A stretch of 64,000 bases of DNA from a virus, in the IMG/VR virus record IMGVR_UViG_3300021141_000001; one strand, 5' to 3'. The notes under the pieces were generated by a model. The model made no database searches, was not told the origin of the DNA, and was given only the letters and a program-made list of their open reading frames with translations. Positions 1-64,000 of this stretch are shown here, piece by piece; within the stretch, counting starts at the first letter, position 1, and each line of letters begins with the position of its first letter. A program made the position numbers and the translations under genes.

Positions 1-612
1 ATTTATCAAAAACAATCTAACTCATTAGAAGTTGCTAGAGAAATGGGTATTAACTGGTGGGATGAATGGAATGTTGGTGATGGTACAATTGGTCAGCGAT
101 ATGGTGCTACTGTTCAAAGATATGACTTAATGAATAAGTTATTGAAGTCTTTGAAAGAAGATCCTTTTTCAAGAAGACATATAATGAATATGTACCAAGA
201 GTCTGATATGGCTGAAACTAAAGGTTTACATCCTTGTGCTTATGAAACTATTTGGTCAGTTAGAAAAATTAATGATACTTACTATTTAGATATGACTTTG
301 AATCAAAGAAGTAACGACTATATTATGGCTGGATATATAAATAAAATTCAGTATGTGGCTTTACAAATGATGGTTGCTTCACATTTAGGTTATAAAGTGG
401 GTAAGTTCTGTCATTTTGTTCAAAATCTTCATGTTTATGATAGACATTTTGATGCGGCATCAGAGTTATTAAATAGAACACCACTAGAACAACAACCTAG
501 AATTGAGTTATTATCTAATAAGTCATTTTATGATTTTACAGTAGATGATTTCAAAGTAATTGATACTGATGGTATTAAAAAAATAGAAAGTAAGCTAGAG
601 ATAGCTATATAA
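1..612 (+). CDS. thyA: Thymidylate synthase (5' end outside window)
   Basis: LHPC catalytic motif, QRSND, HFVQNLHVYDRH; frame open upstream of the track start at 43. Confidence 0.95.
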   Translation: MYQKQSNSLEVAREMGINWWDEWNVGDGTIGQRYGATVQRYDLMNKLLKSLKEDPFSRRHIMNMYQESDMAETKGLHPCAYETIWSVRKINDTYYLDMTLNQRSNDYIMAGYINKIQYVALQMMVASHLGYKVGKFCHFVQNLHVYDRHFDAASELLNRTPLEQQPRIELLSNKSFYDFTVDDFKVIDTDGIKKIESKLEIAI

Positions 613-625
613 AATAATTATTAAT

Positions 626-1096
626 ATGGGAAGATATGATAATTTAGTAGAACAAATAAAGACAATTGACACTGAAGTTGTTAAAGATTGGAATAAGAAT
701 ACAGATCCAGCTATGAAAATTCTTGAAGAACAGAAGGTTTATATTTGGATAAGACTTTATTTAAAAGAGGAATCTGATGTTGAGATTGGTGATGATATTT
801 TTATGACATATACGCCAAGTGGTGAGAAATTAGAAACTAAATTTATTTGTTTTGGAAAAGAGGGTATGGAAAAGGATAACGATGGATTAGTTAATTGGAA
901 TTCAGAAGAAAATAAGAAAGTTCTTTGTTTAATGGTTAATCAAGATAAGATAAACAAAGGAACTGATATACCATTTATTAGAACATTATTTAAGACAGGA
1001 ATTCACTACGAATATCAATTAGTAAGAAGAGATGAATTATTATTCATTAATAGTAGAACTGGTGAGACTTTAGACTATTTTGACTGTGATTATTAA
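626..1096 (+). CDS. Hypothetical protein
   Basis: 156-aa ORF in operon position after thyA. Confidence 0.7.
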   Translation: MGRYDNLVEQIKTIDTEVVKDWNKNTDPAMKILEEQKVYIWIRLYLKEESDVEIGDDIFMTYTPSGEKLETKFICFGKEGMEKDNDGLVNWNSEENKKVLCLMVNQDKINKGTDIPFIRTLFKTGIHYEYQLVRRDELLFINSRTGETLDYFDCDY

Positions 1097-1135
1097 AAAA
1101 AATTTAAAAATGTAAAAAAAATGAGTTTTTCAATA

Positions 1136-1144
1136 TAATATATA
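1136..1144 (+). promoter_or_regulatory. Putative phage late promoter TAATATATA (representative of 23 exact copies)
   Basis: Exact 9-mer recurring in intergenic regions on the sense strand upstream of genes. Confidence 0.7.
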
Positions 1145-1168
1145 CATTATAAAAATAAACTAATAGAC

Positions 1169-1711
1169 ATGAGATATTTAAAAACTTATGAATCATTTTC
1201 AACAAACGAAGAGTTCTTAGGTGGACTTTGGAACAAAATTAGTTCAGCATTCGCTAATTGGAAAAATGAAAAATTGAAAAATGCTGGTGAAAAACTAGCT
1301 AAGGCAATTGAAGAAAAGAAAGACCAACCAGAAATGGCTAAGGCTCTTGCTGACTTAAAATCTGCTTATGCTTCTTTACCACAAGAAGATAAAGCTAAAA
1401 TTGAATCACTTAAAGATGAGAAAAATATTCCTGTTCATACTGAAGCTTCTACAGAAGAAGAAATAATGGCTGAATCACTTCTTCTTGAAGAAGAAGGATT
1501 AGCTATGAAAATTATTGGTTGGTTAGGTTTATCTGCTAGTGCTATTTCTTTTGTAACTTTAATCGTTACTGTTGTTCAAATAGCAATCGCTGGTTCTGGT
1601 TTCCCACTTACATTATTTGGATTATCATTAGGTACTTTAGGTGCTATCTGTATGGTCGCTGTGATGGTATTTGGTATCGGTGGTAGTATGGCAATGGAAT
1701 ATGCTGACTAA
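1169..1711 (+). CDS. Putative virion-internal membrane protein with capsid-targeting-like N-terminus
   Basis: MRYLKTYESFSTNEE start; two C-terminal hydrophobic helices. Confidence 0.6.
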   Translation: MRYLKTYESFSTNEEFLGGLWNKISSAFANWKNEKLKNAGEKLAKAIEEKKDQPEMAKALADLKSAYASLPQEDKAKIESLKDEKNIPVHTEASTEEEIMAESLLLEEEGLAMKIIGWLGLSASAISFVTLIVTVVQIAIAGSGFPLTLFGLSLGTLGAICMVAVMVFGIGGSMAMEYAD

Positions 1712-1747
1712 TTAAAATATTAAACAATATATAAAAAGGAGATAATA

Positions 1748-1978
1748 TTAATTATCTCCTTTTTTTTCTGCCAAGATTTTTTCAACTTCAGCGTCAATTC
1801 CACTAACTCTTAAAGTCCACTTAGTTAAGAAAAAGTTTCCAGCTAATACAGCTAATTGAAATGGAAAACTAGTTAAGATTTGTTTTTGACCTCCTAAGAA
1901 GTATAAAGCGAATACAAACATAGCTAAAGAAACTGTGTGATGAATTGCTTTGTAGTTTTTACAGTATAATGTTTTCAT
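1748..1978 (-). CDS. Small membrane protein (probably early)
   Basis: Two hydrophobic segments; host-type promoter upstream. Confidence 0.65.
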   Translation of the reverse strand: MKTLYCKNYKAIHHTVSLAMFVFALYFLGGQKQILTSFPFQLAVLAGNFFLTKWTLRVSGIDAEVEKILAEKKGDN

Positions 1979-2004
1979 GTTGTAGTGATTTTTTAATTGT
2001 TTAA

Positions 2005-2035
2005 CAAAGATAAGCTATTTTATCTAAATACCAAA
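2005..2035 (-). promoter_or_regulatory. Bacteroidota sigmaA-type promoter
   Basis: TTTG-N19-TATCTTTG on minus strand. Confidence 0.7.
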
Positions 2036-2093
2036 AATAAAATAACTTTTTTCTAAAAAATATCTATAACTCATGTAAAAATAAATAGAATAG

Positions 2094-3620
2094 ATGTTAG
2101 TTGAAACACAATACTTAACAAATAGTAAGAAATTAGTAGTTAGTTACGTTGATAAAACCGGTGATATAAAGCTTAAATATTATAATTGGGAAGATCCAAT
2201 GAAATATGTTGCTTGTGAAGATACAGATGTACAAAAACATCCTGAGTTTAGATCATGGGATGGTAAATCTGTAAAACAAATAGAAGTAAATCACCCTGAT
2301 AGATATGCTATCTATGAGTTCTTGGATGGTTTACCTGAATCAGAAAAAAATGAAATATTTGAATTTAATCTTCCTAAGATTTATTTTATAGATATTGAAA
2401 CCGAAATCGTTGATGGTTTCCCGGAAGCGGCTGATGTTAAAGACCAAGATGGTAATGTAACAAAAGAAGGTGCTTCTACTCAAGTTCTTTCAATTTCAAT
2501 TGTATATGATGATAAAATCATTCTTTTAGGTCTTAAAGAAATGTCAGAAGAAGTTCAAGAAAGAATTACAAATAACACTAATAAATACTTTGAGAAGTTT
2601 GGTACTGAATATAAATTCAAATACATTAAATATGATGATGAGTTTGATATGCTTTATGCTTTCTTCTATAAGATGATTCCTAAGATGCCAATTCTAACTG
2701 GATGGAACTTTCTTCAGTATGACTGGTTATATTTAGTGAATCGTTCTAGAAAGATTTCTAAATGGGTAAATGGTAAAGAATATAAAATTGATCCAGCTGT
2801 TTCATCTTTGACAAAAAGAATGAATAAGATTTGGTCTACTGAATTTGAAGTACCTGCTCATCGAATGATTTTTGATTACATGCAACTTTATGAAATATGT
2901 GATACTTCTATTAAAGTAAAAGAGTCATCATCATTAGATTTCGTTGCTAATAAATTAGTTGGTGTTGAAAAGATTAAATATAATGGTTCATTACAAAAAC
3001 TTTATGAAGATGATTTTGAAACATTTATGTATTATAACGCAGTTGATAGTGTTCTAGTACAAAAGATTCATGAAGCTCGTAACTATATCTCAATTATTTA
3101 TGCGATTTCATCATTGGCTCAAATTAGAATCATCGATGTTGTTTCTCAAATGAATAATGCTCTAGGTTCTTTGGCTATTACAGAAGGCGTTTTAAGAAAT
3201 AGATTCCGTAAGATGGACAACATTGTACTTTTCCGAGATGAAAGAGGTGATGCTGATTCTACAATTGCTGGTGGTTGGGTAAAAGATCCTGTGGTCGGTA
3301 TGAATCAGTGGTGTGTTACTTATGACTTTGCCTCACTTTATCCAACAACTCAAAGACAATTCTTTATTGCTCCTGAAACATTTATTGGTCTTCAAGATGA
3401 AAAAGATAAATCTAAGTGTACTAACGGTAGACCTATCGATCCTGATAAACACGTTCTTTGTATCAATGGTGTTGTATTTGAAAAAAGAATATCTCCAACT
3501 TTAAATATGCTTGAAGACGTTTATGCTGATAGAAAGAAAGCTAAGAAAGTCATGATGGATAAAAAAGAAGATTTGAAGAAGATTTTAGACGAAATCAAAC
3601 AGTTAGAGGCGGAAATTTAA
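2094..3620 (+). CDS. Family B DNA polymerase, N-terminal subunit of a split gp43-like enzyme
   Basis: ExoI DIETE, ExoII GWNFLQYD, ExoIII YNAVD, motif A DFASLYP; ends in first fingers helix, motifs B and C absent. Confidence 0.88.
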   Translation: MLVETQYLTNSKKLVVSYVDKTGDIKLKYYNWEDPMKYVACEDTDVQKHPEFRSWDGKSVKQIEVNHPDRYAIYEFLDGLPESEKNEIFEFNLPKIYFIDIETEIVDGFPEAADVKDQDGNVTKEGASTQVLSISIVYDDKIILLGLKEMSEEVQERITNNTNKYFEKFGTEYKFKYIKYDDEFDMLYAFFYKMIPKMPILTGWNFLQYDWLYLVNRSRKISKWVNGKEYKIDPAVSSLTKRMNKIWSTEFEVPAHRMIFDYMQLYEICDTSIKVKESSSLDFVANKLVGVEKIKYNGSLQKLYEDDFETFMYYNAVDSVLVQKIHEARNYISIIYAISSLAQIRIIDVVSQMNNALGSLAITEGVLRNRFRKMDNIVLFRDERGDADSTIAGGWVKDPVVGMNQWCVTYDFASLYPTTQRQFFIAPETFIGLQDEKDKSKCTNGRPIDPDKHVLCINGVVFEKRISPTLNMLEDVYADRKKAKKVMMDKKEDLKKILDEIKQLEAEI

Positions 3621-3669
3621 CAAAATAGATTTTACTTTTTAATATATACAGAAAAATAAAATATTTTTT

Positions 3670-6060
3670 ATGGAAATTAAAAAGTTTTCTGATTTTGAAT
3701 ATCTTAACGAAGAAGAGAATCTTTGGGGTAATATAAAATACGGTCTTAGTAAACTAGGTAGATATAAAGCTAATGGTAAAATCTTTGGTAAAGGCGAAAC
3801 TGATAAAAAAGCCGCTGAAGAAATTGGTAGAATTATGGGTAATACTACTAATGCTGCTCTTAGTGCTGTTTATGATAAAGTAAAAGAAAAATCACCTGAG
3901 TGGCCCAATGATAAAAGTAGAGTTGCTTTTTTAAGAGGTGTTTTAATGTATGGTCAATTCTATGACTCTATTGTTGCTGCCGCTGAAAAAAGTCCAGAGG
4001 AAGAAGGATATTTAGATCCAGAAGTTGCTAATAAACTTATTGAGAATACAAGAAAGGTTGTTAAAAAAGCATTAGATACTGATTTAGCGGCGGTTTATTC
4101 TGTGATGGATTCTAATAATTCTATTGATTTAAACAAAGAAGAATTACTTTTTGAAGAAATATTTAATTTAGAAAATGAGCCTATTAATGAGGAGTTCTTA
4201 AAGAAGTTAGGTCAGTTAAAAGACAAAGCTATGGATGCTCTTTTTGGTAAAAAAGATGAAGATTCAGAAGCTAGAAAAGCTGGAAACAGACAATCTGCTA
4301 AGTTACAAGGTGCTGGAGACGACAACGTTGTTGATAGTGAGAGAATGAAAACTCTTAAATCTAATAAACTTCCTTTAATTTTAGCTGGAGTTGGTGGTGC
4401 TTTAGGTGCTATTGGTTGGATTGCTCAAACTCAATGGTTTAAAGACTTAATTACTACAACAATTAAACACCCTGCTCAGTTTGGTGAGAAAACATTTACA
4501 ACTACTGTTGAGAATAATCTTAAAGTAGATCCAAAAGGATGGTCATATACTATTCAAAATAATGGATTTATGGATGCTACTGGTAAATCATTGAATTTCA
4601 ATCAACCAGTTGGTAACTTAAAAGACGCTTTCAGTTTCTATGGTGGTGGTGATCAGGCAAAAGGTATTGAAGCTATGTCGAGCTTCTTAGGAGGTGGCGG
4701 AAAAGCTTCTTCTGTTGCTGATATTACTAGTCAATTAGCAAATCCAGCAAATAAAACAGTTGGTGATATTTTTAATCATCTTGAAGGAACTTGGGGAGAT
4801 AACGTTTTAATGAACCAAAATGGTGGTGCTAAAAGTTTTATTGCTAAACAAGTTTATACTCAAACTAAAAAAGTTTTAATTAGAGCTGGTTTTACAACAA
4901 CTACAACATCTGCTGCTGGTAGTTATTTAATTTCAATAGCTCCTGTTCTTTCAGCTTTAGGTATTGCTCTTATTGGTGCCGGTGCTGTTGTTAAATTATT
5001 AAGAGAAAAAGGACAAAGACAATCAAGAGCTAAAACTCTTAACGATTTATTACAATCATTAGTTTTAGTTAAAATAACAGATAAAAATAAATCTAAAGGT
5101 GAAGAAGAAGGAACTGGAAAAGATGAAGAAATAAATACTACTGATGTTCCAACTGAAAAGTCAATTTATCCTTTAATGATTAAAAACCTTACTCAATTAA
5201 AAAGTTTAATTATTACTTCTGCTGGTGTTAAACTAGAAGGTGAAGGTGGTGATAAAGGTGCTGGTAATATTAAAATTGGTAAAGAGTATTACTTTACAAA
5301 TAAAAAAGGAGATAAGAAAAAAGTTAAAGTTATTTCATTAACACACGATACAACAGTTGGTAAAGATAGAACTTGGTTAACTAAAGATGATGTGAAACAA
5401 ACAACTTTATCTAAAGGAAAAGCATCTGTTATCTTCAAAGATAAAAAAGGTGAATATACTGCTAGTTCTCCAGAAATGGCTGTTAATTTTGACCAATTAA
5501 GTCCAGTTAAAGAGTCAATCTCAATTAGTAAGTTTGATGATATCGTATTAGAAGATAAAAAAATTGGTACTCAAAGAAATGTTGAAGTAACTAAAGGTGA
5601 AGATTATTTAACACAAGCAGTTTCTAATATTAGAAAATCTCTTAAAAGTATTGTTGATGAGAAAGATAAAGGAGTTGGAATAACTGAAGATTTTATACAA
5701 GCTATACTAGACAAGAAAATGGATTCTGAAACTAAAGCTCCAGTTAAAGAATTATACGCTGAAGTTTATGATTATTTATATGGTAAAAAGGCTAGCACTT
5801 TGGGAGATTTTGCTCCTTTGTATAAAGAAAGTGTTGATGTTATATCTAACAAAGGTAAACGTCAAGTAGTAGCTGAAAAAATGGCGAGATTTACAAAAAG
5901 ATCTTTACAATTTGAAGGTGAAGGATTCTATGGTGGAATGGGTGAGTTTGGTGCTGACTTACAAGATTTTAATAAGTCATTCAAACAAATTATGAGTTAC
6001 TTCAAAGAAAAGAAAGACGAAGTTAAAGAAAGTAAAATTTACAAATTCAAAGATATGTAA
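3670..6060 (+). CDS. Large putative virion-internal protein with hydrophobic helices
   Basis: MEIKKFSDFEYLNEE start, TAATATATA at 3640, two Gly/Ala-rich TM-like segments. Confidence 0.6.
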   Translation: MEIKKFSDFEYLNEEENLWGNIKYGLSKLGRYKANGKIFGKGETDKKAAEEIGRIMGNTTNAALSAVYDKVKEKSPEWPNDKSRVAFLRGVLMYGQFYDSIVAAAEKSPEEEGYLDPEVANKLIENTRKVVKKALDTDLAAVYSVMDSNNSIDLNKEELLFEEIFNLENEPINEEFLKKLGQLKDKAMDALFGKKDEDSEARKAGNRQSAKLQGAGDDNVVDSERMKTLKSNKLPLILAGVGGALGAIGWIAQTQWFKDLITTTIKHPAQFGEKTFTTTVENNLKVDPKGWSYTIQNNGFMDATGKSLNFNQPVGNLKDAFSFYGGGDQAKGIEAMSSFLGGGGKASSVADITSQLANPANKTVGDIFNHLEGTWGDNVLMNQNGGAKSFIAKQVYTQTKKVLIRAGFTTTTTSAAGSYLISIAPVLSALGIALIGAGAVVKLLREKGQRQSRAKTLNDLLQSLVLVKITDKNKSKGEEEGTGKDEEINTTDVPTEKSIYPLMIKNLTQLKSLIITSAGVKLEGEGGDKGAGNIKIGKEYYFTNKKGDKKKVKVISLTHDTTVGKDRTWLTKDDVKQTTLSKGKASVIFKDKKGEYTASSPEMAVNFDQLSPVKESISISKFDDIVLEDKKIGTQRNVEVTKGEDYLTQAVSNIRKSLKSIVDEKDKGVGITEDFIQAILDKKMDSETKAPVKELYAEVYDYLYGKKASTLGDFAPLYKESVDVISNKGKRQVVAEKMARFTKRSLQFEGEGFYGGMGEFGADLQDFNKSFKQIMSYFKEKKDEVKESKIYKFKDM

Positions 6061-6065
6061 AAAAG

Positions 6066-6090
6066 AAACCTCTGAGAAATCAGAGGTTTT
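6066..6090. terminator. Bidirectional intrinsic terminator
   Basis: AAACCTCTGA-GAAA-TCAGAGGTTT between convergent genes. Confidence 0.8.
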
Positions 6091-6091
6091 T

Positions 6092-6742
6092 TTATACCTT
6101 AACAGGTGTGAAATCAAAGTTAGGTAATTTTTCTCGAACTACTTTAGTAGCTCTTTTAATATATTTAGCATTGTCATCATAGAAGATAGCTTTTTGAAAT
6201 CCTGTTTCATTTATTATTTCTACTATTCTTTCACCTTTCCAATGTCCAGAATTTTTTGTTCCATTTGGAGCCATATGTAAACCGTATTTAGGTAATTCTA
6301 ATCCTAAGTCTAATAATGTTCTAGTTATCTTATTTCTTAGTGATTCTTCTCTAGCTGTTACTATACATTTATTTTCAACTGATTTGTATAATTCTGAAAG
6401 ATCTTTTAATGTACTTGGTAAACTTAAATCTGATAAGTGAAAAGCATTTGGAGTGAACATATATAATCTATCTCCTTTTCTAACCCAGTTACCGAACTCT
6501 TTAAGCTCTTTATTAGGGTCAAGTACATAGATTCTACCATCTTGCCATTTTAGGTCGTCTAATGTAACGCCTACTCTATTTATAGATTGATTTAATAAGT
6601 CTTTGATTGTTATATCTTCCTTTAGATAATTTATAGCTAATTCATCAAAACTTGGCGAATTCACAAGCGTGTCATCAAAGTCAAAAATGTAAAGCACATT
6701 CTCGCTTGTAAATTCATTGTAGTTTTTAATCTTCATATTCAA
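6092..6742 (-). CDS. HAD-superfamily phosphatase (RNA-repair-like HAD type)
   Basis: FDFDDTL motif I, VTAR, FYDD motif IV; MKIKNYNEFTSE tag. Confidence 0.75.
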   Translation of the reverse strand: MNMKIKNYNEFTSENVLYIFDFDDTLVNSPSFDELAINYLKEDITIKDLLNQSINRVGVTLDDLKWQDGRIYVLDPNKELKEFGNWVRKGDRLYMFTPNAFHLSDLSLPSTLKDLSELYKSVENKCIVTAREESLRNKITRTLLDLGLELPKYGLHMAPNGTKNSGHWKGERIVEIINETGFQKAIFYDDNAKYIKRATKVVREKLPNFDFTPVKV

Positions 6743-6911
6743 AAAATATATCTATAATATCTTGAAACTCTTTTCCAAAGTGTTTAAGACATAGTGTATA
6801 TATTTCTTCTTTCAACTCATATCCTTGTGAAAAAAGTTGGTGTACATAAGTTTCTATATCATCAACAGATGTATAGATGTTAAATTCGTCATAATCAGGT
6901 ACTAATAGCAT
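6726..6911 (-). CDS. Hypothetical protein
   Basis: 61-aa ORF behind TAATATATA at 6934-6942. Confidence 0.6.
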   Translation of the reverse strand: MLLVPDYDEFNIYTSVDDIETYVHQLFSQGYELKEEIYTLCLKHFGKEFQDIIDIFFEYED

Positions 6912-7021
6912 AATAAAGGAAGGTAATTTATTCTATATATTACGAAAAATCGCCAAAAATTTAGATTTTTCAAACATTTATCAAAAAAATCATATAAATT
7001 TTACAAAAAGATTAAAAAAGT

Positions 7022-8689
7022 ATGTCATTAAAAACGGATCTTGCCAAATACAAGCCTAGAAAGGAACAAAAAGAAGCTCTTAATTTTATAGAAGCTGAAT
7101 ATCAAAAGAATAAATTGAATAAATTTTTCTTACTAAATCTTCCAGTTGGTTCTGGTAAATCTCACTTAGCTTTAATGATTGCTGATTGGTATAAAAAGAA
7201 TGTTAATAAACTTGCTAAAGTTGATATCATTACTAATAGTAAACTTCTTCAAGACCAATATTCAAACGAATATGAATCTATTTCTGATTTGAAAGGTAAA
7301 GATAATTATGAATGTGAACAATACTCTTGTTCTTGTGCTCAAGGTGCTGAATTTAATCGTTTAAATAAAACATCTTGTGAATCTTGTCCTTATACTTCTG
7401 CTAAAGAATCTTTTATCAGTGGTAATATATCACTTACTAATTTTTACTTATACATTCTTTATGCTATCTATAATCCAAAATTATTAGAAAGTAGAGATTC
7501 AAGAGTTCTTATTGTCGATGAAGCTCATGAGTTTGATGATGTTATGTCTGACTTTATCACTATTAAAGTAACTGAAAATATGGTTAAAAGATTTAAGTTT
7601 GCTGATGAGTATTCTATTATGAAACAACTTAAAGCCGTTACTTCTATTTCAAATTATGTTGACTTTTTGAAATATCTTAATGGTGAAGTTTTAACGACAC
7701 TTGAATCTATGGAAAAAGGAATGTCAACTTCTCCAAGAAATGTTAAACAAGATAAAAGAGACTTAAAAATTAATAAACTTATTGGTGGTAAAAACTCTGA
7801 TGTTAAAACCATGCAATTGGCTACTGATTTAAGACAGTTACAATTAAAAATTGAAATCTTCTTAAAAGAGTATAAAGAAAATCCTAACAACTGGGTATTA
7901 GAAACTTATTATAATGAGAAGTTAAAACAAAAAGAATTGTCTTTGGAGCCTATTTGGGCTTATGATTACTTAGATAAGTATGTTTTTAGTAATTATGATA
8001 TGGTTATTCTTATGTCAGGTACTATTTTAGATAAGAACCTATTCTGTCAGTTAAATGGTTTAGACGTAGCTAAAGCTGTGTACTACTCAATTCGTTCACC
8101 GTTTAATCCTAAGAATCGACCTATCTTTTATATGCCTTTAGGTAAGATGTCTTATAAATCTAAAGAAGAAACATTTAAGAAGTATATTCCTTATATTAAG
8201 AAGTTATTAGATAAGTATAAAAATAAGAAAGGTATCATTCATACTAACTCATTTGAATTAGCTAAATGGATTGAACAATCAATTCGAGATCCAAGATTGA
8301 TATTTCACGACTCTTCTAATAAAGATGAAATGTTGAAACTTCATAAGGAATCAGAAGAACCAACAGTTATTGTTTCTCCTTCTATGGATACTGGAGTTTC
8401 TTTTGATAATGATGATGCTCGCTTTCAAATTATTGCTAAAGTTCCTTATCCTTCTTTAGGTTCTCAAAAGAATAAATTGAGACAATCAAATAATCCTGAT
8501 TGGTATGCTTGGAAAACAGTTTCTGGTTTAGTTCAGATGTCAGGTAGACCAGTTCGTTCAGAAATTGATTATGCTGATACTATTATCTTAGATGGTTCAT
8601 TTGGTGATGTTATTAAACACAGTTCACACTTTATACCGGATTGGATTCAAGAGGCTATTAAAAAGATAAACGTTAACATTAACGCATAA
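7022..8689 (+). CDS. DinG/XPD-like SF2 helicase
   Basis: PVGSGKS, Cys cluster, DEAH, MSGT, QMSGRPVR. Confidence 0.85.
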   Translation: MSLKTDLAKYKPRKEQKEALNFIEAEYQKNKLNKFFLLNLPVGSGKSHLALMIADWYKKNVNKLAKVDIITNSKLLQDQYSNEYESISDLKGKDNYECEQYSCSCAQGAEFNRLNKTSCESCPYTSAKESFISGNISLTNFYLYILYAIYNPKLLESRDSRVLIVDEAHEFDDVMSDFITIKVTENMVKRFKFADEYSIMKQLKAVTSISNYVDFLKYLNGEVLTTLESMEKGMSTSPRNVKQDKRDLKINKLIGGKNSDVKTMQLATDLRQLQLKIEIFLKEYKENPNNWVLETYYNEKLKQKELSLEPIWAYDYLDKYVFSNYDMVILMSGTILDKNLFCQLNGLDVAKAVYYSIRSPFNPKNRPIFYMPLGKMSYKSKEETFKKYIPYIKKLLDKYKNKKGIIHTNSFELAKWIEQSIRDPRLIFHDSSNKDEMLKLHKESEEPTVIVSPSMDTGVSFDNDDARFQIIAKVPYPSLGSQKNKLRQSNNPDWYAWKTVSGLVQMSGRPVRSEIDYADTIILDGSFGDVIKHSSHFIPDWIQEAIKKINVNINA

Positions 8690-8690
8690 A

Positions 8691-8716
8691 AAAACCCACT
8701 CATTTGAGTGGGTTTT
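8691..8716. terminator. Bidirectional terminator, CCCAC family
   Basis: AAAACCCACTCATTTGAGTGGGTTTT, identical to 17989-18014. Confidence 0.8.
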
Positions 8717-8738
8717 TGTTTTATATTAAATTTAAAAA

Positions 8739-9272
8739 TTATTTCTTTTTTGCTTCAATTGCTTTTCTTAATCCTTCAGGTAATTTAGATTGTGCTTTAG
8801 ATAAACCTTTAGTTTCCTTCTTATCATCTTTCTTATCATCTTTAGCGTCTTTAGCCGCTTTTTTCATAGATTCTTTTTTGTTACCATCTTTGTCTAAGTC
8901 TAAAAAGTCAGGTTTAGCTTTTTTGCCACCTTTTTCTTCTTTATCTTCTTTCTTATCAGCTTTTTTACCAGCTTTTTTATCTAAGTAAGCTTGAAAACCA
9001 GCGTTGATTTTTTTTCTCTCAACTACTTCGTCACCCCAAACTCTACCTCTTTCTTCTTCTCTTTCATCTTCGTAAGTATCTTCTTCTTCAGATTCTTCTC
9101 TTTCTTCTAATTCTTCTTCCTCTTCTTCAGAGTTGAAAATTTCTTCTTCTTCTTGATCAAAAGCTTGCTGATTTTCAGCAGGATTAGTCATAAGATTTTT
9201 ATTTTCCTCTTCTTCAGAGAATCTACCTAGGTCATGACCTGTGAAGTTTTCGAATTTTTTTAAGTATTTCAT
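8739..9272 (-). CDS. Acidic/basic low-complexity protein with EF-hand-like loop, putative internal head protein
   Basis: MKYLKKFENF start, poly-Glu then Lys-rich, DLDKDGN motif. Confidence 0.65.
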   Translation of the reverse strand: MKYLKKFENFTGHDLGRFSEEEENKNLMTNPAENQQAFDQEEEEIFNSEEEEEELEEREESEEEDTYEDEREEERGRVWGDEVVERKKINAGFQAYLDKKAGKKADKKEDKEEKGGKKAKPDFLDLDKDGNKKESMKKAAKDAKDDKKDDKKETKGLSKAQSKLPEGLRKAIEAKKK

Positions 9273-9402
9273 TTTAGCACAATAATTTTTTATAACTTAT
9301 ATATTAATTACAAAACATCAAATAACCTATTTTTCTTAGTTTCTTGAAAATATTTTGAAACTTTAAGAAAAATGATGGTAAATAAATAATATATACTTTA
9401 AT

Positions 9403-10191
9403 ATGAAGATTCAAAGATATACTGACTATACACTACAAAATGAAATGGCTGAAGAATTCTTAAACTCATTTGATAAAATGGTTAAAGAATCAGATGGTGG
9501 TACATCATATCAAAAAGTCGCTAAAAAAGTAATTTCAGACTTAAAGTTAAATGTTAGTTTAGTTGCCACATTTGGTGCTGGTATTGGTGCTCTTTATCCT
9601 GTTGTTCAAGGATTAATGGAAAATATGAATCTTGATTCATTTATTCTTACACCTGAATCAATTGTTCTATTAACATTATCTTCTGTTACTATAGCATATT
9701 TACAAGAGAAAAAATTCAAATCTGCTGAAGAAGAAGACCAACTAACAAAAGATTCTAAATCTATGTTAGAAGAGTTAAAAATGAAAGGATTTGGAAATGG
9801 TATAGTTAAAAAACTAATCAAAAGTCTAGAATCTGTTAAAAACATATTTTTGGTAATTGGTAAACATATAGGTGCTGTTATTGGTAGTATTGTGGATATG
9901 TTTGCTTATACTTCACTTTTAATTCCTTTATTGAATGGCGTTATGACTATAATACATAAATATGATTTGAATCTAGAAACACTTCCTCAAAATTTTCTAG
10001 GATTGGCTGTTGGTGTTGGTACTATTATAGCTAAACATGGTATTGTAGAAATTATAAACAGAATTAAAAATAAATTTCCTATTAATCCAAAAGAAGTTCT
10101 AGATGATATAGAAACTCCTGCTATTCAAAGATTTGCTACGTTTGGAGACTCAGAAGAGAAACAAGACGGTGATTTAATCAAGGAGCAATAA
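9403..10191 (+). CDS. Putative virion-associated membrane protein
   Basis: MKIQRYTDY..NE start, several hydrophobic helices, TAATATATA at 9387. Confidence 0.6.
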   Translation: MKIQRYTDYTLQNEMAEEFLNSFDKMVKESDGGTSYQKVAKKVISDLKLNVSLVATFGAGIGALYPVVQGLMENMNLDSFILTPESIVLLTLSSVTIAYLQEKKFKSAEEEDQLTKDSKSMLEELKMKGFGNGIVKKLIKSLESVKNIFLVIGKHIGAVIGSIVDMFAYTSLLIPLLNGVMTIIHKYDLNLETLPQNFLGLAVGVGTIIAKHGIVEIINRIKNKFPINPKEVLDDIETPAIQRFATFGDSEEKQDGDLIKEQ

Positions 10192-10248
10192 GTTTAAATC
10201 TAAACTTAGTCCTTTCATTTGATATAATATAAAAATGAAAATGGTTAA

Positions 10249-11583
10249 ATGACTCCACAACTGGAAAAAGTATTCTTTAATTTTATACTCAAGAACAAGA
10301 AGTACTTCGATATTGTAAAACCCTATTTTTTCAGAAACTCAGAAATCCAACTTGTATATGGTATTATTCGTGAGTATATGATTAAAGGTAATGATACTCA
10401 AACTCCGACACCTCGTCAGATTTTGGATATGGTTTCTTTAGATGATAAAGAAGGTGTTATTACAAAAGAGATTCTTAAATCTATTCTTCAAGTTGATCTT
10501 AAAGAATATGATGAGAAGAACTTTATCGAACCTAAGTTTAATGCTTGGATATTATCCAATCGTTTGAAAACGGGTACAGTTGATATTATTGACGAAACAA
10601 GAAATCTTGACTCTATTTCAGACTTTGAAAAGGCTGTTGAAGCCGCTGATAGAATTAGAAGTATAGTTGATGAGATGTCATCTACCAATTTTGTACAAGA
10701 CGATGATATGGGTTCTGACTTTGATGATCCTGAAAATCACGTTCAAGACTCCTCTAAATTTAAAGTAAAGTGTGGATTTGAATCTATTGACCATATGTTA
10801 GGTGGTGGTTGGGATATTTCCACATTAAATGTTGTAATGGCTGAGACTAATAACGGTAAGTCTCTCTGGATGCAAAATTTTGCTTTTAAGGCAGCAGATA
10901 TGGGTAACAATGTTCTTTATATTACACTTGAAATGAGTGAAAGAAAAGTTATGAAGAGAATTGGTGCTATGCGTTTAAGAATTCCTATTAATGATTATGA
11001 TGTAATGTCAAAAGACACTGAAATGATTAAGAAAAGAATTCAAAATCTTAGTAAACCAGATGGCAGTGGTGCTGACTTATTTGAAAGAAAAGTTGGTAAA
11101 ATCTACACTAAGTTTTGGGCGGCTGGTACAGCAACAGTAAATGACTTTGATAATTACATACAAAAGTTAAAAGAGAAAAAAGATATTAAAATTGACTTGG
11201 TTATTGTTGATTATATTACTCTTGTTACAGCTGGTAAAGTTGCTGCCGCTGATAACCTTTATACAAAAGGTAAATTTTTAGCAGAGGCTTTAAGAGCTTT
11301 AGGTGCTAAATATAAATGTCCGGTCATTACCGGTGTTCAAGTGGCTAAGGATGCTTGGAATTCAGCTGATATTACATTAGAAAGTGTTCCAGAATCTAAG
11401 GCAATAGCTGAAACTGCTGATACATTTTTTGCTATAATAAGAACAGAAGAAATGAAAAGGCAGAATATTTACAGATTCAAATTATTAAAACAAAGAGATG
11501 GTGATTTCTTAAAATCTCAAATCAAGTTGAATTTGAATTCTACATATCTGACTTTAGAAAACGACCAATTTATAGACCAGTAA
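10249..11583 (+). CDS. dnaB: Replicative helicase, DnaB/T4 gp41-like
   Basis: AETNNGKS Walker A, YITLEM, IVDY Walker B, KQRDG. Confidence 0.88.
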   Translation: MTPQLEKVFFNFILKNKKYFDIVKPYFFRNSEIQLVYGIIREYMIKGNDTQTPTPRQILDMVSLDDKEGVITKEILKSILQVDLKEYDEKNFIEPKFNAWILSNRLKTGTVDIIDETRNLDSISDFEKAVEAADRIRSIVDEMSSTNFVQDDDMGSDFDDPENHVQDSSKFKVKCGFESIDHMLGGGWDISTLNVVMAETNNGKSLWMQNFAFKAADMGNNVLYITLEMSERKVMKRIGAMRLRIPINDYDVMSKDTEMIKKRIQNLSKPDGSGADLFERKVGKIYTKFWAAGTATVNDFDNYIQKLKEKKDIKIDLVIVDYITLVTAGKVAAADNLYTKGKFLAEALRALGAKYKCPVITGVQVAKDAWNSADITLESVPESKAIAETADTFFAIIRTEEMKRQNIYRFKLLKQRDGDFLKSQIKLNLNSTYLTLENDQFIDQ

Positions 11584-11611
11584 TTGGTTTAAAAAAAATT
11601 AAAAAAACTCT

Positions 11612-12586
11612 ATGGCTAAAAAAGTTAGAGATGATGAAGAATTCGATGATATAGAAAATGAATTCGATGAAGAATCAACTGAACAAGAATCAGTACCAGA
11701 AGATGACTCAGATGATAATGATTCTGATGATGAAGAAGGTGGTGGTTTAGGTCTTGATGATGATGATGAGAATATAGACATCATTATTGAGATTGATGAA
11801 GATGATCTTGATATCATTGAACCTGAATCGGAAGTAAAAACAGAAGAACCAGACCCAGATGAAGTTGTTCTTTCTAAACATAAATTAGAAGGTAAACACT
11901 CATTAAAATATGATTCTATTTTCAAAGGTAAAAAAGAAGATCCATTAGATGAAGAAGATGGTACAAGTTCTTTTGACACATATCATAAAGATACAATTGA
12001 AGTAGATAGATCTTCTAACTACTATTTTGAATCAATTGATAATGAAAAATACATAAGGTCTAAACAAGTAAAAGAAAGAGTATATGAAGTTCTTGAAAAA
12101 AATACATCAATTAATTTCTTGAACAATCGTAGAAAACCTTCTAGAACAGACTTTAATCAATACTACAATATTTTGAAAGATAATCTTCAAAGTGAAAGTT
12201 TTACTAATGTAGAATTGTTTAATGAATTAGCTGTTTATTTTTCTGATAATTTATTCAACATGTTTAAATTATTGGATAAAAAATGGAGAAATCTTATAAT
12301 TTTAGAATTACAAGACCATATTGGTAAAAATAATAATTCTAAAGAAATTACAAATAGAAATATTTATGAAGGTACTGAAATTGAATTTCAATGGCTTGAT
12401 GAATTTACAAACCATATGATTACAATAACTGGTGATGTGGTTGAAGTAGATTATGAAAATTCTAAGTTTAAAGTAAACTCATATGAAAGAATTTATGAAG
12501 TTAAATTAGAAATGATTAGTAAAATACTTAATAACACCAAGTTTAAGTATAATTTAAATAAACTTAATAATATTGATTTTCTATAA
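11612..12586 (+). CDS. Hypothetical protein with highly acidic N-terminus
   Basis: First ~85 aa dominated by D/E. Confidence 0.7.
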   Translation: MAKKVRDDEEFDDIENEFDEESTEQESVPEDDSDDNDSDDEEGGGLGLDDDDENIDIIIEIDEDDLDIIEPESEVKTEEPDPDEVVLSKHKLEGKHSLKYDSIFKGKKEDPLDEEDGTSSFDTYHKDTIEVDRSSNYYFESIDNEKYIRSKQVKERVYEVLEKNTSINFLNNRRKPSRTDFNQYYNILKDNLQSESFTNVELFNELAVYFSDNLFNMFKLLDKKWRNLIILELQDHIGKNNNSKEITNRNIYEGTEIEFQWLDEFTNHMITITGDVVEVDYENSKFKVNSYERIYEVKLEMISKILNNTKFKYNLNKLNNIDFL

Positions 12587-12685
12587 TTTTTCTGAGCAGT
12601 ATAAAAAACCTCAAAAAATTAAAATTTTAGATTTTTCAGTAAAAAAATGAACCAATATATAAAAGACAAAAAAATTAAATAAAAT

Positions 12686-15232
12686 ATGAATATAAAAGTA
12701 GTAAAAAGAAATGGGAAGAAAGAACCGGTAATGTTAGATAAAATCTTAGATAGAATCACTCAACAAACATATGGTTTAGACAAGTTAATTATTCCTTTTG
12801 AGGTGGCTCAAAAAGTAATTGAAGGTATTATGCCGGATATTAAAACACAAGTTTTGGACCAATTGGCAATGGAAACAGCAGCATCATTGGCAACTAAGCA
12901 TCCAGACTATTCTATATTAGCGGCTCGATTAGCAATCACAAACTTACACAAAGAAACTAAGAAAAGTTTTTCAGAAACTGTTACGGATTTGTATAAGTAT
13001 ATTGATCCAAAAACTGGTAAACATTCACCAATTGTTTCTGAATCATTTTATAGAATTGTTAAAAGACATGCTGATGAGATTGATTCGGCAATTGTTCACT
13101 CAAGAGACCATAACTTTGATTACTTTGGTTTCAAAACATTAGAGAAATCTTATCTTTTGAAATTAGATGGTAAAGTTGCTGAACGTCCTCAATATATGTA
13201 TATGAGAACAGCTCTTCAAGTATGGGGTGAGAATTTAGAAAAAGTTATTGAAACTTATAATACACTTTCAGAAGGATATTATACTCACGCAACTCCAACT
13301 TTATTTAATTCTGGTACAGGTAGACCACAATTATCATCTTGTTTCTTATTAGATTTAGAGTCTGATTCTATTGAAGGTATCTTTAATACTCTTAAAGAAT
13401 CTGCTCAAATTTCTAAGAATGCTGGTGGTATTGGTATTTCTTTCACTAAAGTTAGATCTAAAGGAACTTACATTGCTGGTACTAACGGTACTTCAAATGG
13501 TATTATTCCTTTCTTGAAAATCTTTAATGAAACAGCAAGAGCCGTTGACCAAGGTGGTGGTAAACGTAAAGGTTCAATTGCTATTTATATGGAGCCTTGG
13601 CATTCAGACATTATGGAATTCTTGGATCTTCGTAAAAACCAAGGTAAAGATGAAGTTCGTGCTCGTGATTTATTCTTGGCTATGTGGATGAATGACTTGT
13701 TCATGGAAAGAGTTGAACTTGATGAAGATTGGACTTTGATGTGTCCTCATGAGTGTTCTGGTTTAACAGAAACTTATGGTCAAGAATTCAGAGAACTTTA
13801 TACTAAATATGAAAATTTAGGAAAAGGTAAAAGAACTCTTAAAGCAAGAGAAGTTTGGAATAAAATTCTTGAATCTCAAATTGAAACAGGAACTCCTTAT
13901 ATTCTTTATAAAGATTCTATCAATGAGAAATCAAACCAAGCTAACATTGGTGTAGTTAGAAGTTCTAACTTATGTGCTGAAATCGTTGAAGCTACTGGTA
14001 TCACAAAAACTCAAGGTGAGATTTTGAAAAACAAAGAGTTACTTACTAAATTAGGATTAAGTGAGTTCTATGGCGAAGAATCAGTAAATGAAACTGCTGT
14101 TTGTAACTTGGCTTCAATCGCTTTGCCTAAGTTCATTAACAAAAACAAAACTTACAACTTCAATAAGTTATATGAAGTGGCTTATGCGGCTACAATTAAC
14201 TTAAACAATGTAATTGATGTTAATTTTTATCCATCACCTGCTGCTAAGTTCTCTAACTTATTACACAGACCAATTGGATTAGGTGTTCAAGGTTTAGCTG
14301 ATGTGTTCTTTATGTTAGGTTTACCTTATGAATCAGAAGAAGCTAAATCAATAAACAAAGAAATCTTTGAAACTATTTACTATGCTTCGATTAAAGCTTC
14401 TTGTGACTTAGCCAAAACTGAGGGTGCTTATGCTACTTATGAAGGTTCACCTATCTCTAAAGGTAAATTACAATTCGACCTATGGGCTGTTACTCCAACT
14501 AAGAGATGGGATTGGGATAAATTAAGAGAAGATATTAAAAAGTATGGTGTTAGAAATTCTTTAACAACTTGTATCATGCCAACTGCTTCTACAGCATCTA
14601 TTTTAGGTAATGAAGCATCTTGTGAAGCTCAAACTTCAAATATGTACACTCGTTCAGTTTTATCTGGTACTTTTATCTTAGTAAACAAATACTTAGTTAA
14701 AGAATTAGTTAAGTTAAACTTGTGGGGTGATACTTTAAGAAAGAAAATTATCAATGAGAATGGATCTATTCAGAATATACCTGAGGTTCCAACTAACTTA
14801 AAAGAAGTTTACAAAACAGTTTATGAAATTAAGCAAAGAGATGTTATTGATATGGCGGCTGATAGAGGTGCCTTTATTGACCAAACACAATCAATGAATA
14901 TCTTTATGGACTCTCCAAACTTTGCGAAGTTAACAGCCATGCATTTTTATGGTTGGGGAAGAAGAAACTTCATTATGAACGCTGATGGTACTCCTAATGT
15001 TCCTCAAGGTGAAACTATTGAAGTTATTTATGATAAAGATGGTAAACCAAGATGTTACCGTGATAAGAAATCAAATCTTAAAACAGGTATCTACTACTTG
15101 AGAAATAAAGCAGCATCTGATGCTGTTAAGTTCACAGTACAAGAAGAACAAAAGAAATCTGTTGACGAACAAATGGCTGAAATTAGTTGTTCACTTGATA
15201 ATCCAGATGATTGTTTAGCTTGTGGTTCTTAA
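12686..15232 (+). CDS. nrdA: Ribonucleotide reductase class Ia alpha subunit with ATP cone
   Basis: VVKRNG ATP cone, ATPTLFN, SSCF, SNLCAE, VCNLAS, PTAST, YY, C-terminal CxxC. Confidence 0.97.
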   Translation: MNIKVVKRNGKKEPVMLDKILDRITQQTYGLDKLIIPFEVAQKVIEGIMPDIKTQVLDQLAMETAASLATKHPDYSILAARLAITNLHKETKKSFSETVTDLYKYIDPKTGKHSPIVSESFYRIVKRHADEIDSAIVHSRDHNFDYFGFKTLEKSYLLKLDGKVAERPQYMYMRTALQVWGENLEKVIETYNTLSEGYYTHATPTLFNSGTGRPQLSSCFLLDLESDSIEGIFNTLKESAQISKNAGGIGISFTKVRSKGTYIAGTNGTSNGIIPFLKIFNETARAVDQGGGKRKGSIAIYMEPWHSDIMEFLDLRKNQGKDEVRARDLFLAMWMNDLFMERVELDEDWTLMCPHECSGLTETYGQEFRELYTKYENLGKGKRTLKAREVWNKILESQIETGTPYILYKDSINEKSNQANIGVVRSSNLCAEIVEATGITKTQGEILKNKELLTKLGLSEFYGEESVNETAVCNLASIALPKFINKNKTYNFNKLYEVAYAATINLNNVIDVNFYPSPAAKFSNLLHRPIGLGVQGLADVFFMLGLPYESEEAKSINKEIFETIYYASIKASCDLAKTEGAYATYEGSPISKGKLQFDLWAVTPTKRWDWDKLREDIKKYGVRNSLTTCIMPTASTASILGNEASCEAQTSNMYTRSVLSGTFILVNKYLVKELVKLNLWGDTLRKKIINENGSIQNIPEVPTNLKEVYKTVYEIKQRDVIDMAADRGAFIDQTQSMNIFMDSPNFAKLTAMHFYGWGRRNFIMNADGTPNVPQGETIEVIYDKDGKPRCYRDKKSNLKTGIYYLRNKAASDAVKFTVQEEQKKSVDEQMAEISCSLDNPDDCLACGS

Positions 15233-15248
15233 TCACTAAATAATATTG

Positions 15249-15279
15249 AAAAGGGATTGTGTGAACAATCCCTTTTTTT
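15249..15279 (+). terminator. Intrinsic terminator after nrdA
   Basis: AAAAGGGATTGT-GTGA-ACAATCCCTTTT plus T run. Confidence 0.8.
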
Positions 15280-15308
15280 ATTATATAAATAAAAAGAAAA
15301 TTATTTTT

Positions 15309-15953
15309 ATGAATAAAATTGAGATAGAAGAAAAATTAGATAGAGGTTGGGTAATTGAGTTGATATCTAATGGATATACAACTTATGATATAGTTAATGA
15401 ATATGAATTAAATGAAGATACTATTTTAGAATGTACAGATCTTTTAGATAAAGAAGTACTTATACAAGGATTGAGTTTTTCTGAAGATTTTATAAACAAG
15501 GCACTAGAATTGGAATATTTTAACAATGAAGATATCTATGAATTGAATATGACTACCTATTCTAATTTATCTGATGAATTTATTACTGAATATAAAGAAA
15601 ATATAAATTGGGATAGAATGATACTTTATATCTCTACTCAATCAGATTCATTTGATAACCATACTAAAGTTATTGAAGATAAAAATCTTTGGTCTATTAT
15701 TAGTGCCAATGATTTATCAATTGATTTTATTAGACAATGGAAAGACAAATTAGATTGGTCTTACTTATCAATGGTTAAGTCATTTACTGATGAAGAAAAG
15801 TTAGAATTTGATAACTATATTATGACACCTGTTCAACAAGAACTACCTGGAGACTTAATAAATACTGATGATTTGAAAGTTACTGATAAAATGTCTGATG
15901 AAGAATTAGAAAACTTAATTGAGGAAATTTCAAAACATTTTGGAAAGTATTAG
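15309..15953 (+). CDS. Tryptophan-repeat-like protein
   Basis: Repeats LSxxFIxxxKxxI/LxW; ATG at 15309 preferred over track TTG, which overlaps the terminator. Confidence 0.6.
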   Translation: MNKIEIEEKLDRGWVIELISNGYTTYDIVNEYELNEDTILECTDLLDKEVLIQGLSFSEDFINKALELEYFNNEDIYELNMTTYSNLSDEFITEYKENINWDRMILYISTQSDSFDNHTKVIEDKNLWSIISANDLSIDFIRQWKDKLDWSYLSMVKSFTDEEKLEFDNYIMTPVQQELPGDLINTDDLKVTDKMSDEELENLIEEISKHFGKY

Positions 15954-15970
15954 TATAACTACTATCTTTG
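15939..15970 (+). promoter_or_regulatory. Bacteroidota sigmaA-type promoter upstream of ncRNA/Ro60 locus
   Basis: TTTG-N20-TATCTTTG. Confidence 0.65.
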
Positions 15971-16108
15971 TAGAACTATAAACAATCCACCTTTGAAAAA
16001 AACGAAATTTTAGAGGTTGATATATACTAAACAAATTAAAAAAAACTTTTTTGAAGAAAATTAAAACTTTTTGATTTTCTGATATAAAAGAAAGACAATT
16101 AAAATACT

Positions 16109-16171
16109 CCAGTAGTGAATTAGAGAGTTACTTCGGTTCAGAAAAAAACACTCTTTGATAGCTTACTCTGG
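16109..16171 (+). ncRNA. Candidate Y-like RNA 1 (63 nt)
   Basis: CCAG/CTGG, bulged T, AGTGA/TTACT, 3-nt 3' bulge AGC, 10-bp ATTAGAGAGT/ACTCTTTGAT stem, loop starts TACTTCG; upstream of Ro60. Confidence 0.65.
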
Positions 16172-16186
16172 TCAACATAATTAAAA

Positions 16187-16448
16187 CGCAAGCATAGCGA
16201 TAGTTTGAGATACTTCGATAAATATCAATTAAACTATGACAGCCAAAGTGCCTAGCAACAGCGAAGCTACCTTACAAGAACATTAAGATTCTTGACCAAG
16301 GTGAAAAAGTTTGGAAAGTACCACATTAAGGACTAAGGAATTCAGAAACTTCCTTTAAATAAAGAACTGAGTGATATGGTCACTACAACTATAGGCAAAG
16401 TTTCGGGAGAATTCTTTGTAACGCTTAGGCTAAATTTACTTGTTTGCG
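16187..16448 (+). ncRNA. Candidate Y-like RNA 2 (262 nt)
   Basis: CGCAAGCA/TGTTTGCG, bulged T, AGCGA/TTACT, 3-nt bulge AAT, TAGTTTGAG/CTTAGGCTA stem, TACTTCG, multi-hairpin interior. Confidence 0.65.
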
Positions 16449-16458
16449 ATAATTATAT

Positions 16459-16495
16459 AAGACCAGATTAACAGAAATGTTATCTGGTCTTTTTT
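16459..16495 (+). terminator. Intrinsic terminator between ncRNAs and Ro60
   Basis: GACCAGA-T-TAACA-GAAA-TGTTA-TCTGGTC followed by T6. Confidence 0.8.
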
Positions 16496-16528
16496 ATTTA
16501 AAATAAATTAAAAATTAAAATATAAATT

Positions 16529-17980
16529 ATGTCAAAATTTAACACAACAATGCCAAAGGCAAAGACTTTAACTGAAAACCTAGCAGGTGGACAAGCTTAT
16601 TCTGAATCAAACGAGTTAGCACTTGTATCACTATTATTAACATCATTTGTTAATGATCAGTTCTATAGAAATGCTCAAACGTCATTAGATGAATTGAGAA
16701 AGCTTTCTGAGAAAGTAAAGGATAAAGAATTTGTTGCTAAGGCGGCTATCTTTGCTCGTGACCGTTTCGGTATGAGAAGTATTACTCATGCTCTTGCTGG
16801 TGAATTAACTTCACAACTATCGGGTGCCGAGTGGGGTAAAAACTTCTATGACAAAGTAGTTGTTCGTGTTGATGATATGACAGAAATCATGTCATACTAC
16901 TTGGCTTACAAGACATCTAAAGATAGTCCTAAGTTTCCAAATGCTTTGAAGAAAGGATTCGCTAAAGCTTTTGATAAGTTTGATGGTTACCAATTGGCTA
17001 AGTACAAAGGTGATAACAAAGAAGTAAAACTTGTTGACTTGGTTAACATTGTTCACCCAATTCCAACTGTTAGAAATAAAGCGGCTCTTGAGTCACTTGT
17101 TAAAGGTGAGTTGAAAAACACTCAAACTTGGGAGTCTATGTTATCTCAAGCTGGTCAAGTAGCTGAGTCTGAAGAAGACTTGACTAAATTGAAAGCTGAT
17201 GCTTGGTCAGAATTGATTTCTACTAAAAAGATTGGTTACTTTGCGCTTCTTAGAAACTTGAGAAATATCATTACTCAATCTCCAACTGCTGTTAGTTCAG
17301 CTTGTGAAATGTTAGTTGATGAAAGATTGATTAAGAGCTCAAGAGTTCTTCCATTCCGTTTCTCAACTGCTTATGAAGAAATCAGTAAGATTGGTTCTTC
17401 TAAAGACGTAAGAGACGTTCTTATGGCAATTGGTCAAGCACTTGATATTTCTGTTGCTAACGTACCAGTATTTGATGGTGAGACACTTGTTGTTATGGAC
17501 GTTTCTGGTTCTATGTCGGGTAAGCCATCTGAGATTGCTTCATTGTTTGGTGCTATCTTGGCTAAAGTTAATAACTGTGATGTTATGACTTTCTCTACTG
17601 ATGCTAAGTATATGTCTTACAATCCAATGGATTCTGTAATGACTATTAGAAATAGTTTCAGATTCTCAGGTGGTGGTACCAATTTCAAAGCCATCTTTGA
17701 TAGAGCTAACAAGAAGTATGACAGAGTTATTATCTTGTCAGACATGCAAGGTTGGATGGGTTATACAACTCCATCTGCTGAGTTCTCTAAGTACAAGAGT
17801 AAGTTTGGTGCTAACCCATACGTTTACTCTTGGGATCTTGCTGGAATGGGTACTTTACAGTTCCCTGAACAAAATGTCTTCGCTTTAGCTGGCTTCAGCG
17901 ATAAAGTTTTTGACATCATGAAAATGATGGAGTTAGACAAGAAAGCTCTTTACAATGAGATTAAGGCTATCAAGCTTTAA
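16529..17980 (+). CDS. rsr: Ro60/Rsr RNA-binding protein (TROVE + vWA)
   Basis: NLAGG start, YQLAKY, TWE, ALLRNLRN, RVLPFRF, vWA MIDAS DVSGSM, GGT, ILSDMQ. Confidence 0.92.
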   Translation: MSKFNTTMPKAKTLTENLAGGQAYSESNELALVSLLLTSFVNDQFYRNAQTSLDELRKLSEKVKDKEFVAKAAIFARDRFGMRSITHALAGELTSQLSGAEWGKNFYDKVVVRVDDMTEIMSYYLAYKTSKDSPKFPNALKKGFAKAFDKFDGYQLAKYKGDNKEVKLVDLVNIVHPIPTVRNKAALESLVKGELKNTQTWESMLSQAGQVAESEEDLTKLKADAWSELISTKKIGYFALLRNLRNIITQSPTAVSSACEMLVDERLIKSSRVLPFRFSTAYEEISKIGSSKDVRDVLMAIGQALDISVANVPVFDGETLVVMDVSGSMSGKPSEIASLFGAILAKVNNCDVMTFSTDAKYMSYNPMDSVMTIRNSFRFSGGGTNFKAIFDRANKKYDRVIILSDMQGWMGYTTPSAEFSKYKSKFGANPYVYSWDLAGMGTLQFPEQNVFALAGFSDKVFDIMKMMELDKKALYNEIKAIKL

Positions 17981-17988
17981 TTAAACTA

Positions 17989-18014
17989 AAAACCCACTCA
18001 TTTGAGTGGGTTTT
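17989..18014. terminator. Bidirectional terminator, CCCAC family
   Basis: Identical 26-mer to 8691-8716. Confidence 0.8.
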
Positions 18015-18015
18015 T

Positions 18016-18738
18016 TTATTCGTCTCTAAAAGTATAAGCGTCTATAGAATTAGCAATTTCATCCTCATCTATAGTGAATTGTTTAGTCTTCATATTATAT
18101 GAAGCCACTCCATATAAATCATCACCTAGAAATACACCAACTTCAATATATTCCTCATCATCAGTTGTGTCCATATATCTATCAAAGTCTATATTATCTT
18201 CTTTATAGATTTGTCTTAATCTTTTTAGACCATCTAAGTATTCTTTATCTTGAGATGTTTTGTAAATATCAAATGTATCTTTTAGTTCTTTTGTACTTAT
18301 CTCATCACTTATAAATGATATAGAAAAAGTGTGAATAACTCTTTCGTGTCCTGTTGTTTTATCTAACCAATACTCATTTTTTTCAAGTTTTAATTCTTCC
18401 GCTTCAACTCTATCTATCATTTCATCTACAGATATCTTAATAGTATTTAGATTATCAAGAACTTTATTAAAATCATTTTTACCTGGTATCAAACTGTATT
18501 GAATTTGACAAGTATAAAGTAATCTATATTTTTCATTATCATCAACTTCAGTATTAACGGCGTGACCCTTTGTATCAATTAGATATCTATAGTTACTAAC
18601 TCTAGCAAATTGTTTAACATCAAATAAACTATCATTAAATATATCAGTTGAAATAGCCTTAGATGTTAAGAAGTCCGAATATTGTTGAGATGTTCCAAAA
18701 GACTCTTTAATAAAGTCGTTATACTTTTTAAGTTTCAT
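18016..18738 (-). CDS. Hypothetical protein with capsid-targeting-like N-terminus
   Basis: MKLKKYNDFIKES; TAATATATA 4 nt before ATG. Confidence 0.7.
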   Translation of the reverse strand: MKLKKYNDFIKESFGTSQQYSDFLTSKAISTDIFNDSLFDVKQFARVSNYRYLIDTKGHAVNTEVDDNEKYRLLYTCQIQYSLIPGKNDFNKVLDNLNTIKISVDEMIDRVEAEELKLEKNEYWLDKTTGHERVIHTFSISFISDEISTKELKDTFDIYKTSQDKEYLDGLKRLRQIYKEDNIDFDRYMDTTDDEEYIEVGVFLGDDLYGVASYNMKTKQFTIDEDEIANSIDAYTFRDE

Positions 18739-18752
18739 ATAATATATATTAA

Positions 18753-19523
18753 TTACTTCCAGATTTTTTCTAGATCTATCTTTGAGTTAATTTCAATTAT
18801 TTTATTTCCTCTTTTAAGAGAATACTTTTGAATTGGTTGAAACATTTTAATTACTTTTCTAACTTTTTTAGAATCAGATTCTTCTATATCGTAATTAAAT
18901 ATTTGAATTAAATTATCTATTTCATTAAAATTAACACTTCTTTTATTTCCTAGAAAGAATATAAAGTCATAGTTGAATTCATTATACTTAGCAACATCAT
19001 AGTCATCTGATTTGTCTATTAGATAATTTGTAACACAGTTTTCAACACCAATTGATGGTAGGCTGAATTTGAAATCTTCTATAATAAATTCTTTAGAATC
19101 TTTATTATAATGTTCCATTACTTCTTCTGAAAGTCTAAAGTAATTAAAATAATTAGATGAGAATTCTATAATTTTTTCTTCACCTAATTCATCATCAAAG
19201 TAAGTTAATTTTACTGCCTTACCTTTTGTAAATCTAACTATTTCTAAAAATATAAAAACAACATCAATACTTTTGATGTCGTTGAAATTGTAGCCAGTTG
19301 AGAACATAGTATTTTTCTCAACAATTTTTTTAAGTTTAGTAATAACTAAGCCTAAGTCATCTTTAATATAATCGTGTTCATATTCAATGATGTCACCAAC
19401 ATCAGCTTTTTTAATAATGATTTCAAAGTCATTATTATAGAATAAACCTTGAGAAGGAAGAGATTTAATATCTACTTTTTTTTGAAGGTTTAATAACCCT
19501 TTTAATAAATTTACTAAGTTCAT
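18753..19523 (-). CDS. Putative baseplate hub assembly protein (T4 gp26-like)
   Basis: LPSQGLFY motif near N-terminus, size, late motif upstream. Confidence 0.5.
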   Translation of the reverse strand: MNLVNLLKGLLNLQKKVDIKSLPSQGLFYNNDFEIIIKKADVGDIIEYEHDYIKDDLGLVITKLKKIVEKNTMFSTGYNFNDIKSIDVVFIFLEIVRFTKGKAVKLTYFDDELGEEKIIEFSSNYFNYFRLSEEVMEHYNKDSKEFIIEDFKFSLPSIGVENCVTNYLIDKSDDYDVAKYNEFNYDFIFFLGNKRSVNFNEIDNLIQIFNYDIEESDSKKVRKVIKMFQPIQKYSLKRGNKIIEINSKIDLEKIWK

Positions 19524-19586
19524 ATTTCACTGGTTATTTTTTATTATATATTATTTTCACGAAGGTCATGTTGTCGAATATATACT

Positions 19587-20306
19587 TTGATGATTTTACA
19601 AGGTGACTGTTTTGAGTTAATAAAAAATATTGAAAGTAAGTCTGTGGATTTGATTTTAGTCGATCCACCATACTTAATATCCAGACCATCTGGTTTTTCA
19701 AATTATTCAGATGACGCTTCAAAAGAATTAATAACAAAGTATGGTAAAGTATCAATTGATTTTGGTGATTGGGATAAAGGTGAGTTAGATTGGAACTTTC
19801 TTTTTAAAGAGTATAATCGAGTTTTAAAAGATGGTGGAACTTTAATTATTTTTTATGATGTTTGGAAATCTACAGAGATTAAAACTATGGCGGATAAATA
19901 CAAGTTCAAACAACCAAGAGTTTGTCAGTGGCAAAAATCAAATCCAGTTCCTATTAATTCTAAGTTAAATTACTTATCAAATGCTATTGAATACTTTTTC
20001 ACTTTTGTAAAAGGAAAAAAACCCACTTTTCATTCTGTTTATGATAATGGTGTTTATAGATATCCAATTTGTCACGGTAAAGAAAGATATGAACATCCAA
20101 CTCAAAAGCCATTACAATTGATTACTGATATTGTAAATAAACATTCAAATCCGGGTGATTTAGTTTTAGACAACTTTGCTGGTACTGGTACAACAGCACA
20201 CGCTTGTATATTAACTGATAGAAAATATATAGTGATGGAAAGAGATGAAAAGTATTTTGAAATAATAAAATCAAGAATCAATGGTTTAGTAGAACCAATA
20301 AAATAA
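19587..20306 (+). CDS. DNA amino-methyltransferase (N6A/N4C, beta class), orphan
   Basis: DPPY, HPTQKP, DNFAGTGTT. Confidence 0.92.
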   Translation: MMILQGDCFELIKNIESKSVDLILVDPPYLISRPSGFSNYSDDASKELITKYGKVSIDFGDWDKGELDWNFLFKEYNRVLKDGGTLIIFYDVWKSTEIKTMADKYKFKQPRVCQWQKSNPVPINSKLNYLSNAIEYFFTFVKGKKPTFHSVYDNGVYRYPICHGKERYEHPTQKPLQLITDIVNKHSNPGDLVLDNFAGTGTTAHACILTDRKYIVMERDEKYFEIIKSRINGLVEPIK

Positions 20307-20317
20307 AATATAAAATT

Positions 20318-20713
20318 ATGTCTATTATAATAAGAAACTCACAATTAAATGATGAAACAATTGCCGCTTTAAATAAATTAGTTGATGTTGATATTAACGC
20401 TTCGGTGGCATTTAAATTAATGAGAATTATTAAAGAAATATCTTCTATTGTTGATGATAAGAATAAGATGGAACAAATGATTATTAGTAAACACTCTGAA
20501 AAGGATGAAGAAGGTAAAGTTGTTCAAGCTAAGGATGACCAAGGTAATCCAATAGGTATTAATATTAAAAATATAGAATCATTTTCTGCTGATATGGAGG
20601 ATTTTATGAGTGTTGAGAATGAGATAGGATATGATAAAATTAATTTTGAAGATTTAAATTTACAAACTGCTAGAGTCAAAGATTTAATGAAATTAGAATT
20701 TTTATTCAATTAA
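20318..20713 (+). CDS. Hypothetical protein
   Basis: 131-aa ORF followed by terminator at 20714-20738. Confidence 0.7.
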   Translation: MSIIIRNSQLNDETIAALNKLVDVDINASVAFKLMRIIKEISSIVDDKNKMEQMIISKHSEKDEEGKVVQAKDDQGNPIGINIKNIESFSADMEDFMSVENEIGYDKINFEDLNLQTARVKDLMKLEFLFN

Positions 20714-20797
20714 AAAAAAGTCCTTCAGGACTTTTTTTGTTTTAAACCAATAAATAGTCTTGTCTTTTTAATATATACAAAAAAAGAATAAGATTAA

Positions 20798-22375
20798 ATG
20801 CCAGCTACATATAGTATAAGTGTTGGAACACCAACAGAAGCTTTGAGAAAGCAGGATATTAACAGTGTTCTATTAGATTTACCTGATAATACCCAAAAAT
20901 TAATATCACCTAGAGATGTTAGAGATGCTTTTGTAACTACTTGGGCTAATTCGGCTTTTAAACAAACGATTGGACAAGCTAGTATTGAATATTTAGGTAT
21001 TGACTCTGGTAATCCTAATAATAGAGATATCAAACAAAAGATTTTTATTGGTAAAAGAAGTTATGCTGGTTTGGATATAATGAATAATTCTTTATTAAAT
21101 GATACTAATAATGATATTTATATTTTTAACACAAAACCAGATAATTATTCAACACAAAGTACAACAATTACTATCTTAGCTGGAACTAATTCTTCATTAC
21201 ATTCATATGCTCCTTATATACAATCAAATGTTGTAAATTCTGGTAATGCTTTAGGATTAGATTTTATTAATCCTTCGCAGTTTTCAGGACCTATTAATGT
21301 TTATAGTAATACCGGTAGAGTTGCTATTAATGGTATTTTATTTCCAACAGTTTCTGAGACTTCTGCTTCAGCATCTAATGGTAAGATATTAAAATATTCT
21401 GGTACTTATCCAAATGGTGTTCTTAGATGGACCGAACCAACAGTTAGTATTGCTAATATTGGATCTCCTGGATTACCAACAAATATTTATGGTAGTCCAA
21501 GTAATGTAAATGGTCATTCTTTAGAGTTTGTTGATAGTTCTCCTGTGCCTATTGCGGTTGGTGGTATTGCTCAAGGTAGTTCTTTTTCAGCTGGTTCTTA
21601 TAATGGTCAGAATTGGCCCTTATCAGAAGTTATTAGAAAAATATTATATCCTTATGTACCACCTACTTTATCATTGAGTGTTGATACTAATGGTGTGAAT
21701 TATTTTACAACAGGTTTGACTCACTCAGCTTTATTTAGTTATTCAATTACTAGATATACAAATGATATTAATAGTTATAATATAACAGGTACTACATATT
21801 CTGGTTTATCTTTTAGTGGTGTTGTTGGTAGTCAATTTAGTGCTACTTTTAGTTCTAGTATTTATAGTAATGCTACCATTACAAATAATTTATTAAATAC
21901 TCTTCCATATGTTAGTGGACTAACACAAAGTTATGTTTTAAGTGCTCGTGATAATACAGTTCTTTTAACTTTTTCACATAGTGCTACAGCTTCTGTGAAG
22001 TTTGTACATCCTAGCTTTTATGGATTTAGTTTAACTAAAATAACATCTGGTTCTTTGTTGGGATCTTTTGTTAATTCATCTACTAGACTTGCTCTTCCTT
22101 ATTTAGGATCTCAGTCAGTTTCTTTGAATTATAATGGTTCTGGTTATGTTTATTTTGTAGTTCCTAATATTTATCCAGATTTATCTAAAATTAAAGATCC
22201 AAATGGATTTATTATACATGACTCTACATTACCAGCATTGACCGTATTTACACATTCTACATATGCTCCATCTGGAGGTAATAATTTACCAACACCAGTG
22301 CCTTCTTATAGAGTATATAGAACAATTGGAACATGTAGTTATACCAGTAGTGGTAATTTTGAATTTATATTTTAA
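20798..22375 (+). CDS. Virion structural (tail/fibre-associated) protein, paralog 1
   Basis: Ser/Thr/Gly-rich beta composition, late motif at 20769, homologous to next gene. Confidence 0.6.
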   Translation: MPATYSISVGTPTEALRKQDINSVLLDLPDNTQKLISPRDVRDAFVTTWANSAFKQTIGQASIEYLGIDSGNPNNRDIKQKIFIGKRSYAGLDIMNNSLLNDTNNDIYIFNTKPDNYSTQSTTITILAGTNSSLHSYAPYIQSNVVNSGNALGLDFINPSQFSGPINVYSNTGRVAINGILFPTVSETSASASNGKILKYSGTYPNGVLRWTEPTVSIANIGSPGLPTNIYGSPSNVNGHSLEFVDSSPVPIAVGGIAQGSSFSAGSYNGQNWPLSEVIRKILYPYVPPTLSLSVDTNGVNYFTTGLTHSALFSYSITRYTNDINSYNITGTTYSGLSFSGVVGSQFSATFSSSIYSNATITNNLLNTLPYVSGLTQSYVLSARDNTVLLTFSHSATASVKFVHPSFYGFSLTKITSGSLLGSFVNSSTRLALPYLGSQSVSLNYNGSGYVYFVVPNIYPDLSKIKDPNGFIIHDSTLPALTVFTHSTYAPSGGNNLPTPVPSYRVYRTIGTCSYTSSGNFEFIF

Positions 22376-22377
22376 TA

Positions 22378-23919
22378 ATGGCAACATATAGTATCAATAC
22401 AGGAACTTCAACAGAAACGATGACCTATAATATAATAGGAGCTACTGCTATTGATTTAAGTCCAGTTCTTGATATTTTAAAAGATAATAGTAATAAAGAA
22501 ATAAATCCTAAGGATATTAGAGATGCTGTTTTAACATCATTTTCTAATTCAGCATTTAAACAAACATTAGCATCACAATCAACTATTTCTTACATTGGTG
22601 TTGATACAGTTAATCCTAATTATTTAAATAAAGATGTTAAGAAAAAAGTTTATTTTGGAAAAAGAGCTTTTTCACAATTAAATTCTTATTCATATACAGA
22701 TGATATAATGACTTCTAGTTTGTTAAATTCTGATACTGATATTTTTCTTTATAATACTAAAAAAGATACAGTATCTAATAATCGAACAAAAATTGCTATA
22801 TTAGCAGGTACTAATTCTTCTTTATATACAAATTCACCTTATTTACAATCACAAATAATTACTGTTGGTACTTATTCTTCTTTATCTTTAGATATTATTA
22901 ACCCAACTATTACTGGCGCTACTTATGCCGTTATTAATTTCAATAGTGACTCTGGAACTGTTTCTTTTAATAATATAGCTTTTCCTAGTCCTCAATCATC
23001 ATATGGTTTGATACCTGGATTAACTGCTGCTGGTAATGATAGAGTTTTAAAATGGAATAATGGTATTTTAGGTTGGGATGATATTTTATTACCAGATACT
23101 AGTTATATAGGCGTAACTGGAAGTGCTATTAATATTTATGGTTCTCCAGTAAATGTTAATGGTTATCCTTTAGAGTTTACTGATAGTCGACAATGTACAG
23201 TGCCTATTGGAGATATTCAATTAGGTGAAACATTTAATTCAGTTTCAATTGTTGAAATGTTAAGAAGAATGGTTTATGATTATTTACCACCTACATGTAG
23301 TTTATCTGTTTTACCTCCTTATTCATCAGGTTATGTTGAGGTTGGTTCAACACCTTTAATAAAATTAGGTTACACTATTAATAAAAAAAGTTTACCTACT
23401 CAGACATCTATATTTTATTATATGATACCAAGTAGTTATCCACCTATTACAACCAATGGTCAAGTATCTGTTTCGGGTACAGTTAATGGTGTTGTTATTA
23501 CACCTATTACTAGTGCTACTACTTCATTTACAATAACAGTGAGTGATGGTACTCAATCTAATTCATCAAGTACTACAGTGACTGGTATTTATCCTTATTT
23601 TTATGGATTCAGTTCACTTACAACAATGACAACAGCCGGTTTGGCAGCATTGACAAAATTAGTAGAGCCTCAAGGAATAAAAAATATTGATGTTATTGGT
23701 AATGGTAATTTATATTTTATTTATGATAGTAATTATCCTTTATTAAGTGCTATCTATAATGAATTTGGAAATACAATTTCTGGTTCTTTTTCATCACCTA
23801 CAATTTTAACATTATCATCACCTACTGGTCTTTGGGCTTCAAAACAGTTTAGAGTTTATCAATATAATGGTGTTCCTCAAATTGGACCACCATCAATAAA
23901 TTATCAATTCAAATATTAA
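22378..23919 (+). CDS. Virion structural protein, paralog 2
   Basis: Shares TYSIxxGTxTE, DNxxKxIxPxDxRDA, NSAFKQT, ILAGTNSSL, NIYGSPxNVNG with previous gene. Confidence 0.6.
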   Translation: MATYSINTGTSTETMTYNIIGATAIDLSPVLDILKDNSNKEINPKDIRDAVLTSFSNSAFKQTLASQSTISYIGVDTVNPNYLNKDVKKKVYFGKRAFSQLNSYSYTDDIMTSSLLNSDTDIFLYNTKKDTVSNNRTKIAILAGTNSSLYTNSPYLQSQIITVGTYSSLSLDIINPTITGATYAVINFNSDSGTVSFNNIAFPSPQSSYGLIPGLTAAGNDRVLKWNNGILGWDDILLPDTSYIGVTGSAINIYGSPVNVNGYPLEFTDSRQCTVPIGDIQLGETFNSVSIVEMLRRMVYDYLPPTCSLSVLPPYSSGYVEVGSTPLIKLGYTINKKSLPTQTSIFYYMIPSSYPPITTNGQVSVSGTVNGVVITPITSATTSFTITVSDGTQSNSSSTTVTGIYPYFYGFSSLTTMTTAGLAALTKLVEPQGIKNIDVIGNGNLYFIYDSNYPLLSAIYNEFGNTISGSFSSPTILTLSSPTGLWASKQFRVYQYNGVPQIGPPSINYQFKY

Positions 23920-23937
23920 AAATTTTATATATACACT

Positions 23938-25158
23938 ATGGCAATACAAATTATAGATGGATTTCAAGTAAACACCGCTTTACCGATAGATAACAGAATA
24001 GTTGCTTCTGGATCAACAGCAAGAAATGCTATACCTTATAAATATCATGGTTTAAGAGTATTTGATATATCAAATAATATACCTTATGTTTGGAATGGTT
24101 CATCTTGGGTTTCTGAGAATGCCTCCGGTATTGTTGGTTCTGGTACAAGTACTTTTTTCCCTTTATTTACATCATCTAATGTTGTAGGTGATAGTTTTTT
24201 ATATCAAGATGGTGGAGTTATTAAAACAGGTGATGATGGTGGTGGATCTGATTTAGTTGAAATTAGTCCATATTATGGAACAGTTACTGTCCAAGGTGGT
24301 TTTGTTGGACCTGGTACTTCTATTACTAACATAAATGGTTCTAATATAAATAGTGGTTCTATACCAGTTAATAAACTAGTAAATGGTTCAACTGGTCAAG
24401 TTTTAGTATCAAGTGTTACTAATCCTTTTTGGTCAAATACTAGTCAATTATCTGTAGGTACTGCTTCTGTTGCTGTTAATGCTACACAGGTTTCTATTAC
24501 CGGCACCGATGCTTCATCTACCGAAAGATATTTGACATTTATTGATACAATCAATATTAGTCCTGTTAATAATATAGTTAAGGCGAATACAACTTTAAGA
24601 TTTAAACCATCTACTGGTCAATTATTGATAAATTCTGGTGCTGTTGCTACTCCAGGTATTGGTATTATAGGTACTACAAATACTGGTATTTATAAATATA
24701 GTACTAGTGGACTTGGTATAACGGTTGCTGGTTCTGAAAAGGCATCTTTTAATACTGATGGTATCAGACATGTGAATACTACTTTTAGTAATCCTGGAAA
24801 TATTGCTTCTTTTGTAGTTGGTACTGGTAATTTAACTCGAGCAACACAAATAACTATTGCTTCTGTTACTTATGATAGAGTTATATATGTTTATAGCAGT
24901 AGTAATGAAAATAATTATTATTCTACTTCTGGCTTCTTTGAAATAGAAATTTACATCATTAATGGAGGAGTTAATCAACAAATATATACTATTTTTCATG
25001 GAAATGATAGTGATATTAGACCTACAGGTATAGGATATAACTATATTTTACCTGCCGGTTCATCATCTACTATAAGTCTTTATAAGGGTAATAACTTAGC
25101 GTGGAATGCCGGGTCTGGGCCTACAATTTATGCTAAGTCTTTGAAATTTGGTCTTTAA
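23938..25158 (+). CDS. Putative tail fibre protein
   Basis: Gly/Ser/Thr-rich, fibre-like segments (GQVL, TNTGIY). Confidence 0.55.
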   Translation: MAIQIIDGFQVNTALPIDNRIVASGSTARNAIPYKYHGLRVFDISNNIPYVWNGSSWVSENASGIVGSGTSTFFPLFTSSNVVGDSFLYQDGGVIKTGDDGGGSDLVEISPYYGTVTVQGGFVGPGTSITNINGSNINSGSIPVNKLVNGSTGQVLVSSVTNPFWSNTSQLSVGTASVAVNATQVSITGTDASSTERYLTFIDTINISPVNNIVKANTTLRFKPSTGQLLINSGAVATPGIGIIGTTNTGIYKYSTSGLGITVAGSEKASFNTDGIRHVNTTFSNPGNIASFVVGTGNLTRATQITIASVTYDRVIYVYSSSNENNYYSTSGFFEIEIYIINGGVNQQIYTIFHGNDSDIRPTGIGYNYILPAGSSSTISLYKGNNLAWNAGSGPTIYAKSLKFGL

Positions 25159-25160
25159 GA

Positions 25161-25847
25161 TTACTCTTCTATTTTTTCAAACCACCAATTGAAATAAATG
25201 TAGTTATCACCAACTAGATTGTAATAATCGGTTTCGTATTTAACAACCATTTTATTATCATGAGCTCTAATTAATTCTATTTCAATTCCTTTATCCATTT
25301 TTAACTGTTTACCAGTCTCAGTTGAATAACAATATAACTCATCGTTTAGCAGTTTATACATACCTGGTTCAGGTTTTAGCCAAGATTTAATTGTTTTAAT
25401 AATAAGTCCTTTGATTTTAATAATCCATTCTTTACTTTGATATAAATCAAAATCTTTGAATACTTCTGATGTGAATTCTGGATTAGGACTCATAACATTT
25501 TCAATAACACCCCAATATTCATAATCATCAATTACAAAAGTAATATAAGCGTCATAGAATATACTATTTGATTTAACAATTCTAAGAATTTTCATCTTTT
25601 GAATATCTTGACTTTCTAAACCTAATTTACTTCTTAAATTTTTATAAGCACTAGTACCTGCTAAATTATAAAGAATGTCATTAACTCTTGACATTGCTTG
25701 TCTAATAGCATCTGCGTGTTTATCAAAGGCATTAGTTGATAAAGATGGATCATCAACACCACCAATTGCTCCAGCAGCAGAATCTGGATTCATTCTTTGC
25801 ATGTTAAATTCAGTAAATTCTAAAATAAGTTTATTCTTACGTTTCAT
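25161..25847 (-). CDS. Hypothetical protein
   Basis: 228 aa; ILEFTEFN tag-like start. Confidence 0.7.
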   Translation of the reverse strand: MKRKNKLILEFTEFNMQRMNPDSAAGAIGGVDDPSLSTNAFDKHADAIRQAMSRVNDILYNLAGTSAYKNLRSKLGLESQDIQKMKILRIVKSNSIFYDAYITFVIDDYEYWGVIENVMSPNPEFTSEVFKDFDLYQSKEWIIKIKGLIIKTIKSWLKPEPGMYKLLNDELYCYSTETGKQLKMDKGIEIELIRAHDNKMVVKYETDYYNLVGDNYIYFNWWFEKIEE

Positions 25848-25851
25848 AATA

Positions 25852-25867
25852 TTAATATATATATTAA
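25852..25867. promoter_or_regulatory. Palindromic bidirectional late promoter
   Basis: TTAATATATATATTAA carries TAATATATA on both strands between divergent genes. Confidence 0.65.
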
Positions 25868-25885
25868 AATTATCAAACCATTATT

Positions 25886-26203
25886 ATGAAAATTAAAAGA
25901 TTCAATGAAGACGAACAAGTAGATATCTCATCTGAAAGAGTTAGTGAAATTAATGAAGAATTAAAAGACTTTGCTGCTATTATGTTAGATAAATCTAAAT
26001 ATATTGAGTCTCTTCTAAATGAACTTAATAACTTCAGAAGTGATTCTAAAAAAGGTAATGATCAAATAGATGATTCTATTGCGGCTCTTCAAGTTATAAA
26101 GAAAGATGTTGATGATTGTAATGATAAGATTGATACTGTTATCAATAATTTAATGGATTACAATGATGGTGGTAGAAAATATATGTATACCGAAAACAAG
26201 TAA
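25886..26203 (+). CDS. Coiled-coil protein with tag-like N-terminus
   Basis: MKIKRFNE start, heptad pattern. Confidence 0.7.
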   Translation: MKIKRFNEDEQVDISSERVSEINEELKDFAAIMLDKSKYIESLLNELNNFRSDSKKGNDQIDDSIAALQVIKKDVDDCNDKIDTVINNLMDYNDGGRKYMYTENK

Positions 26204-26225
26204 TTAAATTTACTGTATAATACTA

Positions 26226-26348
26226 TGGCGGTTTGGGAAAATATACCTGAGTGTAAAAAAGAGTCTATAATTAAATCTTTATATAGATTTGATAGGATTC
26301 AAAAAAGAAAGAAAACAATCAAAAGATTATTTAATGTTAATAGGTAAA
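26226..26348 (+). CDS. 40-aa peptide not in ORF track
   Basis: MAVWENIPECKKESIIKSLYRFDRIQKRKKTIKRLFNVNR, ends with the recurrent RxxxIxxLF motif. Confidence 0.45.
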
Positions 26349-26597
26349 AAGTCTGATAATTTAATAGAACCAGGTTATGTTTATGCTCCTTATATACCAA
26401 TGACTACGGCTCAGACTGTAGTTGGATATGGTTCAAAAAATGTAAGTAGAAAGAGAAAAATTAATAAGATATTTGATTTAGGTTTAGATGTTAAAGATGA
26501 ATTCTCACCAAGTAAATCAATTATGAGTAGATACTCTAAAAAGATTATAAATAATAAATTTTACGGAACTATAGAAATAAAAAATCCCACTTATTAA
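26334..26597 (+). CDS. Stand-alone homolog of the C-terminal segment of gp23-type major capsid protein
   Basis: LIGKK..PGYVYAPYIPM and FSPSKSIMSRYSKKIINNKFYG; in-frame ATG at 26334. Confidence 0.65.
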   Translation: MLIGKKSDNLIEPGYVYAPYIPMTTAQTVVGYGSKNVSRKRKINKIFDLGLDVKDEFSPSKSIMSRYSKKIINNKFYGTIEIKNPTY

Positions 26598-26609
26598 GTG
26601 GGATTTTAA

Positions 26610-26912
26610 TTATAATTCATTGAACTTTTTTAAATGATTAAGACTTTCTGCTAAGAATTTCTCACCATCTAAATTCTTATTAGAAGGCTTATTAGGTTTT
26701 TTAGTATTGATTGTAGGATCTGCTAAGAATTTCTCACCATCTAAATTTTTGTTAGAAGGCTTAGTAACTTTCATAGAAACATCAGCATCACTTAAAGATT
26801 TATCAGCATCTAATTTCTTTTTTGATGCTGGTTTACTATGATCTTGTTTCTTTATATCTTTTGATAAATTTGATAACTTATCATTAATTGGATGTTTCTT
26901 AATGTGTTTCAT
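26610..26912 (-). CDS. Basic low-complexity protein with internal duplication
   Basis: KPSNKNLDGEKFLA twice; ends HLKKFNEL. Confidence 0.65.
   Translation of the reverse strand: MKHIKKHPINDKLSNLSKDIKKQDHSKPASKKKLDADKSLSDADVSMKVTKPSNKNLDGEKFLADPTINTKKPNKPSNKNLDGEKFLAESLNHLKKFNEL
26647..26763. repeat. 45-bp direct repeat, two copies, 72-bp period
   Basis: 26647-26691 and 26719-26763 differ at two synonymous positions. Confidence 0.85.
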
Positions 26913-26913
26913 C

Positions 26914-27507
26914 TTATTTAGTGAATTTTAGTTTATATACTGTTTGATATATTAAAACTAATATATCGTCAATTATATTTGAAAATTCTGTATCTTCTTC
27001 ATTGAAGCAATTTTTTCTTTCTGATTTGATAAATTTACCCAAATCCATAAAATATTCAATTGGATCTTTTGAGTTAGACTCTTTAGTGTCTATTATATCA
27101 TAACCTTCTATTAGACCATATTGTGCTTGATATATTTCAATTAGTGTATCAAGTGAGTCTAATACTCCACCTTCTCCTTCATCATCTCCTTCATAGTATT
27201 CTTGTAGTGCTATATGTTTAGCATGAGATCCCATATCTCCTTTAACTTGTAGGTGATAAACGTGAGCCATTTGTCTTGATTCAAATATTTTAGATATAAA
27301 TTTTATAACATCATTAGAACCTGGTGTTTCAGAATTTTCTGACTTTTCTTCTTCAGTCTCATTATCTTCAACTTCTTCAGTTTTAGATTGACCAGCCATT
27401 AACTTAATCAATTCTTCTTTTGACATATCTTCGTAATTACCAGGAAGATTTGCTTCTGCCTCGAATATCTTCTTTTTAACTGGTTTAAAATCTGAAAACT
27501 TTTTCAT
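26914..27507 (-). CDS. Ferritin/Dps-like protein (DUF5856-like) with tagged N-terminus
   Basis: AHVYHLQ, HAKHIALQEYY, DTLIEIYQ, TVYKLKF. Confidence 0.65.
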   Translation of the reverse strand: MKKFSDFKPVKKKIFEAEANLPGNYEDMSKEELIKLMAGQSKTEEVEDNETEEEKSENSETPGSNDVIKFISKIFESRQMAHVYHLQVKGDMGSHAKHIALQEYYEGDDEGEGGVLDSLDTLIEIYQAQYGLIEGYDIIDTKESNSKDPIEYFMDLGKFIKSERKNCFNEEDTEFSNIIDDILVLIYQTVYKLKFTK

Positions 27508-27550
27508 ATTATTCTTTTTAATTTTATAATTTATATATTAATTTCTAAGA

Positions 27551-27952
27551 TCACTTTAATGTATCTAAGAAATTATCATAATCAAATTTGATTTTTTCTT
27601 TTTTGAATTGAGTTACCATATCATTGGCAATCTCCATTCTATTTTCTTTATCTTTAACTTTTTTTAGAATATCAATAATACCTGAAACCATTTGATAGTC
27701 GTTGTTATCTTTTAATTCAGTCTTTATTTTTGACTTTGACTCAAATATAATAGACTCTTCTATTCTTTTTTCAGTTTGGTCTATATTGTCTATAACATAT
27801 TCGGAACCATATTCTAAAGAAGATAAAATAGAATCTGCTAAATATCCAGCCTCTCCTTCATTTTCAGCTGGTATGATTAACTCAACTTGAGCATCTACTT
27901 TATAGAAACTTTCATTTTCTACTTCTTCTAATATTTTAGTAAATTTTTTCAT
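27551..27952 (-). CDS. Hypothetical protein
   Basis: MKKFTKILEE start. Confidence 0.7.
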   Translation of the reverse strand: MKKFTKILEEVENESFYKVDAQVELIIPAENEGEAGYLADSILSSLEYGSEYVIDNIDQTEKRIEESIIFESKSKIKTELKDNNDYQMVSGIIDILKKVKDKENRMEIANDMVTQFKKEKIKFDYDNFLDTLK

Positions 27953-27953
27953 T

Positions 27954-29060
27954 TTATTTAGTTTTTATTTTCCCAATTTTATTCATAAGATATCTTCCGT
28001 TTTCATTAAACTCTTTACTCCAATACTCAACAAATTGTTTACAATTCATTTTCTTAAAAGTGTTTATTGGTATAACTGATTTACCTTTTTGTCCTTTTAA
28101 CTCACTCTCATATACTGATACCCACATATCTTTAAGTTTATCAGCAATTTCGTGTTCGTCTTTAGCTCCAACTAATAAAGCATTACCCATATCTCTCAAA
28201 TTATAATGAGATGATATTGTGTTAATTAATGAGTTGTAAAATTCATCAGCATTAAAATATTTCATTTTTTCAGATATTTTGTATATCTTAAACTCTTTTA
28301 AATCTTTATTTGGATACTTATCAATAAAGTAATTGATTTCTTGAATGTTAGCATTCATCTCTTGTCTTTCACTAAAGTAGATGTATGATAAAAAATCTGA
28401 AGTCCATTTATACCAAATTTCTTTAGGAAACTTCCATTTGTTTTTCTCAGCATAGGTAAGAGCAGTATTGAAAGATCTATCATAAATAGGCTTTCTATAT
28501 TCACCTCTTTTAGCACCTTTAATAGTTCTTTTATAATGTTCGTAACAGTGATTTAACTCGTGATATAAAGTTGAGTTTATACCATCTATTAATTCTTGTT
28601 TATTTTCAGGATTATTAATGTCAAAGTTTCTTTTATCTACATCAACACCAACACTTAATTGAATTATTAGACCAACATCAGCAATTTTTCTAGCTGGTTT
28701 AACTATTTTAGAGTAGTTTTTCCAGTTTTTATTTCCAAAACCTGAAGCATATCCACCAATAGCAACGTGATTAGGGTAATCATACATTCCTTTAAATCTT
28801 GATGTAGTCATTTTTTTGAACTCCAATATCAATTCAAATCCAACAACTGGAAAATCAGGATATAAATTTTTATCTATAAATCTAGCTAAGTCTCTGTATT
28901 TAATTTCTACTTTTTCATCTAGTATATTTTCAGTAGATTCTAAAAAATCTAAGAATTTATAATATGTCTTTTTTTGTAAGACATCAGCAAACATAATACT
29001 TGACCTAGATAAGCCATGAGCCTCGTTTATTACGAATTGTTTAAAATTAAAAATCCCCAT
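27954..29060 (-). CDS. Putative zinc metallopeptidase-like protein, tagged
   Basis: HELNH motif plus downstream E; MGIFNFKQFVINE. Confidence 0.5.
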   Translation of the reverse strand: MGIFNFKQFVINEAHGLSRSSIMFADVLQKKTYYKFLDFLESTENILDEKVEIKYRDLARFIDKNLYPDFPVVGFELILEFKKMTTSRFKGMYDYPNHVAIGGYASGFGNKNWKNYSKIVKPARKIADVGLIIQLSVGVDVDKRNFDINNPENKQELIDGINSTLYHELNHCYEHYKRTIKGAKRGEYRKPIYDRSFNTALTYAEKNKWKFPKEIWYKWTSDFLSYIYFSERQEMNANIQEINYFIDKYPNKDLKEFKIYKISEKMKYFNADEFYNSLINTISSHYNLRDMGNALLVGAKDEHEIADKLKDMWVSVYESELKGQKGKSVIPINTFKKMNCKQFVEYWSKEFNENGRYLMNKIGKIKTK

Positions 29061-29106
29061 AAGTCTATATATTAAAAACCTATGGGGATTTATTGAATTA
29101 TTTATA

Positions 29107-29535
29107 TTAGTTCAAGATTTCAGTTATCTTTTTCTCTCTATATGATCTAACATCGATATCAGTCTCAACAGCTTCATAGAATGATAGTTTAACCATATTC
29201 GTATATTTTTGAGTTTCTTCTTCATTAGCCATTGGGTGTAATCTGTTTTCATAAGACTCCCATCTATTTTTTGATTCTGGCTTACCATATTTTTGATTAA
29301 GAGATTCATTGAATTTATCATATTCATCAATTTCTACTGTTAGAATATCTTCCATATCATATGAGTATTCTGATATTGAACACTGCTTAAATTCTTTAGC
29401 ATTTAATTCATTCACCTTTCTATTAGCATCTTCTTTAGAAAATACAATTAGACTTGGACTACCACCTTCGGATTCACTGTAGATATTATCATCATATTCA
29501 AATCCTTTTCTTAAAATTACATACGCCTTTTCCAT
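29107..29535 (-). CDS. Hypothetical protein with C-terminal REKKITEIL motif
   Basis: 142-aa ORF. Confidence 0.7.
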   Translation of the reverse strand: MEKAYVILRKGFEYDDNIYSESEGGSPSLIVFSKEDANRKVNELNAKEFKQCSISEYSYDMEDILTVEIDEYDKFNESLNQKYGKPESKNRWESYENRLHPMANEEETQKYTNMVKLSFYEAVETDIDVRSYREKKITEILN

Positions 29536-30020
29536 TACTTAATCTCTATATTTGTTAACCATTTATTTACTTGCTTTTCTGACATATCACAAATTTGTTC
29601 TTTGGTGAATCCCATTTGTGTCATAATATCAAATATCATTATTAAACAATCTGTTGATTCTAATAAGATATTATAGTTTATTTGTTCTTTAGTTTCTAAA
29701 CTTCTTTTATAGCCGGCTAATTTAAGGATTTCTGCTGACAATTCACCATATTCTTCGCCTAATTTTAAACCTCTTTCTAATATTCCTTCTTCTTCATATT
29801 GAGAAGCATTTGATACTAAATCAAAAACATAATCAATTAAAGGTTCTATTACTAAATCTTCTTTCGATACTTTACCTTTTCTTTCAAATTCTTCCATAAG
29901 AATTTCTAATATGGCAACATCATTAGATTCATCTTCTGTTAACTCTTTATGAAAAATAGACTCAAGATATTTTTGAGCTTGATTGTAGTCATAAAGTGTT
30001 TTTATAGGTTTTATTTTCAT
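29535..30020 (-). CDS. HigA-like N-terminal domain fused to MazG-like NTP pyrophosphohydrolase
   Basis: MKIKPIKTxxDYNQA...LxILMEEFE; KLGEEYGEL...ESTD. Confidence 0.6.
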   Translation of the reverse strand: MKIKPIKTLYDYNQAQKYLESIFHKELTEDESNDVAILEILMEEFERKGKVSKEDLVIEPLIDYVFDLVSNASQYEEEGILERGLKLGEEYGELSAEILKLAGYKRSLETKEQINYNILLESTDCLIMIFDIMTQMGFTKEQICDMSEKQVNKWLTNIEIK

Positions 30021-30070
30021 TTTTGAGAATTGATAATTAATATATAAAGTGTAAAAATATAAGCTTATAT

Positions 30071-30331
30071 ATGGGAATAATTAAAAAGTTTGATAGTTTT
30101 CTTAGTGAAAAATTAGTTGCGGCAGCACCTGCTCCTGTTACTACACCTACTCCTACGATTACACCAACAACACCAAAACCAAGCAGACCTGGTATTACAC
30201 CAACTGAAGTACCTTCTGAGGAAGATGCTCCTTTAGCTTCTGCTCAAAAAGTAATTGATAGATTTGAATCTGTTTATAATAATGCTTCTGATGAAGATAA
30301 AAAAGAGATTGACTCTTATTTCGAAAAATAA
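30071..30331 (+). CDS. Pro/Thr-rich small protein, tagged
   Basis: MGIIKKFDSFLSE. Confidence 0.7.
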   Translation: MGIIKKFDSFLSEKLVAAAPAPVTTPTPTITPTTPKPSRPGITPTEVPSEEDAPLASAQKVIDRFESVYNNASDEDKKEIDSYFEK

Positions 30332-30339
30332 TTTTAACT

Positions 30340-32079
30340 ATGAAAAATTTTGAACAATTTATAAAAGAAGAAGTTGATTTAAGAGGCAATACTGGTGTTC
30401 CTGATGACTTTATGAGAAAGTCTGATGAAGAAGCTAGAAAGAATCTAGGTGTTAGACCAGATGACGAGTCTCAAATGAGAAATCTTTGGCCCTCTTTTGA
30501 AGGTGCTATGAGACAATCTCAACAAATTTTATCAACAGGTCCTAATGGACAAAGATTATCCCAACAAGAAGTACAAGAAAGAATTACTAAACTAGAAAAA
30601 CTTGCTGAAAAAGTAGTAAGAGATCAATTTGATGAAATTTTAGATGCTTCTATTAAGCCAATTGAATTAGATATTAAATTAGTACCGATGGGTTCTGTTA
30701 ATAGAGAAATTGAAGATATTAATCAAGTTCCTCAACAAGCTAAACAGCCTACTGAAGAAGAACAAGAAGAACAAGATGAGAGAGATGAGGAAAATCAAGA
30801 ACAAGAAGAACAAACACCTGAAGAAAGAATGGAAGGTGAAGAAACACCAGGAACTGATTTAGTTGCTGCTGTTGAAAAGAAGAAAATTCTTAATATGATT
30901 ACTCAAGCCGCTGGTAAATCTACAAAAGATATTATTAGAGCTTCTGATATTGTTGATGAAGGATTACAGCAAATTTTTGGTGATGGTTATAGAACAATAT
31001 TGAACTTATGGGTTCAAATGTCTGACATTGCTGATAAAATGGATTGGGTTATTCCAATTGATAGAAAAGCAGGTATGATGAAAAATGCGCCGGGTGGTAT
31101 GGCTGGTGCTGTTCAAGTTAAATGGGAAAGTTTTTCAGGTAACTTATATAATATGAACTTTCTTTTAGAAAAAGAAGCTACTAAAATAGTTATTAAATCT
31201 ACAGGTGTTGATTTTCCAATGCTGATTCATGAAACAATTAAAGGTATATTCCTTTTCTTACAGTCTGGTGCTATCAAAAAAGATAAAAAAACAGCGGAGA
31301 TAGTTAAAAAAGCTACTTCATCTTTTATGGATGAGGCTCAAGATTTTAGATATGGTCCTCCAGCTTTACAAATGTTATTACTTTTTGTAAATAAATTCTC
31401 TGAATCTGGTGATTATAAAAGATTAGAAGCCAGAGTATTTACAATGCTGGCTGTTGATAAAGAAAGAGCTATGTCAGAAGCTAAAAATGCTCCTGAAGAA
31501 CATAAAGAACTTTTACAAAAGAAAGCCAATATTGCTAGAACGGATAAAGAATTCTTAGATATTATGAAAAGTATATTCTCAGTATTTGATAGTGTTGAAA
31601 GAGGTGGTAAAATTGAATTCACTGTTAATGAGGAAAAATTCAATACATCTTTGGCTAAAAGAGAAGTTAAAAAGATAATCGATTATATTGTTGAAGATAT
31701 TGAAGATTATAAGAGAGAAATTGAAGAGTGGGAACAAGAACAAAGAGAAAGAGAAGAAGAGTCTAAATATCGTCAAGATGATGAACCTAGTCAATCAGGA
31801 GATGATGAATTTGCTAAACCTGATGAGGCTGAGTCCGATCTTGATGCTTTGATTAAGAAAAGTTTATATGGTGGTGAAGAAGAAAAAGAAACTGGAGAAG
31901 TTGACTATTCCGAATTAACTCAAAGAGAATTACAAGAGTTAATTGACGACGCTTTAGATGCCGGTGATTATAAGAGAGTTCAAATGTTAGCTCAGTATAT
32001 GAAAGAAGGTAAAGAAATTTATCTGAAGGAATTAGAAAGAATTAATGAAGGTCATATCTTTCATACAAGAAGAAATTAA
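30340..32079 (+). CDS. Large tagged protein with C-terminal IDEAL-like motif
   Basis: MKNFEQFIKEE; LIDDALDAGDY. Confidence 0.65.
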   Translation: MKNFEQFIKEEVDLRGNTGVPDDFMRKSDEEARKNLGVRPDDESQMRNLWPSFEGAMRQSQQILSTGPNGQRLSQQEVQERITKLEKLAEKVVRDQFDEILDASIKPIELDIKLVPMGSVNREIEDINQVPQQAKQPTEEEQEEQDERDEENQEQEEQTPEERMEGEETPGTDLVAAVEKKKILNMITQAAGKSTKDIIRASDIVDEGLQQIFGDGYRTILNLWVQMSDIADKMDWVIPIDRKAGMMKNAPGGMAGAVQVKWESFSGNLYNMNFLLEKEATKIVIKSTGVDFPMLIHETIKGIFLFLQSGAIKKDKKTAEIVKKATSSFMDEAQDFRYGPPALQMLLLFVNKFSESGDYKRLEARVFTMLAVDKERAMSEAKNAPEEHKELLQKKANIARTDKEFLDIMKSIFSVFDSVERGGKIEFTVNEEKFNTSLAKREVKKIIDYIVEDIEDYKREIEEWEQEQREREEESKYRQDDEPSQSGDDEFAKPDEAESDLDALIKKSLYGGEEEKETGEVDYSELTQRELQELIDDALDAGDYKRVQMLAQYMKEGKEIYLKELERINEGHIFHTRRN

Positions 32080-32085
32080 TAAGAA

Positions 32086-34041
32086 ATGAAATTATTTAAG
32101 TATAACCAATTTTTAGGTGATAAACCGTTAAACGAAAATCTTGATAAGGCTAAAAAGTTCTTAAAAGATACATATCTATTAACACAAGCCGCTACTAATT
32201 TAGGATTTATTGAAGGTGAATTAAAAGCTCAATTAGACCATAAAGAAAAAAGAAGTTTAGTTTTAGGTGATTTTACACCAGAACAACAAGCTGAAATCAG
32301 ATTAAAGTTAAGAGAACTTAGATTAAAAGATGATGAAGTTAGAACTATTGAAAGAAATTCAGACTTCTTAAAAATTAGAGAGTTACTTGGACAACAATAT
32401 ATTGGTTGGACTTATCCTTTTACTTATTTTTATTTTGCTGAAATGGTTTCTTTAGAAGAGTTATTCACAAATGAAGGAAGTTTATTAAATAAATTAATTG
32501 AATATAAAGGTTTATTGGATAAATTGCCTAAGAAATTTGATCAAAACTTTATTGATGTAAATATTCCAAATAATGCTGAGATTCTTATTGATGGATTAGA
32601 TTCATTAGAAGATTATAGAAAGATTAAGAAAGTAATTGATAAATTAACTAATGTTCTAAAGAAAGATTACAATGATTCACCTGAAGTTATTAAAGGACAA
32701 TTTGCTGAAGTAGCAAGAGGGTTTGAACAATTAGGTGGTACTGATGAGGTCAAGAAAGAAAAACTTTGGAAGTCATTCTTTGGTGAAGTTAGAACTATTG
32801 AAAATGACCAAGTTATTCACGGTAAAGCTTATAAGAAAGGTGATAAAAGATATTTTGGACCACTTAGTAGATATACTAACATTAGAGAGTTTATTAAGGC
32901 GGCTCAGAATTATTTGAAATCATCAGAGAATGAAACAATCATTGCTTTCTATGATAAGATTAATACTTGTAATGAAAAATATGGTTTTCTAGGAGCTGAT
33001 ACAGTTTATGAAGAAAATGGTATCTTAATTATTGAAGTTAAGTCATTCCAAGCTAACCAATTCTTAAATGGTCACACAAGACACTGTATTAAAGATTATT
33101 CTTCTCAGTGGGAAAACTATGTGTCTTCACATAATAACAAACAATATTATATTTATAACTTTAATATTCCTCAATATGATAACTTCTCAACAATAGGTAT
33201 TACAATTGAACCAGGACAAAAAATTAGAGCTTGTCACGCTAAAGATGATGCTGGTATATCTGGTTCAATCAAAGGTATTCTTAAAAAATGGGAAGGTGAG
33301 TATGATATTAAAGATGATCTTTTTGCTGAACTTAAACCTATGACTGACGAAGAAATTAGAAGAAGAGAAAGAGCTAAGATTGCTGAAAGAGAAATCATTA
33401 AGAAGGGTCTTACAATTGATCTAATTAAACAATATGTTAAAGAAGATGGTGCTAATATCAATAAGGATAATTGTGTAGCTCTTTTACATGCTGTTGAAGA
33501 AAACAATCACGAAAAAGCTAAAGTTATTTTAGAATTAGGTGGTTCACCAAACTTGAGAAGTAAGGCAGATGCTATTATTAACAAAGCACAAGATTTAGAT
33601 ATGATTAAATTATTAGTATCTAATGGTTCTGAATTAACAGGTGAGGTATTTAATAACATTTGTAATGATCTTGAAGCGGTTGAATATTGTTTGAAACAAG
33701 GATTAGATCCTAACTTTGATAACTCACTTCCTATTAGAAGATGTTGTAAAGGTGGATGGAAATCTAAAGACGATATTGGAGAGGGTTACTATGATGTATT
33801 CCAATTACTTGTTAAGTATGGTGCTAAACTAGCTGATGAAGGTGGTAGAAATATGGCTATCAAATGGGCGGCTGAATATGGTAGATTAAACTTTATTGAT
33901 TATATGCTTGAGAAAGGTGTTAAAACTGGATTCAAAGCGGCTTTAAGTTGGTTGAAACATAGTAGAAAAATTCCAGACGATAAGAAAGCAATTACAATTG
34001 CTTATCTTGAAAATAAGATTAAAGAATACGGAGACGTATAA
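32086..34041 (+). CDS. Ankyrin-repeat protein, tagged
   Basis: GANIN..ALLHAVE, LLVSNG, LLVKYGA, WAAEYGRL repeats. Confidence 0.75.
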   Translation: MKLFKYNQFLGDKPLNENLDKAKKFLKDTYLLTQAATNLGFIEGELKAQLDHKEKRSLVLGDFTPEQQAEIRLKLRELRLKDDEVRTIERNSDFLKIRELLGQQYIGWTYPFTYFYFAEMVSLEELFTNEGSLLNKLIEYKGLLDKLPKKFDQNFIDVNIPNNAEILIDGLDSLEDYRKIKKVIDKLTNVLKKDYNDSPEVIKGQFAEVARGFEQLGGTDEVKKEKLWKSFFGEVRTIENDQVIHGKAYKKGDKRYFGPLSRYTNIREFIKAAQNYLKSSENETIIAFYDKINTCNEKYGFLGADTVYEENGILIIEVKSFQANQFLNGHTRHCIKDYSSQWENYVSSHNNKQYYIYNFNIPQYDNFSTIGITIEPGQKIRACHAKDDAGISGSIKGILKKWEGEYDIKDDLFAELKPMTDEEIRRRERAKIAEREIIKKGLTIDLIKQYVKEDGANINKDNCVALLHAVEENNHEKAKVILELGGSPNLRSKADAIINKAQDLDMIKLLVSNGSELTGEVFNNICNDLEAVEYCLKQGLDPNFDNSLPIRRCCKGGWKSKDDIGEGYYDVFQLLVKYGAKLADEGGRNMAIKWAAEYGRLNFIDYMLEKGVKTGFKAALSWLKHSRKIPDDKKAITIAYLENKIKEYGDV

Positions 34042-34044
34042 CAA

Positions 34045-34070
34045 AAAACCCACTTAATTGAGTGGGTTTT
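34045..34070. terminator. Bidirectional terminator, CCCAC family
   Basis: AAAACCCACTTAATTGAGTGGGTTTT. Confidence 0.75.
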
Positions 34071-34779
34071 GTTTTTCTAATACTTTATAGATTAAATAAG
34101 CGTCATTAACATCTTCATAAGGTTTTGGTATAACTGAGATAGATAAAACATCTGATTGTGATAATTTACAATGTTTTGCCCAGAAATCATTTAAGTCATT
34201 ATTCTCAATAATAGCTCTAAACATTTCAGGTTTTTGAAATTTTCCGCCAGATATACCCATTGTATTTCTCCAAATAAATTCTTGTCTTGGTTTTTTACCA
34301 CCAATCTCTTTAATAATAGGAGGATAAGTTAATTTACAAGATTCTAATTTAAGTGTTGATGGTGAAAGAACTGTTATATCTTCTGATATCTTATCAAATA
34401 GTTTCTTTCTTAAAAGTGTTGAGAATGTAACTAAGTCAATAATATCGCCAGCTGTTGATGAGAATGAATAACCTTCAATTCCAACTTTTGTTGGTTTAGT
34501 AGGATTAATATTATCTAAAATATCTTTAATAATATCGTCAGTAATTTTATCATAATCTTTAAGTTTAGTAAGTTCTCCTTCAGAGTAATCTTCAAATTCT
34601 CTGTATTCAATAAACTTATAAGTTACATATTGTTCAGCCATTTTGAACCATTTTTTGATTCCGGTTTTACCAAATGCTGATGATTCTCTACAATAGTTAA
34701 ACATCTTGAAAGTGTCGCCAGAAGTGACTACAAGAGCTGTAGAGATAAGTGATGGATCAATTGCGACAATATTATACAT
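34054..34779 (-). CDS. RuvC-like Holliday junction resolvase
   Basis: IVAIDPS, VGIEGYS, DVNDAY acidic set; ATG at 34779. Confidence 0.7.
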   Translation of the reverse strand: MYNIVAIDPSLISTALVVTSGDTFKMFNYCRESSAFGKTGIKKWFKMAEQYVTYKFIEYREFEDYSEGELTKLKDYDKITDDIIKDILDNINPTKPTKVGIEGYSFSSTAGDIIDLVTFSTLLRKKLFDKISEDITVLSPSTLKLESCKLTYPPIIKEIGGKKPRQEFIWRNTMGISGGKFQKPEMFRAIIENNDLNDFWAKHCKLSQSDVLSISVIPKPYEDVNDAYLIYKVLEKQNPLN

Positions 34780-34818
34780 AAATCTATATAGTAACAATTC
34801 ATGTTTACCATCTTTTTA

Positions 34819-34849
34819 TTTGACAATTGAAATATATTCCTTATATTTG
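34819..34849 (+). promoter_or_regulatory. Bacteroidota sigmaA-type promoter
   Basis: TTTG-N19-TATATTTG. Confidence 0.7.
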
Positions 34850-34880
34850 TATTATAAATAAATCATTAAATCACTACAAA

Positions 34881-35333
34881 ATGAACGGAAGAAAACTTAA
34901 AAACTCAGATGCTCTTAAATTTATCTTTGCTGGTAAATCAATTGTTACATTCTTAAACACTAAGACTGGTAATCGTTTTACCTTTAAGACTAAAGCCGCT
35001 AAAGACTCTAATATGTTTTTTGTTAGTGTTTTGAATGGTCCTGAGAACTGGGCTTATATTGGAACTTGTATTGAAGGTAAATTCAGACATGGTAGAAAAT
35101 CTAATATTTCTCAAGATGCTCAGTCTGTAAAAGTATTTGATTTTGTTTTGGCTAAACTTGTGGCTGGTACTTTACCAGAGTTTGTTGAAGTTTGGCACGA
35201 GGGATGCTGTGGTAAATGTGGTAAGAGATTAACAGTTCCTTCTTCTATTGAGAATGGTCTTGGCCCAGAGTGTATTAAAACTCTTACTAAAATGGAAAAG
35301 AGAGATAAATTCTTACAATTAATTTTAGGATAA
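34881..35333 (+). CDS. DUF6011-like zinc-finger protein
   Basis: CGKCGKRLTVPSSIENGLGPEC; ATG 34881 lies downstream of the promoter. Confidence 0.7.
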   Translation: MNGRKLKNSDALKFIFAGKSIVTFLNTKTGNRFTFKTKAAKDSNMFFVSVLNGPENWAYIGTCIEGKFRHGRKSNISQDAQSVKVFDFVLAKLVAGTLPEFVEVWHEGCCGKCGKRLTVPSSIENGLGPECIKTLTKMEKRDKFLQLILG

Positions 35334-35334
35334 T

Positions 35335-35799
35335 ATGTCAATTATATTTTCGTTAATACCATTTATTTTCATAATCTATTATACGATTATGGTTAAGAAT
35401 ACTAAGTATGTTACTATGGATCTAAGAAATGGTGAAATGTGTTACTGTTGTAAGGGTAAGATTGAAATGGATAGAAATGATGTCTTGTACAATATATTAA
35501 ACAATGTAACAAACTATCGTATTTGTAAAGCTTGCCAACGTGATGAAAAATTAGATGAAATTGTAAATCACAGTAAATTATCTAAAATAAACAAATTCAA
35601 GTTTTTTTTAATTTCTGAAAAATATGATAAGTTTGCCAGATACTTACTTTTTTCTTTAGTCATTTTAGTATTTTTAGACATTACGTTAAAAATAGTATTT
35701 GATATTAAGTGGTTCAGTCCTATTTACAATTTATATTTAGTCTGTTATTGGTTATTATTAATCTATCGACACAAACTTATATCCACAAAAAAACCCTAA
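35335..35799 (+). CDS. Membrane protein with CxxC pairs
   Basis: Three hydrophobic segments, CYCC/CKAC. Confidence 0.6.
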   Translation: MSIIFSLIPFIFIIYYTIMVKNTKYVTMDLRNGEMCYCCKGKIEMDRNDVLYNILNNVTNYRICKACQRDEKLDEIVNHSKLSKINKFKFFLISEKYDKFARYLLFSLVILVFLDITLKIVFDIKWFSPIYNLYLVCYWLLLIYRHKLISTKKP

Positions 35800-35819
35800 G
35801 ATTTCTCTTAGGGTTTTTT
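35787..35819. terminator. Bidirectional terminator
   Basis: AAAAAACCCTAAGA...TCTTAGGGTTTTTT. Confidence 0.8.
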
Positions 35820-35824
35820 CATTA

Positions 35825-35863
35825 AGGGCCGATCGGATTCGAAACCGTTCAGATTCCACCACC
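35825..35863 (-). pseudogene. Possible tRNA 3'-half remnant
   Basis: GC-rich island reading CGGTTTCGAATCCGATCGGCCCT (T-arm-like plus acceptor-like strand); no 5' half found. Confidence 0.3.
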
Positions 35864-36082
35864 TTATTTTTCTAAACAAGGAAACTTATTTCTCTCGATA
35901 TAATTAATTATACCTCGGATAAATAACTCTTTTATTACAGACTCACAAGTAAATGTTTTATCTGAATAAAATTCAATGTTATTTCTAACATTATCCATTC
36001 CAACTTTATATAGGATATCGTCAGAAAAGTTTTTATTTTCCACATTTCTTTCTAATAAAAGAGAGTTAATCATATGTTTCAT
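35864..36082 (-). CDS. Hypothetical protein
   Basis: 72-aa ORF. Confidence 0.5.
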   Translation of the reverse strand: MKHMINSLLLERNVENKNFSDDILYKVGMDNVRNNIEFYSDKTFTCESVIKELFIRGIINYIERNKFPCLEK

Positions 36083-36103
36083 TGGAATGGATTGTTATTT
36101 TTT

Positions 36104-36274
36104 TTACTTTGCTTTACCTTCTTCAGTAGAAGCCGCTCTATAAGCTGTAACTAATTTCTTAATTTCACCTAAAGCTTTTCTTGCTCTTGAGTCTGATACT
36201 TTACTTGTAGCATTGTGATTAGCTTCAAATTCAACCCAAAGTTTTGTCAATTGTTCGAAAATTTCTTGTTTCAT
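36104..36274 (-). CDS. Histone H1-like (Hc1-family) protein, not in ORF track
   Basis: MKQEIFEQLTKLWVEFEANHNATSKVSDSRARKALGEIKKLVTAYRAASTEEGKAK; RARKA..E.K....R..S signature. Confidence 0.75.
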   Translation of the reverse strand: MKQEIFEQLTKLWVEFEANHNATSKVSDSRARKALGEIKKLVTAYRAASTEEGKAK

Positions 36275-36326
36275 TTTATTTCATTTATTTTTGTAATCCC
36301 TTAATATTAAAGGGATTTAGTTTTTA

Positions 36327-37565
36327 TTATCCAAAGATATCATCTGCGTCAGCCGCATCTGTAAATCCGTTTGTATCTTCATCATCTTCATCATCTCCGA
36401 TTACACTATTAAATTGCTTCTCAACATCTTCAATTTCATCCAATGATCTAAATCTGAAATAATCATTTACAATTGGTGCCATTTTTTCAAGAACTTCTTG
36501 AGTAAATACCTCAGATGAGAATAATTGTTTTGTTGTAACTGATTTATTTAGATGATTTATATACCATCTGAGACCACCCGGAATGAAAGTCATTTCTCCT
36601 GTTTTCTTATCAACCTCCATTTTACCTTTGGCGATACCAATTTTTTCAAAATATTCTGGACGACAAAAAGCATCTAAACCAGTATAAGGATTTAATCCAT
36701 TTAGAAAAGAGATATCAAATCTAATTTTCTTAGGTTTGGCTAAACGGTTCTTTTGAGTTTTGAATAAGACTGAAATACCTGATTGACCTAAATCCATATC
36801 ATCTTCTTCACCAGTTTTTAATTTAGATTTAGATAGAAAACCTAAAACTGAAGCTGAATAAACTAGACCCATACCACCCTTACTGATTTCGCGTGGAAAA
36901 AGATCTTGTGTTAAGTATGTGTGATTACAACAAACCATTGGGATATCTAAGTATCCAAGATCAGAACTAATACTTCTAAAAAGAGCATTTAATTGTTTAG
37001 CTCTAGTCATATCTTGCTTCATATCACCTTTTAGTAAGTCTGCTTTTTCTTTGTTAGAAGACATCATACCAATAGAATCTAATACTATTAAAATCTTTGG
37101 AATTTCATATCCTGACATTTTTTGATTTTTTAATTCATCTAGTAATTGTGTTAATGTGATATTTATATCTTCAACTTTATTAGATCTAATTAATCTGAAT
37201 TTTTCCGGTGAGTTATCAATTCCCATTTTAGCTATACCCTCAATATCTATTGAGTTCTCAGTATCAATGTATATCACACTATAATCTTGTTTTCTTTGAG
37301 CTGATTTACATATAGAGTAAGCGATAAATGACTTACCTGCTCCAGATTCTCCTAGAAGTCCAAATATCCTACCTCCTAAAATACCACCACCTACTAATTT
37401 TGCGGAAAGTGCCGCATCTAAAAGATAATTTCCAGTTGATATATAATTTCTTTCCTTTAGTTCCTTCTCGATTAGAATTGGAGTTGATTTTGCTATATTA
37501 TCTAATATAGTTCCTACCTTACTAAATTCAAATCTTTTTACTTCTTTTTTCTCTTGCTTTGCCAT
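36327..37565 (-). CDS. recA: RecA/UvsX recombinase
   Basis: ISTG, GESGAGKS, YIDTE, VLDS, GG.GLVYSAS, KNR. Confidence 0.9.
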   Translation of the reverse strand: MAKQEKKEVKRFEFSKVGTILDNIAKSTPILIEKELKERNYISTGNYLLDAALSAKLVGGGILGGRIFGLLGESGAGKSFIAYSICKSAQRKQDYSVIYIDTENSIDIEGIAKMGIDNSPEKFRLIRSNKVEDINITLTQLLDELKNQKMSGYEIPKILIVLDSIGMMSSNKEKADLLKGDMKQDMTRAKQLNALFRSISSDLGYLDIPMVCCNHTYLTQDLFPREISKGGMGLVYSASVLGFLSKSKLKTGEEDDMDLGQSGISVLFKTQKNRLAKPKKIRFDISFLNGLNPYTGLDAFCRPEYFEKIGIAKGKMEVDKKTGEMTFIPGGLRWYINHLNKSVTTKQLFSSEVFTQEVLEKMAPIVNDYFRFRSLDEIEDVEKQFNSVIGDDEDDEDTNGFTDAADADDIFG

Positions 37566-37604
37566 TTTTTTAATTAATTTTTATACTTTATATATTAATA
37601 TTAC

Positions 37605-37663
37605 ATTTCCCCCTTTTGTTATTTTTCAATAATTTTTACATTATTATTCTAAAAGGGGGAAAT
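37605..37663. repeat. 13-bp perfect inverted repeat in divergent promoter region
   Basis: ATTTCCCCCTTTT (37605-37617) / AAAAGGGGGAAAT (37651-37663). Confidence 0.85.
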
Positions 37664-37683
37664 AATTATTTTATATATAACAT

Positions 37684-38754
37684 ATGACTAAAAAAGAATT
37701 TTTGAATAGAGCAAGAGATATTCATGGTTATAAATATCAATATCCAAACTTATCTGACAAGGTATTATCAAATGATGATATTGATATTATCTATAACGGT
37801 GTTCTATATAGACAGAAGGTGGTTAAACATATTCTACTTGGTAGATGTCCGGAAAAGAATACACCAACTAAAACAACTGAACAATTTATATCAGAAGCTA
37901 AAGAAGTATGGGGTGATAAATATGACTATTCATTATCTGAATATAGTGGAGCTTTAAATAAAGTTAAAATTATATATGATGGTATTATATTTGAACAAGT
38001 AGCTATTTCACATTTGAAAAAAATGGCACCTGAAGATAATTCAAATCAAGAGTTTTTTATTAAAAAATCAAAAGATAAGTGGGGAGATAAATATGACTAT
38101 TCACTTGTTGATTATGTGAATTGTAAAACCAAGGTTAAGATAATATACAATGGAGATATATATGAGCAAACTCCAAATGGTCACTTATCTAACGCACCTG
38201 AAAAGATAAAATATTCTATTAGAAAAACTACAGAACAATTTATAAAAGAATCAAACATTATACATGATAATAAATTTATTTATGATAAAACAAATTATGT
38301 CAAAAATCAAATAAAAGTTACTATTACTTGTCCTATACATGGTGATTTTACACAAAGACCACTTTCGCACTTACAAGGAAATGGATGTTCTAACTGTAAT
38401 GAATCAAGAGGTGAAAAAGAAATTTCAAAATTTCTTAATAAACATGATATAAATTATAATAGACAACATAAATTTTCAGACTGTAAAAATATATTCCAAC
38501 TACCTTTCGACTTTTATATTCCTTCTATTAGGACGTGTATAGAGTTTGATGGAGAGCAACATTTTTTACCTTTATCTTTTTTTGGTGGTCAAGAAGCTCT
38601 TGATAAATTAAAGATTAATGATAAAATTAAATCTGATTATTGCGAGGATAATTATATTAGTCTAATTAGGATTAGGTATGACCAAATTGATGATATTTGG
38701 AGAATACTTTGGGATAATTTGAAGACACATATTAAAACAAAAAAGACCATTTAA
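37684..38754 (+). CDS. Free-standing putative homing endonuclease (DUF723-like repeats + Vsr/PD-(D/E)xK domain)
   Basis: Repeats TTEQFI..WGDKYDYS, CPIHG, C-terminal LPFDFY..IEFDGEQHF. Confidence 0.75.
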   Translation: MTKKEFLNRARDIHGYKYQYPNLSDKVLSNDDIDIIYNGVLYRQKVVKHILLGRCPEKNTPTKTTEQFISEAKEVWGDKYDYSLSEYSGALNKVKIIYDGIIFEQVAISHLKKMAPEDNSNQEFFIKKSKDKWGDKYDYSLVDYVNCKTKVKIIYNGDIYEQTPNGHLSNAPEKIKYSIRKTTEQFIKESNIIHDNKFIYDKTNYVKNQIKVTITCPIHGDFTQRPLSHLQGNGCSNCNESRGEKEISKFLNKHDINYNRQHKFSDCKNIFQLPFDFYIPSIRTCIEFDGEQHFLPLSFFGGQEALDKLKINDKIKSDYCEDNYISLIRIRYDQIDDIWRILWDNLKTHIKTKKTI

Positions 38755-38769
38755 ACTGGTCTTTTTTGT
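38738..38769. terminator. Bidirectional terminator
   Basis: CAAAAAAGACCA...TGGTCTTTTTTG. Confidence 0.75.
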
Positions 38770-38787
38770 TATTAAATTTTTTTATAA

Positions 38788-39411
38788 TTAAAGAACGTAA
38801 TAGTTATCAACAATAAAACTAACTAAAGTATCACAGAACTTTTGAATACCTGCTTTCATATCATCTGTTATTTCAAATGATTCTTTAAGATATTGTGATA
38901 AGAATTTAACTTTACCAAAATCTCTAACATCTAAGGCTTGATCAATAAGATTATTTATTTCAGACTTAGACATATCTTCATAACCAACTTCTTTAGCTTG
39001 TCTCCATTCTTCACCTTCAGAATCTTGAGCCTTTTTCATAGCATCTAAGAATTCAATTAAGAAGTTAATTGATTTATCAACACCATCTTTGAATGACTTT
39101 TCAATAAAAATACTTCTTGCTGATTTTAAAGCTTTATCAAATTCACTAAGAATCACATCTCTAAATTCTTCATCTAAGTCTTCATTTCTATTTACAGAAT
39201 CTACAAACATATTAAATAAAATTTCAATTAATTTATCAGTACCATATTCTAGTTCTTCTGTGTTGCCAGAAATTCTAATTATTTTTTCCATATTGAATAT
39301 AGGATTAAACATAGCATATAATGCTTTTTTTAGTACATCAACATTTTGTCTGAAGTCTTCGTTATCATTAAGACTTTCTAAAAATAGTTTATAGTTTTTA
39401 ATTCTTTTCAT
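38788..39411 (-). CDS. Tagged protein with IDEAL-like motif
   Basis: MKRIKNYKLFLES; LIDQALDVRDF. Confidence 0.65.
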   Translation of the reverse strand: MKRIKNYKLFLESLNDNEDFRQNVDVLKKALYAMFNPIFNMEKIIRISGNTEELEYGTDKLIEILFNMFVDSVNRNEDLDEEFRDVILSEFDKALKSARSIFIEKSFKDGVDKSINFLIEFLDAMKKAQDSEGEEWRQAKEVGYEDMSKSEINNLIDQALDVRDFGKVKFLSQYLKESFEITDDMKAGIQKFCDTLVSFIVDNYYVL

Positions 39412-39419
39412 ATTTTTAA

Positions 39420-40139
39420 TTATTTTAATGATTCCGGAGTTAATGACTCTTTTATATTTTCAAAGTTTTTAGTTAATTCATCTTTCCATTGAGATTGACC
39501 TAATAGATAATTTAAGAATTTTTTAGATTTTTCAACATCTGGTATAGTAGCCATAACATCTTCACTTGTTGAAGAATTATTCAAAACAAATTTATCACCT
39601 TTTAATTTCACTGTTAAAAAAGCATCAGAGTTATCTTTTACTTTAGAGAATGTAAATTGAATAGAAGAACTACCACTAAATAATTTAGACATAAATCCTT
39701 TTTTAGGTTCAACTTTTTCAAATTCTACATTTTTAAGTTTATAGTTATAGTTAGCAAACTTTTTATATAAAGGATTAGTACAGATATAAAGTGAAAACTC
39801 ATCTGCTTTATCAGAAGGTTCTTCACCTGAAGCAACACCCATATTTCTTGTAGCTGAATGAACAGCACCCATATGACCCGCTAGAGCTTCATTGAATGAT
39901 TTGAAATCTCCAACTTTTTCTTCTACTTTACCAGCAATTTCTAAATATTGGTCCAATACTTCTTTAGTTTGAATATCAGATTCATCATATTTAACTTCAT
40001 CATCAAATAAACTAACTTTCTTATCTGCTACAAGTTTTTGTAAAAGTGGTTCACTAGTAAATAAACTTACATCTACAGAGCTAAGTTTTACAGTTTTTGA
40101 GTGTGATTCCTTAATGAAATCTTCGTACTTCTTTATCAT
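39420..40139 (-). CDS. Tagged hypothetical protein
   Basis: MIKKYEDFIKES plus internal FKSFNE. Confidence 0.7.
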   Translation of the reverse strand: MIKKYEDFIKESHSKTVKLSSVDVSLFTSEPLLQKLVADKKVSLFDDEVKYDESDIQTKEVLDQYLEIAGKVEEKVGDFKSFNEALAGHMGAVHSATRNMGVASGEEPSDKADEFSLYICTNPLYKKFANYNYKLKNVEFEKVEPKKGFMSKLFSGSSSIQFTFSKVKDNSDAFLTVKLKGDKFVLNNSSTSEDVMATIPDVEKSKKFLNYLLGQSQWKDELTKNFENIKESLTPESLK

Positions 40140-40809
40140 AATCTGTTGTATTTTTTGGATTGATTTTAAAATATAATATAACTCCCAATATTAAGATATT
40201 AGTAGCGTAGTTTAATAATAATGGTAAGTCTAATTTATCATAAACATATGCTAAAGCAAAGATTTCACCGAATGCCCAAAGAAGAACAAATCCCCAAGAA
40301 ATTCCGTGAGAGTGTTTATCTTTGAATGATTGCCAAGCTTGTGGAATGCCACATATCGCTAAACAAATAGAACCTAACCAACCAAGTATTTCAAATATTG
40401 ACATTCCTTTAGTTTGTTCTGCTATACCTGCTGATGATAATTCATCTAAGTTTTTTGGTTCAATCTTATAACCGTATTTAGTTTCAACATGAGATGATAA
40501 CTTATCAAATAACTCTTTATATTCTTCTTGATTGCCTGATTCTAACTTACTTTGTATTTCAGATAAAATGTTGTTTAATTGGTCATCTTTTGGATTTAAA
40601 TCAGTTTTTCTAATATTAGAAAGTCCCTCAACTTGTTCTACTGCGTCATTAATACCGTCTTTTGATGTAGGGTTAGTAAGAGCTGGTTTAACTAAACTTT
40701 GAGCAGTTACAGTTGGTGAATTAGCAAATAAAGAAGCCGCTAAACCAGCACCAAGTACGGCTGATCTAAGACCTTCATTATGTTGTTCATATGTTTGTAA
40801 ATATCTCAT
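40111..40809 (-). CDS. PQ-loop/SemiSWEET-domain membrane protein, tagged
   Basis: GWLG..IPQAW..KHSHGIS three-helix unit; MRYLQTYEQHNE start. Confidence 0.75.
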   Translation of the reverse strand: MRYLQTYEQHNEGLRSAVLGAGLAASLFANSPTVTAQSLVKPALTNPTSKDGINDAVEQVEGLSNIRKTDLNPKDDQLNNILSEIQSKLESGNQEEYKELFDKLSSHVETKYGYKIEPKNLDELSSAGIAEQTKGMSIFEILGWLGSICLAICGIPQAWQSFKDKHSHGISWGFVLLWAFGEIFALAYVYDKLDLPLLLNYATNILILGVILYFKINPKNTTDYDKEVRRFH

Positions 40810-40819
40810 TAGTTATATA

Positions 40820-41620
40820 TTAAAATTTATGAGGAAAAATATGTCTCCATTCATGACCTTGAGGAACATCGGAGGCTTTCACACCAAATATCTTTTTCTC
40901 TGGGCAAGTATCTTTACCATCCATTAAGAAGTTGTTATTACAAGCCCAAACTTCTACATTTCTTTGTAGTAATTGACCTACTGAGAAAGGAAATCTAATT
41001 CCTGTTTCGTTTTCAATACCAGTAATTCTACCATCTGGTGATTTAGTTACAACTATTTCTAATCTTGGGTTTCTTTTATTAGTGAATTTAACTTCTCTTT
41101 CGTGTATAGATTCGTCAATTAAATCAGCCGCTGGATTGATTTCAGTTTGAATTCTATCAAATCTTTTTCTTTCTTTATCTTCTTTATAGATTTTATCTAT
41201 TAGATGAAATAGTTTTATACGATAAGATTCTTTAGATCTAATTCTTTCACATAAACCTGTATTATTACCAATAAATAGTTTCCACTTATTTTTACACTTT
41301 TCCTCACCTGCTGGTAGTCCAGTATTATTGTATATTAGGTTATGTCTATCATTTGATATAAGGATATCAACATCATCAAATCTAACAACATAGATTACAC
41401 TGTAATATTCTGACCGAGCGCCATTTTCAGCAGTATCTGCTGCTTTAGACATCCAAGCAGGTAACCTCATATCTTCTTTCATTATATCATGAATTTCATA
41501 TGGATTACTATCTTTAACTTTTTCAAGACGATGTATCATATCCAATGTGATTTTATCATCATTGGTGTCTTTCTTAAAGTAATCTAAGAACCCTTCATTA
41601 TAAGATTTTAAGTGTTTCAT
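40820..41620 (-). CDS. Tagged hypothetical protein
   Basis: MKHLKSYNE at 41620, TAATATATA 5 nt upstream. Confidence 0.7.
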   Translation of the reverse strand: MKHLKSYNEGFLDYFKKDTNDDKITLDMIHRLEKVKDSNPYEIHDIMKEDMRLPAWMSKAADTAENGARSEYYSVIYVVRFDDVDILISNDRHNLIYNNTGLPAGEEKCKNKWKLFIGNNTGLCERIRSKESYRIKLFHLIDKIYKEDKERKRFDRIQTEINPAADLIDESIHEREVKFTNKRNPRLEIVVTKSPDGRITGIENETGIRFPFSVGQLLQRNVEVWACNNNFLMDGKDTCPEKKIFGVKASDVPQGHEWRHIFPHKF

Positions 41621-41637
41621 TACACTATATATTATTT

Positions 41638-42510
41638 TTAGAAACAAGAAAGATATCTTTCTCCTCTATCACATAATATAGTAATGATGTTACCCTCCAT
41701 ATCTGGGTATTTTTCTAACAATCTTTCTGATGCTAAAATATTAGCACCTGAACTAATACCAACAAATAAACCTTGTTCTTTAGATAATCTTTTAGCTCTT
41801 TCTTTAGCTTCTTCAGTTGATATTATAATAATATCATCTACTTCTTTTAGGTTAACCATGAATTTAGAACCATCACCAATTCCTTGAATACCGTGAAGTC
41901 CTGGTTCACCACCTGACATAACTGGTGATTCTGCTGGTTCAACAGCCACAACTTTCATAAAAGGATGATACATTTTTAAAAGACGAGTTGTACCCATAAG
42001 AGTACCTCCAGTTCCTGTTCCATCTACAAAAGCCGCAATTTGATTTTCGTGTTGGTGTAGGATCTCAACACCCGTTCCCTCATAGTGAGCTTGTATATTT
42101 AGTGGATTGTGAAATTGATTAGGATTAAAGTAACCATTCTCTAAAGCCATTTTATCTCTTAAAGCAATTGCGTCATCAAATTTACCATCTGGTACTTCAA
42201 TAAGTTCAGCGCCATAAAGTCTTAACATTTGTTTTCTTTCTTCACTCATATTAGCTGGCATAATGATTATACATTTATAACCTCTTTCTGCTGCTAAGAA
42301 AGCAAAAGCAATTCCTGAGTTTCCAGATGTTGCCTCAATAATAGTATCACCTTTTTTAATAAGATTATTTGATTCAGCATGATTTATAATATAGGAAGCC
42401 ATTCTATCTTTTATTGAACCACTTGGATTTTGACCTTCAAACTTTGCGAAGATTCTTTCTGAGATTTTAATTAATGGTGTTTGACCAACGGTTTTAGATA
42501 GATTTGACAT
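41638..42510 (-). CDS. cysK: Cysteine synthase (PLP-dependent)
   Basis: NPSGSIKDR, ATSGNSG, NQF, GTGGT, IQGIG, GISSGA, DRGERYLS. Confidence 0.93.
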   Translation of the reverse strand: MSNLSKTVGQTPLIKISERIFAKFEGQNPSGSIKDRMASYIINHAESNNLIKKGDTIIEATSGNSGIAFAFLAAERGYKCIIIMPANMSEERKQMLRLYGAELIEVPDGKFDDAIALRDKMALENGYFNPNQFHNPLNIQAHYEGTGVEILHQHENQIAAFVDGTGTGGTLMGTTRLLKMYHPFMKVVAVEPAESPVMSGGEPGLHGIQGIGDGSKFMVNLKEVDDIIIISTEEAKERAKRLSKEQGLFVGISSGANILASERLLEKYPDMEGNIITILCDRGERYLSCF

Positions 42511-42608
42511 TTAGAATAGTTATTTTTATGTTTTATATATTAGTAACATGTAAGTTTATTTGAAATAAATCACGATTTTTAAAAAAGATTTCATATATTT
42601 GTATAATT

Positions 42609-43217
42609 ATGAGACATGAAAAACAAAACATATTCTTTATAAGTGACTTACACGTTGGTCATAAAAACGTCCTCAAGTTTGATGGACGACCTTTTGCTGA
42701 TGTTGATGAGATGCATGTAGAATTAATAAAAAACTGGAACTCAGTAGTAGGTCCAGAAGATACAGTTTATTTCTTAGGTGATTTATCATTTTCTCGTGAT
42801 GAATTGACAAAGTGGTTTATTTATTCACTACAAGGTAAGATTCACTTTATTTTGGGTAACCACGATAAAATGAGTCATATTCAGAAGTTTGGTAGATGGG
42901 AAAGTGTACACGAATCTTATACTGAGATTGGTATTTTAGATCCAGAGTCTCTTGAATCAAGAGGTTCACAAGGTTATCAAAAGATAATCTTATCACACTA
43001 TCCAATTTTAAGTTGGAACAAAGCACATCACGGTTCTTGGCACTTACACGGTCACTGTCACGGTTCATTGATTAAAAGTCAACAAGAGTATTACAAAAGA
43101 AAAGTAATGGATGTTGGTTGTAACGTGATTGATTATACACCTATCTCCTATGAAAAAGTTAAAGGTATAATGGTTAAAAAAAATATATCTGCCGTAGACC
43201 ATCATGGAGAAGATTAA
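42609..43217 (+). CDS. Calcineurin-like metallophosphoesterase
   Basis: SDLH, LGD, GNHD, HGHCH, DVG. Confidence 0.9.
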   Translation: MRHEKQNIFFISDLHVGHKNVLKFDGRPFADVDEMHVELIKNWNSVVGPEDTVYFLGDLSFSRDELTKWFIYSLQGKIHFILGNHDKMSHIQKFGRWESVHESYTEIGILDPESLESRGSQGYQKIILSHYPILSWNKAHHGSWHLHGHCHGSLIKSQQEYYKRKVMDVGCNVIDYTPISYEKVKGIMVKKNISAVDHHGED

Positions 43218-43218
43218 G

Positions 43219-43392
43219 ATGAAAGAATTGGAAACTAAATTAGCTCATTACAAGATGATTGTTAACTCTAATTATGGTGAAAACTCAAGACTAGTAACAG
43301 ATGTTTACTCTGAAGTTTTTAAGTTGAGAGATAAGATTCGTACTGTAAAAATTAGAAAAAGTAAAATAAAAAACTTATTCAATGGAAGATAG
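43219..43392 (+). CDS. Small hypothetical protein
   Basis: Ends RKSKIKNLF; start at 43204 or 43219. Confidence 0.55.
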   Translation: MKELETKLAHYKMIVNSNYGENSRLVTDVYSEVFKLRDKIRTVKIRKSKIKNLFNGR

Positions 43393-43711
43393 ATGGGATT
43401 GTATGAAAGTTGTTTGTATTAAAGAATACAAAACTATTAAAGTTGGTAGTCATTACTCTATCAAAGGTAGAGGTGATTTATCATGTAATGCTGATCCAGA
43501 AGTTGAAGAAAGAAAAGGATATGGTTTCTGTATTGAAGATGATATTTATGGATCCTACTCTGGTAGAAAAGATTGGTGGAATTTATCACATAATGAAAGA
43601 ATTAAATGGTATTATTTTACTGAACAAGAAATGTCAGAATACTTTATCACAGAAGATGAAGATTATAAAGCTTATCGTAGAAACGAAATAATAAAACAAG
43701 TATTAAACTAA
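43382..43711 (+). CDS. Hypothetical protein
   Basis: Ends RRNEIIKQVLN. Confidence 0.65.
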   Translation: MEDRWDCMKVVCIKEYKTIKVGSHYSIKGRGDLSCNADPEVEERKGYGFCIEDDIYGSYSGRKDWWNLSHNERIKWYYFTEQEMSEYFITEDEDYKAYRRNEIIKQVLN

Positions 43712-43713
43712 AT

Positions 43714-44583
43714 ATGAAAGACGTAAAAGGATTTTGTAAATTGATGGATATAAGTGTGCCGGATTACGCACATTTTGATTATTATATTAATCAATTCTCA
43801 AAATTAGAAAGATGGAAAAACATCAAAGACTTAATTAAACTTTATGAAGAAGCCGAAGAAAAGTATGGTGAACTTTATGAATATAGATTAAAGAAGTCAA
43901 ATGAAATTATTGATTACTTGAAGAAAACAAGAGCTTACAATGAACTTCAAGATGATAATTTATTGCCTGACCTACCGACAACTAAGAATTTTGAATATTC
44001 AGAAGATAAGAAATATATCTCAATTGATATTAATAAAGCCAATTGGGTAGTTCTTAAAAATTATGACCCTGAATTTGCGCCTGAACTTGGTGATTCTTAT
44101 GATGATTTTATTGCTAAGTTTGATGTTCCTGAAATATTCAATCACTCAAAACAATTGAGACAATATATTTTTGGTAATATCAATCCAAAAAGACAAGGTA
44201 AAGCTCAAAGAGTTATAACTGAAAGATTATTAAATAGATATAAGCATCTAAATTTAGAAATTGCTTGTGTTAAAAACGATGAGGTTATTTATTCTTTTGA
44301 TAGTTTTGACCAAATTAACGAAATACTGACTACTGTTGATAAAAGTTTATTTAAAACTAAACTTTTCACTGTAAAAAGAATAGAAGATTTCCGAATCAAT
44401 ACATATTTATCTGAGACTGGTAAAGGGCTATACAAAGAAATGGTAGGGTGTAATGGTAATCTATTTTTCTTATATCTAAAGAAATATGTTTTGAATGAAA
44501 CACTTGACATAAGAGATTTATATTTCAAAATGGATGGTAATCTTGCTATCTGGAATGTTGAAGGATTAAAAGTAAGTTTATAA
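43714..44583 (+). CDS. Hypothetical protein, possible degenerate polymerase-palm fold
   Basis: ISIDINKAN and KNDE segments. Confidence 0.5.
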   Translation: MKDVKGFCKLMDISVPDYAHFDYYINQFSKLERWKNIKDLIKLYEEAEEKYGELYEYRLKKSNEIIDYLKKTRAYNELQDDNLLPDLPTTKNFEYSEDKKYISIDINKANWVVLKNYDPEFAPELGDSYDDFIAKFDVPEIFNHSKQLRQYIFGNINPKRQGKAQRVITERLLNRYKHLNLEIACVKNDEVIYSFDSFDQINEILTTVDKSLFKTKLFTVKRIEDFRINTYLSETGKGLYKEMVGCNGNLFFLYLKKYVLNETLDIRDLYFKMDGNLAIWNVEGLKVSL

Positions 44584-44586
44584 TCT

Positions 44587-44853
44587 ATGTCACAGAGCAG
44601 TACATCCGTTAACATTTACTATGGAAAAGACAAAAAATTAATGGAGTCTTTCCCTATTGAAATTGGAAGAAAAATATCGTCAATAGATGATGCTAGATTT
44701 TTGATAATAAATCATTTAGATAGTTTTTACGTTGATGTTAAATATAAGATTAATGTCTTTTCTACATTTGATGGTGAAACAACTATCAATTTGTTTTTTG
44801 AAGAAGATATTTCTTTGAACAGAGAGCTTTTATTAAGAAAAATATTAGAATAA
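44587..44853 (+). CDS. Hypothetical protein
   Basis: Ends RELLLRKILE. Confidence 0.65.
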   Translation: MSQSSTSVNIYYGKDKKLMESFPIEIGRKISSIDDARFLIINHLDSFYVDVKYKINVFSTFDGETTINLFFEEDISLNRELLLRKILE

Positions 44854-45473
44854 TGATAGATATATTTGATAAAAAACCCATTGATTTGACAAAAGTAGTT
44901 TGTCACTCTGGTGGCGCACCTGGTGCTGATACTGTTTGGGAAAACGATGGTGATCCATATGGTGTCCAAACTAGAGCTTACTCTTATAAAACACCTAAGC
45001 ACATATCACCTAACAAGGTTGAAATTTCAGATGATGATTACAAAGAAGGTGTAGTGGAAGTTAACAAGGCTAATAAGTGGCTTAATCGTTACGGAATTCA
45101 TAAGTATATGAATCTCTTGGCTCGCAACTGGGCTCAAGTGAAATACTCTGAACAGATTTTTGCTATTGGAACTATTATTAAACCTGGTGATAAAAGCACT
45201 AGGGGTTACTACAATAAAGGTAAGTATGATATGGTTGATGGTGGTACAGGATATGCTGTGATGATGGGTATTAATAACAATAGAGAAGTTTTTGTTTTTG
45301 ATCAAATTAGAGATAAGTGGTTTAGGTGGTCTTACTCAACACTTCAATTTGTTGAAATGAAAGAAGTTCCTACTATTGATGTTCAAAACTTTGCTGGTAT
45401 TGGAACAAGAGAAATTCAACCAAATGGTGTAAAAGCCATTAAAGATGTATATGAAAAAACATTTAAAAAATAA
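44853..45473 (+). CDS. SLOG/DprA-like nucleotide-binding protein
   Basis: HSGGAPGAD, RN, GGTGYA, FAGIGTR. Confidence 0.65.
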   Translation: MIDIFDKKPIDLTKVVCHSGGAPGADTVWENDGDPYGVQTRAYSYKTPKHISPNKVEISDDDYKEGVVEVNKANKWLNRYGIHKYMNLLARNWAQVKYSEQIFAIGTIIKPGDKSTRGYYNKGKYDMVDGGTGYAVMMGINNNREVFVFDQIRDKWFRWSYSTLQFVEMKEVPTIDVQNFAGIGTREIQPNGVKAIKDVYEKTFKK

Positions 45474-45482
45474 AAACTTAAA

Positions 45483-45950
45483 ATGAAAACTATCTTAACA
45501 AAAGAAGGAAAAATAAAACTTCAAGAAGAATTAAATTTCCTATTGACAGTTGAAAAAAATCGAGTGATAAATGAGCTATCAGAAGCTCGTGAAAGTGGTA
45601 CATTAGAAGAAAATACACAATACTTAATTGCTAAAGAAGAGTATGAGAAGGTTCAAAAGAAAATTGAAAAGCTACAATCTTTCTTAGCAAATTCAACTGT
45701 TGTTGATGTGGCTGATATTAAAACTGACAAAGTTGCCATTTTTACAACAGTAAAAGTTTTAAATACTACTAATAGTAAAGAAATGATATTTAAGATTGTT
45801 CCAGAGAATGAAATTGATATCAAAGTAAGTAAAATATCAACAAGTAGTCCAATTGGTGCTGGTTTACTTGGAAAATCTCTAAACGAGGTTTGTGAGGTTA
45901 AAACACCAGCTGGTACATTCAGTTTTAAAATTTTAGAAATAAGTATATGA
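45483..45950 (+). CDS. greA: GreA-family transcription elongation factor
   Basis: LTKEG..L.EEL, ARESGTLEEN, IS..SPIG.GLLGK, V.TPAG. Confidence 0.88.
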   Translation: MKTILTKEGKIKLQEELNFLLTVEKNRVINELSEARESGTLEENTQYLIAKEEYEKVQKKIEKLQSFLANSTVVDVADIKTDKVAIFTTVKVLNTTNSKEMIFKIVPENEIDIKVSKISTSSPIGAGLLGKSLNEVCEVKTPAGTFSFKILEISI

Positions 45951-46348
45951 GAATAAGTTTTGATTTTGATGGAACATTAGTAGACGAGTTTGGTGGTCAT
46001 CCTTCAAATAGTCAAAAAGACGAAATTCAAGGACTGGCTAAGAAATATCTTAGTGAAGGACATGAAGTAATTATTATTACTAAACGATTTGGACCTGAGA
46101 ACTCTGATAAAGGTATTAAGAATGAACACTTAGAAGTTCAACATTTGGCTAAAAAATTAGGCATTGAAAAGATTTACTTTACTAATCGTGAAATGAAGTT
46201 TTCATATATTATCAATTTAGGTGTTGATAGACATTTTGAAAATGACGACTATGAAGTTCAATTGATTAATCAAGTTTGTAAAGAAAAAGGTCATAACTGT
46301 TTGGTTGTGCCTGTAGAAGATGCTTACTGGAGAGATTTAGTTTATTAA
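45947..46348 (+). CDS. HAD-superfamily hydrolase
   Basis: SFDFDGTL, IIT, HFEND. Confidence 0.75.
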   Translation: MRISFDFDGTLVDEFGGHPSNSQKDEIQGLAKKYLSEGHEVIIITKRFGPENSDKGIKNEHLEVQHLAKKLGIEKIYFTNREMKFSYIINLGVDRHFENDDYEVQLINQVCKEKGHNCLVVPVEDAYWRDLVY

Positions 46349-46359
46349 AGAATATTATT

Positions 46360-46752
46360 ATGATACAATTACCTACTAAAATATATGTTGATAATTCACC
46401 TGTTCATGGGTTGGGTGTATTTGCTAAAGAAAAAATTAACGAAGGTGAGCTAATTGAAGAATGTACAATATTAACTTTACCTATCCAGAAAGGTGAGGAT
46501 TCTAATCTATTTATAGATTACAGATTTAACTTTCCATCTGGTTTGGAATGGGAAGAACAAGTTTTGGTAATGGGTTGTGGTGGTATTTACAATCACTCTA
46601 ACACACCAAATGCTCATTGGTATTCTAATAATGAAAAAAGAACTTTTTGCTTTGTTGCTTTAAGAGATATTGAAGTTGGTGAAGAAATATTTACCTTCTA
46701 TGGTGATGAGTCCTACTGGAATGATGGTAGAACATACATTGATGTTAAATGA
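46360..46752 (+). CDS. SET-domain methyltransferase
   Basis: HGLGVFA, YNHS..PN, RDI..GEEI...YG. Confidence 0.88.
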   Translation: MIQLPTKIYVDNSPVHGLGVFAKEKINEGELIEECTILTLPIQKGEDSNLFIDYRFNFPSGLEWEEQVLVMGCGGIYNHSNTPNAHWYSNNEKRTFCFVALRDIEVGEEIFTFYGDESYWNDGRTYIDVK

Positions 46753-47141
46753 CAAAAGAAGAATTCATACTATTTATTGAAGATTTAGGATTTACTCAGA
46801 CTTGGATGTCTAAATCAAATGGATATTCTTTAGCAACTGATTCCGCTGATCCAGCGTATAAAGTTATTGGTAATCCTAATCAAAATTTGATGGCTTTTGC
46901 TGACCAATTAAAAATCACATTAGATGATGAAAGAGGAATTGCTCAACTTTCATTATCACAAATGAGTACTCATATGATGGCTGGTAAGAATTTTGGAAAT
47001 TTTCAATTATCAACATTTGGTAATGATGGTGATTTTCAATTAGAGATATTTATGAGTTTTGTAAAAGGTGCTTTTAAGAAACCACCTAATAATATTATTC
47101 AATATATGAGAGATAAAAAAATTAGGGATATATTAAAATAA
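46749..47141 (+). CDS. Hypothetical protein
   Basis: Ends RDKKIRDILK. Confidence 0.65.
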   Translation: MTKEEFILFIEDLGFTQTWMSKSNGYSLATDSADPAYKVIGNPNQNLMAFADQLKITLDDERGIAQLSLSQMSTHMMAGKNFGNFQLSTFGNDGDFQLEIFMSFVKGAFKKPPNNIIQYMRDKKIRDILK

Positions 47142-47167
47142 TTTTTATATTTGTAATATATAGATTA

Positions 47168-47650
47168 ATGATTAAATTTAGTGAAATGATTAATGAGGAA
47201 GTGAGTAGCGGTGTTTTTAAGCTAGGTTTAGATATACACGGAGTTGTAGATGCGATGCCTGAGTTCTTTTCATTTCTAACAGATTCATTTGTTAAAAATG
47301 GCGGAGAAGTTCATTTAATTACAGGTGGTCATTGGGATGAGAATTTTGAAAAACAATTAAATGAATTTGGTGTTAAATGGACACACAAGTTTTCTGTTTA
47401 TGACCACTTAATTGAAACTGGTGCTGGTATAACTGGTGAGATTCAGTTTCCAGATGGTACAATTCAAAAGAAATTTGAAGATGGACTTTGGGATCATGTT
47501 AAAGCAGACTATTGTAAACAAAATAACATTTCATTACATATTGATGATACTTTAATCTACAATGATTTTTTTCAAACACCATTTGCCAGATTGTGGTCAC
47601 ACAACCAAAAACCTAAGGCATCACATAAAGATGTCAGACACTTAGACTAA
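47168..47650 (+). CDS. HAD-like protein, tagged
   Basis: GLDIHGV, LITG, K, HIDD; MIKFSEMINEE. Confidence 0.65.
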   Translation: MIKFSEMINEEVSSGVFKLGLDIHGVVDAMPEFFSFLTDSFVKNGGEVHLITGGHWDENFEKQLNEFGVKWTHKFSVYDHLIETGAGITGEIQFPDGTIQKKFEDGLWDHVKADYCKQNNISLHIDDTLIYNDFFQTPFARLWSHNQKPKASHKDVRHLD

Positions 47651-48132
47651 TGATAAACAAGATTAATAAATTTTTTGAATTTGAACCCTTTGAAAGTAAG
47701 ATGAAAAAGTCGGCTGGTGTTATTATTATTTTAAATAATGAAAAAATATTACTTTGTCATCCATCAAATAATGATAAATGGTTTGGTTCTTACTCTTTTC
47801 CAAAAGGCGGTATTGATGAAGGTGAAACTATTAAACAAGCTGCTTTAAGAGAGTTGTTTGAAGAGACATCTGTGAAAATTAATGATAGTATGCTTTCTGG
47901 AGAGCCACTAGTTCTTGATTATATGAACTATAAAAAGAAAGGTGTTGTTTATAAAAGAATATATTTATTTACTTTATACATTACTGACATTTCTGAAATT
48001 GGATTAGACTCAGAAGTTATTCCAAGTGATAAACTTCCTTTTGGTGAAATAGATTGGGCTGGCTTTATACCTAAAGAAGAAGCCAAGTTAAGATTGTTTC
48101 ACAGAAGTGTTCCTATGTTAGATAAGATATAA
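47650..48132 (+). CDS. NUDIX hydrolase
   Basis: GGIDEGETIKQAALRELFEETS Nudix box. Confidence 0.88.
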   Translation: MINKINKFFEFEPFESKMKKSAGVIIILNNEKILLCHPSNNDKWFGSYSFPKGGIDEGETIKQAALRELFEETSVKINDSMLSGEPLVLDYMNYKKKGVVYKRIYLFTLYITDISEIGLDSEVIPSDKLPFGEIDWAGFIPKEEAKLRLFHRSVPMLDKI

Positions 48133-48176
48133 ACAAATCTTGTCTTTTTGGTATAAATAAAAAATAAACTTTATTT

Positions 48177-48608
48177 ATGCCTTTACCGTTTTTTACTAAT
48201 CCAAATAATAGTCCACTATCATCAGCTCTTAATAGTAATATTCCTATTGCTATGAATTATCAACTTGAAGAAAAGATTGAGTTGGATTTGAATAATCCTA
48301 TATTTGTGGCTTATGTTAATACAAGTAATCTAACAAGACAAGCCGCAGAAGAACATCTTTATAGAACTAAAAAAATATTTGATGTTTATAAAAATATCAC
48401 TATTTGGGTAATTGCTTCGAATGAAACTAAAATAGAGTGTGTTTATGATGGTCAATGTAGAACTCGTGATATAGAAATAAGTGACTTAATAAAGGAGATA
48501 AATACAAGGATAGATATAATGGCTAACTCACATTCTTTTGATGATTTCAAAATTAACATCAGAGATTGGAGATTAAGCGAAATAATAAATGGCACTGAGG
48601 AAAAATAA
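48177..48608 (+). CDS. Hypothetical protein
   Basis: Near C-terminal RDWRLSEII. Confidence 0.65.
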   Translation: MPLPFFTNPNNSPLSSALNSNIPIAMNYQLEEKIELDLNNPIFVAYVNTSNLTRQAAEEHLYRTKKIFDVYKNITIWVIASNETKIECVYDGQCRTRDIEISDLIKEINTRIDIMANSHSFDDFKINIRDWRLSEIINGTEEK

Positions 48609-48966
48609 AATAGAAATACTTGATAGAATAATTACTAAGGCTGAACTTGGTGATGATTACTATTGGAGTTATTGGTATGATGATGAGTGGGATGATTATC
48701 ACGATGGTTACTGTGATTGTTATATGTGTATGCCTGTTGATTATGATTATCTACCAGAAGAATTTCAACCTAAAGCAGTAACACATATAAGCAAAAGAGG
48801 TATAAGAATAACACAACATACTCATTCTCCTGGTAAATTAATAGATATGACTTCTATTTACTCTAAAGAAGTTCTTAGACAAAAAAGAATCAACCATATT
48901 TTAGGGATAGAGTCAATAGAACATTCTCGTCCAACTTTAGGAGATATTTTGAATATTAAAAAATAA
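48589..48966 (+). CDS. Hypothetical protein
   Basis: D/Y/W-rich with CDCYMC; RQKRINHIL. Confidence 0.65.
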   Translation: MALRKNKIEILDRIITKAELGDDYYWSYWYDDEWDDYHDGYCDCYMCMPVDYDYLPEEFQPKAVTHISKRGIRITQHTHSPGKLIDMTSIYSKEVLRQKRINHILGIESIEHSRPTLGDILNIKK

Positions 48967-48978
48967 TCCTTATCTTTG
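48948..48978 (+). promoter_or_regulatory. Bacteroidota sigmaA-type promoter
   Basis: TTTG-N19-TATCTTTG. Confidence 0.7.
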
Positions 48979-48996
48979 TATAACAAATTAAAAAAT

Positions 48997-49137
48997 ATGG
49001 ATATAACAGCAGTAGTTTCAGATGTTCTTGATAACCAAGATTTAAATGTTAGTAATGTTAGTGACTTTCTTCAGATGGCTGAGGAATATAAGTATCAACT
49101 TTTAATGGAAGAGTTGAATCAAGAGTTAAACTCTTAA
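48997..49137 (+). CDS. 46-aa acidic peptide, not in ORF track
   Basis: MDITAVVSDVLDNQDLNVSNVSDFLQMAEEYKYQLLMEELNQELNS directly behind host-type promoter. Confidence 0.6.
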   Translation: MDITAVVSDVLDNQDLNVSNVSDFLQMAEEYKYQLLMEELNQELNS

Positions 49138-49143
49138 AAATAA

Positions 49144-49214
49144 GGTCGGGTGACCGAGTGTTTAGGTGAAGGTTCGCAAAACCTTTTACGGTGGTTAAAA
49201 TCCATCCCCGACCT
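49144..49214 (+). tRNA. tRNA-Cys(GCA), non-canonical loops, no encoded CCA
   Basis: Acceptor GGTCGGG/CCCGACC, D ACC/GGT, anticodon AAGGT-TCGCAAA-ACCTT, T GGTGG-TTAAAAT-CCATC, discriminator U. Confidence 0.85.
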
Positions 49215-49234
49215 CTAAAAATTAAAAATGTATA

Positions 49235-49834
49235 ATGGCAAATAAATTTGTATCCAGTACTCTATCCTTAGATGATTTAAGGATGGAGTTTAGAAATTTT
49301 AAATTAAAATCAATCAATAATGAAATTGAGTTCAAGATTTCAGACTCAATGATTGATGAAAATAAAGAGTTGTTAACTTTTATAACTGATACTTTTCCAA
49401 ATGATATCATTACAGGTTCACTTGCTCTTAAACTATTTGGTTTAATTAGTAGAAAAAGTAACGATGTTGATATCTTAATTAAAGATAAAAATCGTTATGA
49501 TAAATATATTCTTGATGGTTATGATGATGAATTTACAACTCCTAATCGTTTAGGTTACAAACCATTTAAATATAAAAAAGGAATTTTTTCAAAAGAAGTA
49601 GAATATAATGTTGATTTCTTTGAGGATAAAAATGTTTCTTTTCTTGAGTTTACTATTGATATTAGTACAACATTTCATTCTAATATTAAAAAAATTAAAA
49701 TTCATAACCCTTTAGAGATTATGGATTATAAATTAGGTATTTTTGCTAATCCTAAAGTTGGTAGAACAACAGGTAGAAAACACAACGAAGATTTGACTCA
49801 AATTTTTAGTCAAGCTCCTTGGCAAGTTAAATAG
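49235..49834 (+). CDS. Pol-beta-type nucleotidyltransferase-like protein
   Basis: ITGSLAL..G...R...DVDI. Confidence 0.65.
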   Translation: MANKFVSSTLSLDDLRMEFRNFKLKSINNEIEFKISDSMIDENKELLTFITDTFPNDIITGSLALKLFGLISRKSNDVDILIKDKNRYDKYILDGYDDEFTTPNRLGYKPFKYKKGIFSKEVEYNVDFFEDKNVSFLEFTIDISTTFHSNIKKIKIHNPLEIMDYKLGIFANPKVGRTTGRKHNEDLTQIFSQAPWQVK

Positions 49835-49853
49835 TTTTCCTTATCTTTGTGTT

Positions 49854-50489
49854 ATGGCAAAGTACCTCAATTATCGTTATATCTTTCCTCCACGTCCAAA
49901 GAATGCTATTCCTGATACGGAATTAGAATTCTGGGATAATGGTTCTTTAATTGCTCAGCCAAAACTCAATGGTTCAAATTGCGTTATCTTTACAAATGGT
50001 GTTAAGACCATTGTAATGAATCGTCATAATCAAAGACTTACTAACTTTAATATCTCTGATAATGAAATCAAAGATATTTATCGTGGTGAAGGTTGGATGA
50101 TTTTGAATGGTGAGTATATGAATAAGTCTAAATCAGACGAAAACAATCAAGTATTTAATCATAAGTTTGTAATCTTTGATATTCTTGGATATAATGGTGA
50201 TTATCTTGTTGGTAAAACATTTGAAGAAAGAATTATATTACTTGATGAATTATATGGTCAGATTGATTCTGATAAAGAATATCTTTTCAAAGTAACAGAA
50301 AATGTTTATCGAGTGAAATCTTATTTAGTAGATTTCAAAGGTATTTTTGATAAATTGAGTCCAATTGATATGATTGAGGGTTTAGTGATGAAACGTAAGA
50401 ATGCTCGCTTAGAATTGGGTACTTCTGAGAATAATAATACCAAGAGTCAATTGAAATGTCGAAAAGCAACAAAAAATTATAAATATTAA
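49854..50489 (+). CDS. Minimal ATP-dependent ligase (adenylation domain only)
   Basis: QPKLNG, LNGEY, IFDIL, EGLVMK, LKCR; no OB domain. Confidence 0.75.
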   Translation: MAKYLNYRYIFPPRPKNAIPDTELEFWDNGSLIAQPKLNGSNCVIFTNGVKTIVMNRHNQRLTNFNISDNEIKDIYRGEGWMILNGEYMNKSKSDENNQVFNHKFVIFDILGYNGDYLVGKTFEERIILLDELYGQIDSDKEYLFKVTENVYRVKSYLVDFKGIFDKLSPIDMIEGLVMKRKNARLELGTSENNNTKSQLKCRKATKNYKY

Positions 50490-50527
50490 TTTTTTGATAA
50501 TATTAGCTAAAACCTTACTGGGTAAAG

Positions 50528-50563
50528 AAACCCTCTAAATTTTAATAAATTTAGAGGGTTTTT
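50528..50563 (+). terminator. Intrinsic terminator
   Basis: AAACCCTCTAAATTT...AAATTTAGAGGGTTT plus T run. Confidence 0.75.
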
Positions 50564-50607
50564 TCATTTTTTTATACTGATATATAATAAAAAACAAACT
50601 ACAAAAT

Positions 50608-51210
50608 ATGGCAAATGACATCGCATCACAATTCTCTGGTTTACCGATTGAAGACTTAATTGTCTCTCCTTTGGTTGGTATGGCTAAGGGTCAAGCACAA
50701 TTAAATGACGTAACTTGGAGATATATCTCTGAAGTAGCGTTCACTAAAGATAAAAATGGTAATACTACCGCAAGATCTTTGGATGTTGAAATGAACAGAG
50801 TTGTAACAGACGGAGCAACTGGTGAGCAAACTTTACAAAAGCTTTACTCAAAAGTACCTATGTTACCATTAGTTCCAATTCCATCACTTGCTATCACATC
50901 TGCTGATATCGAGTTTACAATGGAAATTAAAACTTCAGAAGTTGATAAATCAAGTACTGATACTGAAGCTTCTTTTCAAGCTTCTGCTTCTGGTGGATTC
51001 TGGGGTATGAAATACTCAGTTTCTATGGCTGGTAAAGTTGCTACTCACAAAGAAAACACTCGTAGCACTGATAACTCAGCTAAATACAATGTAAAAGTAC
51101 ACGCTGAACAATTACCTCCAACTGAAGGTATGTTGAAATTATCTGATTATCTAACACAAATGTTAGAACCATCTTTAATTCCACTTACTGAAGATCCTCA
51201 AAGTAAATAA
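50608..51210 (+). CDS. DUF2589-like protein
   Basis: F.GLP.E.LI..PL, VP.L.LVPIPSL.I, RSTDNSAKY, P.EG. Confidence 0.7.
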   Translation: MANDIASQFSGLPIEDLIVSPLVGMAKGQAQLNDVTWRYISEVAFTKDKNGNTTARSLDVEMNRVVTDGATGEQTLQKLYSKVPMLPLVPIPSLAITSADIEFTMEIKTSEVDKSSTDTEASFQASASGGFWGMKYSVSMAGKVATHKENTRSTDNSAKYNVKVHAEQLPPTEGMLKLSDYLTQMLEPSLIPLTEDPQSK

Positions 51211-51231
51211 TCAGCAAAGGATAAAAATTAG

Positions 51232-51262
51232 AAAAGAGACTAAGAAATTGGTCTCTTTTTTT
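51232..51262 (+). terminator. Intrinsic terminator
   Basis: AAAAGAGACTAA-GAAA-TTGGTCTCTTTT. Confidence 0.75.
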
Positions 51263-51313
51263 ATTAAACTTTATTTATTTATTTCATTATAAGATAAAAC
51301 ACACATTTAAATA

Positions 51314-51805
51314 ATGGCAAGATTAAACATCGAAGAGTTGGTAAGTGGCTTACTTGAAGCAGGTATGGTTGCGCAAAGTATTACCGAAAAACAACACATA
51401 AGTAATCTTGTGAATTATTTTAATGCTGATGGTTCACCTAAAGTTCAAAAGTTCAAAATTGGTGAAAAAGAAATGGAGGTACCTCTTTATATTTTAGCCG
51501 ATCACTCATCTATTGGTTTAGATGAATTAGATGTTGAGTTTGAAGCAAGATTAGTTATTGGTGATAATCAAGCATCGGATCTTAAAAGAAGCCTATTAGG
51601 TATTTTTAAAAATAAAAAAGACGGAAAAATTAGTCAAGATGCTAATCATAATATTAAATCAATTGAAGTTGATTCTGGTAAAAATGAAGACGGTTCTGGT
51701 ATGGCTAAAATTAAAGTTAAATTTAAGTCTGATACTAAGCCTGAAATGATATCAAGACTAATTGATGCTTATATTCAAAAAATGGACGATTCGGGAACAA
51801 AATAA
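51314..51805 (+). CDS. DUF2589-like partner protein
   Basis: VPLYILADHSSIGLDELDVEFE and PE..SRLID parallel to previous gene. Confidence 0.6.
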   Translation: MARLNIEELVSGLLEAGMVAQSITEKQHISNLVNYFNADGSPKVQKFKIGEKEMEVPLYILADHSSIGLDELDVEFEARLVIGDNQASDLKRSLLGIFKNKKDGKISQDANHNIKSIEVDSGKNEDGSGMAKIKVKFKSDTKPEMISRLIDAYIQKMDDSGTK

Positions 51806-51822
51806 AATTACTATATAGAATC

Positions 51823-52104
51823 ATGGAAAAGAAAGATTCAAATAGTAGTGGATTTGCCGAAATATTTTTTAGTAAACTAAAAGAACAATCATTTACAATT
51901 ATTTTAATGGTTGGTATGTTAATATACCAAAACAAAGTATTTAATGAACAAGTCATAAGATATGAAAAACTTGTTAATGAAAAACAACAATACATTGATA
52001 AGTTAATTGAAGACCAAAGACAGAGAGCTATTTTAAGAGAACAGTATTTGTTACAACAAAGAGATTCCTATGTTGATGATTTAATAAAAAATAATCATAA
52101 GTAA
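51823..52104 (+). CDS. Single-TM coiled-coil protein
   Basis: One hydrophobic helix followed by heptads. Confidence 0.6.
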   Translation: MEKKDSNSSGFAEIFFSKLKEQSFTIILMVGMLIYQNKVFNEQVIRYEKLVNEKQQYIDKLIEDQRQRAILREQYLLQQRDSYVDDLIKNNHK

Positions 52105-52310
52105 TGGCTTTACCTTGTCCAGCTTGTAAAACACCTCTTAGTATTGATTTACATTTTATAATTGTAAATCCTGTTTCTGTTTGCCCAGGTTGTGGTATAA
52201 TATTAGACTTTAGTGTTAATGAAGAAATTAAAGGCAAATTCAAAGAAGCTATGGGTCAAATAGAAAGCATTAAAAGTCAATATAAAAATATTGCCAAATT
52301 TGGAAAATAA
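52104..52310 (+). CDS. Zinc-ribbon protein
   Basis: CPAC...CPGC. Confidence 0.7.
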   Translation: MALPCPACKTPLSIDLHFIIVNPVSVCPGCGIILDFSVNEEIKGKFKEAMGQIESIKSQYKNIAKFGK

Positions 52311-52336
52311 TATATACTACAAATATTAATCTATTG

Positions 52337-52900
52337 ATGGAAAAGTTCTCAAAATTAAAACCAAAAAACGAATTTGAAGATAAAGATAAAGTTCTTTATC
52401 AAGATAATCATTTTCAAGTAGTTCAATTTGAAGATTGGTCTATTCTAAAAGAAAGAGACTGTGTTGTTTGTATTCCTTTCTTAATTGAAACAAATCAAAT
52501 AGTTTTAAGATATGAATATATTCCCACATTCAAATATGTTGATGGTCAAGAATATCATGTTACCCTAGTATGTGGTGGTATTGAAAACGGTGAAACTGTT
52601 GAAAAAGCTTTAAGAAGAGAACTTGAAGAAGAGGCTGGTATTGTTATCAGAGACGATTTTCAATTTGAAGATATGAAACCTCTTTACATTAGTAAAGCAA
52701 TATCTAATAGATATCATCCTTTCTTAATTCCTTTGAATGAAAAAGATTATCACGAGGTAGTCGCTAAAGGAGACGGATCTAAAGAAGAAGAAATGAGTAA
52801 ATCAGTAAAAGTGGATGTTAAGTATATTAACTCTCTAAATCCATCTGATTTAATTACTGACTATATGTTAATGAAAATTAAAGATTATCTTAAACCATAA
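52337..52900 (+). CDS. NUDIX hydrolase (ADP-ribose pyrophosphatase-like)
   Basis: GGIENGETVEKALRRELEEEAG; ATG at 52337. Confidence 0.85.
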   Translation: MEKFSKLKPKNEFEDKDKVLYQDNHFQVVQFEDWSILKERDCVVCIPFLIETNQIVLRYEYIPTFKYVDGQEYHVTLVCGGIENGETVEKALRRELEEEAGIVIRDDFQFEDMKPLYISKAISNRYHPFLIPLNEKDYHEVVAKGDGSKEEEMSKSVKVDVKYINSLNPSDLITDYMLMKIKDYLKP

Positions 52901-52906
52901 TTTAGT

Positions 52907-53101
52907 ATGAAAGAACTTAATCTTTCTGATGATATAAGTAAATTAGAGTTAATTAAAAAAGTTCGTAGATTTATTTATAATAATCAACATTCACTGCCAG
53001 TTTCTATAAATAGTAATAATCACACGGGTGTTATTATGGTTTTAGAAGAAGGTGATTTTAAATTTGTAATTAAAGATAATTTGATTTTAGTTACAGAGTA
53101 A
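52907..53101 (+). CDS. Hypothetical protein
   Basis: 64-aa ORF. Confidence 0.55.
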   Translation: MKELNLSDDISKLELIKKVRRFIYNNQHSLPVSINSNNHTGVIMVLEEGDFKFVIKDNLILVTE

Positions 53102-53102
53102 A

Positions 53103-54458
53103 TTACTTATTTAAGTATCTTTCTAAATCTGATTTCAAATCATTATTGAGAGATTTTGAATCAACATGACCGTAGTCAGAGAAATTTGGTTTCATTTCAT
53201 AAGTGAAATATTGTTCACCACACCAGTCTTTGAATATGTCAAATAAACTATTACCTTTTAATCTATCAGCATCTTCGTTATCTATCCAATCATTACTATA
53301 GGGAATAGTATAAAATGTATCAAGCTCTTGATATTCTCTTCTTGTTTGATTTCCTTCAGCGTCTTTTGATGTATAGTATTTAGTAACCTCTCTTTTTTCT
53401 TTTGTAAATGTAAATTCACTTTCAACTACTTCATCAAATTCATCAAGAATTGATTGATAGTTTGAATCAACGTGAGCATTCATTTCCCAGTCTCCTATTG
53501 TACTTCTAATTTCTTGACAGATTTCAGAATTTTTACATAATTGTTTTAGAGTTTCATAGAATCTTTCTTTTAGTAAGAATTGAATAACTTCTTCTTCTGA
53601 TTTTCCTTTAACACTTTCATATGCTTCATCAGAACATTCATCACCAATATGATTAATCATATCTTCTAATCCACCAACTTCTTTAATCATAGCTTTAATC
53701 AATAATTGATTATTTTCTTTAGTTAATGTATATTGAAACATTGAAGGTATATCCGGTTGATAATCTGAACCATAGTAATTATCATACATATCTTCTTCGC
53801 CTTTTACTAAAATGTCTTTATAGCTAGAACTTCTAGACAACATAATATCAGACATATCTTCTAAATTAACCTCAACATAAATATTACCATCTTTAATAAT
53901 GGCATCTGACCAGTCATAATATTTTACAAGGTCTTCTTCTGTGAATTCAACAGTATCTTTTGACTTAACAAAAATAGCAATATAATCATTAGCTTCTAAT
54001 GACTCAGGTTCACCTGAATTCCAGTTATCTGTAAAGAATAATCCACCTTTAATTTCTACACCATCTATATCACCAATATTGCCATCTTTATCGTGTATTG
54101 ATATTTCAGCATTTGCTTCTTCTTCTATAATTGAACAAGTAAATTGAAATGTAGAAGTAACATCATCATTTTTAAGTCTTTGTCCTTTTATTATTTGAAT
54201 CCAATAAGCAGGTCTAACTTTATCACCTGATTTTACCTTATCAGTATAAACATCTTTATCTTTTACCTCTTTAGTAGACCAATTTTTTTCTTGTATAGTT
54301 TCACAAAATCCAAAATCTACACTAACTATATAACCAGCATCTGTTATTTCTAACATATAATCAGTGATATCATCTTCGGTTAGTTTCCAAAGAGTTTTCT
54401 CTTCTATTTGTTCTTTAATAGATTCGGAAATAAAGTGAATATATCTTTTAAGTTTCAT
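53103..54458 (-). CDS. Acidic tagged hypothetical protein
   Basis: MKLKRYIHFISES. Confidence 0.7.
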   Translation of the reverse strand: MKLKRYIHFISESIKEQIEEKTLWKLTEDDITDYMLEITDAGYIVSVDFGFCETIQEKNWSTKEVKDKDVYTDKVKSGDKVRPAYWIQIIKGQRLKNDDVTSTFQFTCSIIEEEANAEISIHDKDGNIGDIDGVEIKGGLFFTDNWNSGEPESLEANDYIAIFVKSKDTVEFTEEDLVKYYDWSDAIIKDGNIYVEVNLEDMSDIMLSRSSSYKDILVKGEEDMYDNYYGSDYQPDIPSMFQYTLTKENNQLLIKAMIKEVGGLEDMINHIGDECSDEAYESVKGKSEEEVIQFLLKERFYETLKQLCKNSEICQEIRSTIGDWEMNAHVDSNYQSILDEFDEVVESEFTFTKEKREVTKYYTSKDAEGNQTRREYQELDTFYTIPYSNDWIDNEDADRLKGNSLFDIFKDWCGEQYFTYEMKPNFSDYGHVDSKSLNNDLKSDLERYLNK

Positions 54459-54460
54459 TA

Positions 54461-54476
54461 TTTAATATATATTAAA
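54461..54476. promoter_or_regulatory. Palindromic bidirectional late promoter
   Basis: TTTAATATATATTAAA between two divergent tagged genes. Confidence 0.65.
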
Positions 54477-54492
54477 AATTTCATTACATTTT

Positions 54493-55332
54493 ATGAGATA
54501 CATAAAGTTATACGAACAATTTAGAATATTTGAGGCAGAAGATATTAAAGATATTCCAGCACCATCAAAACAAGTACTTTTAGATGGAACATCTAGTTCT
54601 GGTAAAAGTGCCGCACTTAAAGGCTTATCAGATGATTGGTGTGTTTTAGCGGTAGATTCATTTTATAATTTAATGTATGAAGAGGCAGGAAATGAAGATT
54701 TTGGAAATAAAGATAAACCAAAAATATCTGAAGTATATCCTGATTGTCCTTATAAAACAAGTCGTGGTACCGAGGATTTTGAAAAAGCTGCTAGATGGTT
54801 TATGACACAAGAAGCAAAATATGGAAAAATATCAAAATTAGGATTAAAGGATAAAAATGGTACATTTGGAAGATCTGAACAAAGTAAAAATGTAATATAT
54901 GATGATGTTCAAGGAACCATATTAGAGTCTGCTGTTAAATCTGGTCTTTCTAAGCCAAAATGGATTTTAGTTCATGCTCCAATCGACCATTTAATTTTGA
55001 ATATAGAAAGAAGAAAAGGAACTGACGGTAGAGACCCCAAAAATGTTTTTATTGGTGCTTATTGTTTTAAGTATGAGGCAAAATCTGAAAAGGGCGGTGT
55101 TGATCCTGAAAAATCTTGGACTAAATCTTCTGTGAAAGAGTTATTTAAAAATCAATCTTGGGTTGATGAATTCTTAAATAAACTAGGTATCAAAGAAGAT
55201 GAAAAAGAATATTGGATATACACTAAAAGTATGCCAGAAGGAAAATATGATGTAATTGTTAATACAAGAAATAAATCTGGTAATCAGATGACAATTGATG
55301 AGGTTTCATCAGAAGTTAAGAAAAATTTCTAA
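54493..55332 (+). CDS. P-loop kinase (chloramphenicol phosphotransferase-like), tagged
   Basis: LDGTSSSGKS, VDSF, VIYDD, YDVIVNT; MRYIKLYEQFRIFE. Confidence 0.65.
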   Translation: MRYIKLYEQFRIFEAEDIKDIPAPSKQVLLDGTSSSGKSAALKGLSDDWCVLAVDSFYNLMYEEAGNEDFGNKDKPKISEVYPDCPYKTSRGTEDFEKAARWFMTQEAKYGKISKLGLKDKNGTFGRSEQSKNVIYDDVQGTILESAVKSGLSKPKWILVHAPIDHLILNIERRKGTDGRDPKNVFIGAYCFKYEAKSEKGGVDPEKSWTKSSVKELFKNQSWVDEFLNKLGIKEDEKEYWIYTKSMPEGKYDVIVNTRNKSGNQMTIDEVSSEVKKNF

Positions 55333-55335
55333 TAA

Positions 55336-55362
55336 AAAAGAGAGACTTAAAGTCTCTCTTTT
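55336..55362. terminator. Bidirectional terminator
   Basis: AAAAGAGAGACT-TAA-AGTCTCTCTTTT. Confidence 0.8.
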
Positions 55363-55388
55363 CATTTATAGCTGTTCGTTTATTTGTT

Positions 55389-56318
55389 TTAGATTTTACT
55401 TAGTAATTCTGATTTCTTTTCAGAGAACTCTTCATCTGTTAAGATTCCGGCTGAGTGTAAATCGGCTAATTTTTTGATTAGTTCAATTACTTCATCAGAT
55501 TCTTTTTTCACATTTATTTCTCCTGTTTTCTTATTAAAAATATCCTTTGTTTCAACTGGCTTTCTACTTTCTGGTAAGATTTGAATAATAGTTGAAGAAA
55601 TATAATGTTTCTCAAAGTCCATATCTACCTCAGTGAATTTTTGTTTAGACTTTTCACCTTTTTCAACTCTACCGGTTTCTAAACTATTAGTGAATAGATT
55701 ATTAACTGTAGTTCCACCATATGGTACATTAACATCAGATGTATAACTACAATTTATCATATTATTACTTGAGTAAGTATTTGTAGTTGTTGTTCCTATA
55801 ATACCATTAGATAGATTTGTAGTTACACAAGTACCATTAATAGTAGGACTTGTACCATACCAAACTGTATATGGATTACGCCAAGGATAAGGATTGTATG
55901 GATAATACTTTTCAACAATGATTCTATCAAACTTTCTTTGCCAGTTATCTAAAGTGATAACATCTTCTTTATAGAAAAAAACTTCTAAAAGACCATTGTT
56001 CTGAGTTGCGTCTAATGCTTCTCCAGAATTTTCAATTTCATAAGTTGAAAATTTGAATTTCTTTTTATCGTCAATAAAACAATCGAGATAAACCCTTTGT
56101 CCTGGTTTTACTACTAATCCTGTTTTTGATATTGATTGACCGTTTAATTTAATATCAGCGAGAACTGAAACGGTTAGTGGGTTGAATAATTCAATTTCGA
56201 ATTCTTCTTTATCTTCTAAGAAAACTTTTCCACTTTTAATTGATTTTCTCCCTTTGTCGTTAGGAGTTACGATCCAAGCACTTGGTTTCGTGCTGGTTTG
56301 AGCAATTTGTTTTGCCAT
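55389..56318 (-). CDS. Hypothetical protein with C-terminal SHOCT domain
   Basis: IKKLADLHSAGILTDEEFSEKKSELL. Confidence 0.7.
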   Translation of the reverse strand: MAKQIAQTSTKPSAWIVTPNDKGRKSIKSGKVFLEDKEEFEIELFNPLTVSVLADIKLNGQSISKTGLVVKPGQRVYLDCFIDDKKKFKFSTYEIENSGEALDATQNNGLLEVFFYKEDVITLDNWQRKFDRIIVEKYYPYNPYPWRNPYTVWYGTSPTINGTCVTTNLSNGIIGTTTTNTYSSNNMINCSYTSDVNVPYGGTTVNNLFTNSLETGRVEKGEKSKQKFTEVDMDFEKHYISSTIIQILPESRKPVETKDIFNKKTGEINVKKESDEVIELIKKLADLHSAGILTDEEFSEKKSELLSKI

Positions 56319-56431
56319 AGTTATTCTTTTTTATTTTATCCTATATCTTTGATTCATTTCTAAATCTCAAAGGCATCCTTTTGATACCTGACATAAGTGT
56401 AGCGAACAGCTAAATTATATATTGAAAAAGT

Positions 56432-56989
56432 TTATGCTTGTTGTAAATTTGTACCACAACCTGGACAAAATTTATAATTATTGTTTTCTAAGCCACAGTT
56501 GTAGCAAAATTTAATATTTGATACATTTATTGGTGTTTTATTAGTTTCTATAGATTTTACTTGTTCTATAACATTTGTTTTTTTAATGTGTATAAAATTT
56601 GTATTTGGATAAATTTGGTCTCTTTTACCTGTTATTATTATTTCAGGATTTGACTCTATGTTAAATATCCAAGGACTTTTTATCCATCTAGTGAATATTT
56701 TTGTTTTTTGGTCAATTTCTTCTCTACTTTTACCATCTATAAAAACAACAATTTCATTTACATTATTTCTTTCTATTAATCCTCCAGGTTCTAATAAAAC
56801 ATCTTGTAACACACTCATTGTTTTAAAAACTTCTTTTTGATCCGGAACTCCTTCAATTAGTTTAAAATTAAAAGTCCAGAGTTTTGAACCGGGTGCTGTT
56901 TCTAATAATTGAACACCATATTTAGTTCCGTTATCAGAACTAAAAACTATAGTGTTATTCCAAGAAATGGATCTATCTATTGTGTACAT
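56432..56989 (-). CDS. Protein with C-terminal double zinc ribbon
   Basis: FCYNCG...FCPGCG; ATG at 56989. Confidence 0.7.
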   Translation of the reverse strand: MYTIDRSISWNNTIVFSSDNGTKYGVQLLETAPGSKLWTFNFKLIEGVPDQKEVFKTMSVLQDVLLEPGGLIERNNVNEIVVFIDGKSREEIDQKTKIFTRWIKSPWIFNIESNPEIIITGKRDQIYPNTNFIHIKKTNVIEQVKSIETNKTPINVSNIKFCYNCGLENNNYKFCPGCGTNLQQA

Positions 56990-57008
56990 AAAATTATATA
57001 TCAAAAAA

Positions 57009-57040
57009 CTTGTTTTTTCTTAACTAATGTTGTATATTTG
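57009..57040 (+). promoter_or_regulatory. Bacteroidota sigmaA-type promoter
   Basis: CTTG-N20-TATATTTG. Confidence 0.6.
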
Positions 57041-57063
57041 TATAATTAATAAATTAGCTCGAC

Positions 57064-58287
57064 GTGAATAAAAACAACTTAATTTTAGAAACATTCCTAC
57101 GGTTGACGAGCCGCACTTATCCACATGGTACTGAAGATGAATTGGTAGAATCAATGATTGAACAAGGTATATTTCCAGTGGATTTACAAAAAGACGTACA
57201 TGGTAACTACTTCTATAAAATAGGAGAGTCACGAACTATATTTGCTTCTCACTTAGATACTGTTAGTAAAGAATCTACCACCGTAACACATACATTTGAT
57301 GATTATATGATTGGTACTGATGGTAAGACTACTTTAGGTGCTGATGATAAAGCAGGTGTGACTGTTATGTTACATTTAATGAAAAATAACATTCCTGGTC
57401 TTTACTACTTCTTCATCGGTGAAGAAGTTGGTTGTATTGGTTCAGGATTGGCATCATCAATGTCTATAAAAGACTTCAAAGGTAAATACGATAGAATTAT
57501 CTCTTTTGATAGAAGAGGCACTGACTCTGTTATTACCTATCAATCTTCTACAAGATGTTGTTCAGATGATTTTGCCGATGCTTTGGCAAGACAATTGAAC
57601 TTATCTGGTATGAAATATAAAAAAGACGAAGGTGGAGTTTATACTGACTCGGCTGAGTTTACTGATATCATCCCAGAGTGTACAAATATATCTGTTGGTT
57701 ATTACAAAGAACATACTGTTAATGAGACTCAAGATATTCAACACCTTGAAGATTTATCAATGGCTTGTTTATTAGTTGATTGGGAGAATCTTCCAACTCA
57801 ACGAGATATGACTAAGAAAGAGTACAAATCTTATGGTTATACTAACTATGGCACTGGTTATAAATCAACTACTTATAAACCCAAATCTAACGATTGGAGA
57901 AGAAGAGATTATGGTTATCACGATGATTGGTATGACCAAAGTCCTCAAGATGATGCGCCTATTGATAATAGTGTTGATGATGTTGATTGGGAAATCGAAT
58001 ATGGTAAATTTAAGAAAAGCCGTAGAAGTAATAAAAAAGGAAAATCTTACATTGATAATGGATCCGGTTTAGAACCATATAGCGATAGAACTAATATTTC
58101 ATATAAAAGTTCTACATTATCAAATGTAGGGAATGATAGAAATTACTATGATAATTTGATTGATAAAATTGTTAAAGATGATTTATCAAAAGAAGATTTA
58201 GAAGTTATTAAAGACCAATATCTTGATATGACTACTGAAAATGATAGAACTTTTTATCAATATCTTTTAGGAAACATTATCGACTAA
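57064..58287 (+). CDS. M20/M28-family zinc peptidase
   Basis: SHLDTV, GADDKAG, GEEVG, FDRRG, YTDS, NISVGY..EH. Confidence 0.85.
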   Translation: MNKNNLILETFLRLTSRTYPHGTEDELVESMIEQGIFPVDLQKDVHGNYFYKIGESRTIFASHLDTVSKESTTVTHTFDDYMIGTDGKTTLGADDKAGVTVMLHLMKNNIPGLYYFFIGEEVGCIGSGLASSMSIKDFKGKYDRIISFDRRGTDSVITYQSSTRCCSDDFADALARQLNLSGMKYKKDEGGVYTDSAEFTDIIPECTNISVGYYKEHTVNETQDIQHLEDLSMACLLVDWENLPTQRDMTKKEYKSYGYTNYGTGYKSTTYKPKSNDWRRRDYGYHDDWYDQSPQDDAPIDNSVDDVDWEIEYGKFKKSRRSNKKGKSYIDNGSGLEPYSDRTNISYKSSTLSNVGNDRNYYDNLIDKIVKDDLSKEDLEVIKDQYLDMTTENDRTFYQYLLGNIID

Positions 58288-58489
58288 AATCAATAATATC
58301 AGAAGACTTAATAATTTCATCAGGAGCATTAGGAATTTTAGAATTAGGAACATTATGACTAACTTTATAAGAAACTTTAGACAATTTCTCAAGTATTTTA
58401 ACAGGAGTAACCATGTCATTATACCAATATTCTATAAGAACATTGTCACCCTCTTTTAAAAACGATTTAAACTCTAACAAAAACTTCAT
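58277..58489 (-). CDS. Small SH3/Tudor-like tagged protein
   Basis: MKFLLEFKSFLKE then GDNV...VKI. Confidence 0.55.
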   Translation of the reverse strand: MKFLLEFKSFLKEGDNVLIEYWYNDMVTPVKILEKLSKVSYKVSHNVPNSKIPNAPDEIIKSSDIIDFSR

Positions 58490-58504
58490 ATACTATATAT
58501 TAAT

Positions 58505-59470
58505 ATGTCAATGCTTATTTTTAACGACGAAATGTACAGCTTTCTACAATTTGCCCAGAGAGAGTCTATTATTGCGGCATTATTTTTACAAGGTGATTCA
58601 TCACATATCAATGATGAAGGTAATTATGTCAAAAGAGTTGAAGATGAAATAGATGTTGTTTCATTTTTACCAAAATCTAAATATGAAAAAGTTGAAAATG
58701 AATGGGAAAGTGGTCGTATTAAAATTAAAATTGGAAGATTTATTAGAAAATTTCTAACAGATTTTTCAATTCAAAATTTTAACATTAATGACCAAATGAT
58801 TGAAAAATTTGTAAATCTCTATAAATCTTATTTCTCTAGAGATATATCTAAATTAAAGATTGTAGAGGGTGAGGAAATTCTAAAATATTATTTAGAAGAT
58901 AATTATCATAGTCTTAATGGAAATAGAGCTGGTTCTCTTTGGAATTCTTGTATGAGACAAAGAGAACGAAATAAGTTTATGAAACTTTATGCTAAAAACT
59001 CTGATAAAGTCAAAATGTTAGTTTTCTTTTCAGATGATGATAAGGTAAGAGCTAGAGCATTGATATGGGAAGGTGTTAAAGACCATAAAGATTCTACCAA
59101 AGAGTATAAGTTTATGGATAGAATTTACTATTACTACGACCATGATATTAATTTTTTCAAGGATTGGGCAAAAGAAAGCGGATATCTTTGTAAATGGGAA
59201 CAAAGTGCTAAAACTGAAATGTTATTTGATGATGGTACTGGTTCTCCAGTTATAAAACAATTATATGTTATGTTAGACGAATATAATTTGCCTTACTATC
59301 CTTACTTAGACACTTTTAAGTTCTTTAATTTTGATAAAGGTAGATTCTCTAACTCTGACTCATATAACTTTGATTATATTTTAGTCCAAAGTTCTGGTGC
59401 TATGGAACGCGAAGAGCGTGAGCCAGATGAAGATGAAATGTTATACTTTGATGAAGATGATAATAATTAA
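58505..59470 (+). CDS. Hypothetical phage protein (SCM / RAL.W / DRIY / PYLDT type)
   Basis: NSCMR, ARALIW, FMDRIY, YPYLDTF. Confidence 0.65.
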   Translation: MSMLIFNDEMYSFLQFAQRESIIAALFLQGDSSHINDEGNYVKRVEDEIDVVSFLPKSKYEKVENEWESGRIKIKIGRFIRKFLTDFSIQNFNINDQMIEKFVNLYKSYFSRDISKLKIVEGEEILKYYLEDNYHSLNGNRAGSLWNSCMRQRERNKFMKLYAKNSDKVKMLVFFSDDDKVRARALIWEGVKDHKDSTKEYKFMDRIYYYYDHDINFFKDWAKESGYLCKWEQSAKTEMLFDDGTGSPVIKQLYVMLDEYNLPYYPYLDTFKFFNFDKGRFSNSDSYNFDYILVQSSGAMEREEREPDEDEMLYFDEDDNN

Positions 59471-59504
59471 ACAAAAAACCCACCAATTAGGTGGGTTTTT
59501 TGTT
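59470..59504. terminator. Bidirectional terminator, CCCAC family
   Basis: AACAAAAAACCCACC-AATTA-GGTGGGTTTTTTGTT. Confidence 0.8.
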
Positions 59505-60258
59505 AAAACTCTTTTTGTTCTGAACGATACTTATCATATCTATCAGCAATTTGTATTAAGAATTTATTTCTAACGATATCTGTGTTATTGAACTCAAACA
59601 TACAAAGCTCTTCCATTCCATTCACCATTCCAATAAAGTCATTATAACCTGAGTCTTTTTTTCTAACATCATACTGTGATGTATCTCCCATCATAACAGC
59701 TTTTGAGTCTTTACCTAAACGAGTAACCCATAACATTAGTTGTTTAATAGAAGCGTTCTGACACTCATCTAATAACATAATACAGTTATCATAAGTAGAA
59801 CCTCTCATATAAGCTAATGGCTCAAATACGATTTCTTCTGTAGCAAATAACATATCAACTGTTGCTCTGCCTAAAATCTTACAGAATGTTGTGTAATAAG
59901 ATTGTTTATATGGATGTAATTTATCTTCCATACTTCCTGGTAAGAAGCCTAAGTTTTCGCCTGATTCTTGAATAGGTTTTGTAATAATTATTCTTTCAAT
60001 TTTTTTATCAGCTAAAAGTGCTAATGCGGCATAACAAGTAGTATATGTTTTAGATGTACCGGCTGGACCGTGTACAACTGTAAGTGTGTTATTTCTTATA
60101 CCTTTATACAAATCTTGTTGTTTTTCACTAAGATGAACATTTGATTTTTGAAACTCTTCTTTAGTAAGTGAGTTCTTTTTTCGAAGGTTCTTTTTATATT
60201 CAAAGTCTTGAATTCCTTCTTGAATCTGGCTGTTTACTTCACTTCTGTTTTTACTCAT
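59503..60258 (-). CDS. phoH: PhoH-family ATPase
   Basis: GPAGTSKT, LGFLPG, PLAYMRG, DECQN, TRLG, GD..Q.D, DIVR. Confidence 0.93.
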   Translation of the reverse strand: MSKNRSEVNSQIQEGIQDFEYKKNLRKKNSLTKEEFQKSNVHLSEKQQDLYKGIRNNTLTVVHGPAGTSKTYTTCYAALALLADKKIERIIITKPIQESGENLGFLPGSMEDKLHPYKQSYYTTFCKILGRATVDMLFATEEIVFEPLAYMRGSTYDNCIMLLDECQNASIKQLMLWVTRLGKDSKAVMMGDTSQYDVRKKDSGYNDFIGMVNGMEELCMFEFNNTDIVRNKFLIQIADRYDKYRSEQKEF

Positions 60259-60363
60259 TTAGAATGATTTATTTTCTTTATATATTGATATTTTTTATTT
60301 ACCCTTCTCTTTATAAGAGATATCAACTTTTAATATATAATACAAACATTACTCTCAGAGAAA

Positions 60364-60579
60364 GTGAAAAAAGAGGATGACTTAATATATGACTTGATTT
60401 TTTCGGAAAAAGAATCTTTTAAAATTGATATATCCGAGTATATTTCAGATATATATCAGTATGAAGATTTTATTGATAAAATTAAAAAGATTTTAAAAAA
60501 ATCTAAAGTTAAAATAATTATAAGTGAAACTCTGATGAGTAGTAAAACAGTAATCTGGGAATTAAAAGTTAAAAAATAA
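60364..60579 (+). CDS. Hypothetical protein
   Basis: 71-aa ORF behind TAATATATA at 60331. Confidence 0.55.
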   Translation: MKKEDDLIYDLIFSEKESFKIDISEYISDIYQYEDFIDKIKKILKKSKVKIIISETLMSSKTVIWELKVKK

Positions 60580-60581
60580 AT

Positions 60582-63500
60582 ATGTGGACATACAATACTG
60601 ATTATAGCAAATGGTACGCTAATGATGACTCAATCTCAAAGAATGATTTTGATTTTTTAAAACAAGAGTTAAAATCTACTAGGTTTTATTCAAGATGTTT
60701 AAGTGGTGCTACATATTTACCTGTAAATAGTCTTACTAATATTTATGATATACTAGGAAGTTATCAACAAAGAACATGGTATATTAGTACATTGGGTTCA
60801 CAATATAGTGTTACATCTATTCCTTCTCAACATGCTTCACCTATAGATTCAAATACTTCAAATGATTATTATACAAAGTATTTATCTGAATATGGCTTAA
60901 CATTAAAAAACTTATTTACGCCTTATAGATTAATAAAAGACGCTTCAAAGAACTTTTACTATGTTGATGTTGCTACAACTGAACAGATTGATTTAACAAC
61001 AGTAACAAAAGACTATTATATAGATGGTGTTAAATTATTAAATGGTCATAGAGTTTTAATTAAGGATCAAAAATTAAGTATTGTTTTACTAAACACTGCT
61101 GATCCTAATACTTATTTTACAGGACAATATAGCATTATACAAGATTTAGGTGGAACAATTGAGTACCAATATTACAGTGAGGAAAATGGTATTTATATTT
61201 ATAATGATGGTATTTTAGTTAGAGATTCTGATTTAGATGATTATAGTAGATGTGTGAGATATAGTGTCTCTGTTAAACTGGGTAATACTAATACTGATAA
61301 ACAATTTCATTTATCTAGACTACTAAGCGGTTATTTTCCTACAGTTTCATTAGCACAGCCTATTGAGTTTAAAGAAAAACATAACTGGATTTTAAGAAAT
61401 CGAGTTGATTATAATAATTTATTTGAGATAAACTACTATGATATAATTAAACATGGTACACAATCATATAATTATGAAGGTATTACTTATAGTGTTCCTG
61501 AAAGAACTTTATCTGTTGGTGAATTTGGTATTATTTTAAATACACAAGAAACTAAATCAAATATTATTAAAAATAAATATAAAGTTAATCTAAGAAGTAT
61601 TACAGAGACCTCAAATTTTTATTGGATATGTGGTGATGAAAATACACTTTTAAGAGTTAGAAAACATGATTTTTACATTGATAGAATTTTACTTGAAAAT
61701 ATTCCAACAACTTTACCAAATTTAATAAAAACTAATCTTTCTTCTGTTTCATTTTTTAATGATTTAGTAGGTGTTGTTGTTGGTGAATTGAATACTATAC
61801 TTTACACCAAAAATGGTGGTTACAAATGGGAAAGAATTGAAGTTGCTGATTTTAGTGAATATAACTATAATAAAGCTTTGTATTCTACAGGTTCTAGTTT
61901 TTTTGTAGCTGGTGATAATGGTGTTTTATTAGAATTTATTAATAGTATCGCCGGTTGGACAGCTTATAAAAGAAGAGTTTCTCAAATTGAAGATTCGGTT
62001 GATGAGTACATATTAGTTGAAAATATTAATGATTTATACAAAACTACAATTTCTAGTTGGAATGTTAGTTATAACTATTATACACAATCTATACCAACAA
62101 GTAAAGAATTACTTTTCTTAGTTACGAATAATAGTAAAATTATAGCTTATGATGTTAATAACTCATTCTCTCAAATAGGTACAGATTTTATTTACTTTGA
62201 CTTTGGAAAAGAGTATAGTGATATTAGAAATATTACACAAAGACAAGGTACTAATAAATTTTATTTTACAGGTACTGATCCAGTTAGTGGTGATGATGGT
62301 ATATTCTCATTTGATATAAGTAGTTTTAGTACATTAGGTACTGGTAGTTCTTATTCAAATACAACAGTTGGTGTTAATGCTACTTATGAATATGCTGCTT
62401 ATCCAAATGAAATATTTGATTATAATGGTACAAATTTATTAATATGTGGTAATACTTCATTATTAGGAACTTCCACATATTCAGTGTTAAATTTTAACTC
62501 ATTAGATTCTACATTTGAAGATAATTTAAAATCTAAGTTATTAGTTATTGATTATGATATTGCTTCTAAACTAAATTTCTTTACAGATGCTGGTGAATAT
62601 AGATTACCAAATTCAGTTACTTTTAGCAATACTACTTTGAATACTATAAATTCAAAAATTGGATTTAAGCCAATTCAACATCCATTAACGTCTACTAATA
62701 ATGGTACTTATTCAGAAACAAACTGGATTACATATTGGACAGATGCTGAAAAAACATTTGAGTATTATAATTTTACTCCAATGGATGAGTCAACTAAAGT
62801 TTTAATATCAACAACTTTTTCATATGATACTAATTCTACCTCTATATCATATAACAATACTCAAATTACAGCTTCTGCTTCATTAGTTTCTTTGTTAGCA
62901 CCGGCTATTACAATGTTCAATTTAGTAAAAAGTGTATCAATTAAAAGTGCTGGTACTGGTTATTCAACCGCTTCAAATGTTGCCACAACTGGTGGTTCTG
63001 GCACAGGATTAAAATTAAATATAACAGCTTCTGGTGGTTTGATAACATCAGTTAAAGTAGCTGTTAAAGGTGAGGGCTATAACGTTGGTGATGTTGTTAC
63101 TGTTACTGGTGGTACACTTGGTAAAATAAAAATTGACTCAATTGAGAATCATTCTCAAAGTAGATTTAATGGATATGGAATGCCTTCTATAACTGCTGTT
63201 CCTACTACTGGTGTTGCTGGTGCTTATAGAATATTTATTTATGATTATTTAATGATTTATAAAGTTGGATTAAGTTATCCAATTTCTGTTGGTGATATAA
63301 TGAAATTTGAAAGTGGTATTGTTGATACACAATTTATTGTAAATAAAGTTATAACAATCGGTTCTTGGAAATTTATTTATATGTACACTGAATTTAATCA
63401 AAATATGATAACTGATTTATTGAATACATTAAGTAATGTTACACTTACGAATTTAAATAAATACACAAATGTTGCTGAGTTAAAAGGTAGATTTAATGAA

Positions 63501-64000
63501 CACCCTATTTCAAATGCTTATAAATTAGATTATTTAGATTCCTATGGTGATGTAACAACTGCTACATCAAGTGTTTTTCAATTAAGTGCTAGATTTAATA
63601 ATCTAACTTCTTATTATAATTTACAAACATCAGTTAATGTTGGTACTAATACTCAAATAGTGCCTTATGTTTCAAACTATCAGTTTTCAGGTGGTGTTTC
63701 TTACTCAATCTCAACTACTGGTACAACTTACAGTTTTGCTAATGGTGTTTCTGCTAGTAATACTCTTACGCCGGTTGCTGGTCTCCTTGGACTTCCTGGT
63801 TTTGGAGGTGATGGTTCACCTGCTATCTCTGCTAAATTACAACTTCCAATTGGTATAAATTATGATAATGTTGGAAATTTATATATTGCGGACAGTTCAA
63901 ATAGAAGAATCAGAAAGGTTAGTGCTGGTGTTGGTGGAATAATAACTACAATTGCTGGTATTAATAATCCATTAGGTAATTATAGTGGTGATACTTCTCC
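60582..64000 (+). CDS. Very large structural (baseplate/tail) protein, 3' end outside window
   Basis: ATG 60582 (MWTYNTDYSKW); the same frame encodes IDGV.L..GHRVLIKDQ, BNR-like T.NGG..W, SAGTGYS and a terminal NHL-like GNLYIADSSNRRIRKV; missing from the track presumably because no stop is reached. Confidence 0.8.
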   Translation, partial: MWTYNTDYSKWYANDDSISKNDFDFLKQELKSTRFYSRCLSGATYLPVNSLTNIYDILGSYQQRTWYISTLGSQYSVTSIPSQHASPIDSNTSNDYYTKYLSEYGLTLKNLFTPYRLIKDASKNFYYVDVATTEQIDLTTVTKDYYIDGVKLLNGHRVLIKDQKLSIVLLNTADPNTYFTGQYSIIQDLGGTIEYQYYSEENGIYIYNDGILVRDSDLDDYSRCVRYSVSVKLGNTNTDKQFHLSRLLSGYFPTVSLAQPIEFKEKHNWILRNRVDYNNLFEINYYDIIKHGTQSYNYEGITYSVPERTLSVGEFGIILNTQETKSNIIKNKYKVNLRSITETSNFYWICGDENTLLRVRKHDFYIDRILLENIPTTLPNLIKTNLSSVSFFNDLVGVVVGELNTILYTKNGGYKWERIEVADFSEYNYNKALYSTGSSFFVAGDNGVLLEFINSIAGWTAYKRRVSQIEDSVDEYILVENINDLYKTTISSWNVSYNYYTQSIPTSKELLFLVTNNSKIIAYDVNNSFSQIGTDFIYFDFGKEYSDIRNITQRQGTNKFYFTGTDPVSGDDGIFSFDISSFSTLGTGSSYSNTTVGVNATYEYAAYPNEIFDYNGTNLLICGNTSLLGTSTYSVLNFNSLDSTFEDNLKSKLLVIDYDIASKLNFFTDAGEYRLPNSVTFSNTTLNTINSKIGFKPIQHPLTSTNNGTYSETNWITYWTDAEKTFEYYNFTPMDESTKVLISTTFSYDTNSTSISYNNTQITASASLVSLLAPAITMFNLVKSVSIKSAGTGYSTASNVATTGGSGTGLKLNITASGGLITSVKVAVKGEGYNVGDVVTVTGGTLGKIKIDSIENHSQSRFNGYGMPSITAVPTTGVAGAYRIFIYDYLMIYKVGLSYPISVGDIMKFESGIVDTQFIVNKVITIGSWKFIYMYTEFNQNMITDLLNTLSNVTLTNLNKYTNVAELKGRFNEHPISNAYKLDYLDSYGDVTTATSSVFQLSARFNNLTSYYNLQTSVNVGTNTQIVPYVSNYQFSGGVSYSISTTGTTYSFANGVSASNTLTPVAGLLGLPGFGGDGSPAISAKLQLPIGINYDNVGNLYIADSSNRRIRKVSAGVGGIITTIAGINNPLGNYSGDTS

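What the first reader, a model, noticed from the sequence alone, without database searches (positions are those of the whole stretch)
1169..58489. About 25 unrelated proteins share a T4-like N-terminal capsid-targeting tag
Seen: starts such as MRYLKTYESFSTNE (1169), MEIKKFSDFEYLNE (3670), MKIKNYNEFTSE (6736), MKYLKKFENF (9272), MKLKKYNDFIKE (18738), MKIKRFNE (25886), MKKFSDF (27507), MGIFNFKQFVINE (29060), MGIIKKFDSFLSE (30071), MKNFEQFIKE (30340), MKLFKYNQF..LNE (32086), MKRIKNYKLFLE (39411), MIKKYEDFIKE (40139), MRYLQTYEQHNE (40809), MKHLKSYNE (41620), MIKFSEMINE (47168), MKLKRYIHFISE (54458), MRYIKLYEQFRIFE (54493) and MKFLLEFKSFLKE (58489). Consensus K-x-(F/Y)-x-x-F-(I/L)-x-E. Nearly all sit behind TAATATATA, and the replication enzymes lack it. 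Known: T4 internal proteins carry MKTYQEFIAE-like targeting sequences cleaved by gp21 after (I/L)-x-E. Inference: a greatly expanded addressing system that loads dozens of proteins into the head for co-injection.
Basis: partly seen in the sequence, partly recalled or inferred. Interest (0 to 1): 0.8.

Follow-up and report, generated by a model that had tools for sequence, protein, structure and literature searches.

The report
Expanded T4-like capsid-loading tag
About one protein in seven of this uncultured, roughly 0.6-megabase T4-related phage starts with a short peptide that matches the tag phage T4 uses to load proteins into its head and then clip off, which suggests (no experiment yet) that this phage pre-loads over a hundred different proteins for injection with its DNA.

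Summary
All 19 quoted starts exist. With a scoring matrix, 18 of 79 window ORFs (plus 3 weaker) and 128 of 894 ORFs of the 635-kb relative LR745206 carry the tag at the N-terminus. Truly internal hits are about 8 in 175,000 positions, and shuffled controls give 4-12.

The tagged proteins are unrelated to each other (121 body families), mostly soluble ORFans, clustered, and enriched behind the late-promoter-like TAATATATA.

The tag matches the T4 capsid targeting sequence. The same matrix run on T4 returns IPI, IPII and IPIII among its top four N-terminal hits. In 117 homologues of one window protein, the conserved positions are 4, 7, 8 and 10, the ones T4 mutagenesis found to matter.

The lineage's gp21-type protease is fused to a helical scaffold holding about ten copies of the tag core (Y-x-E-Y-[LI]-A-E).

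Packaging, cleavage and injection are untested. About 60% of tags lack a canonical [IL]-x-E site.

The scan reached the same reading earlier, on the adjacent window of this genome and on other genomes. I found no published description. Verdict: a new, greatly expanded variant of a known system.

The parts
1169..1711 (+). Tagged ORF, 180 aa, starts MRYLKTYESFSTNE; TAATATATA at 1136-1144; two C-terminal hydrophobic helices
   Evidence: 21.2 bits. In 109 homologues the first 14 residues are the most conserved part of the protein.
3670..6060 (+). Tagged ORF, 796 aa, starts MEIKKFSDFEYLNE; TAATATATA at 3640-3648
   Evidence: 11.9 bits.
6092..6736 (-). Tagged ORF, 214 aa, starts MKIKNYNEFTSE; the tag sits directly before a HAD-type DxDxT strand; weak polynucleotide-kinase/phosphatase-like match
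   Evidence: 22.0 bits. The orthologue in the relative has a shorter, degenerate leader.
8739..9272 (-). Tagged ORF, 177 aa, starts MKYLKKFENF; TAATATATA at 9298-9306; acidic body
   Evidence: 21.2 bits. The orthologue keeps the tag at 42% body identity.
9403..10191 (+). Weak or degenerate tag, 262 aa, starts MKIQRYTDYTLQNE; TAATATATA at 9387-9395
   Evidence: below threshold.
18016..18738 (-). Tagged ORF, 240 aa, starts MKLKKYNDFIKE followed by S; TAATATATA at 18743-18751
   Evidence: 23.6 bits; [IL]-x-E ends at residue 12.
25886..26203 (+). Tagged ORF, 105 aa, starts MKIKRFNEDE; TAATATATA at 25853-25861
   Evidence: 18.5 bits; no second aromatic residue.
26914..27507 (-). Tagged ORF, 197 aa, starts MKKFSDFKPV; Dps-like / DUF5856 body; TAATATATA at 27532-27540
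   Evidence: 10.6 bits.
27954..29060 (-). Tagged ORF, 368 aa, starts MGIFNFKQFVINE followed by A; TAATATATA at 29066-29074
   Evidence: 11.9 bits. The orthologue keeps a tag ending INE then A at 27% body identity.
30071..30331 (+). Tagged ORF, 86 aa, starts MGIIKKFDSFLSE followed by K, then a Pro/Thr-rich stretch; TAATATATA at 30038-30046
   Evidence: 12.4 bits.
30340..32079 (+). Tagged ORF, 579 aa, starts MKNFEQFIKE followed by E; same length and register as the T4 IPII/IPIII tag
   Evidence: 16.1 bits. In 117 homologues, positions 1, 2, 4, 7, 8, 10 and 11 are conserved and 3, 5 and 6 are free. In the AF2 model the body is confident and residues 1-13 are unstructured. No known fold match.
32086..34041 (+). 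Tagged ORF, 651 aa, starts MKLFKYNQFLGD; ankyrin repeats at the C-terminus
   Evidence: 19.0 bits.
38788..39411 (-). Tagged ORF, 207 aa, starts MKRIKNYKLFLE followed by S; first of a run of four tagged genes
   Evidence: 17.7 bits.
39420..40139 (-). Tagged ORF, 239 aa, starts MIKKYEDFIKE followed by S
   Evidence: 21.5 bits.
40111..40809 (-). Tagged ORF, 232 aa, starts MRYLQTYEQHNE; PQ-loop membrane domain; TAATATATA at 40814-40822
   Evidence: 16.4 bits. A membrane protein, so an awkward case for head loading.
40820..41620 (-). Tagged ORF, 266 aa, starts MKHLKSYNEG; TAATATATA at 41626-41634
   Evidence: 17.1 bits.
47168..47650 (+). Degenerate tag, 160 aa, starts MIKFSEMINE followed by E; TAATATATA at 47154-47162
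   Evidence: below threshold. The orthologue has the same degenerate form.
47650..48132 (+).
   Evidence: 13.1 bits.
53103..54458 (-). Tagged ORF, 451 aa, starts MKLKRYIHFISE followed by S; shares a two-way TAATATATA region (54463-54474) with the next gene
   Evidence: 20.4 bits. The orthologue keeps the tag at 48% identity.
54493..55332 (+). Tagged ORF, 279 aa, starts MRYIKLYEQFRIFE followed by A; P-loop kinase-like body
   Evidence: 19.3 bits.
58277..58489 (-). Weak tag, 70 aa, starts MKFLLEFKSFLKE followed by G; TAATATATA at 58494-58502
   Evidence: 7.1 bits. The orthologue is 74% identical with the same start.

Best explanation
The tag is a prohead-core (capsid) targeting propeptide of the T4 CTS type, used here on a much larger scale.

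Proposed mechanism:
1. Late in infection, a gp21-type protease fused to a long helical scaffold builds the prohead core. The scaffold rod carries about ten 14-residue repeats whose core is Y-x-E-Y-[LI]-A-E.
2. Proteins that start with M-K-x-(x-x)-[YF]-x-x-[FY]-[IL]-x-E, or with the related M-K-[YH]-[LI]-K-x-[YF] form, dock into this core through the two aromatic residues of a short, flexible N-terminal peptide. The peptide resembles one scaffold repeat.
3. When the shell closes, the protease cuts scaffold and leaders after Glu.
4. The freed cargo stays in the head and enters the cell with the DNA. The cargo is about 120 mostly unknown, fast-evolving soluble proteins, plus RNA-repair enzymes, a NUDIX hydrolase, an exonuclease and a cell-wall peptidase.

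Shown here: the tag and its N-terminal specificity; its match to T4's tag; the protease fold; the scaffold repeats in relatives; the link to late-type promoters.

Inferred: binding to the scaffold, cleavage, packaging and injection.
For: - T4 match: T4 IPII and IPIII start MKTYQEFIAE followed by A, and IPI starts MKTFKEF with a later ITE-A site. The matrix built only from huge-phage N-termini ranks gp61.1, IPI, IPII and IPIII as the four best N-terminal hits among 260 T4 ORFs.
- Functional positions: T4 targeting depends on residues 4 and 7, and processing on 8 and 10 (PMC9026906). In 117 homologues of window ORF 30340, column entropy is low at 4, 7, 8 and 10 and high at 3, 5 and 6.
- Selection on the tag: tags persist in orthologues whose bodies are only 27-63% identical. 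The tag is the most conserved part of the ORF 1169 family. Synonymous codon use at tag columns equals genome-wide use, so selection acts on the peptide.
- Unrelated cargo: 128 tagged proteins fall into 121 body families. The Rnl1 homologue has an 18-residue N-terminal extension holding the tag, relative to T4 RnlA.
- Tag structure: in the AF2 model of ORF 30340, residues 1-13 are unstructured on a confident body.
- Protease: weak Pfam S77 hit; Foldseek top hit is T4 gp21 5JBL at probability 1.0; a conserved N-terminal L-I-x-E as in gp21.
- Scaffold: 9-11 copies of [YFW]xE[YFW][ILVM]xE in all 80 IMG/VR relatives. The motif is kept in most of 150 representatives down to about 30% identity. The repeats lie in one 214-residue helix.
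- Timing: AATATATA is enriched upstream of tagged genes (odds ratio 9.6 in the window, 4.0 in the relative) and precedes terminase, portal and protease-scaffold genes.
- Cargo properties: tagged proteins are depleted in membrane helices (2/128 against 67/766) and their genes cluster.
- Distribution: Lak-A1, whose protease-linked scaffold lacks the repeats, shows no such tags.
Against: - There is no virion proteome, N-terminal mapping or transcript data for this uncultured lineage.
- 86 of 146 tags have no [ILVM]-x-E at the expected offset; many end in F-N-E or Y-N-E.
- About 120 cargo species is more than twice the roughly 50 head proteins known for phiKZ-like phages.
- 56% of tagged genes in the relative have no promoter motif within 80 nt.
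- Window ORFs 40111 (PQ-loop), 1169 and 3670 have hydrophobic helices.
- Tagged proteins are on average acidic, whereas T4 internal proteins are basic.
- T4 gp61.1, in an early gene region and not known as a head protein, has the same start.
- The 735-kb relative has the scaffold repeats but none of the MK[YH][LI]K-type tags, so that class may be read by something else.
- The scaffold of the window's own genome could not be read here; it is reported only in an earlier scan note.
Confidence: 0.65

Rival explanations
1. There are two different tags. Only the T4-register class (M-x-K-K-[YF]-x-x-F-[IL]-x-E; about 50 proteins in the relative) is a capsid-targeting propeptide. The commoner M-K-[YH]-[LI]-K-x-[YF] class (about 78 proteins) is an address for a different, unidentified partner.
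For: - The 735-kb relative has 24 T4-register tags but no tags of the second class, although its scaffold has the repeats.
- Most second-class tags lack [ILVM]-x-E.
- T4 has no such starts.
- This phage lineage already uses another, C-terminal tag on about 90 other proteins.
Against: - Both classes share K-x-[YF]-x-x-F and merge into one matrix.
- Both are enriched behind the late-type motif: 40% and 50%, against 16% for untagged genes.
- They intermix in gene runs nearly as expected by chance: 16 mixed neighbour pairs against 21.5 expected.
- One subset ends in [IL]-F-E-S, as at two [IL]-x-E sites of the T4 scaffold gp22.
Confidence: 0.15
2. The tag is a docking or degradation signal read outside the head. 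Candidates are a phage-run chaperone or unfoldase, an N-terminal degron that times protein levels, or a hub for a replication or translation factory.
For: - No direct evidence of packaging exists.
- Some tag-bearers are enzymes that could act in the cytoplasm: RNA ligase, CCA-adding-type enzyme, NUDIX and a P-loop kinase.
- Some are membrane proteins.
- T4 gp61.1 carries the motif in an early region.
Against: - The match to the T4 CTS at the functional positions.
- The same motif repeated in the head scaffold, fused to the head protease.
- The late-promoter link.
- None of these is predicted by this reading.
Confidence: 0.12
3. The shared start has no function as a peptide. It would be a by-product of mobile promoter-plus-leader cassettes, or of selection for A/T-rich, Lys-rich codons that favour translation initiation.
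For: - The genome is 29% G+C.
- Many tags sit 12-13 nt behind the promoter-like motif.
Against: - Synonymous codon use at conserved columns equals genome-wide use.
- Substitutions are conservative at the protein level (Y/F, I/L, K/R).
- Promoter spacing varies, and half the tagged genes have no nearby motif.
- Highly expressed capsid, portal, sheath and terminase genes lack the tag.
- Shuffled N-termini of the same composition give 4-12 hits against 127.
Confidence: 0.03

Closest known systems
Capsid targeting sequence (CTS) of phage T4 internal proteins IPI, IPII and IPIII (Mullaney and Black 1996; reviews PMC9026906, PMC9958956)
   Same: An N-terminal peptide of about 10 residues with aromatic residues at i and i+3, followed by [IL]-x-E. 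It sits on otherwise unrelated, fast-evolving proteins of a phage with a gp21-type protease and a gp23-type capsid. Window ORF 30340 has the same length and register as the T4 tag.
   Different: T4 has 3-4 such proteins (1.5% of ORFs); this lineage has about 120 (13-14%). Most tags here have a longer M-K-[YH]-[LI]-K preface. Many lack the canonical cut site. The cargo is acidic rather than basic and includes recognisable enzymes. Nothing has been tested experimentally.
T4 prohead protease gp21 plus scaffold core protein gp22 (PDB 5JBL; Pfam Peptidase_S77)
   Same: The protease domain has the gp21 fold and a conserved N-terminal L-I-x-E. The scaffold region is helical and full of [IL]-x-E sites. 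T4 gp22 contains E-W-L-A-E-N, I-F-E-S and L-F-E-S, which resemble the repeat and one tag class.
   Different: Here protease and scaffold are one 700-residue polypeptide. The scaffold is a regular array of about ten 14-residue repeats whose core equals the tag core. T4 has two separate genes and no such array.
Herpesvirus assemblin-scaffold fusion (pUL26 / pUL26.5 type)
   Same: A capsid maturation protease of the same fold class is fused to the scaffold protein and cuts it after assembly. Herpes proteases are the next-best structural hits.
   Different: A different cleavage motif. No family of short N-terminal cargo tags is known there.
Long N-terminal propeptides of head and ejection proteins in phiKZ-like giant phages (SPN3US, PMC5694885)
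   Same: Many internal head proteins are loaded and trimmed by a gp21-related protease. Some ejection proteins have membrane helices.
   Different: Those propeptides are 80-130 residues long, not a common short motif, and the cut motif is [AGS]-x-E. About 50 head proteins in all.
Cargo-loading peptides of encapsulins
   Same: It works like these: a short terminal peptide addresses unrelated enzymes to the inside of an HK97-fold shell.
   Different: Those peptides are C-terminal, bind the shell protein directly and are not cleaved. They have no sequence relationship to this tag.

Membership tests
T4-type capsid targeting sequence (CTS) | Located at the extreme N-terminus of otherwise unrelated proteins | tested here: met
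   About 8 true internal hits in roughly 175,000 positions against 128 N-terminal hits. The tagged proteins fall into 121 body families.
T4-type capsid targeting sequence (CTS) | Aromatic residues at positions equivalent to T4 IPIII residues 4 and 7 (targeting) | tested here: met
   Matrix columns +2 (Y72/F68 of 145) and +5 (F87/Y10). Entropy is 0.2 at both positions in 117 homologues of ORF 30340. The matrix retrieves T4 IPI-III.
T4-type capsid targeting sequence (CTS) | [IL]-x-E processing site directly after the targeting residues (T4 residues 8 and 10) | tested here: inconclusive
   Present at the expected offsets in 60 of 146 tags. 52% of tagged proteins have one within residues 6-18, against 23% of untagged. 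The remainder end in [FY]-x-E or have a later site, as T4 IPI does.
T4-type capsid targeting sequence (CTS) | A gp21-type prohead protease encoded by the same phage | tested here: met
   Tested in the relative LR745206 and 80 IMG/VR relatives. For the window's own genome this rests only on an earlier scan note.
T4-type capsid targeting sequence (CTS) | Late expression together with head genes | tested here: inconclusive
   The promoter-like motif is enriched (odds ratios 9.6 and 4.0) and shared with terminase, portal and protease genes. No transcript data are available.
T4-type capsid targeting sequence (CTS) | The tag is sufficient to load a protein into the prohead, and is removed by the protease | not testable with these tools
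   Needs virion proteomics, N-terminal mapping or reporter packaging.
Peptidase_S77 (T4 gp21 prohead protease) | Sequence match above Pfam's gathering score | tested here: not met
   PF03420 scores 20.1 bits against a cut-off of 27. A profile of 81 family members hits 5JBL at E = 5e-4.
Peptidase_S77 (T4 gp21 prohead protease) | gp21/assemblin fold with conserved His and Ser | tested here: met
   In the AF2 model, residues 22-165 have pLDDT above 90. The Foldseek top hits are 5JBL chains at probability 1.0, E = 7e-7, target TM 0.63-0.68. S127 and R129 are invariant, and H72 and H85 nearly invariant.

The most novel reading that the evidence does not exclude
The tag is a single free copy of the head scaffold's own repeat unit. 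Cargo proteins would co-assemble with the helical rod of the protease-scaffold fusion by mimicking one repeat, and would be released by the same cut that dismantles the scaffold. This would name the long-sought binding partner of the T4 CTS. It would also mean that huge phages of this clade ship over 100 different proteins, including a ready-made tRNA/RNA repair kit, into the cell with their DNA. A second, mutually exclusive C-terminal tag would address another 10% of the proteome elsewhere.
Probability: 0.35. Interest if true: 0.85.

Novelty: new variant of a known kind. Interest (0 to 1): 0.7.

Why it matters
How the T4 capsid targeting sequence finds the prohead core is still called 'mysterious' in a 2023 review (PMC9958956). 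This lineage offers a concrete, testable candidate: a scaffold made of tandem copies of the tag core, fused to the protease.

If about 120 proteins per genome are really pre-loaded, then much of the unexplained coding capacity of the largest known phages is an injected arsenal. The tag would then give a sequence-only way to list those proteins in metagenomes. It is also a natural precedent for multiplexed protein delivery by engineered T4-type heads.

Tried and rejected
- **Own genome:** none is held for the window, and an exact 30-mer from the window was not in IMG/VR. Genome-wide work therefore used LR745206, which is 75% identical in DNA over parts of the window.
- **Closer large contigs:** none of five large IMG/VR contigs tried was closer than 67-73%.
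- **Function of tagged proteins:** Pfam and PHROGs name few of them. The confident model of the 579-residue tagged protein has no PDB match, and only an uncharacterised phage match in BFVD.
- **Nucleotide-level or cassette explanation:** rejected on codon usage.
- **Signal-peptide or membrane explanation:** rejected, because the tag has no hydrophobic core and tagged proteins are depleted in membrane helices.
- **Paralogy:** rejected.
- **Co-variation between scaffold repeat and tag residues across lineages:** by inspection of the tag and repeat sequences (not computed), Ile predominates at the [IL] position of both in both genomes compared, so the comparison is uninformative.
- **Literature:** searches for the CTS together with huge phages or megaphages found no description. 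The library lacks most subscription papers.
Full report
**Context**

The window is 29% G+C. It encodes T4-type replication proteins: DNA polymerase, two helicases and UvsX. Its nearest public record is LR745206.1, a 634,780-bp uncultured phage that matches parts of the window at about 75% DNA identity. That length matches the 634-kb member of the four largest genomes in Al-Shayeb et al. 2020, which place their largest genomes in the Mahaphage clade with predicted Bacteroidetes hosts (PMC7162821). No whole genome is held for the window. I therefore fetched the whole relative and phage T4 for genome-wide controls.

**The observation**

- An iterated position matrix at 10 bits flags 145 of 973 ORFs across window plus relative. 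That is 18 of 79 in the window, plus three weak cases, and 128 of 894 in the relative.
- Half of the 16 'internal' hits begin with Met. They are starts that my crude ORF caller over-extended.
- A matrix trained on the relative alone finds 14 of 79 window N-termini and one internal hit in 18,371 positions. The same procedure gives 4-12 hits on shuffled N-termini, and 5 of 638 on pseudo-N-termini taken at internal Met residues.
- A back-translated pattern for one class gives 58 hits in the relative and none for the reversed pattern.

**Unrelated bearers and selection on the peptide**

- With the first 25 residues removed, the 128 tagged proteins of the relative form 121 BLAST families.
- Orthologue pairs between window and relative keep the tag while their bodies are only 27-63% identical. 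Untagged replication proteins are 70-83% identical.
- In 109 homologues of ORF 1169-1711, the first 14 residues are the most conserved part of the protein.
- Synonymous codon use at the conserved tag columns equals genome-wide use, for example AAA:AAG 48:17 observed against 48.1:16.9 expected. Conservation is therefore at the peptide level, not the DNA level.
- The Rnl1-type RNA ligase of the relative aligns with T4 RnlA only from its residue 27. Its tag lies in an 18-residue add-on.
- In the AF2 model of the 579-residue window protein (mean pLDDT 80.6, pTM 0.73), residues 1-13 are unstructured.

**Match to the T4 tag**

From the T4 record itself, IPII and IPIII begin MKTYQEFIAE followed by A. 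IPI begins MKTFKEF and has I-T-E then A at residues 17-20. The matrix built only from huge-phage N-termini, run on 260 T4 ORFs, gives gp61.1, IPI, IPII and IPIII as its best N-terminal hits.

A review of the T4 work states that targeting depends mainly on CTS residues 4 and 7, and processing on residues 8 and 10 (PMC9026906). In 117 homologues (59-99% identical) of window ORF 30340-32079, column entropy is as follows:

| Position | 1 | 2 | 3 | 4 | 5 | 6 | 7 | 8 | 9 | 10 | 11 |
|---|---|---|---|---|---|---|---|---|---|---|---|
| Entropy | 0 | 0.1 | 1.4 | 0.2 | 1.5 | 1.5 | 0.2 | 0.5 | 0.3 | 0 | 0 |

The conserved positions are the ones T4 genetics found to matter.

**Head machinery of the lineage**

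- In the relative, the gene just before the Gp23-family capsid gene is a 707-residue protein. Its N-terminus gives a weak Peptidase_S77 match. Its middle holds a 42-bp-period tandem array.
- The array is about ten to thirteen 14-residue units with the core Y-S-E-Y-[LI]-A-E. This is aromatic, x, E, aromatic, [LI], small residue, Glu: the tag core and the T4 Y-Q-E-F-I-A-E pattern.
- All 80 IMG/VR relatives fetched have 9-11 strict copies, apart from two with 3.
- Most of 150 representatives of the family, down to about 30% identity, keep Y-x-x-Y-[ILV]-[AGS]-E copies.
- The AF2 model with an 81-sequence alignment gives four parts: a confident protease domain, one continuous helix spanning residues 236-449 that contains the repeats, an acidic disordered stretch, and a helical C-terminal domain.
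- Foldseek's top hits are the T4 gp21 structure 5JBL at probability 1.0, followed by herpesvirus assemblins.
- The family keeps an N-terminal L-I-x-E, as gp21 does.
- T4 gp22 itself contains E-W-L-A-E-N, I-F-E-S and L-F-E-S. The last two resemble the tag subclass that ends in [IL]-F-E-S.
- I found the repeats, before reading earlier scan notes that say the same for other genomes. One note says the window's own genome has them about 28 kb upstream. I could not read that DNA.

**Regulation and nature of the cargo**

- TAATATATA occurs 24 times in the window against 4.8 expected. The occurrences I mapped lie just upstream of ORF starts.
- AATATATA lies within 80 nt upstream of 13 of 18 tagged and 13 of 61 untagged window genes. 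In the relative the figures are 56 of 128 and 124 of 766.
- The same motif precedes the terminase, portal and protease-scaffold genes, so it is probably the late promoter.
- Tagged proteins are depleted in membrane helices (2/128 against 67/766). Their genes form runs: 45 adjacent pairs against 18 expected.
- Only 8 of 127 tagged proteins have Pfam domains at E <= 1e-5. These are a poly(A)-polymerase/CCA-type nucleotidyltransferase, Rnl1, a 2H phosphoesterase, NFACT-R, NUDIX, RNase T, an M15 peptidase and a DUF.
- The window adds a HAD/kinase-like protein, a Dps-like protein, an ankyrin protein and a P-loop kinase-like protein.
- Several of these are RNA-repair enzymes. If they are packaged, this would suggest a pre-loaded answer to host anticodon nucleases. 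That is inference only.

**Heterogeneity and caveats**

Tags fall into two main groups.
- A T4-register class, M-x-K-K-[YF]-x-x-F-[IL]-x-E, has about 50 members in the relative.
- A class with the preface M-K-[YH]-[LI]-K-x-[YF] has about 78 members. Some of these end in [IL]-F-E-S and many end in F-N-E or Y-N-E.

Only 60 of 146 tags have [ILVM]-x-E at the expected offsets. Both classes are enriched behind the promoter motif and intermix in gene runs.

The classes are not distributed alike across relatives:

| Genome | MK[YH][LI]K-type pattern hits | T4-register pattern hits | Scaffold repeats |
|---|---|---|---|
| LR745206 (635 kb) | 58 | 19 | yes |
| LR756501 (735 kb) | 0 | 24 | yes |
| LR756504 | 33 | 12 | yes |
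| LR756500 | 14 | 5 | degenerate |
| Lak-A1 | 0 | 4 (mostly out of frame) | none |

Other points that sit uneasily with head loading:
- Window ORFs 40111 (PQ-loop), 1169 and 3670 have hydrophobic helices. A packaged ejection protein of SPN3US also has one (PMC5694885).
- Tagged proteins are net acidic, unlike the T4 internal proteins.
- About 120 cargo species would be unprecedented.

**Verdict**

The reading as a T4-type capsid-loading and clip-off tag is the best explanation (about 0.65). It is supported by sequence, structure-prediction, comparative and regulatory evidence, but not by any experiment.

The most novel reading still open is that the tag is one free copy of the scaffold repeat, which would identify what the CTS binds. 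Searches of the paper library found no description of a CTS expansion in huge phages or of a scaffold built from CTS-like repeats. A 2023 review calls the localisation mechanism mysterious.

The scan has reached the same reading before, on the adjacent window of this genome and on other genomes.

Noticed in passing
LR745206 whole record (loci L003-L034): The N-terminal tag and a C-terminal tag, R-x-x-[KR]-[IL]-x-x-[ILV]-[LIF] within the last 16 residues, almost never occur on the same protein: 1 protein has both, 127 have only the N-tag and 91 only the C-tag (odds ratio 0.06, p = 1e-5). Together the two labels mark about a quarter of the ORFs.
   Followed up: partly
L051:467-631 (T4 AF158101 18966-19130, gene 61.1): T4 gp61.1, a 54-residue hypothetical protein next to the primase gene, starts MKTFKEFIKE followed by D. 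It scores higher with the huge-phage tag matrix than IPI-III do. It is either an unrecognised candidate head cargo or a warning that the motif is not exclusive to head proteins.
   Followed up: partly
window 18743-18751, 29066-29074, 40814-40822, 41626-41634, 47154-47162, 58494-58502: In many tagged genes the promoter-like TAATATATA starts only 12-16 nt before the ATG; a second group sits at 28-33 nt. The short spacing leaves no room for a Shine-Dalgarno leader and suggests leaderless or nearly leaderless late transcripts.
   Followed up: no
LR745206 172579-174963 (- strand, 794 aa; within L011): A large late protein next to the tail sheath gene has a strong tag-like motif (18.8 bits) in its interior near residue 375. 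This could be a fused cargo or an internal processing site.
   Followed up: no
window 20798-25158: Three consecutive ORFs of 525, 513 and 406 aa lie behind a TAATATATA. The first two have similar starts. They have no PHROG match and are conserved at 39-56% in the relative. They may be structural proteins.
   Followed up: no
LR745206 tagged set (alignment A1): Recognisable tagged enzymes are biased towards RNA end-healing and repair: Rnl1, a CCA-type nucleotidyltransferase, a 2H phosphoesterase and NFACT-R, plus a kinase/phosphatase-like HAD protein in the window at 6092-6736.
   Followed up: partly
L139 (LR756501, 735 kb), L142 (Lak-A1): The 735-kb relative has the scaffold repeats but only the T4-register tag class. 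Lak-A1's protease is followed by an acidic region without repeats, and neither tag pattern is found there.
   Followed up: partly

What the first reader, a model, noticed from the sequence alone, without database searches (positions are those of the whole stretch)
15939..17980. Phage Ro60 with two related, non-YrlA Y-like RNAs: candidate new ribonucleoprotein system
Seen: the 575-bp gap before the TROVE-vWA gene holds two elements with the same terminal architecture. Each has a closing stem, one bulged U on the 5' strand, AGYGA paired to UUACU, a 3-nt bulge on the 3' strand, a 9-10 bp upper stem, then UACUUCG, with AAC just before the returning strand. RNA1 is 16109-16171 and RNA2 is 16187-16448. 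Stem sequences differ (CCAG/CTGG vs CGCAAGCA/TGTTTGCG; ATTAGAGAGT/ACTCTTTGAT vs TAGTTTGAG/CTTAGGCTA) while pairing is kept, which resembles covariation. Known: Ro60 binds Y RNAs through a 5'/3' helix with a single-nucleotide bulge and an opposite 3-nt bulge, and bacterial Y RNA genes usually lie next to rsr. Neither RNA has the GUCCGA/UUGAC core or a canonical tRNA-like T-arm of YrlA. Inference: a distinct Y RNA class with a shared Ro-binding module and exchangeable effector domains (21-nt loop vs about 210 nt), used by the phage to redirect RNA decay/repair or to counter RNA-damaging defences.
Basis: partly seen in the sequence, partly recalled or inferred. Interest (0 to 1): 0.92.

Follow-up and report, generated by a model that had tools for sequence, protein, structure and literature searches.

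The report
Phage Ro60 with two Y RNAs
Just upstream of its Ro60 gene, a huge freshwater phage encodes two conserved folded RNAs that share one docking stem; they are very probably the phage's own Y RNAs, one a bare stem-loop and one carrying a 210-base folded insert of unknown role in place of the usual tRNA look-alike.

Summary
RNA1 (16109-16171) and RNA2 (16187/8-16447/8) have the described architecture. Both are conserved upstream of Ro60 in about 40 related huge-phage contigs, with many compensatory base changes (13 of 19 and 12 of 22 pairs). The gene is a true Ro60: TROVE plus vWA, and a full-length homolog of Thermus phage phiLo Ro60.

No Rfam family matches either RNA. They are still not a separate class. 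The same stem plus UACUUCG handle carries T-arm/D-arm cargo, which scores as weak YrlA, in more distant relatives and in Bacillus phage G, whose Y RNA is published. RNA1 is a cargo-less Y RNA. RNA2 is the same handle with a new non-tRNA cargo.

Contigs from four metatranscriptomes cover the locus. Two carry head-to-tail joints at sensible RNA2 ends (16447 to 16188, and 16496 to 16182). These may reflect circular RNA or a library artefact.

Ro60 binding and function are inferred, not shown. This scan had already found the same handle-and-cargo family on other DNA.

Verdict: new variant of a known kind, moderate interest.

The parts
16109..16171 (+). RNA1: a cargo-less handle hairpin (short Y RNA). 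It has a lower stem, bulged U16113, AGUGA/UUACU with a central 1x1 position, a 3-nt bulge, a 10-bp upper stem and a 21-nt loop that begins with UACUUCG and ends with an A-rich AAC.
   Evidence: Model R1 scores 75 bits here and has no other hit in the window.
16129..16135 (+). UACUUCG motif of RNA1 (T24, A25, C26, T28, C29 and G30 of the aligned stretch are invariant).
16172..16186 (+). Spacer between RNA1 and RNA2. It holds a -10-like CATAAT at 16176-81, and relatives carry TATAAT or TATATA-like words at the same place.
   Evidence: This is sequence reading only; promoter activity was not shown.
16188..16447 (+). RNA2: the same handle (5' strand 16188-16209, UACUUCG 16211-17, 3' strand 16424-16447) around a cargo of about 206 nt (16218-16423).
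   Evidence: A head-to-tail joint 16447->16188 occurs in a metatranscriptome contig.
16218..16423 (+). RNA2 cargo, a multi-helix domain. Covarying helices are 16395-16400/16414-16419 (capped by UUC-GGGA-GAA), hairpin 16370-72/16382-84, UACC/GGUG at 16268-71/16299-302, and a GNNU/ANNC hairpin with a CGACAGC-type loop near 16248-16267. No T-arm or D-arm is present.
   Evidence: The interior is only partly solved.
16461..16495 (+). Intrinsic terminator (GACCAGAU...AUCUGGUC followed by U6) between RNA2 and the Ro60 start codon. It is conserved in all related loci.
16167..16183 (+). 5' half of an alternative stalk that flanks RNA2. UCUGGUC (16167-73, also the 3' strand of RNA1) and AUAAUUA (16177-83) can pair with 16450-67.
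16450..16467 (+). 3' half of the alternative stalk. It comprises UAAUUAU (16450-56) and GACCAGA (16461-67, also the 5' arm of the terminator).
16529..17980 (+). Ro60 ortholog of 483 aa, with a TROVE domain, a vWA domain and the MIDAS motif DVSGS.
   Evidence: Pfam TROVE 63.3 bits against a cut-off of 23. phrog_850, E 7e-43. Full-length match to phiLo Ro60 9KOP/9L5Y, E 1e-21.
17988..18015 (.). Bidirectional terminator hairpin that closes the unit.

Best explanation
RNA1 and RNA2 are the phage's own Y RNAs, the non-coding partners of the Ro60 ring protein encoded just downstream. They belong to a handle-and-cargo family that is widespread beside Ro60 genes of phages.

Shown here: both are conserved structured RNAs on the Ro60 strand. 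They share a handle made of a basal stem, a bulged U, an AG-N-GA/UU-N-CU helix, a 3-nt bulge, an upper stem and then UACUUCG...AAC. The handle is kept while the interior is swapped among relatives. Sequences of this locus appear in RNA libraries.

Inferred: Ro60 docks on the handle. RNA1 acts as a minimal gate or competitor Y RNA, like YrlB or Yrn2. RNA2's roughly 206-nt cargo tethers Ro60 to another factor, by analogy with Y RNA tethering Ro60 to PNPase. The RNAs and Ro60 are one transcription unit in which the internal terminator lets RNA outnumber protein, and Ro60 mRNA arises by read-through, possibly tuned by an alternative stalk that competes with the terminator.

Unknown: what the particle does for the phage (RNA quality control, repair or counter-defence).
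For: - Covariation.
- The two-RNA arrangement upstream of Ro60 is kept in all but two of 25 loci, and again in 19 of 25 further loci at Ro identity 49-98%.
- Model R1 finds RNA1-type hairpins directly upstream of Ro60 in loci with 50-60% Ro identity and in crAss-like phage cr111_1 with 32% identity.
- Reverse test: of 85 exact handle-pattern sites in IMG/VR, 45 have a Ro60 homolog in the same stored stretch, nearly all on the same strand, most of them 100-750 nt downstream.
- In relatives and in Bacillus phage G the handle carries T-arm plus D-arm cargo that scores as weak YrlA.
- The protein is a full-length Ro60. K141 and K142, the RNA-backbone contacts in phiLo Ro60, are invariant in this clade.
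- Precedents: two Y RNAs upstream of rsr processed from one precursor in M. smegmatis, and one long-hairpin Y RNA per species. phiLo Ro60 binds two upstream Yrl RNAs in vitro.
- RNA contigs from four studies cover 16039-17993. One bridges the terminator into the ORF (16335-16678), and joints fall at sensible RNA2 ends.
Against: - No binding, transcript-end or functional data exist for this phage.
- The published Ro-contact motifs (GGUCCGA, GNCGAA/CGAA) are absent as such. AG[C/U]GA and UUCG[A] only partly resemble them.
- Rfam Y_RNA and YrlA give nothing in the window even at E up to 10.
- Only 2 of the 4 RNA-contact residues reported for phiLo are conserved; R137 is P and R178 is I.
- The RNA evidence is assembled contigs, some from relatives, in libraries that may contain DNA.
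- Some strong handle RNAs lie on contigs with no detectable TROVE gene, although these are mostly fragments.
Confidence: 0.8

Rival explanations
1. The whole 16109-16495 stretch is only a cis-acting leader, an attenuator or RNA switch that controls Ro60 transcription, and not a pair of trans-acting RNAs.
For: - A conserved intrinsic terminator lies 33 nt before the ATG, and no conserved promoter lies between them.
- The 3' strand of RNA1 plus the spacer can pair with the 5' arm of the terminator plus its flank (7 + 7 bp). In the loci where these sequences vary, a locus's own partner ranks 1-4 of 31.
- RNA contigs run through the terminator into the ORF.
Against: - The handle recurs in arrays of up to five or more. 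It also lies downstream of Ro60 (L055:2939) or kilobases away, and carries tRNA-like cargo. All of this is typical of stand-alone RNAs.
- RNA2's ends show up as joints, as expected of a discrete molecule.
- A switch and a trans-acting RNA are not exclusive, and both may hold.
Confidence: 0.1
2. The RNAs are real but serve a partner other than Ro60, such as an RNA ligase, a nuclease or a tRNA enzyme. In this reading, proximity to Ro60 reflects a shared RNA-repair neighbourhood.
For: - Some strong R1 hits lie on contigs where no TROVE gene was found.
- The canonical Ro-binding sequence is missing.
Against: - Those contigs are estimated 4-67% complete.
- The tight, same-strand, immediately upstream position is kept from 98% down to 32% Ro identity.
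- No RNA ligase, RtcB or PNPase gene was found in the window, in the 33 ORFs of 131 aa or more that were scanned against Pfam or PHROGs.
Confidence: 0.07
3. The resemblance between the two elements is chance or a recent duplication without function.
For: None beyond the AT-rich composition.
Against: Compensatory changes occur at 25 pairs across more than 30 orthologs, and none of 500 shuffles reaches the observed values.
Confidence: 0.01

Closest known systems
YrlA / YrlB of Salmonella and Mycobacterium smegmatis (Chen et al. 2014, PMC4201824; Rfam RF02553)
   Same: - Two non-coding RNAs on the rsr strand next to the gene. In M. smegmatis both lie upstream and come from one precursor.
- The 5' and 3' ends pair into a stem with an internal loop or bulge.
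[quoted passage not shown]
- Relatives of this locus carry the YrlA-type T-arm/D-arm inside the same handle.
   Different: - The window's RNAs have no tRNA-like domain and no GNCGAAN0-1G motif.
- They do not match RF02553 at any threshold.
- RNA2's cargo is about 206 nt of unrelated structure.
Bacillus phage G Y-like RNA (listed as known in PMC12135203, citing Chen 2014)
   Same: It has the same handle architecture with GUUACUUCG at the top of the 5' strand, and it lies upstream of a Ro-like gene. Further handle elements with other interiors follow it.
   Different: Phage G's published-type element has T-arm/D-arm cargo (YrlA 36 bits). Its basal motif is AGCGG rather than AGYGA. Its Ro protein is very distant (TROVE 20.9 bits).
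Thermus phage phiLo Ro60 with Yrl1/Yrl2 (PMC12135203; PDB 9KOP, 9L5Y)
   Same: Closest solved protein (E 1e-21 over residues 12-476). Two Y-like RNAs lie upstream of the gene, with a stem-bulge-stem design. This is a phage context.
   Different: The phiLo RNAs were picked by a CGAA motif that its binding assays show to matter, and that motif is not conserved here. I found no shared handle in phiLo; its one TTTACTTCGG sits in what reads as a coding stretch.
Deinococcus radiodurans Yrn1/Yrn2 and the Ro60-Y RNA-PNPase (RYPER) machine; metazoan Y RNAs
   Same: Functional model: Ro60 binds a bulged terminal helix and the distal domain tethers an effector. A single bulged nucleotide on the 5' strand faces a 3-nt bulge on the 3' strand, as in animal Y RNAs (established knowledge; Green 1998 and Stein 2005, from memory).
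   Different: No GGUCCGA/UUGAC sequence is present. The cargo is unrelated, and no PNPase link has been shown.

Membership tests
Y RNA (Ro60-bound non-coding RNA, functional class) | Encoded beside rsr/Ro60 on the same strand (bacterial and phage Y RNAs) | tested here: met
Y RNA (Ro60-bound non-coding RNA, functional class) | 5' and 3' ends pair into a helix with a bulge or internal loop | tested here: met
   The bulged U is nearly invariant in RNA1 (at least 90% of 31) and invariant in RNA2, and a 3-nt bulge lies opposite.
Y RNA (Ro60-bound non-coding RNA, functional class) | Conserved Ro-contact sequence (GGUCCGA in animals; GNCGAAN0-1G / CGAA in bacteria and phiLo) | tested here: not met
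   Absent from both RNAs. There is only partial likeness, in AG[C/U]GA[A/U] and UUCG[N].
Y RNA (Ro60-bound non-coding RNA, functional class) | Physically bound and stabilised by Ro60 | not testable with these tools
   Needs EMSA or co-immunoprecipitation.
Y RNA (Ro60-bound non-coding RNA, functional class) | Accumulates as a discrete small RNA | tested here: inconclusive
   Only assembled metatranscriptome contigs were available. Coverage and head-to-tail joints at 16188/16447 and 16182/16496 are suggestive, not proof.
YrlA (Rfam RF02553) | Match to the covariance model at or above 69 bits | tested here: not met
   No hit in the window at gathering threshold or at E up to 10. Relatives' tRNA-like elements reach 30-41 bits.
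YrlA (Rfam RF02553) | tRNA-like domain (T-arm and D-arm) | tested here: not met
   ARAGORN and the Rfam tRNA model find nothing in 15900-16560. The domain is present in L055, L056, L058, L067 and phage G.
YrlB / Yrn2-type second Y RNA (long hairpin, small loop) | Long hairpin with a small loop, encoded with a larger Y RNA next to rsr | tested here: met
   RNA1 is a 19-bp interrupted hairpin with a 21-nt loop. This class has no sequence model, so only the shape could be tested.
Ro60 / Rsr (TROVE + vWA) | TROVE domain above the Pfam cut-off | tested here: met
   63.3 bits against 23.
Ro60 / Rsr (TROVE + vWA) | C-terminal vWA domain with MIDAS DxSxS | tested here: met
   DVSGS at 324-328 is invariant. 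The Pfam vWA_Ro60 (24.9 against 27.7) and VWA_CoxE (26.3 against 26.4) scores fall just under their cut-offs.
Ro60 / Rsr (TROVE + vWA) | Full-length similarity to a structurally solved Ro60 | tested here: met
   9KOP/9L5Y, E 1e-21, residues 12-476. There are also hits to 2NVO, 1YVP and 9NEN.

The most novel reading that the evidence does not exclude
RNA2 and its terminator-bearing precursor may be joined end to end in the cell, as covalently closed circles or ligated multimers made by an RNA ligase. In that case a phage Y RNA would itself be a ligase substrate, and the closed form would resist exonucleases. The evidence is two metatranscriptome contigs from different studies that read 16447->16188 (the terminal base pair of the RNA2 stem) and 16496->16182 (the end of the terminator U-tract joined to the spacer). 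The second is a 315-nt cycle identical to the window.
Probability: 0.15. Interest if true: 0.8.

Novelty: new variant of a known kind. Interest (0 to 1): 0.58.

Why it matters
Ro60/Y RNA particles are known from animals, bacteria and a few phages, but only tRNA-like or simple hairpin Y RNAs have been described in bacteria and phages. This locus shows that one conserved docking handle, absent from Rfam, is reused across many large phages with interchangeable interiors. One of those interiors is a conserved domain of about 206 nt that is not tRNA-like and so probably recruits something other than the usual partner.

The locus offers a compact test bed with one protein and two RNAs. It can be used to ask which handle block Ro60 reads, what the cargo binds, and whether RNA-to-protein ratio is set by an internal terminator and a competing stalk.

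It would also let Y RNAs be annotated in thousands of phage contigs that current models miss.

Tried and rejected
- Rfam on the window (gathering threshold) and on 15900-16560 (E up to 10) gave only chance-level hits such as the SdsR terminator part and snoRNAs.
- No whole genome is held for this window.
- The first IMG/VR pattern used the wrong gap (9-11 instead of 7-9) and returned mostly off-family sites.
- Model R1 cannot find RNA2-type elements because of the large insert.
- RNAalifold on all 32 RNA2 sequences resolves only the handle and two hairpins.
- An ACUU/AAGU pairing between UACUUCG and GAAAAAGU, predicted in one subgroup, is not kept in other subgroups.
- phiLo's TTTACTTCGG reads as coding sequence (VDGFNLYFG) and I take it as chance.
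- My automatic extraction of terminator arms failed in about 12 loci, so the own-versus-cross duplex test is informative only for the variable loci.
- The RNA runs showed little or no cover on 15700-16035 and 18052-18200, and contig depths were higher on RNA2 than on the ORF. The tool's own rules say these cannot be used as evidence of transcript limits or levels.
- The Nextera adaptor directly after 16171 in one contig is not evidence of an RNA end.
- No RNA ligase, RtcB or PNPase gene was found in the 64 kb.
Full report
**What is there.** The 575-bp gap between ORF 15246-15953 and ORF 16529-17980 holds no ORF of 40 aa or more. RNA1 (16109-16171) folds into that structure as its minimum-energy fold (-17.2 kcal/mol, z -2.7). 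RNA2 has the same terminal module around about 206 nt of interior. An intrinsic terminator (16461-16495, then U6) follows RNA2, 33 nt before the ATG.

**The protein.** The ORF is a true Ro60.
- Pfam TROVE scores 63 bits against a cut-off of 23. The vWA models fall just under their cut-offs.
- PHROG 850 "RNA-binding protein" matches at E 7e-43.
- It matches the solved Thermus phage phiLo Ro60 over its full length (9KOP/9L5Y, E 1e-21), and more weakly D. radiodurans Rsr and animal Ro60.
- The MIDAS motif DVSGS is invariant in the clade, as is the LKK motif whose two lysines (K141, K142) contact RNA in phiLo. phiLo R137 and R178 are not conserved here.

**The genome.** The window looks like a large T4-like phage. 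It carries a split family-B polymerase, DnaB, RNR, RecA-like and PhoH genes, a DNA methylase and many orphan ORFs. Its only close GenBank relative is a 634-kb uncultured phage. Related IMG/VR contigs reach 483 kb. The DNA is found in lake-water metagenomes.

**Conservation.**
- Searching IMG/VR with the protein gave 25 and then 40 loci, with Ro identity 49-98%. A genome scan gave six MAG contigs, mostly Bacteroidota and probably phage, with tRNA arrays.
- In the first set, 23 of 25 loci show two TACTTCG words 82-92 nt apart upstream of Ro60. One more carries TACATCG in RNA1, and the last is cut off. In the further set, 19 of 25 loci carry two or three such words.
Thirteen of 19 pairs show compensatory change, no shuffle of 500 reaches the observed measures, and slid controls pair at 30-50%.
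- On 32 RNA2 orthologs the handle is 89.3% paired, with 12 of 22 pairs compensatory. RNAalifold recovers the same helices independently.
- The central position of AGNGA/UUNCU is really a 1x1 internal loop.
- The outermost RNA2 pair is weakly kept, so the stem effectively starts at G16188-C16447.

**Relation to known Y RNAs.** Rfam has nothing for the window's RNAs. But at about 50% Ro identity the same stem plus UACUUCG encloses a canonical T-arm (GGTTCGAATCC) and D-arm (TAGCTCAGYTGGGAGAGC). In one case it encloses a near-complete tRNA that matches model positions 5-66. Those elements score as sub-threshold YrlA, at 30-41 bits and E 6e-8 in the 401-base search.

A covariance model of RNA1 (R1) finds one hit in the 64-kb window. 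It also finds RNA1-type hairpins directly upstream of Ro60 in the distant loci, and in crAss-like phage cr111_1, where Ro is 32% identical.

In Bacillus phage G, R1's single hit in 497 kb lies roughly 1 kb upstream of the Ro-like ORF. The region holds a YrlA-type element (36 bits) inside the same GUUACUUCG handle, plus at least five further handle elements. Phage G's Y-like RNA is cited as known.

The exact handle pattern occurs at 85 sites in IMG/VR. Forty-five have a Ro60 homolog in the same stored stretch, nearly all on the same strand and most 100-750 nt downstream. Many of the rest are cut stretches or arrays.

So the handle is a widespread, unmodelled variant of the Y RNA docking stem. 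RNA1 is its cargo-less form, comparable to YrlB or Yrn2. RNA2 is the handle with a new cargo.

**Which block Ro60 reads is open.** Two blocks are invariant: basal CAG-U-AG..GA / UU..CU-CUG, and apical G(U/A)UACUUCG ... A-rich AAC. The published GNCGAA/CGAA motif partly resembles both. Infernal places UACUUCG at the position of the YrlA motif, but with poor pairing there.

**The cargo.** It has several covarying helices, a GGGA-capped hairpin and variable insertions. No tRNA features were found. I did not solve its tertiary fold.

**Expression.** Six metatranscriptomes hold about a quarter of the stretch's words. I laid four of them, all as assembled contigs. Contigs cover 16039-17993. One bridges RNA2, the terminator and the first 150 nt of the ORF, and one 1746-nt contig spans RNA1 to the ORF.

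Two joints stand out. The first is an exact-match 345-nt contig that forms a 315-nt cycle joining 16496, the end of the terminator U-tract, to 16182. The second is a contig from a different study that joins 16447 to 16188, the terminal base pair of RNA2. Either real circles or ligation, or reverse-transcriptase template switching at true RNA ends, would explain these. A tandem DNA duplication is less likely, because none of about 40 related contigs has one. I could not test DNA runs.

**Regulation (noticed, partly tested).** UCUGGUC (16167-73, the 3' strand of RNA1) and AUAAUUA (16177-83) can pair with UAAUUAU (16450-56) and GACCAGA (16461-67, the 5' arm of the terminator). This extends RNA2's stem outward and excludes both the RNA1 stem and the terminator. 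In loci where these sequences differ (L018, L046, L017, L014, L060, L063, L037/38/42), a locus's own partner ranks 1-4 of 31. Ro60 has no conserved promoter of its own, so read-through probably makes its mRNA.

**Verdict.** Earlier notes of this scan describe the same family on other DNA.

Noticed in passing
window 16167-16183 with 16450-16467: An alternative two-helix stalk (7 + 7 bp) flanks RNA2. It competes with the RNA1 basal stem and with the terminator, and the partners co-vary in the loci where they differ. It is a possible read-through switch for Ro60.
   Followed up: partly
L020:1-505; L022-L024 (match 3001-5130); L057 (match 1501-3171): In some relatives the Ro60 gene is interrupted. 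An HNH-type ORF precedes residue 168 in L020. The match spans 2130 or 1671 nt instead of 1449 in the others, which suggests an intron, an intein or a homing-endonuclease insertion.
   Followed up: no
L182:28-180 and 1500-2180 (Bacillus phage G 405196-407350): Phage G carries one YrlA-type element and at least five further GCGG...ACAGYUACUUC handle elements in a row upstream of its Ro-like ORF.
   Followed up: partly
L123:7613-7697 (IMG/VR contig of 32.8 kb with terminal repeats): A strong handle RNA (R1, 61.6 bits) lies on a contig where no TROVE gene was found. The contig is estimated 67% complete.
   Followed up: partly
L067-L070 upstream of Ro60: Contigs binned as Saprospiraceae or Sericytochromatia MAGs carry arrays of 8-13 tRNA genes plus handle RNAs just before Ro60. 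They are probably phage contigs.
   Followed up: no
RNA2 cargo, alignment A3 columns 183-196 (window 16303-16314): A conserved single-stranded block, GAAAAAGUCCG(A/G), in relatives contains GUCCGA, the animal Ro-binding core. The window itself has GUUUGG there.
   Followed up: no
window 17988-18015: A 12-bp bidirectional terminator lies between Ro60 and the convergent gene 18016-18738.
   Followed up: no
L055:2939-3043: In one relative a further handle element lies about 60 nt downstream of the Ro60 ORF, not upstream.
   Followed up: no
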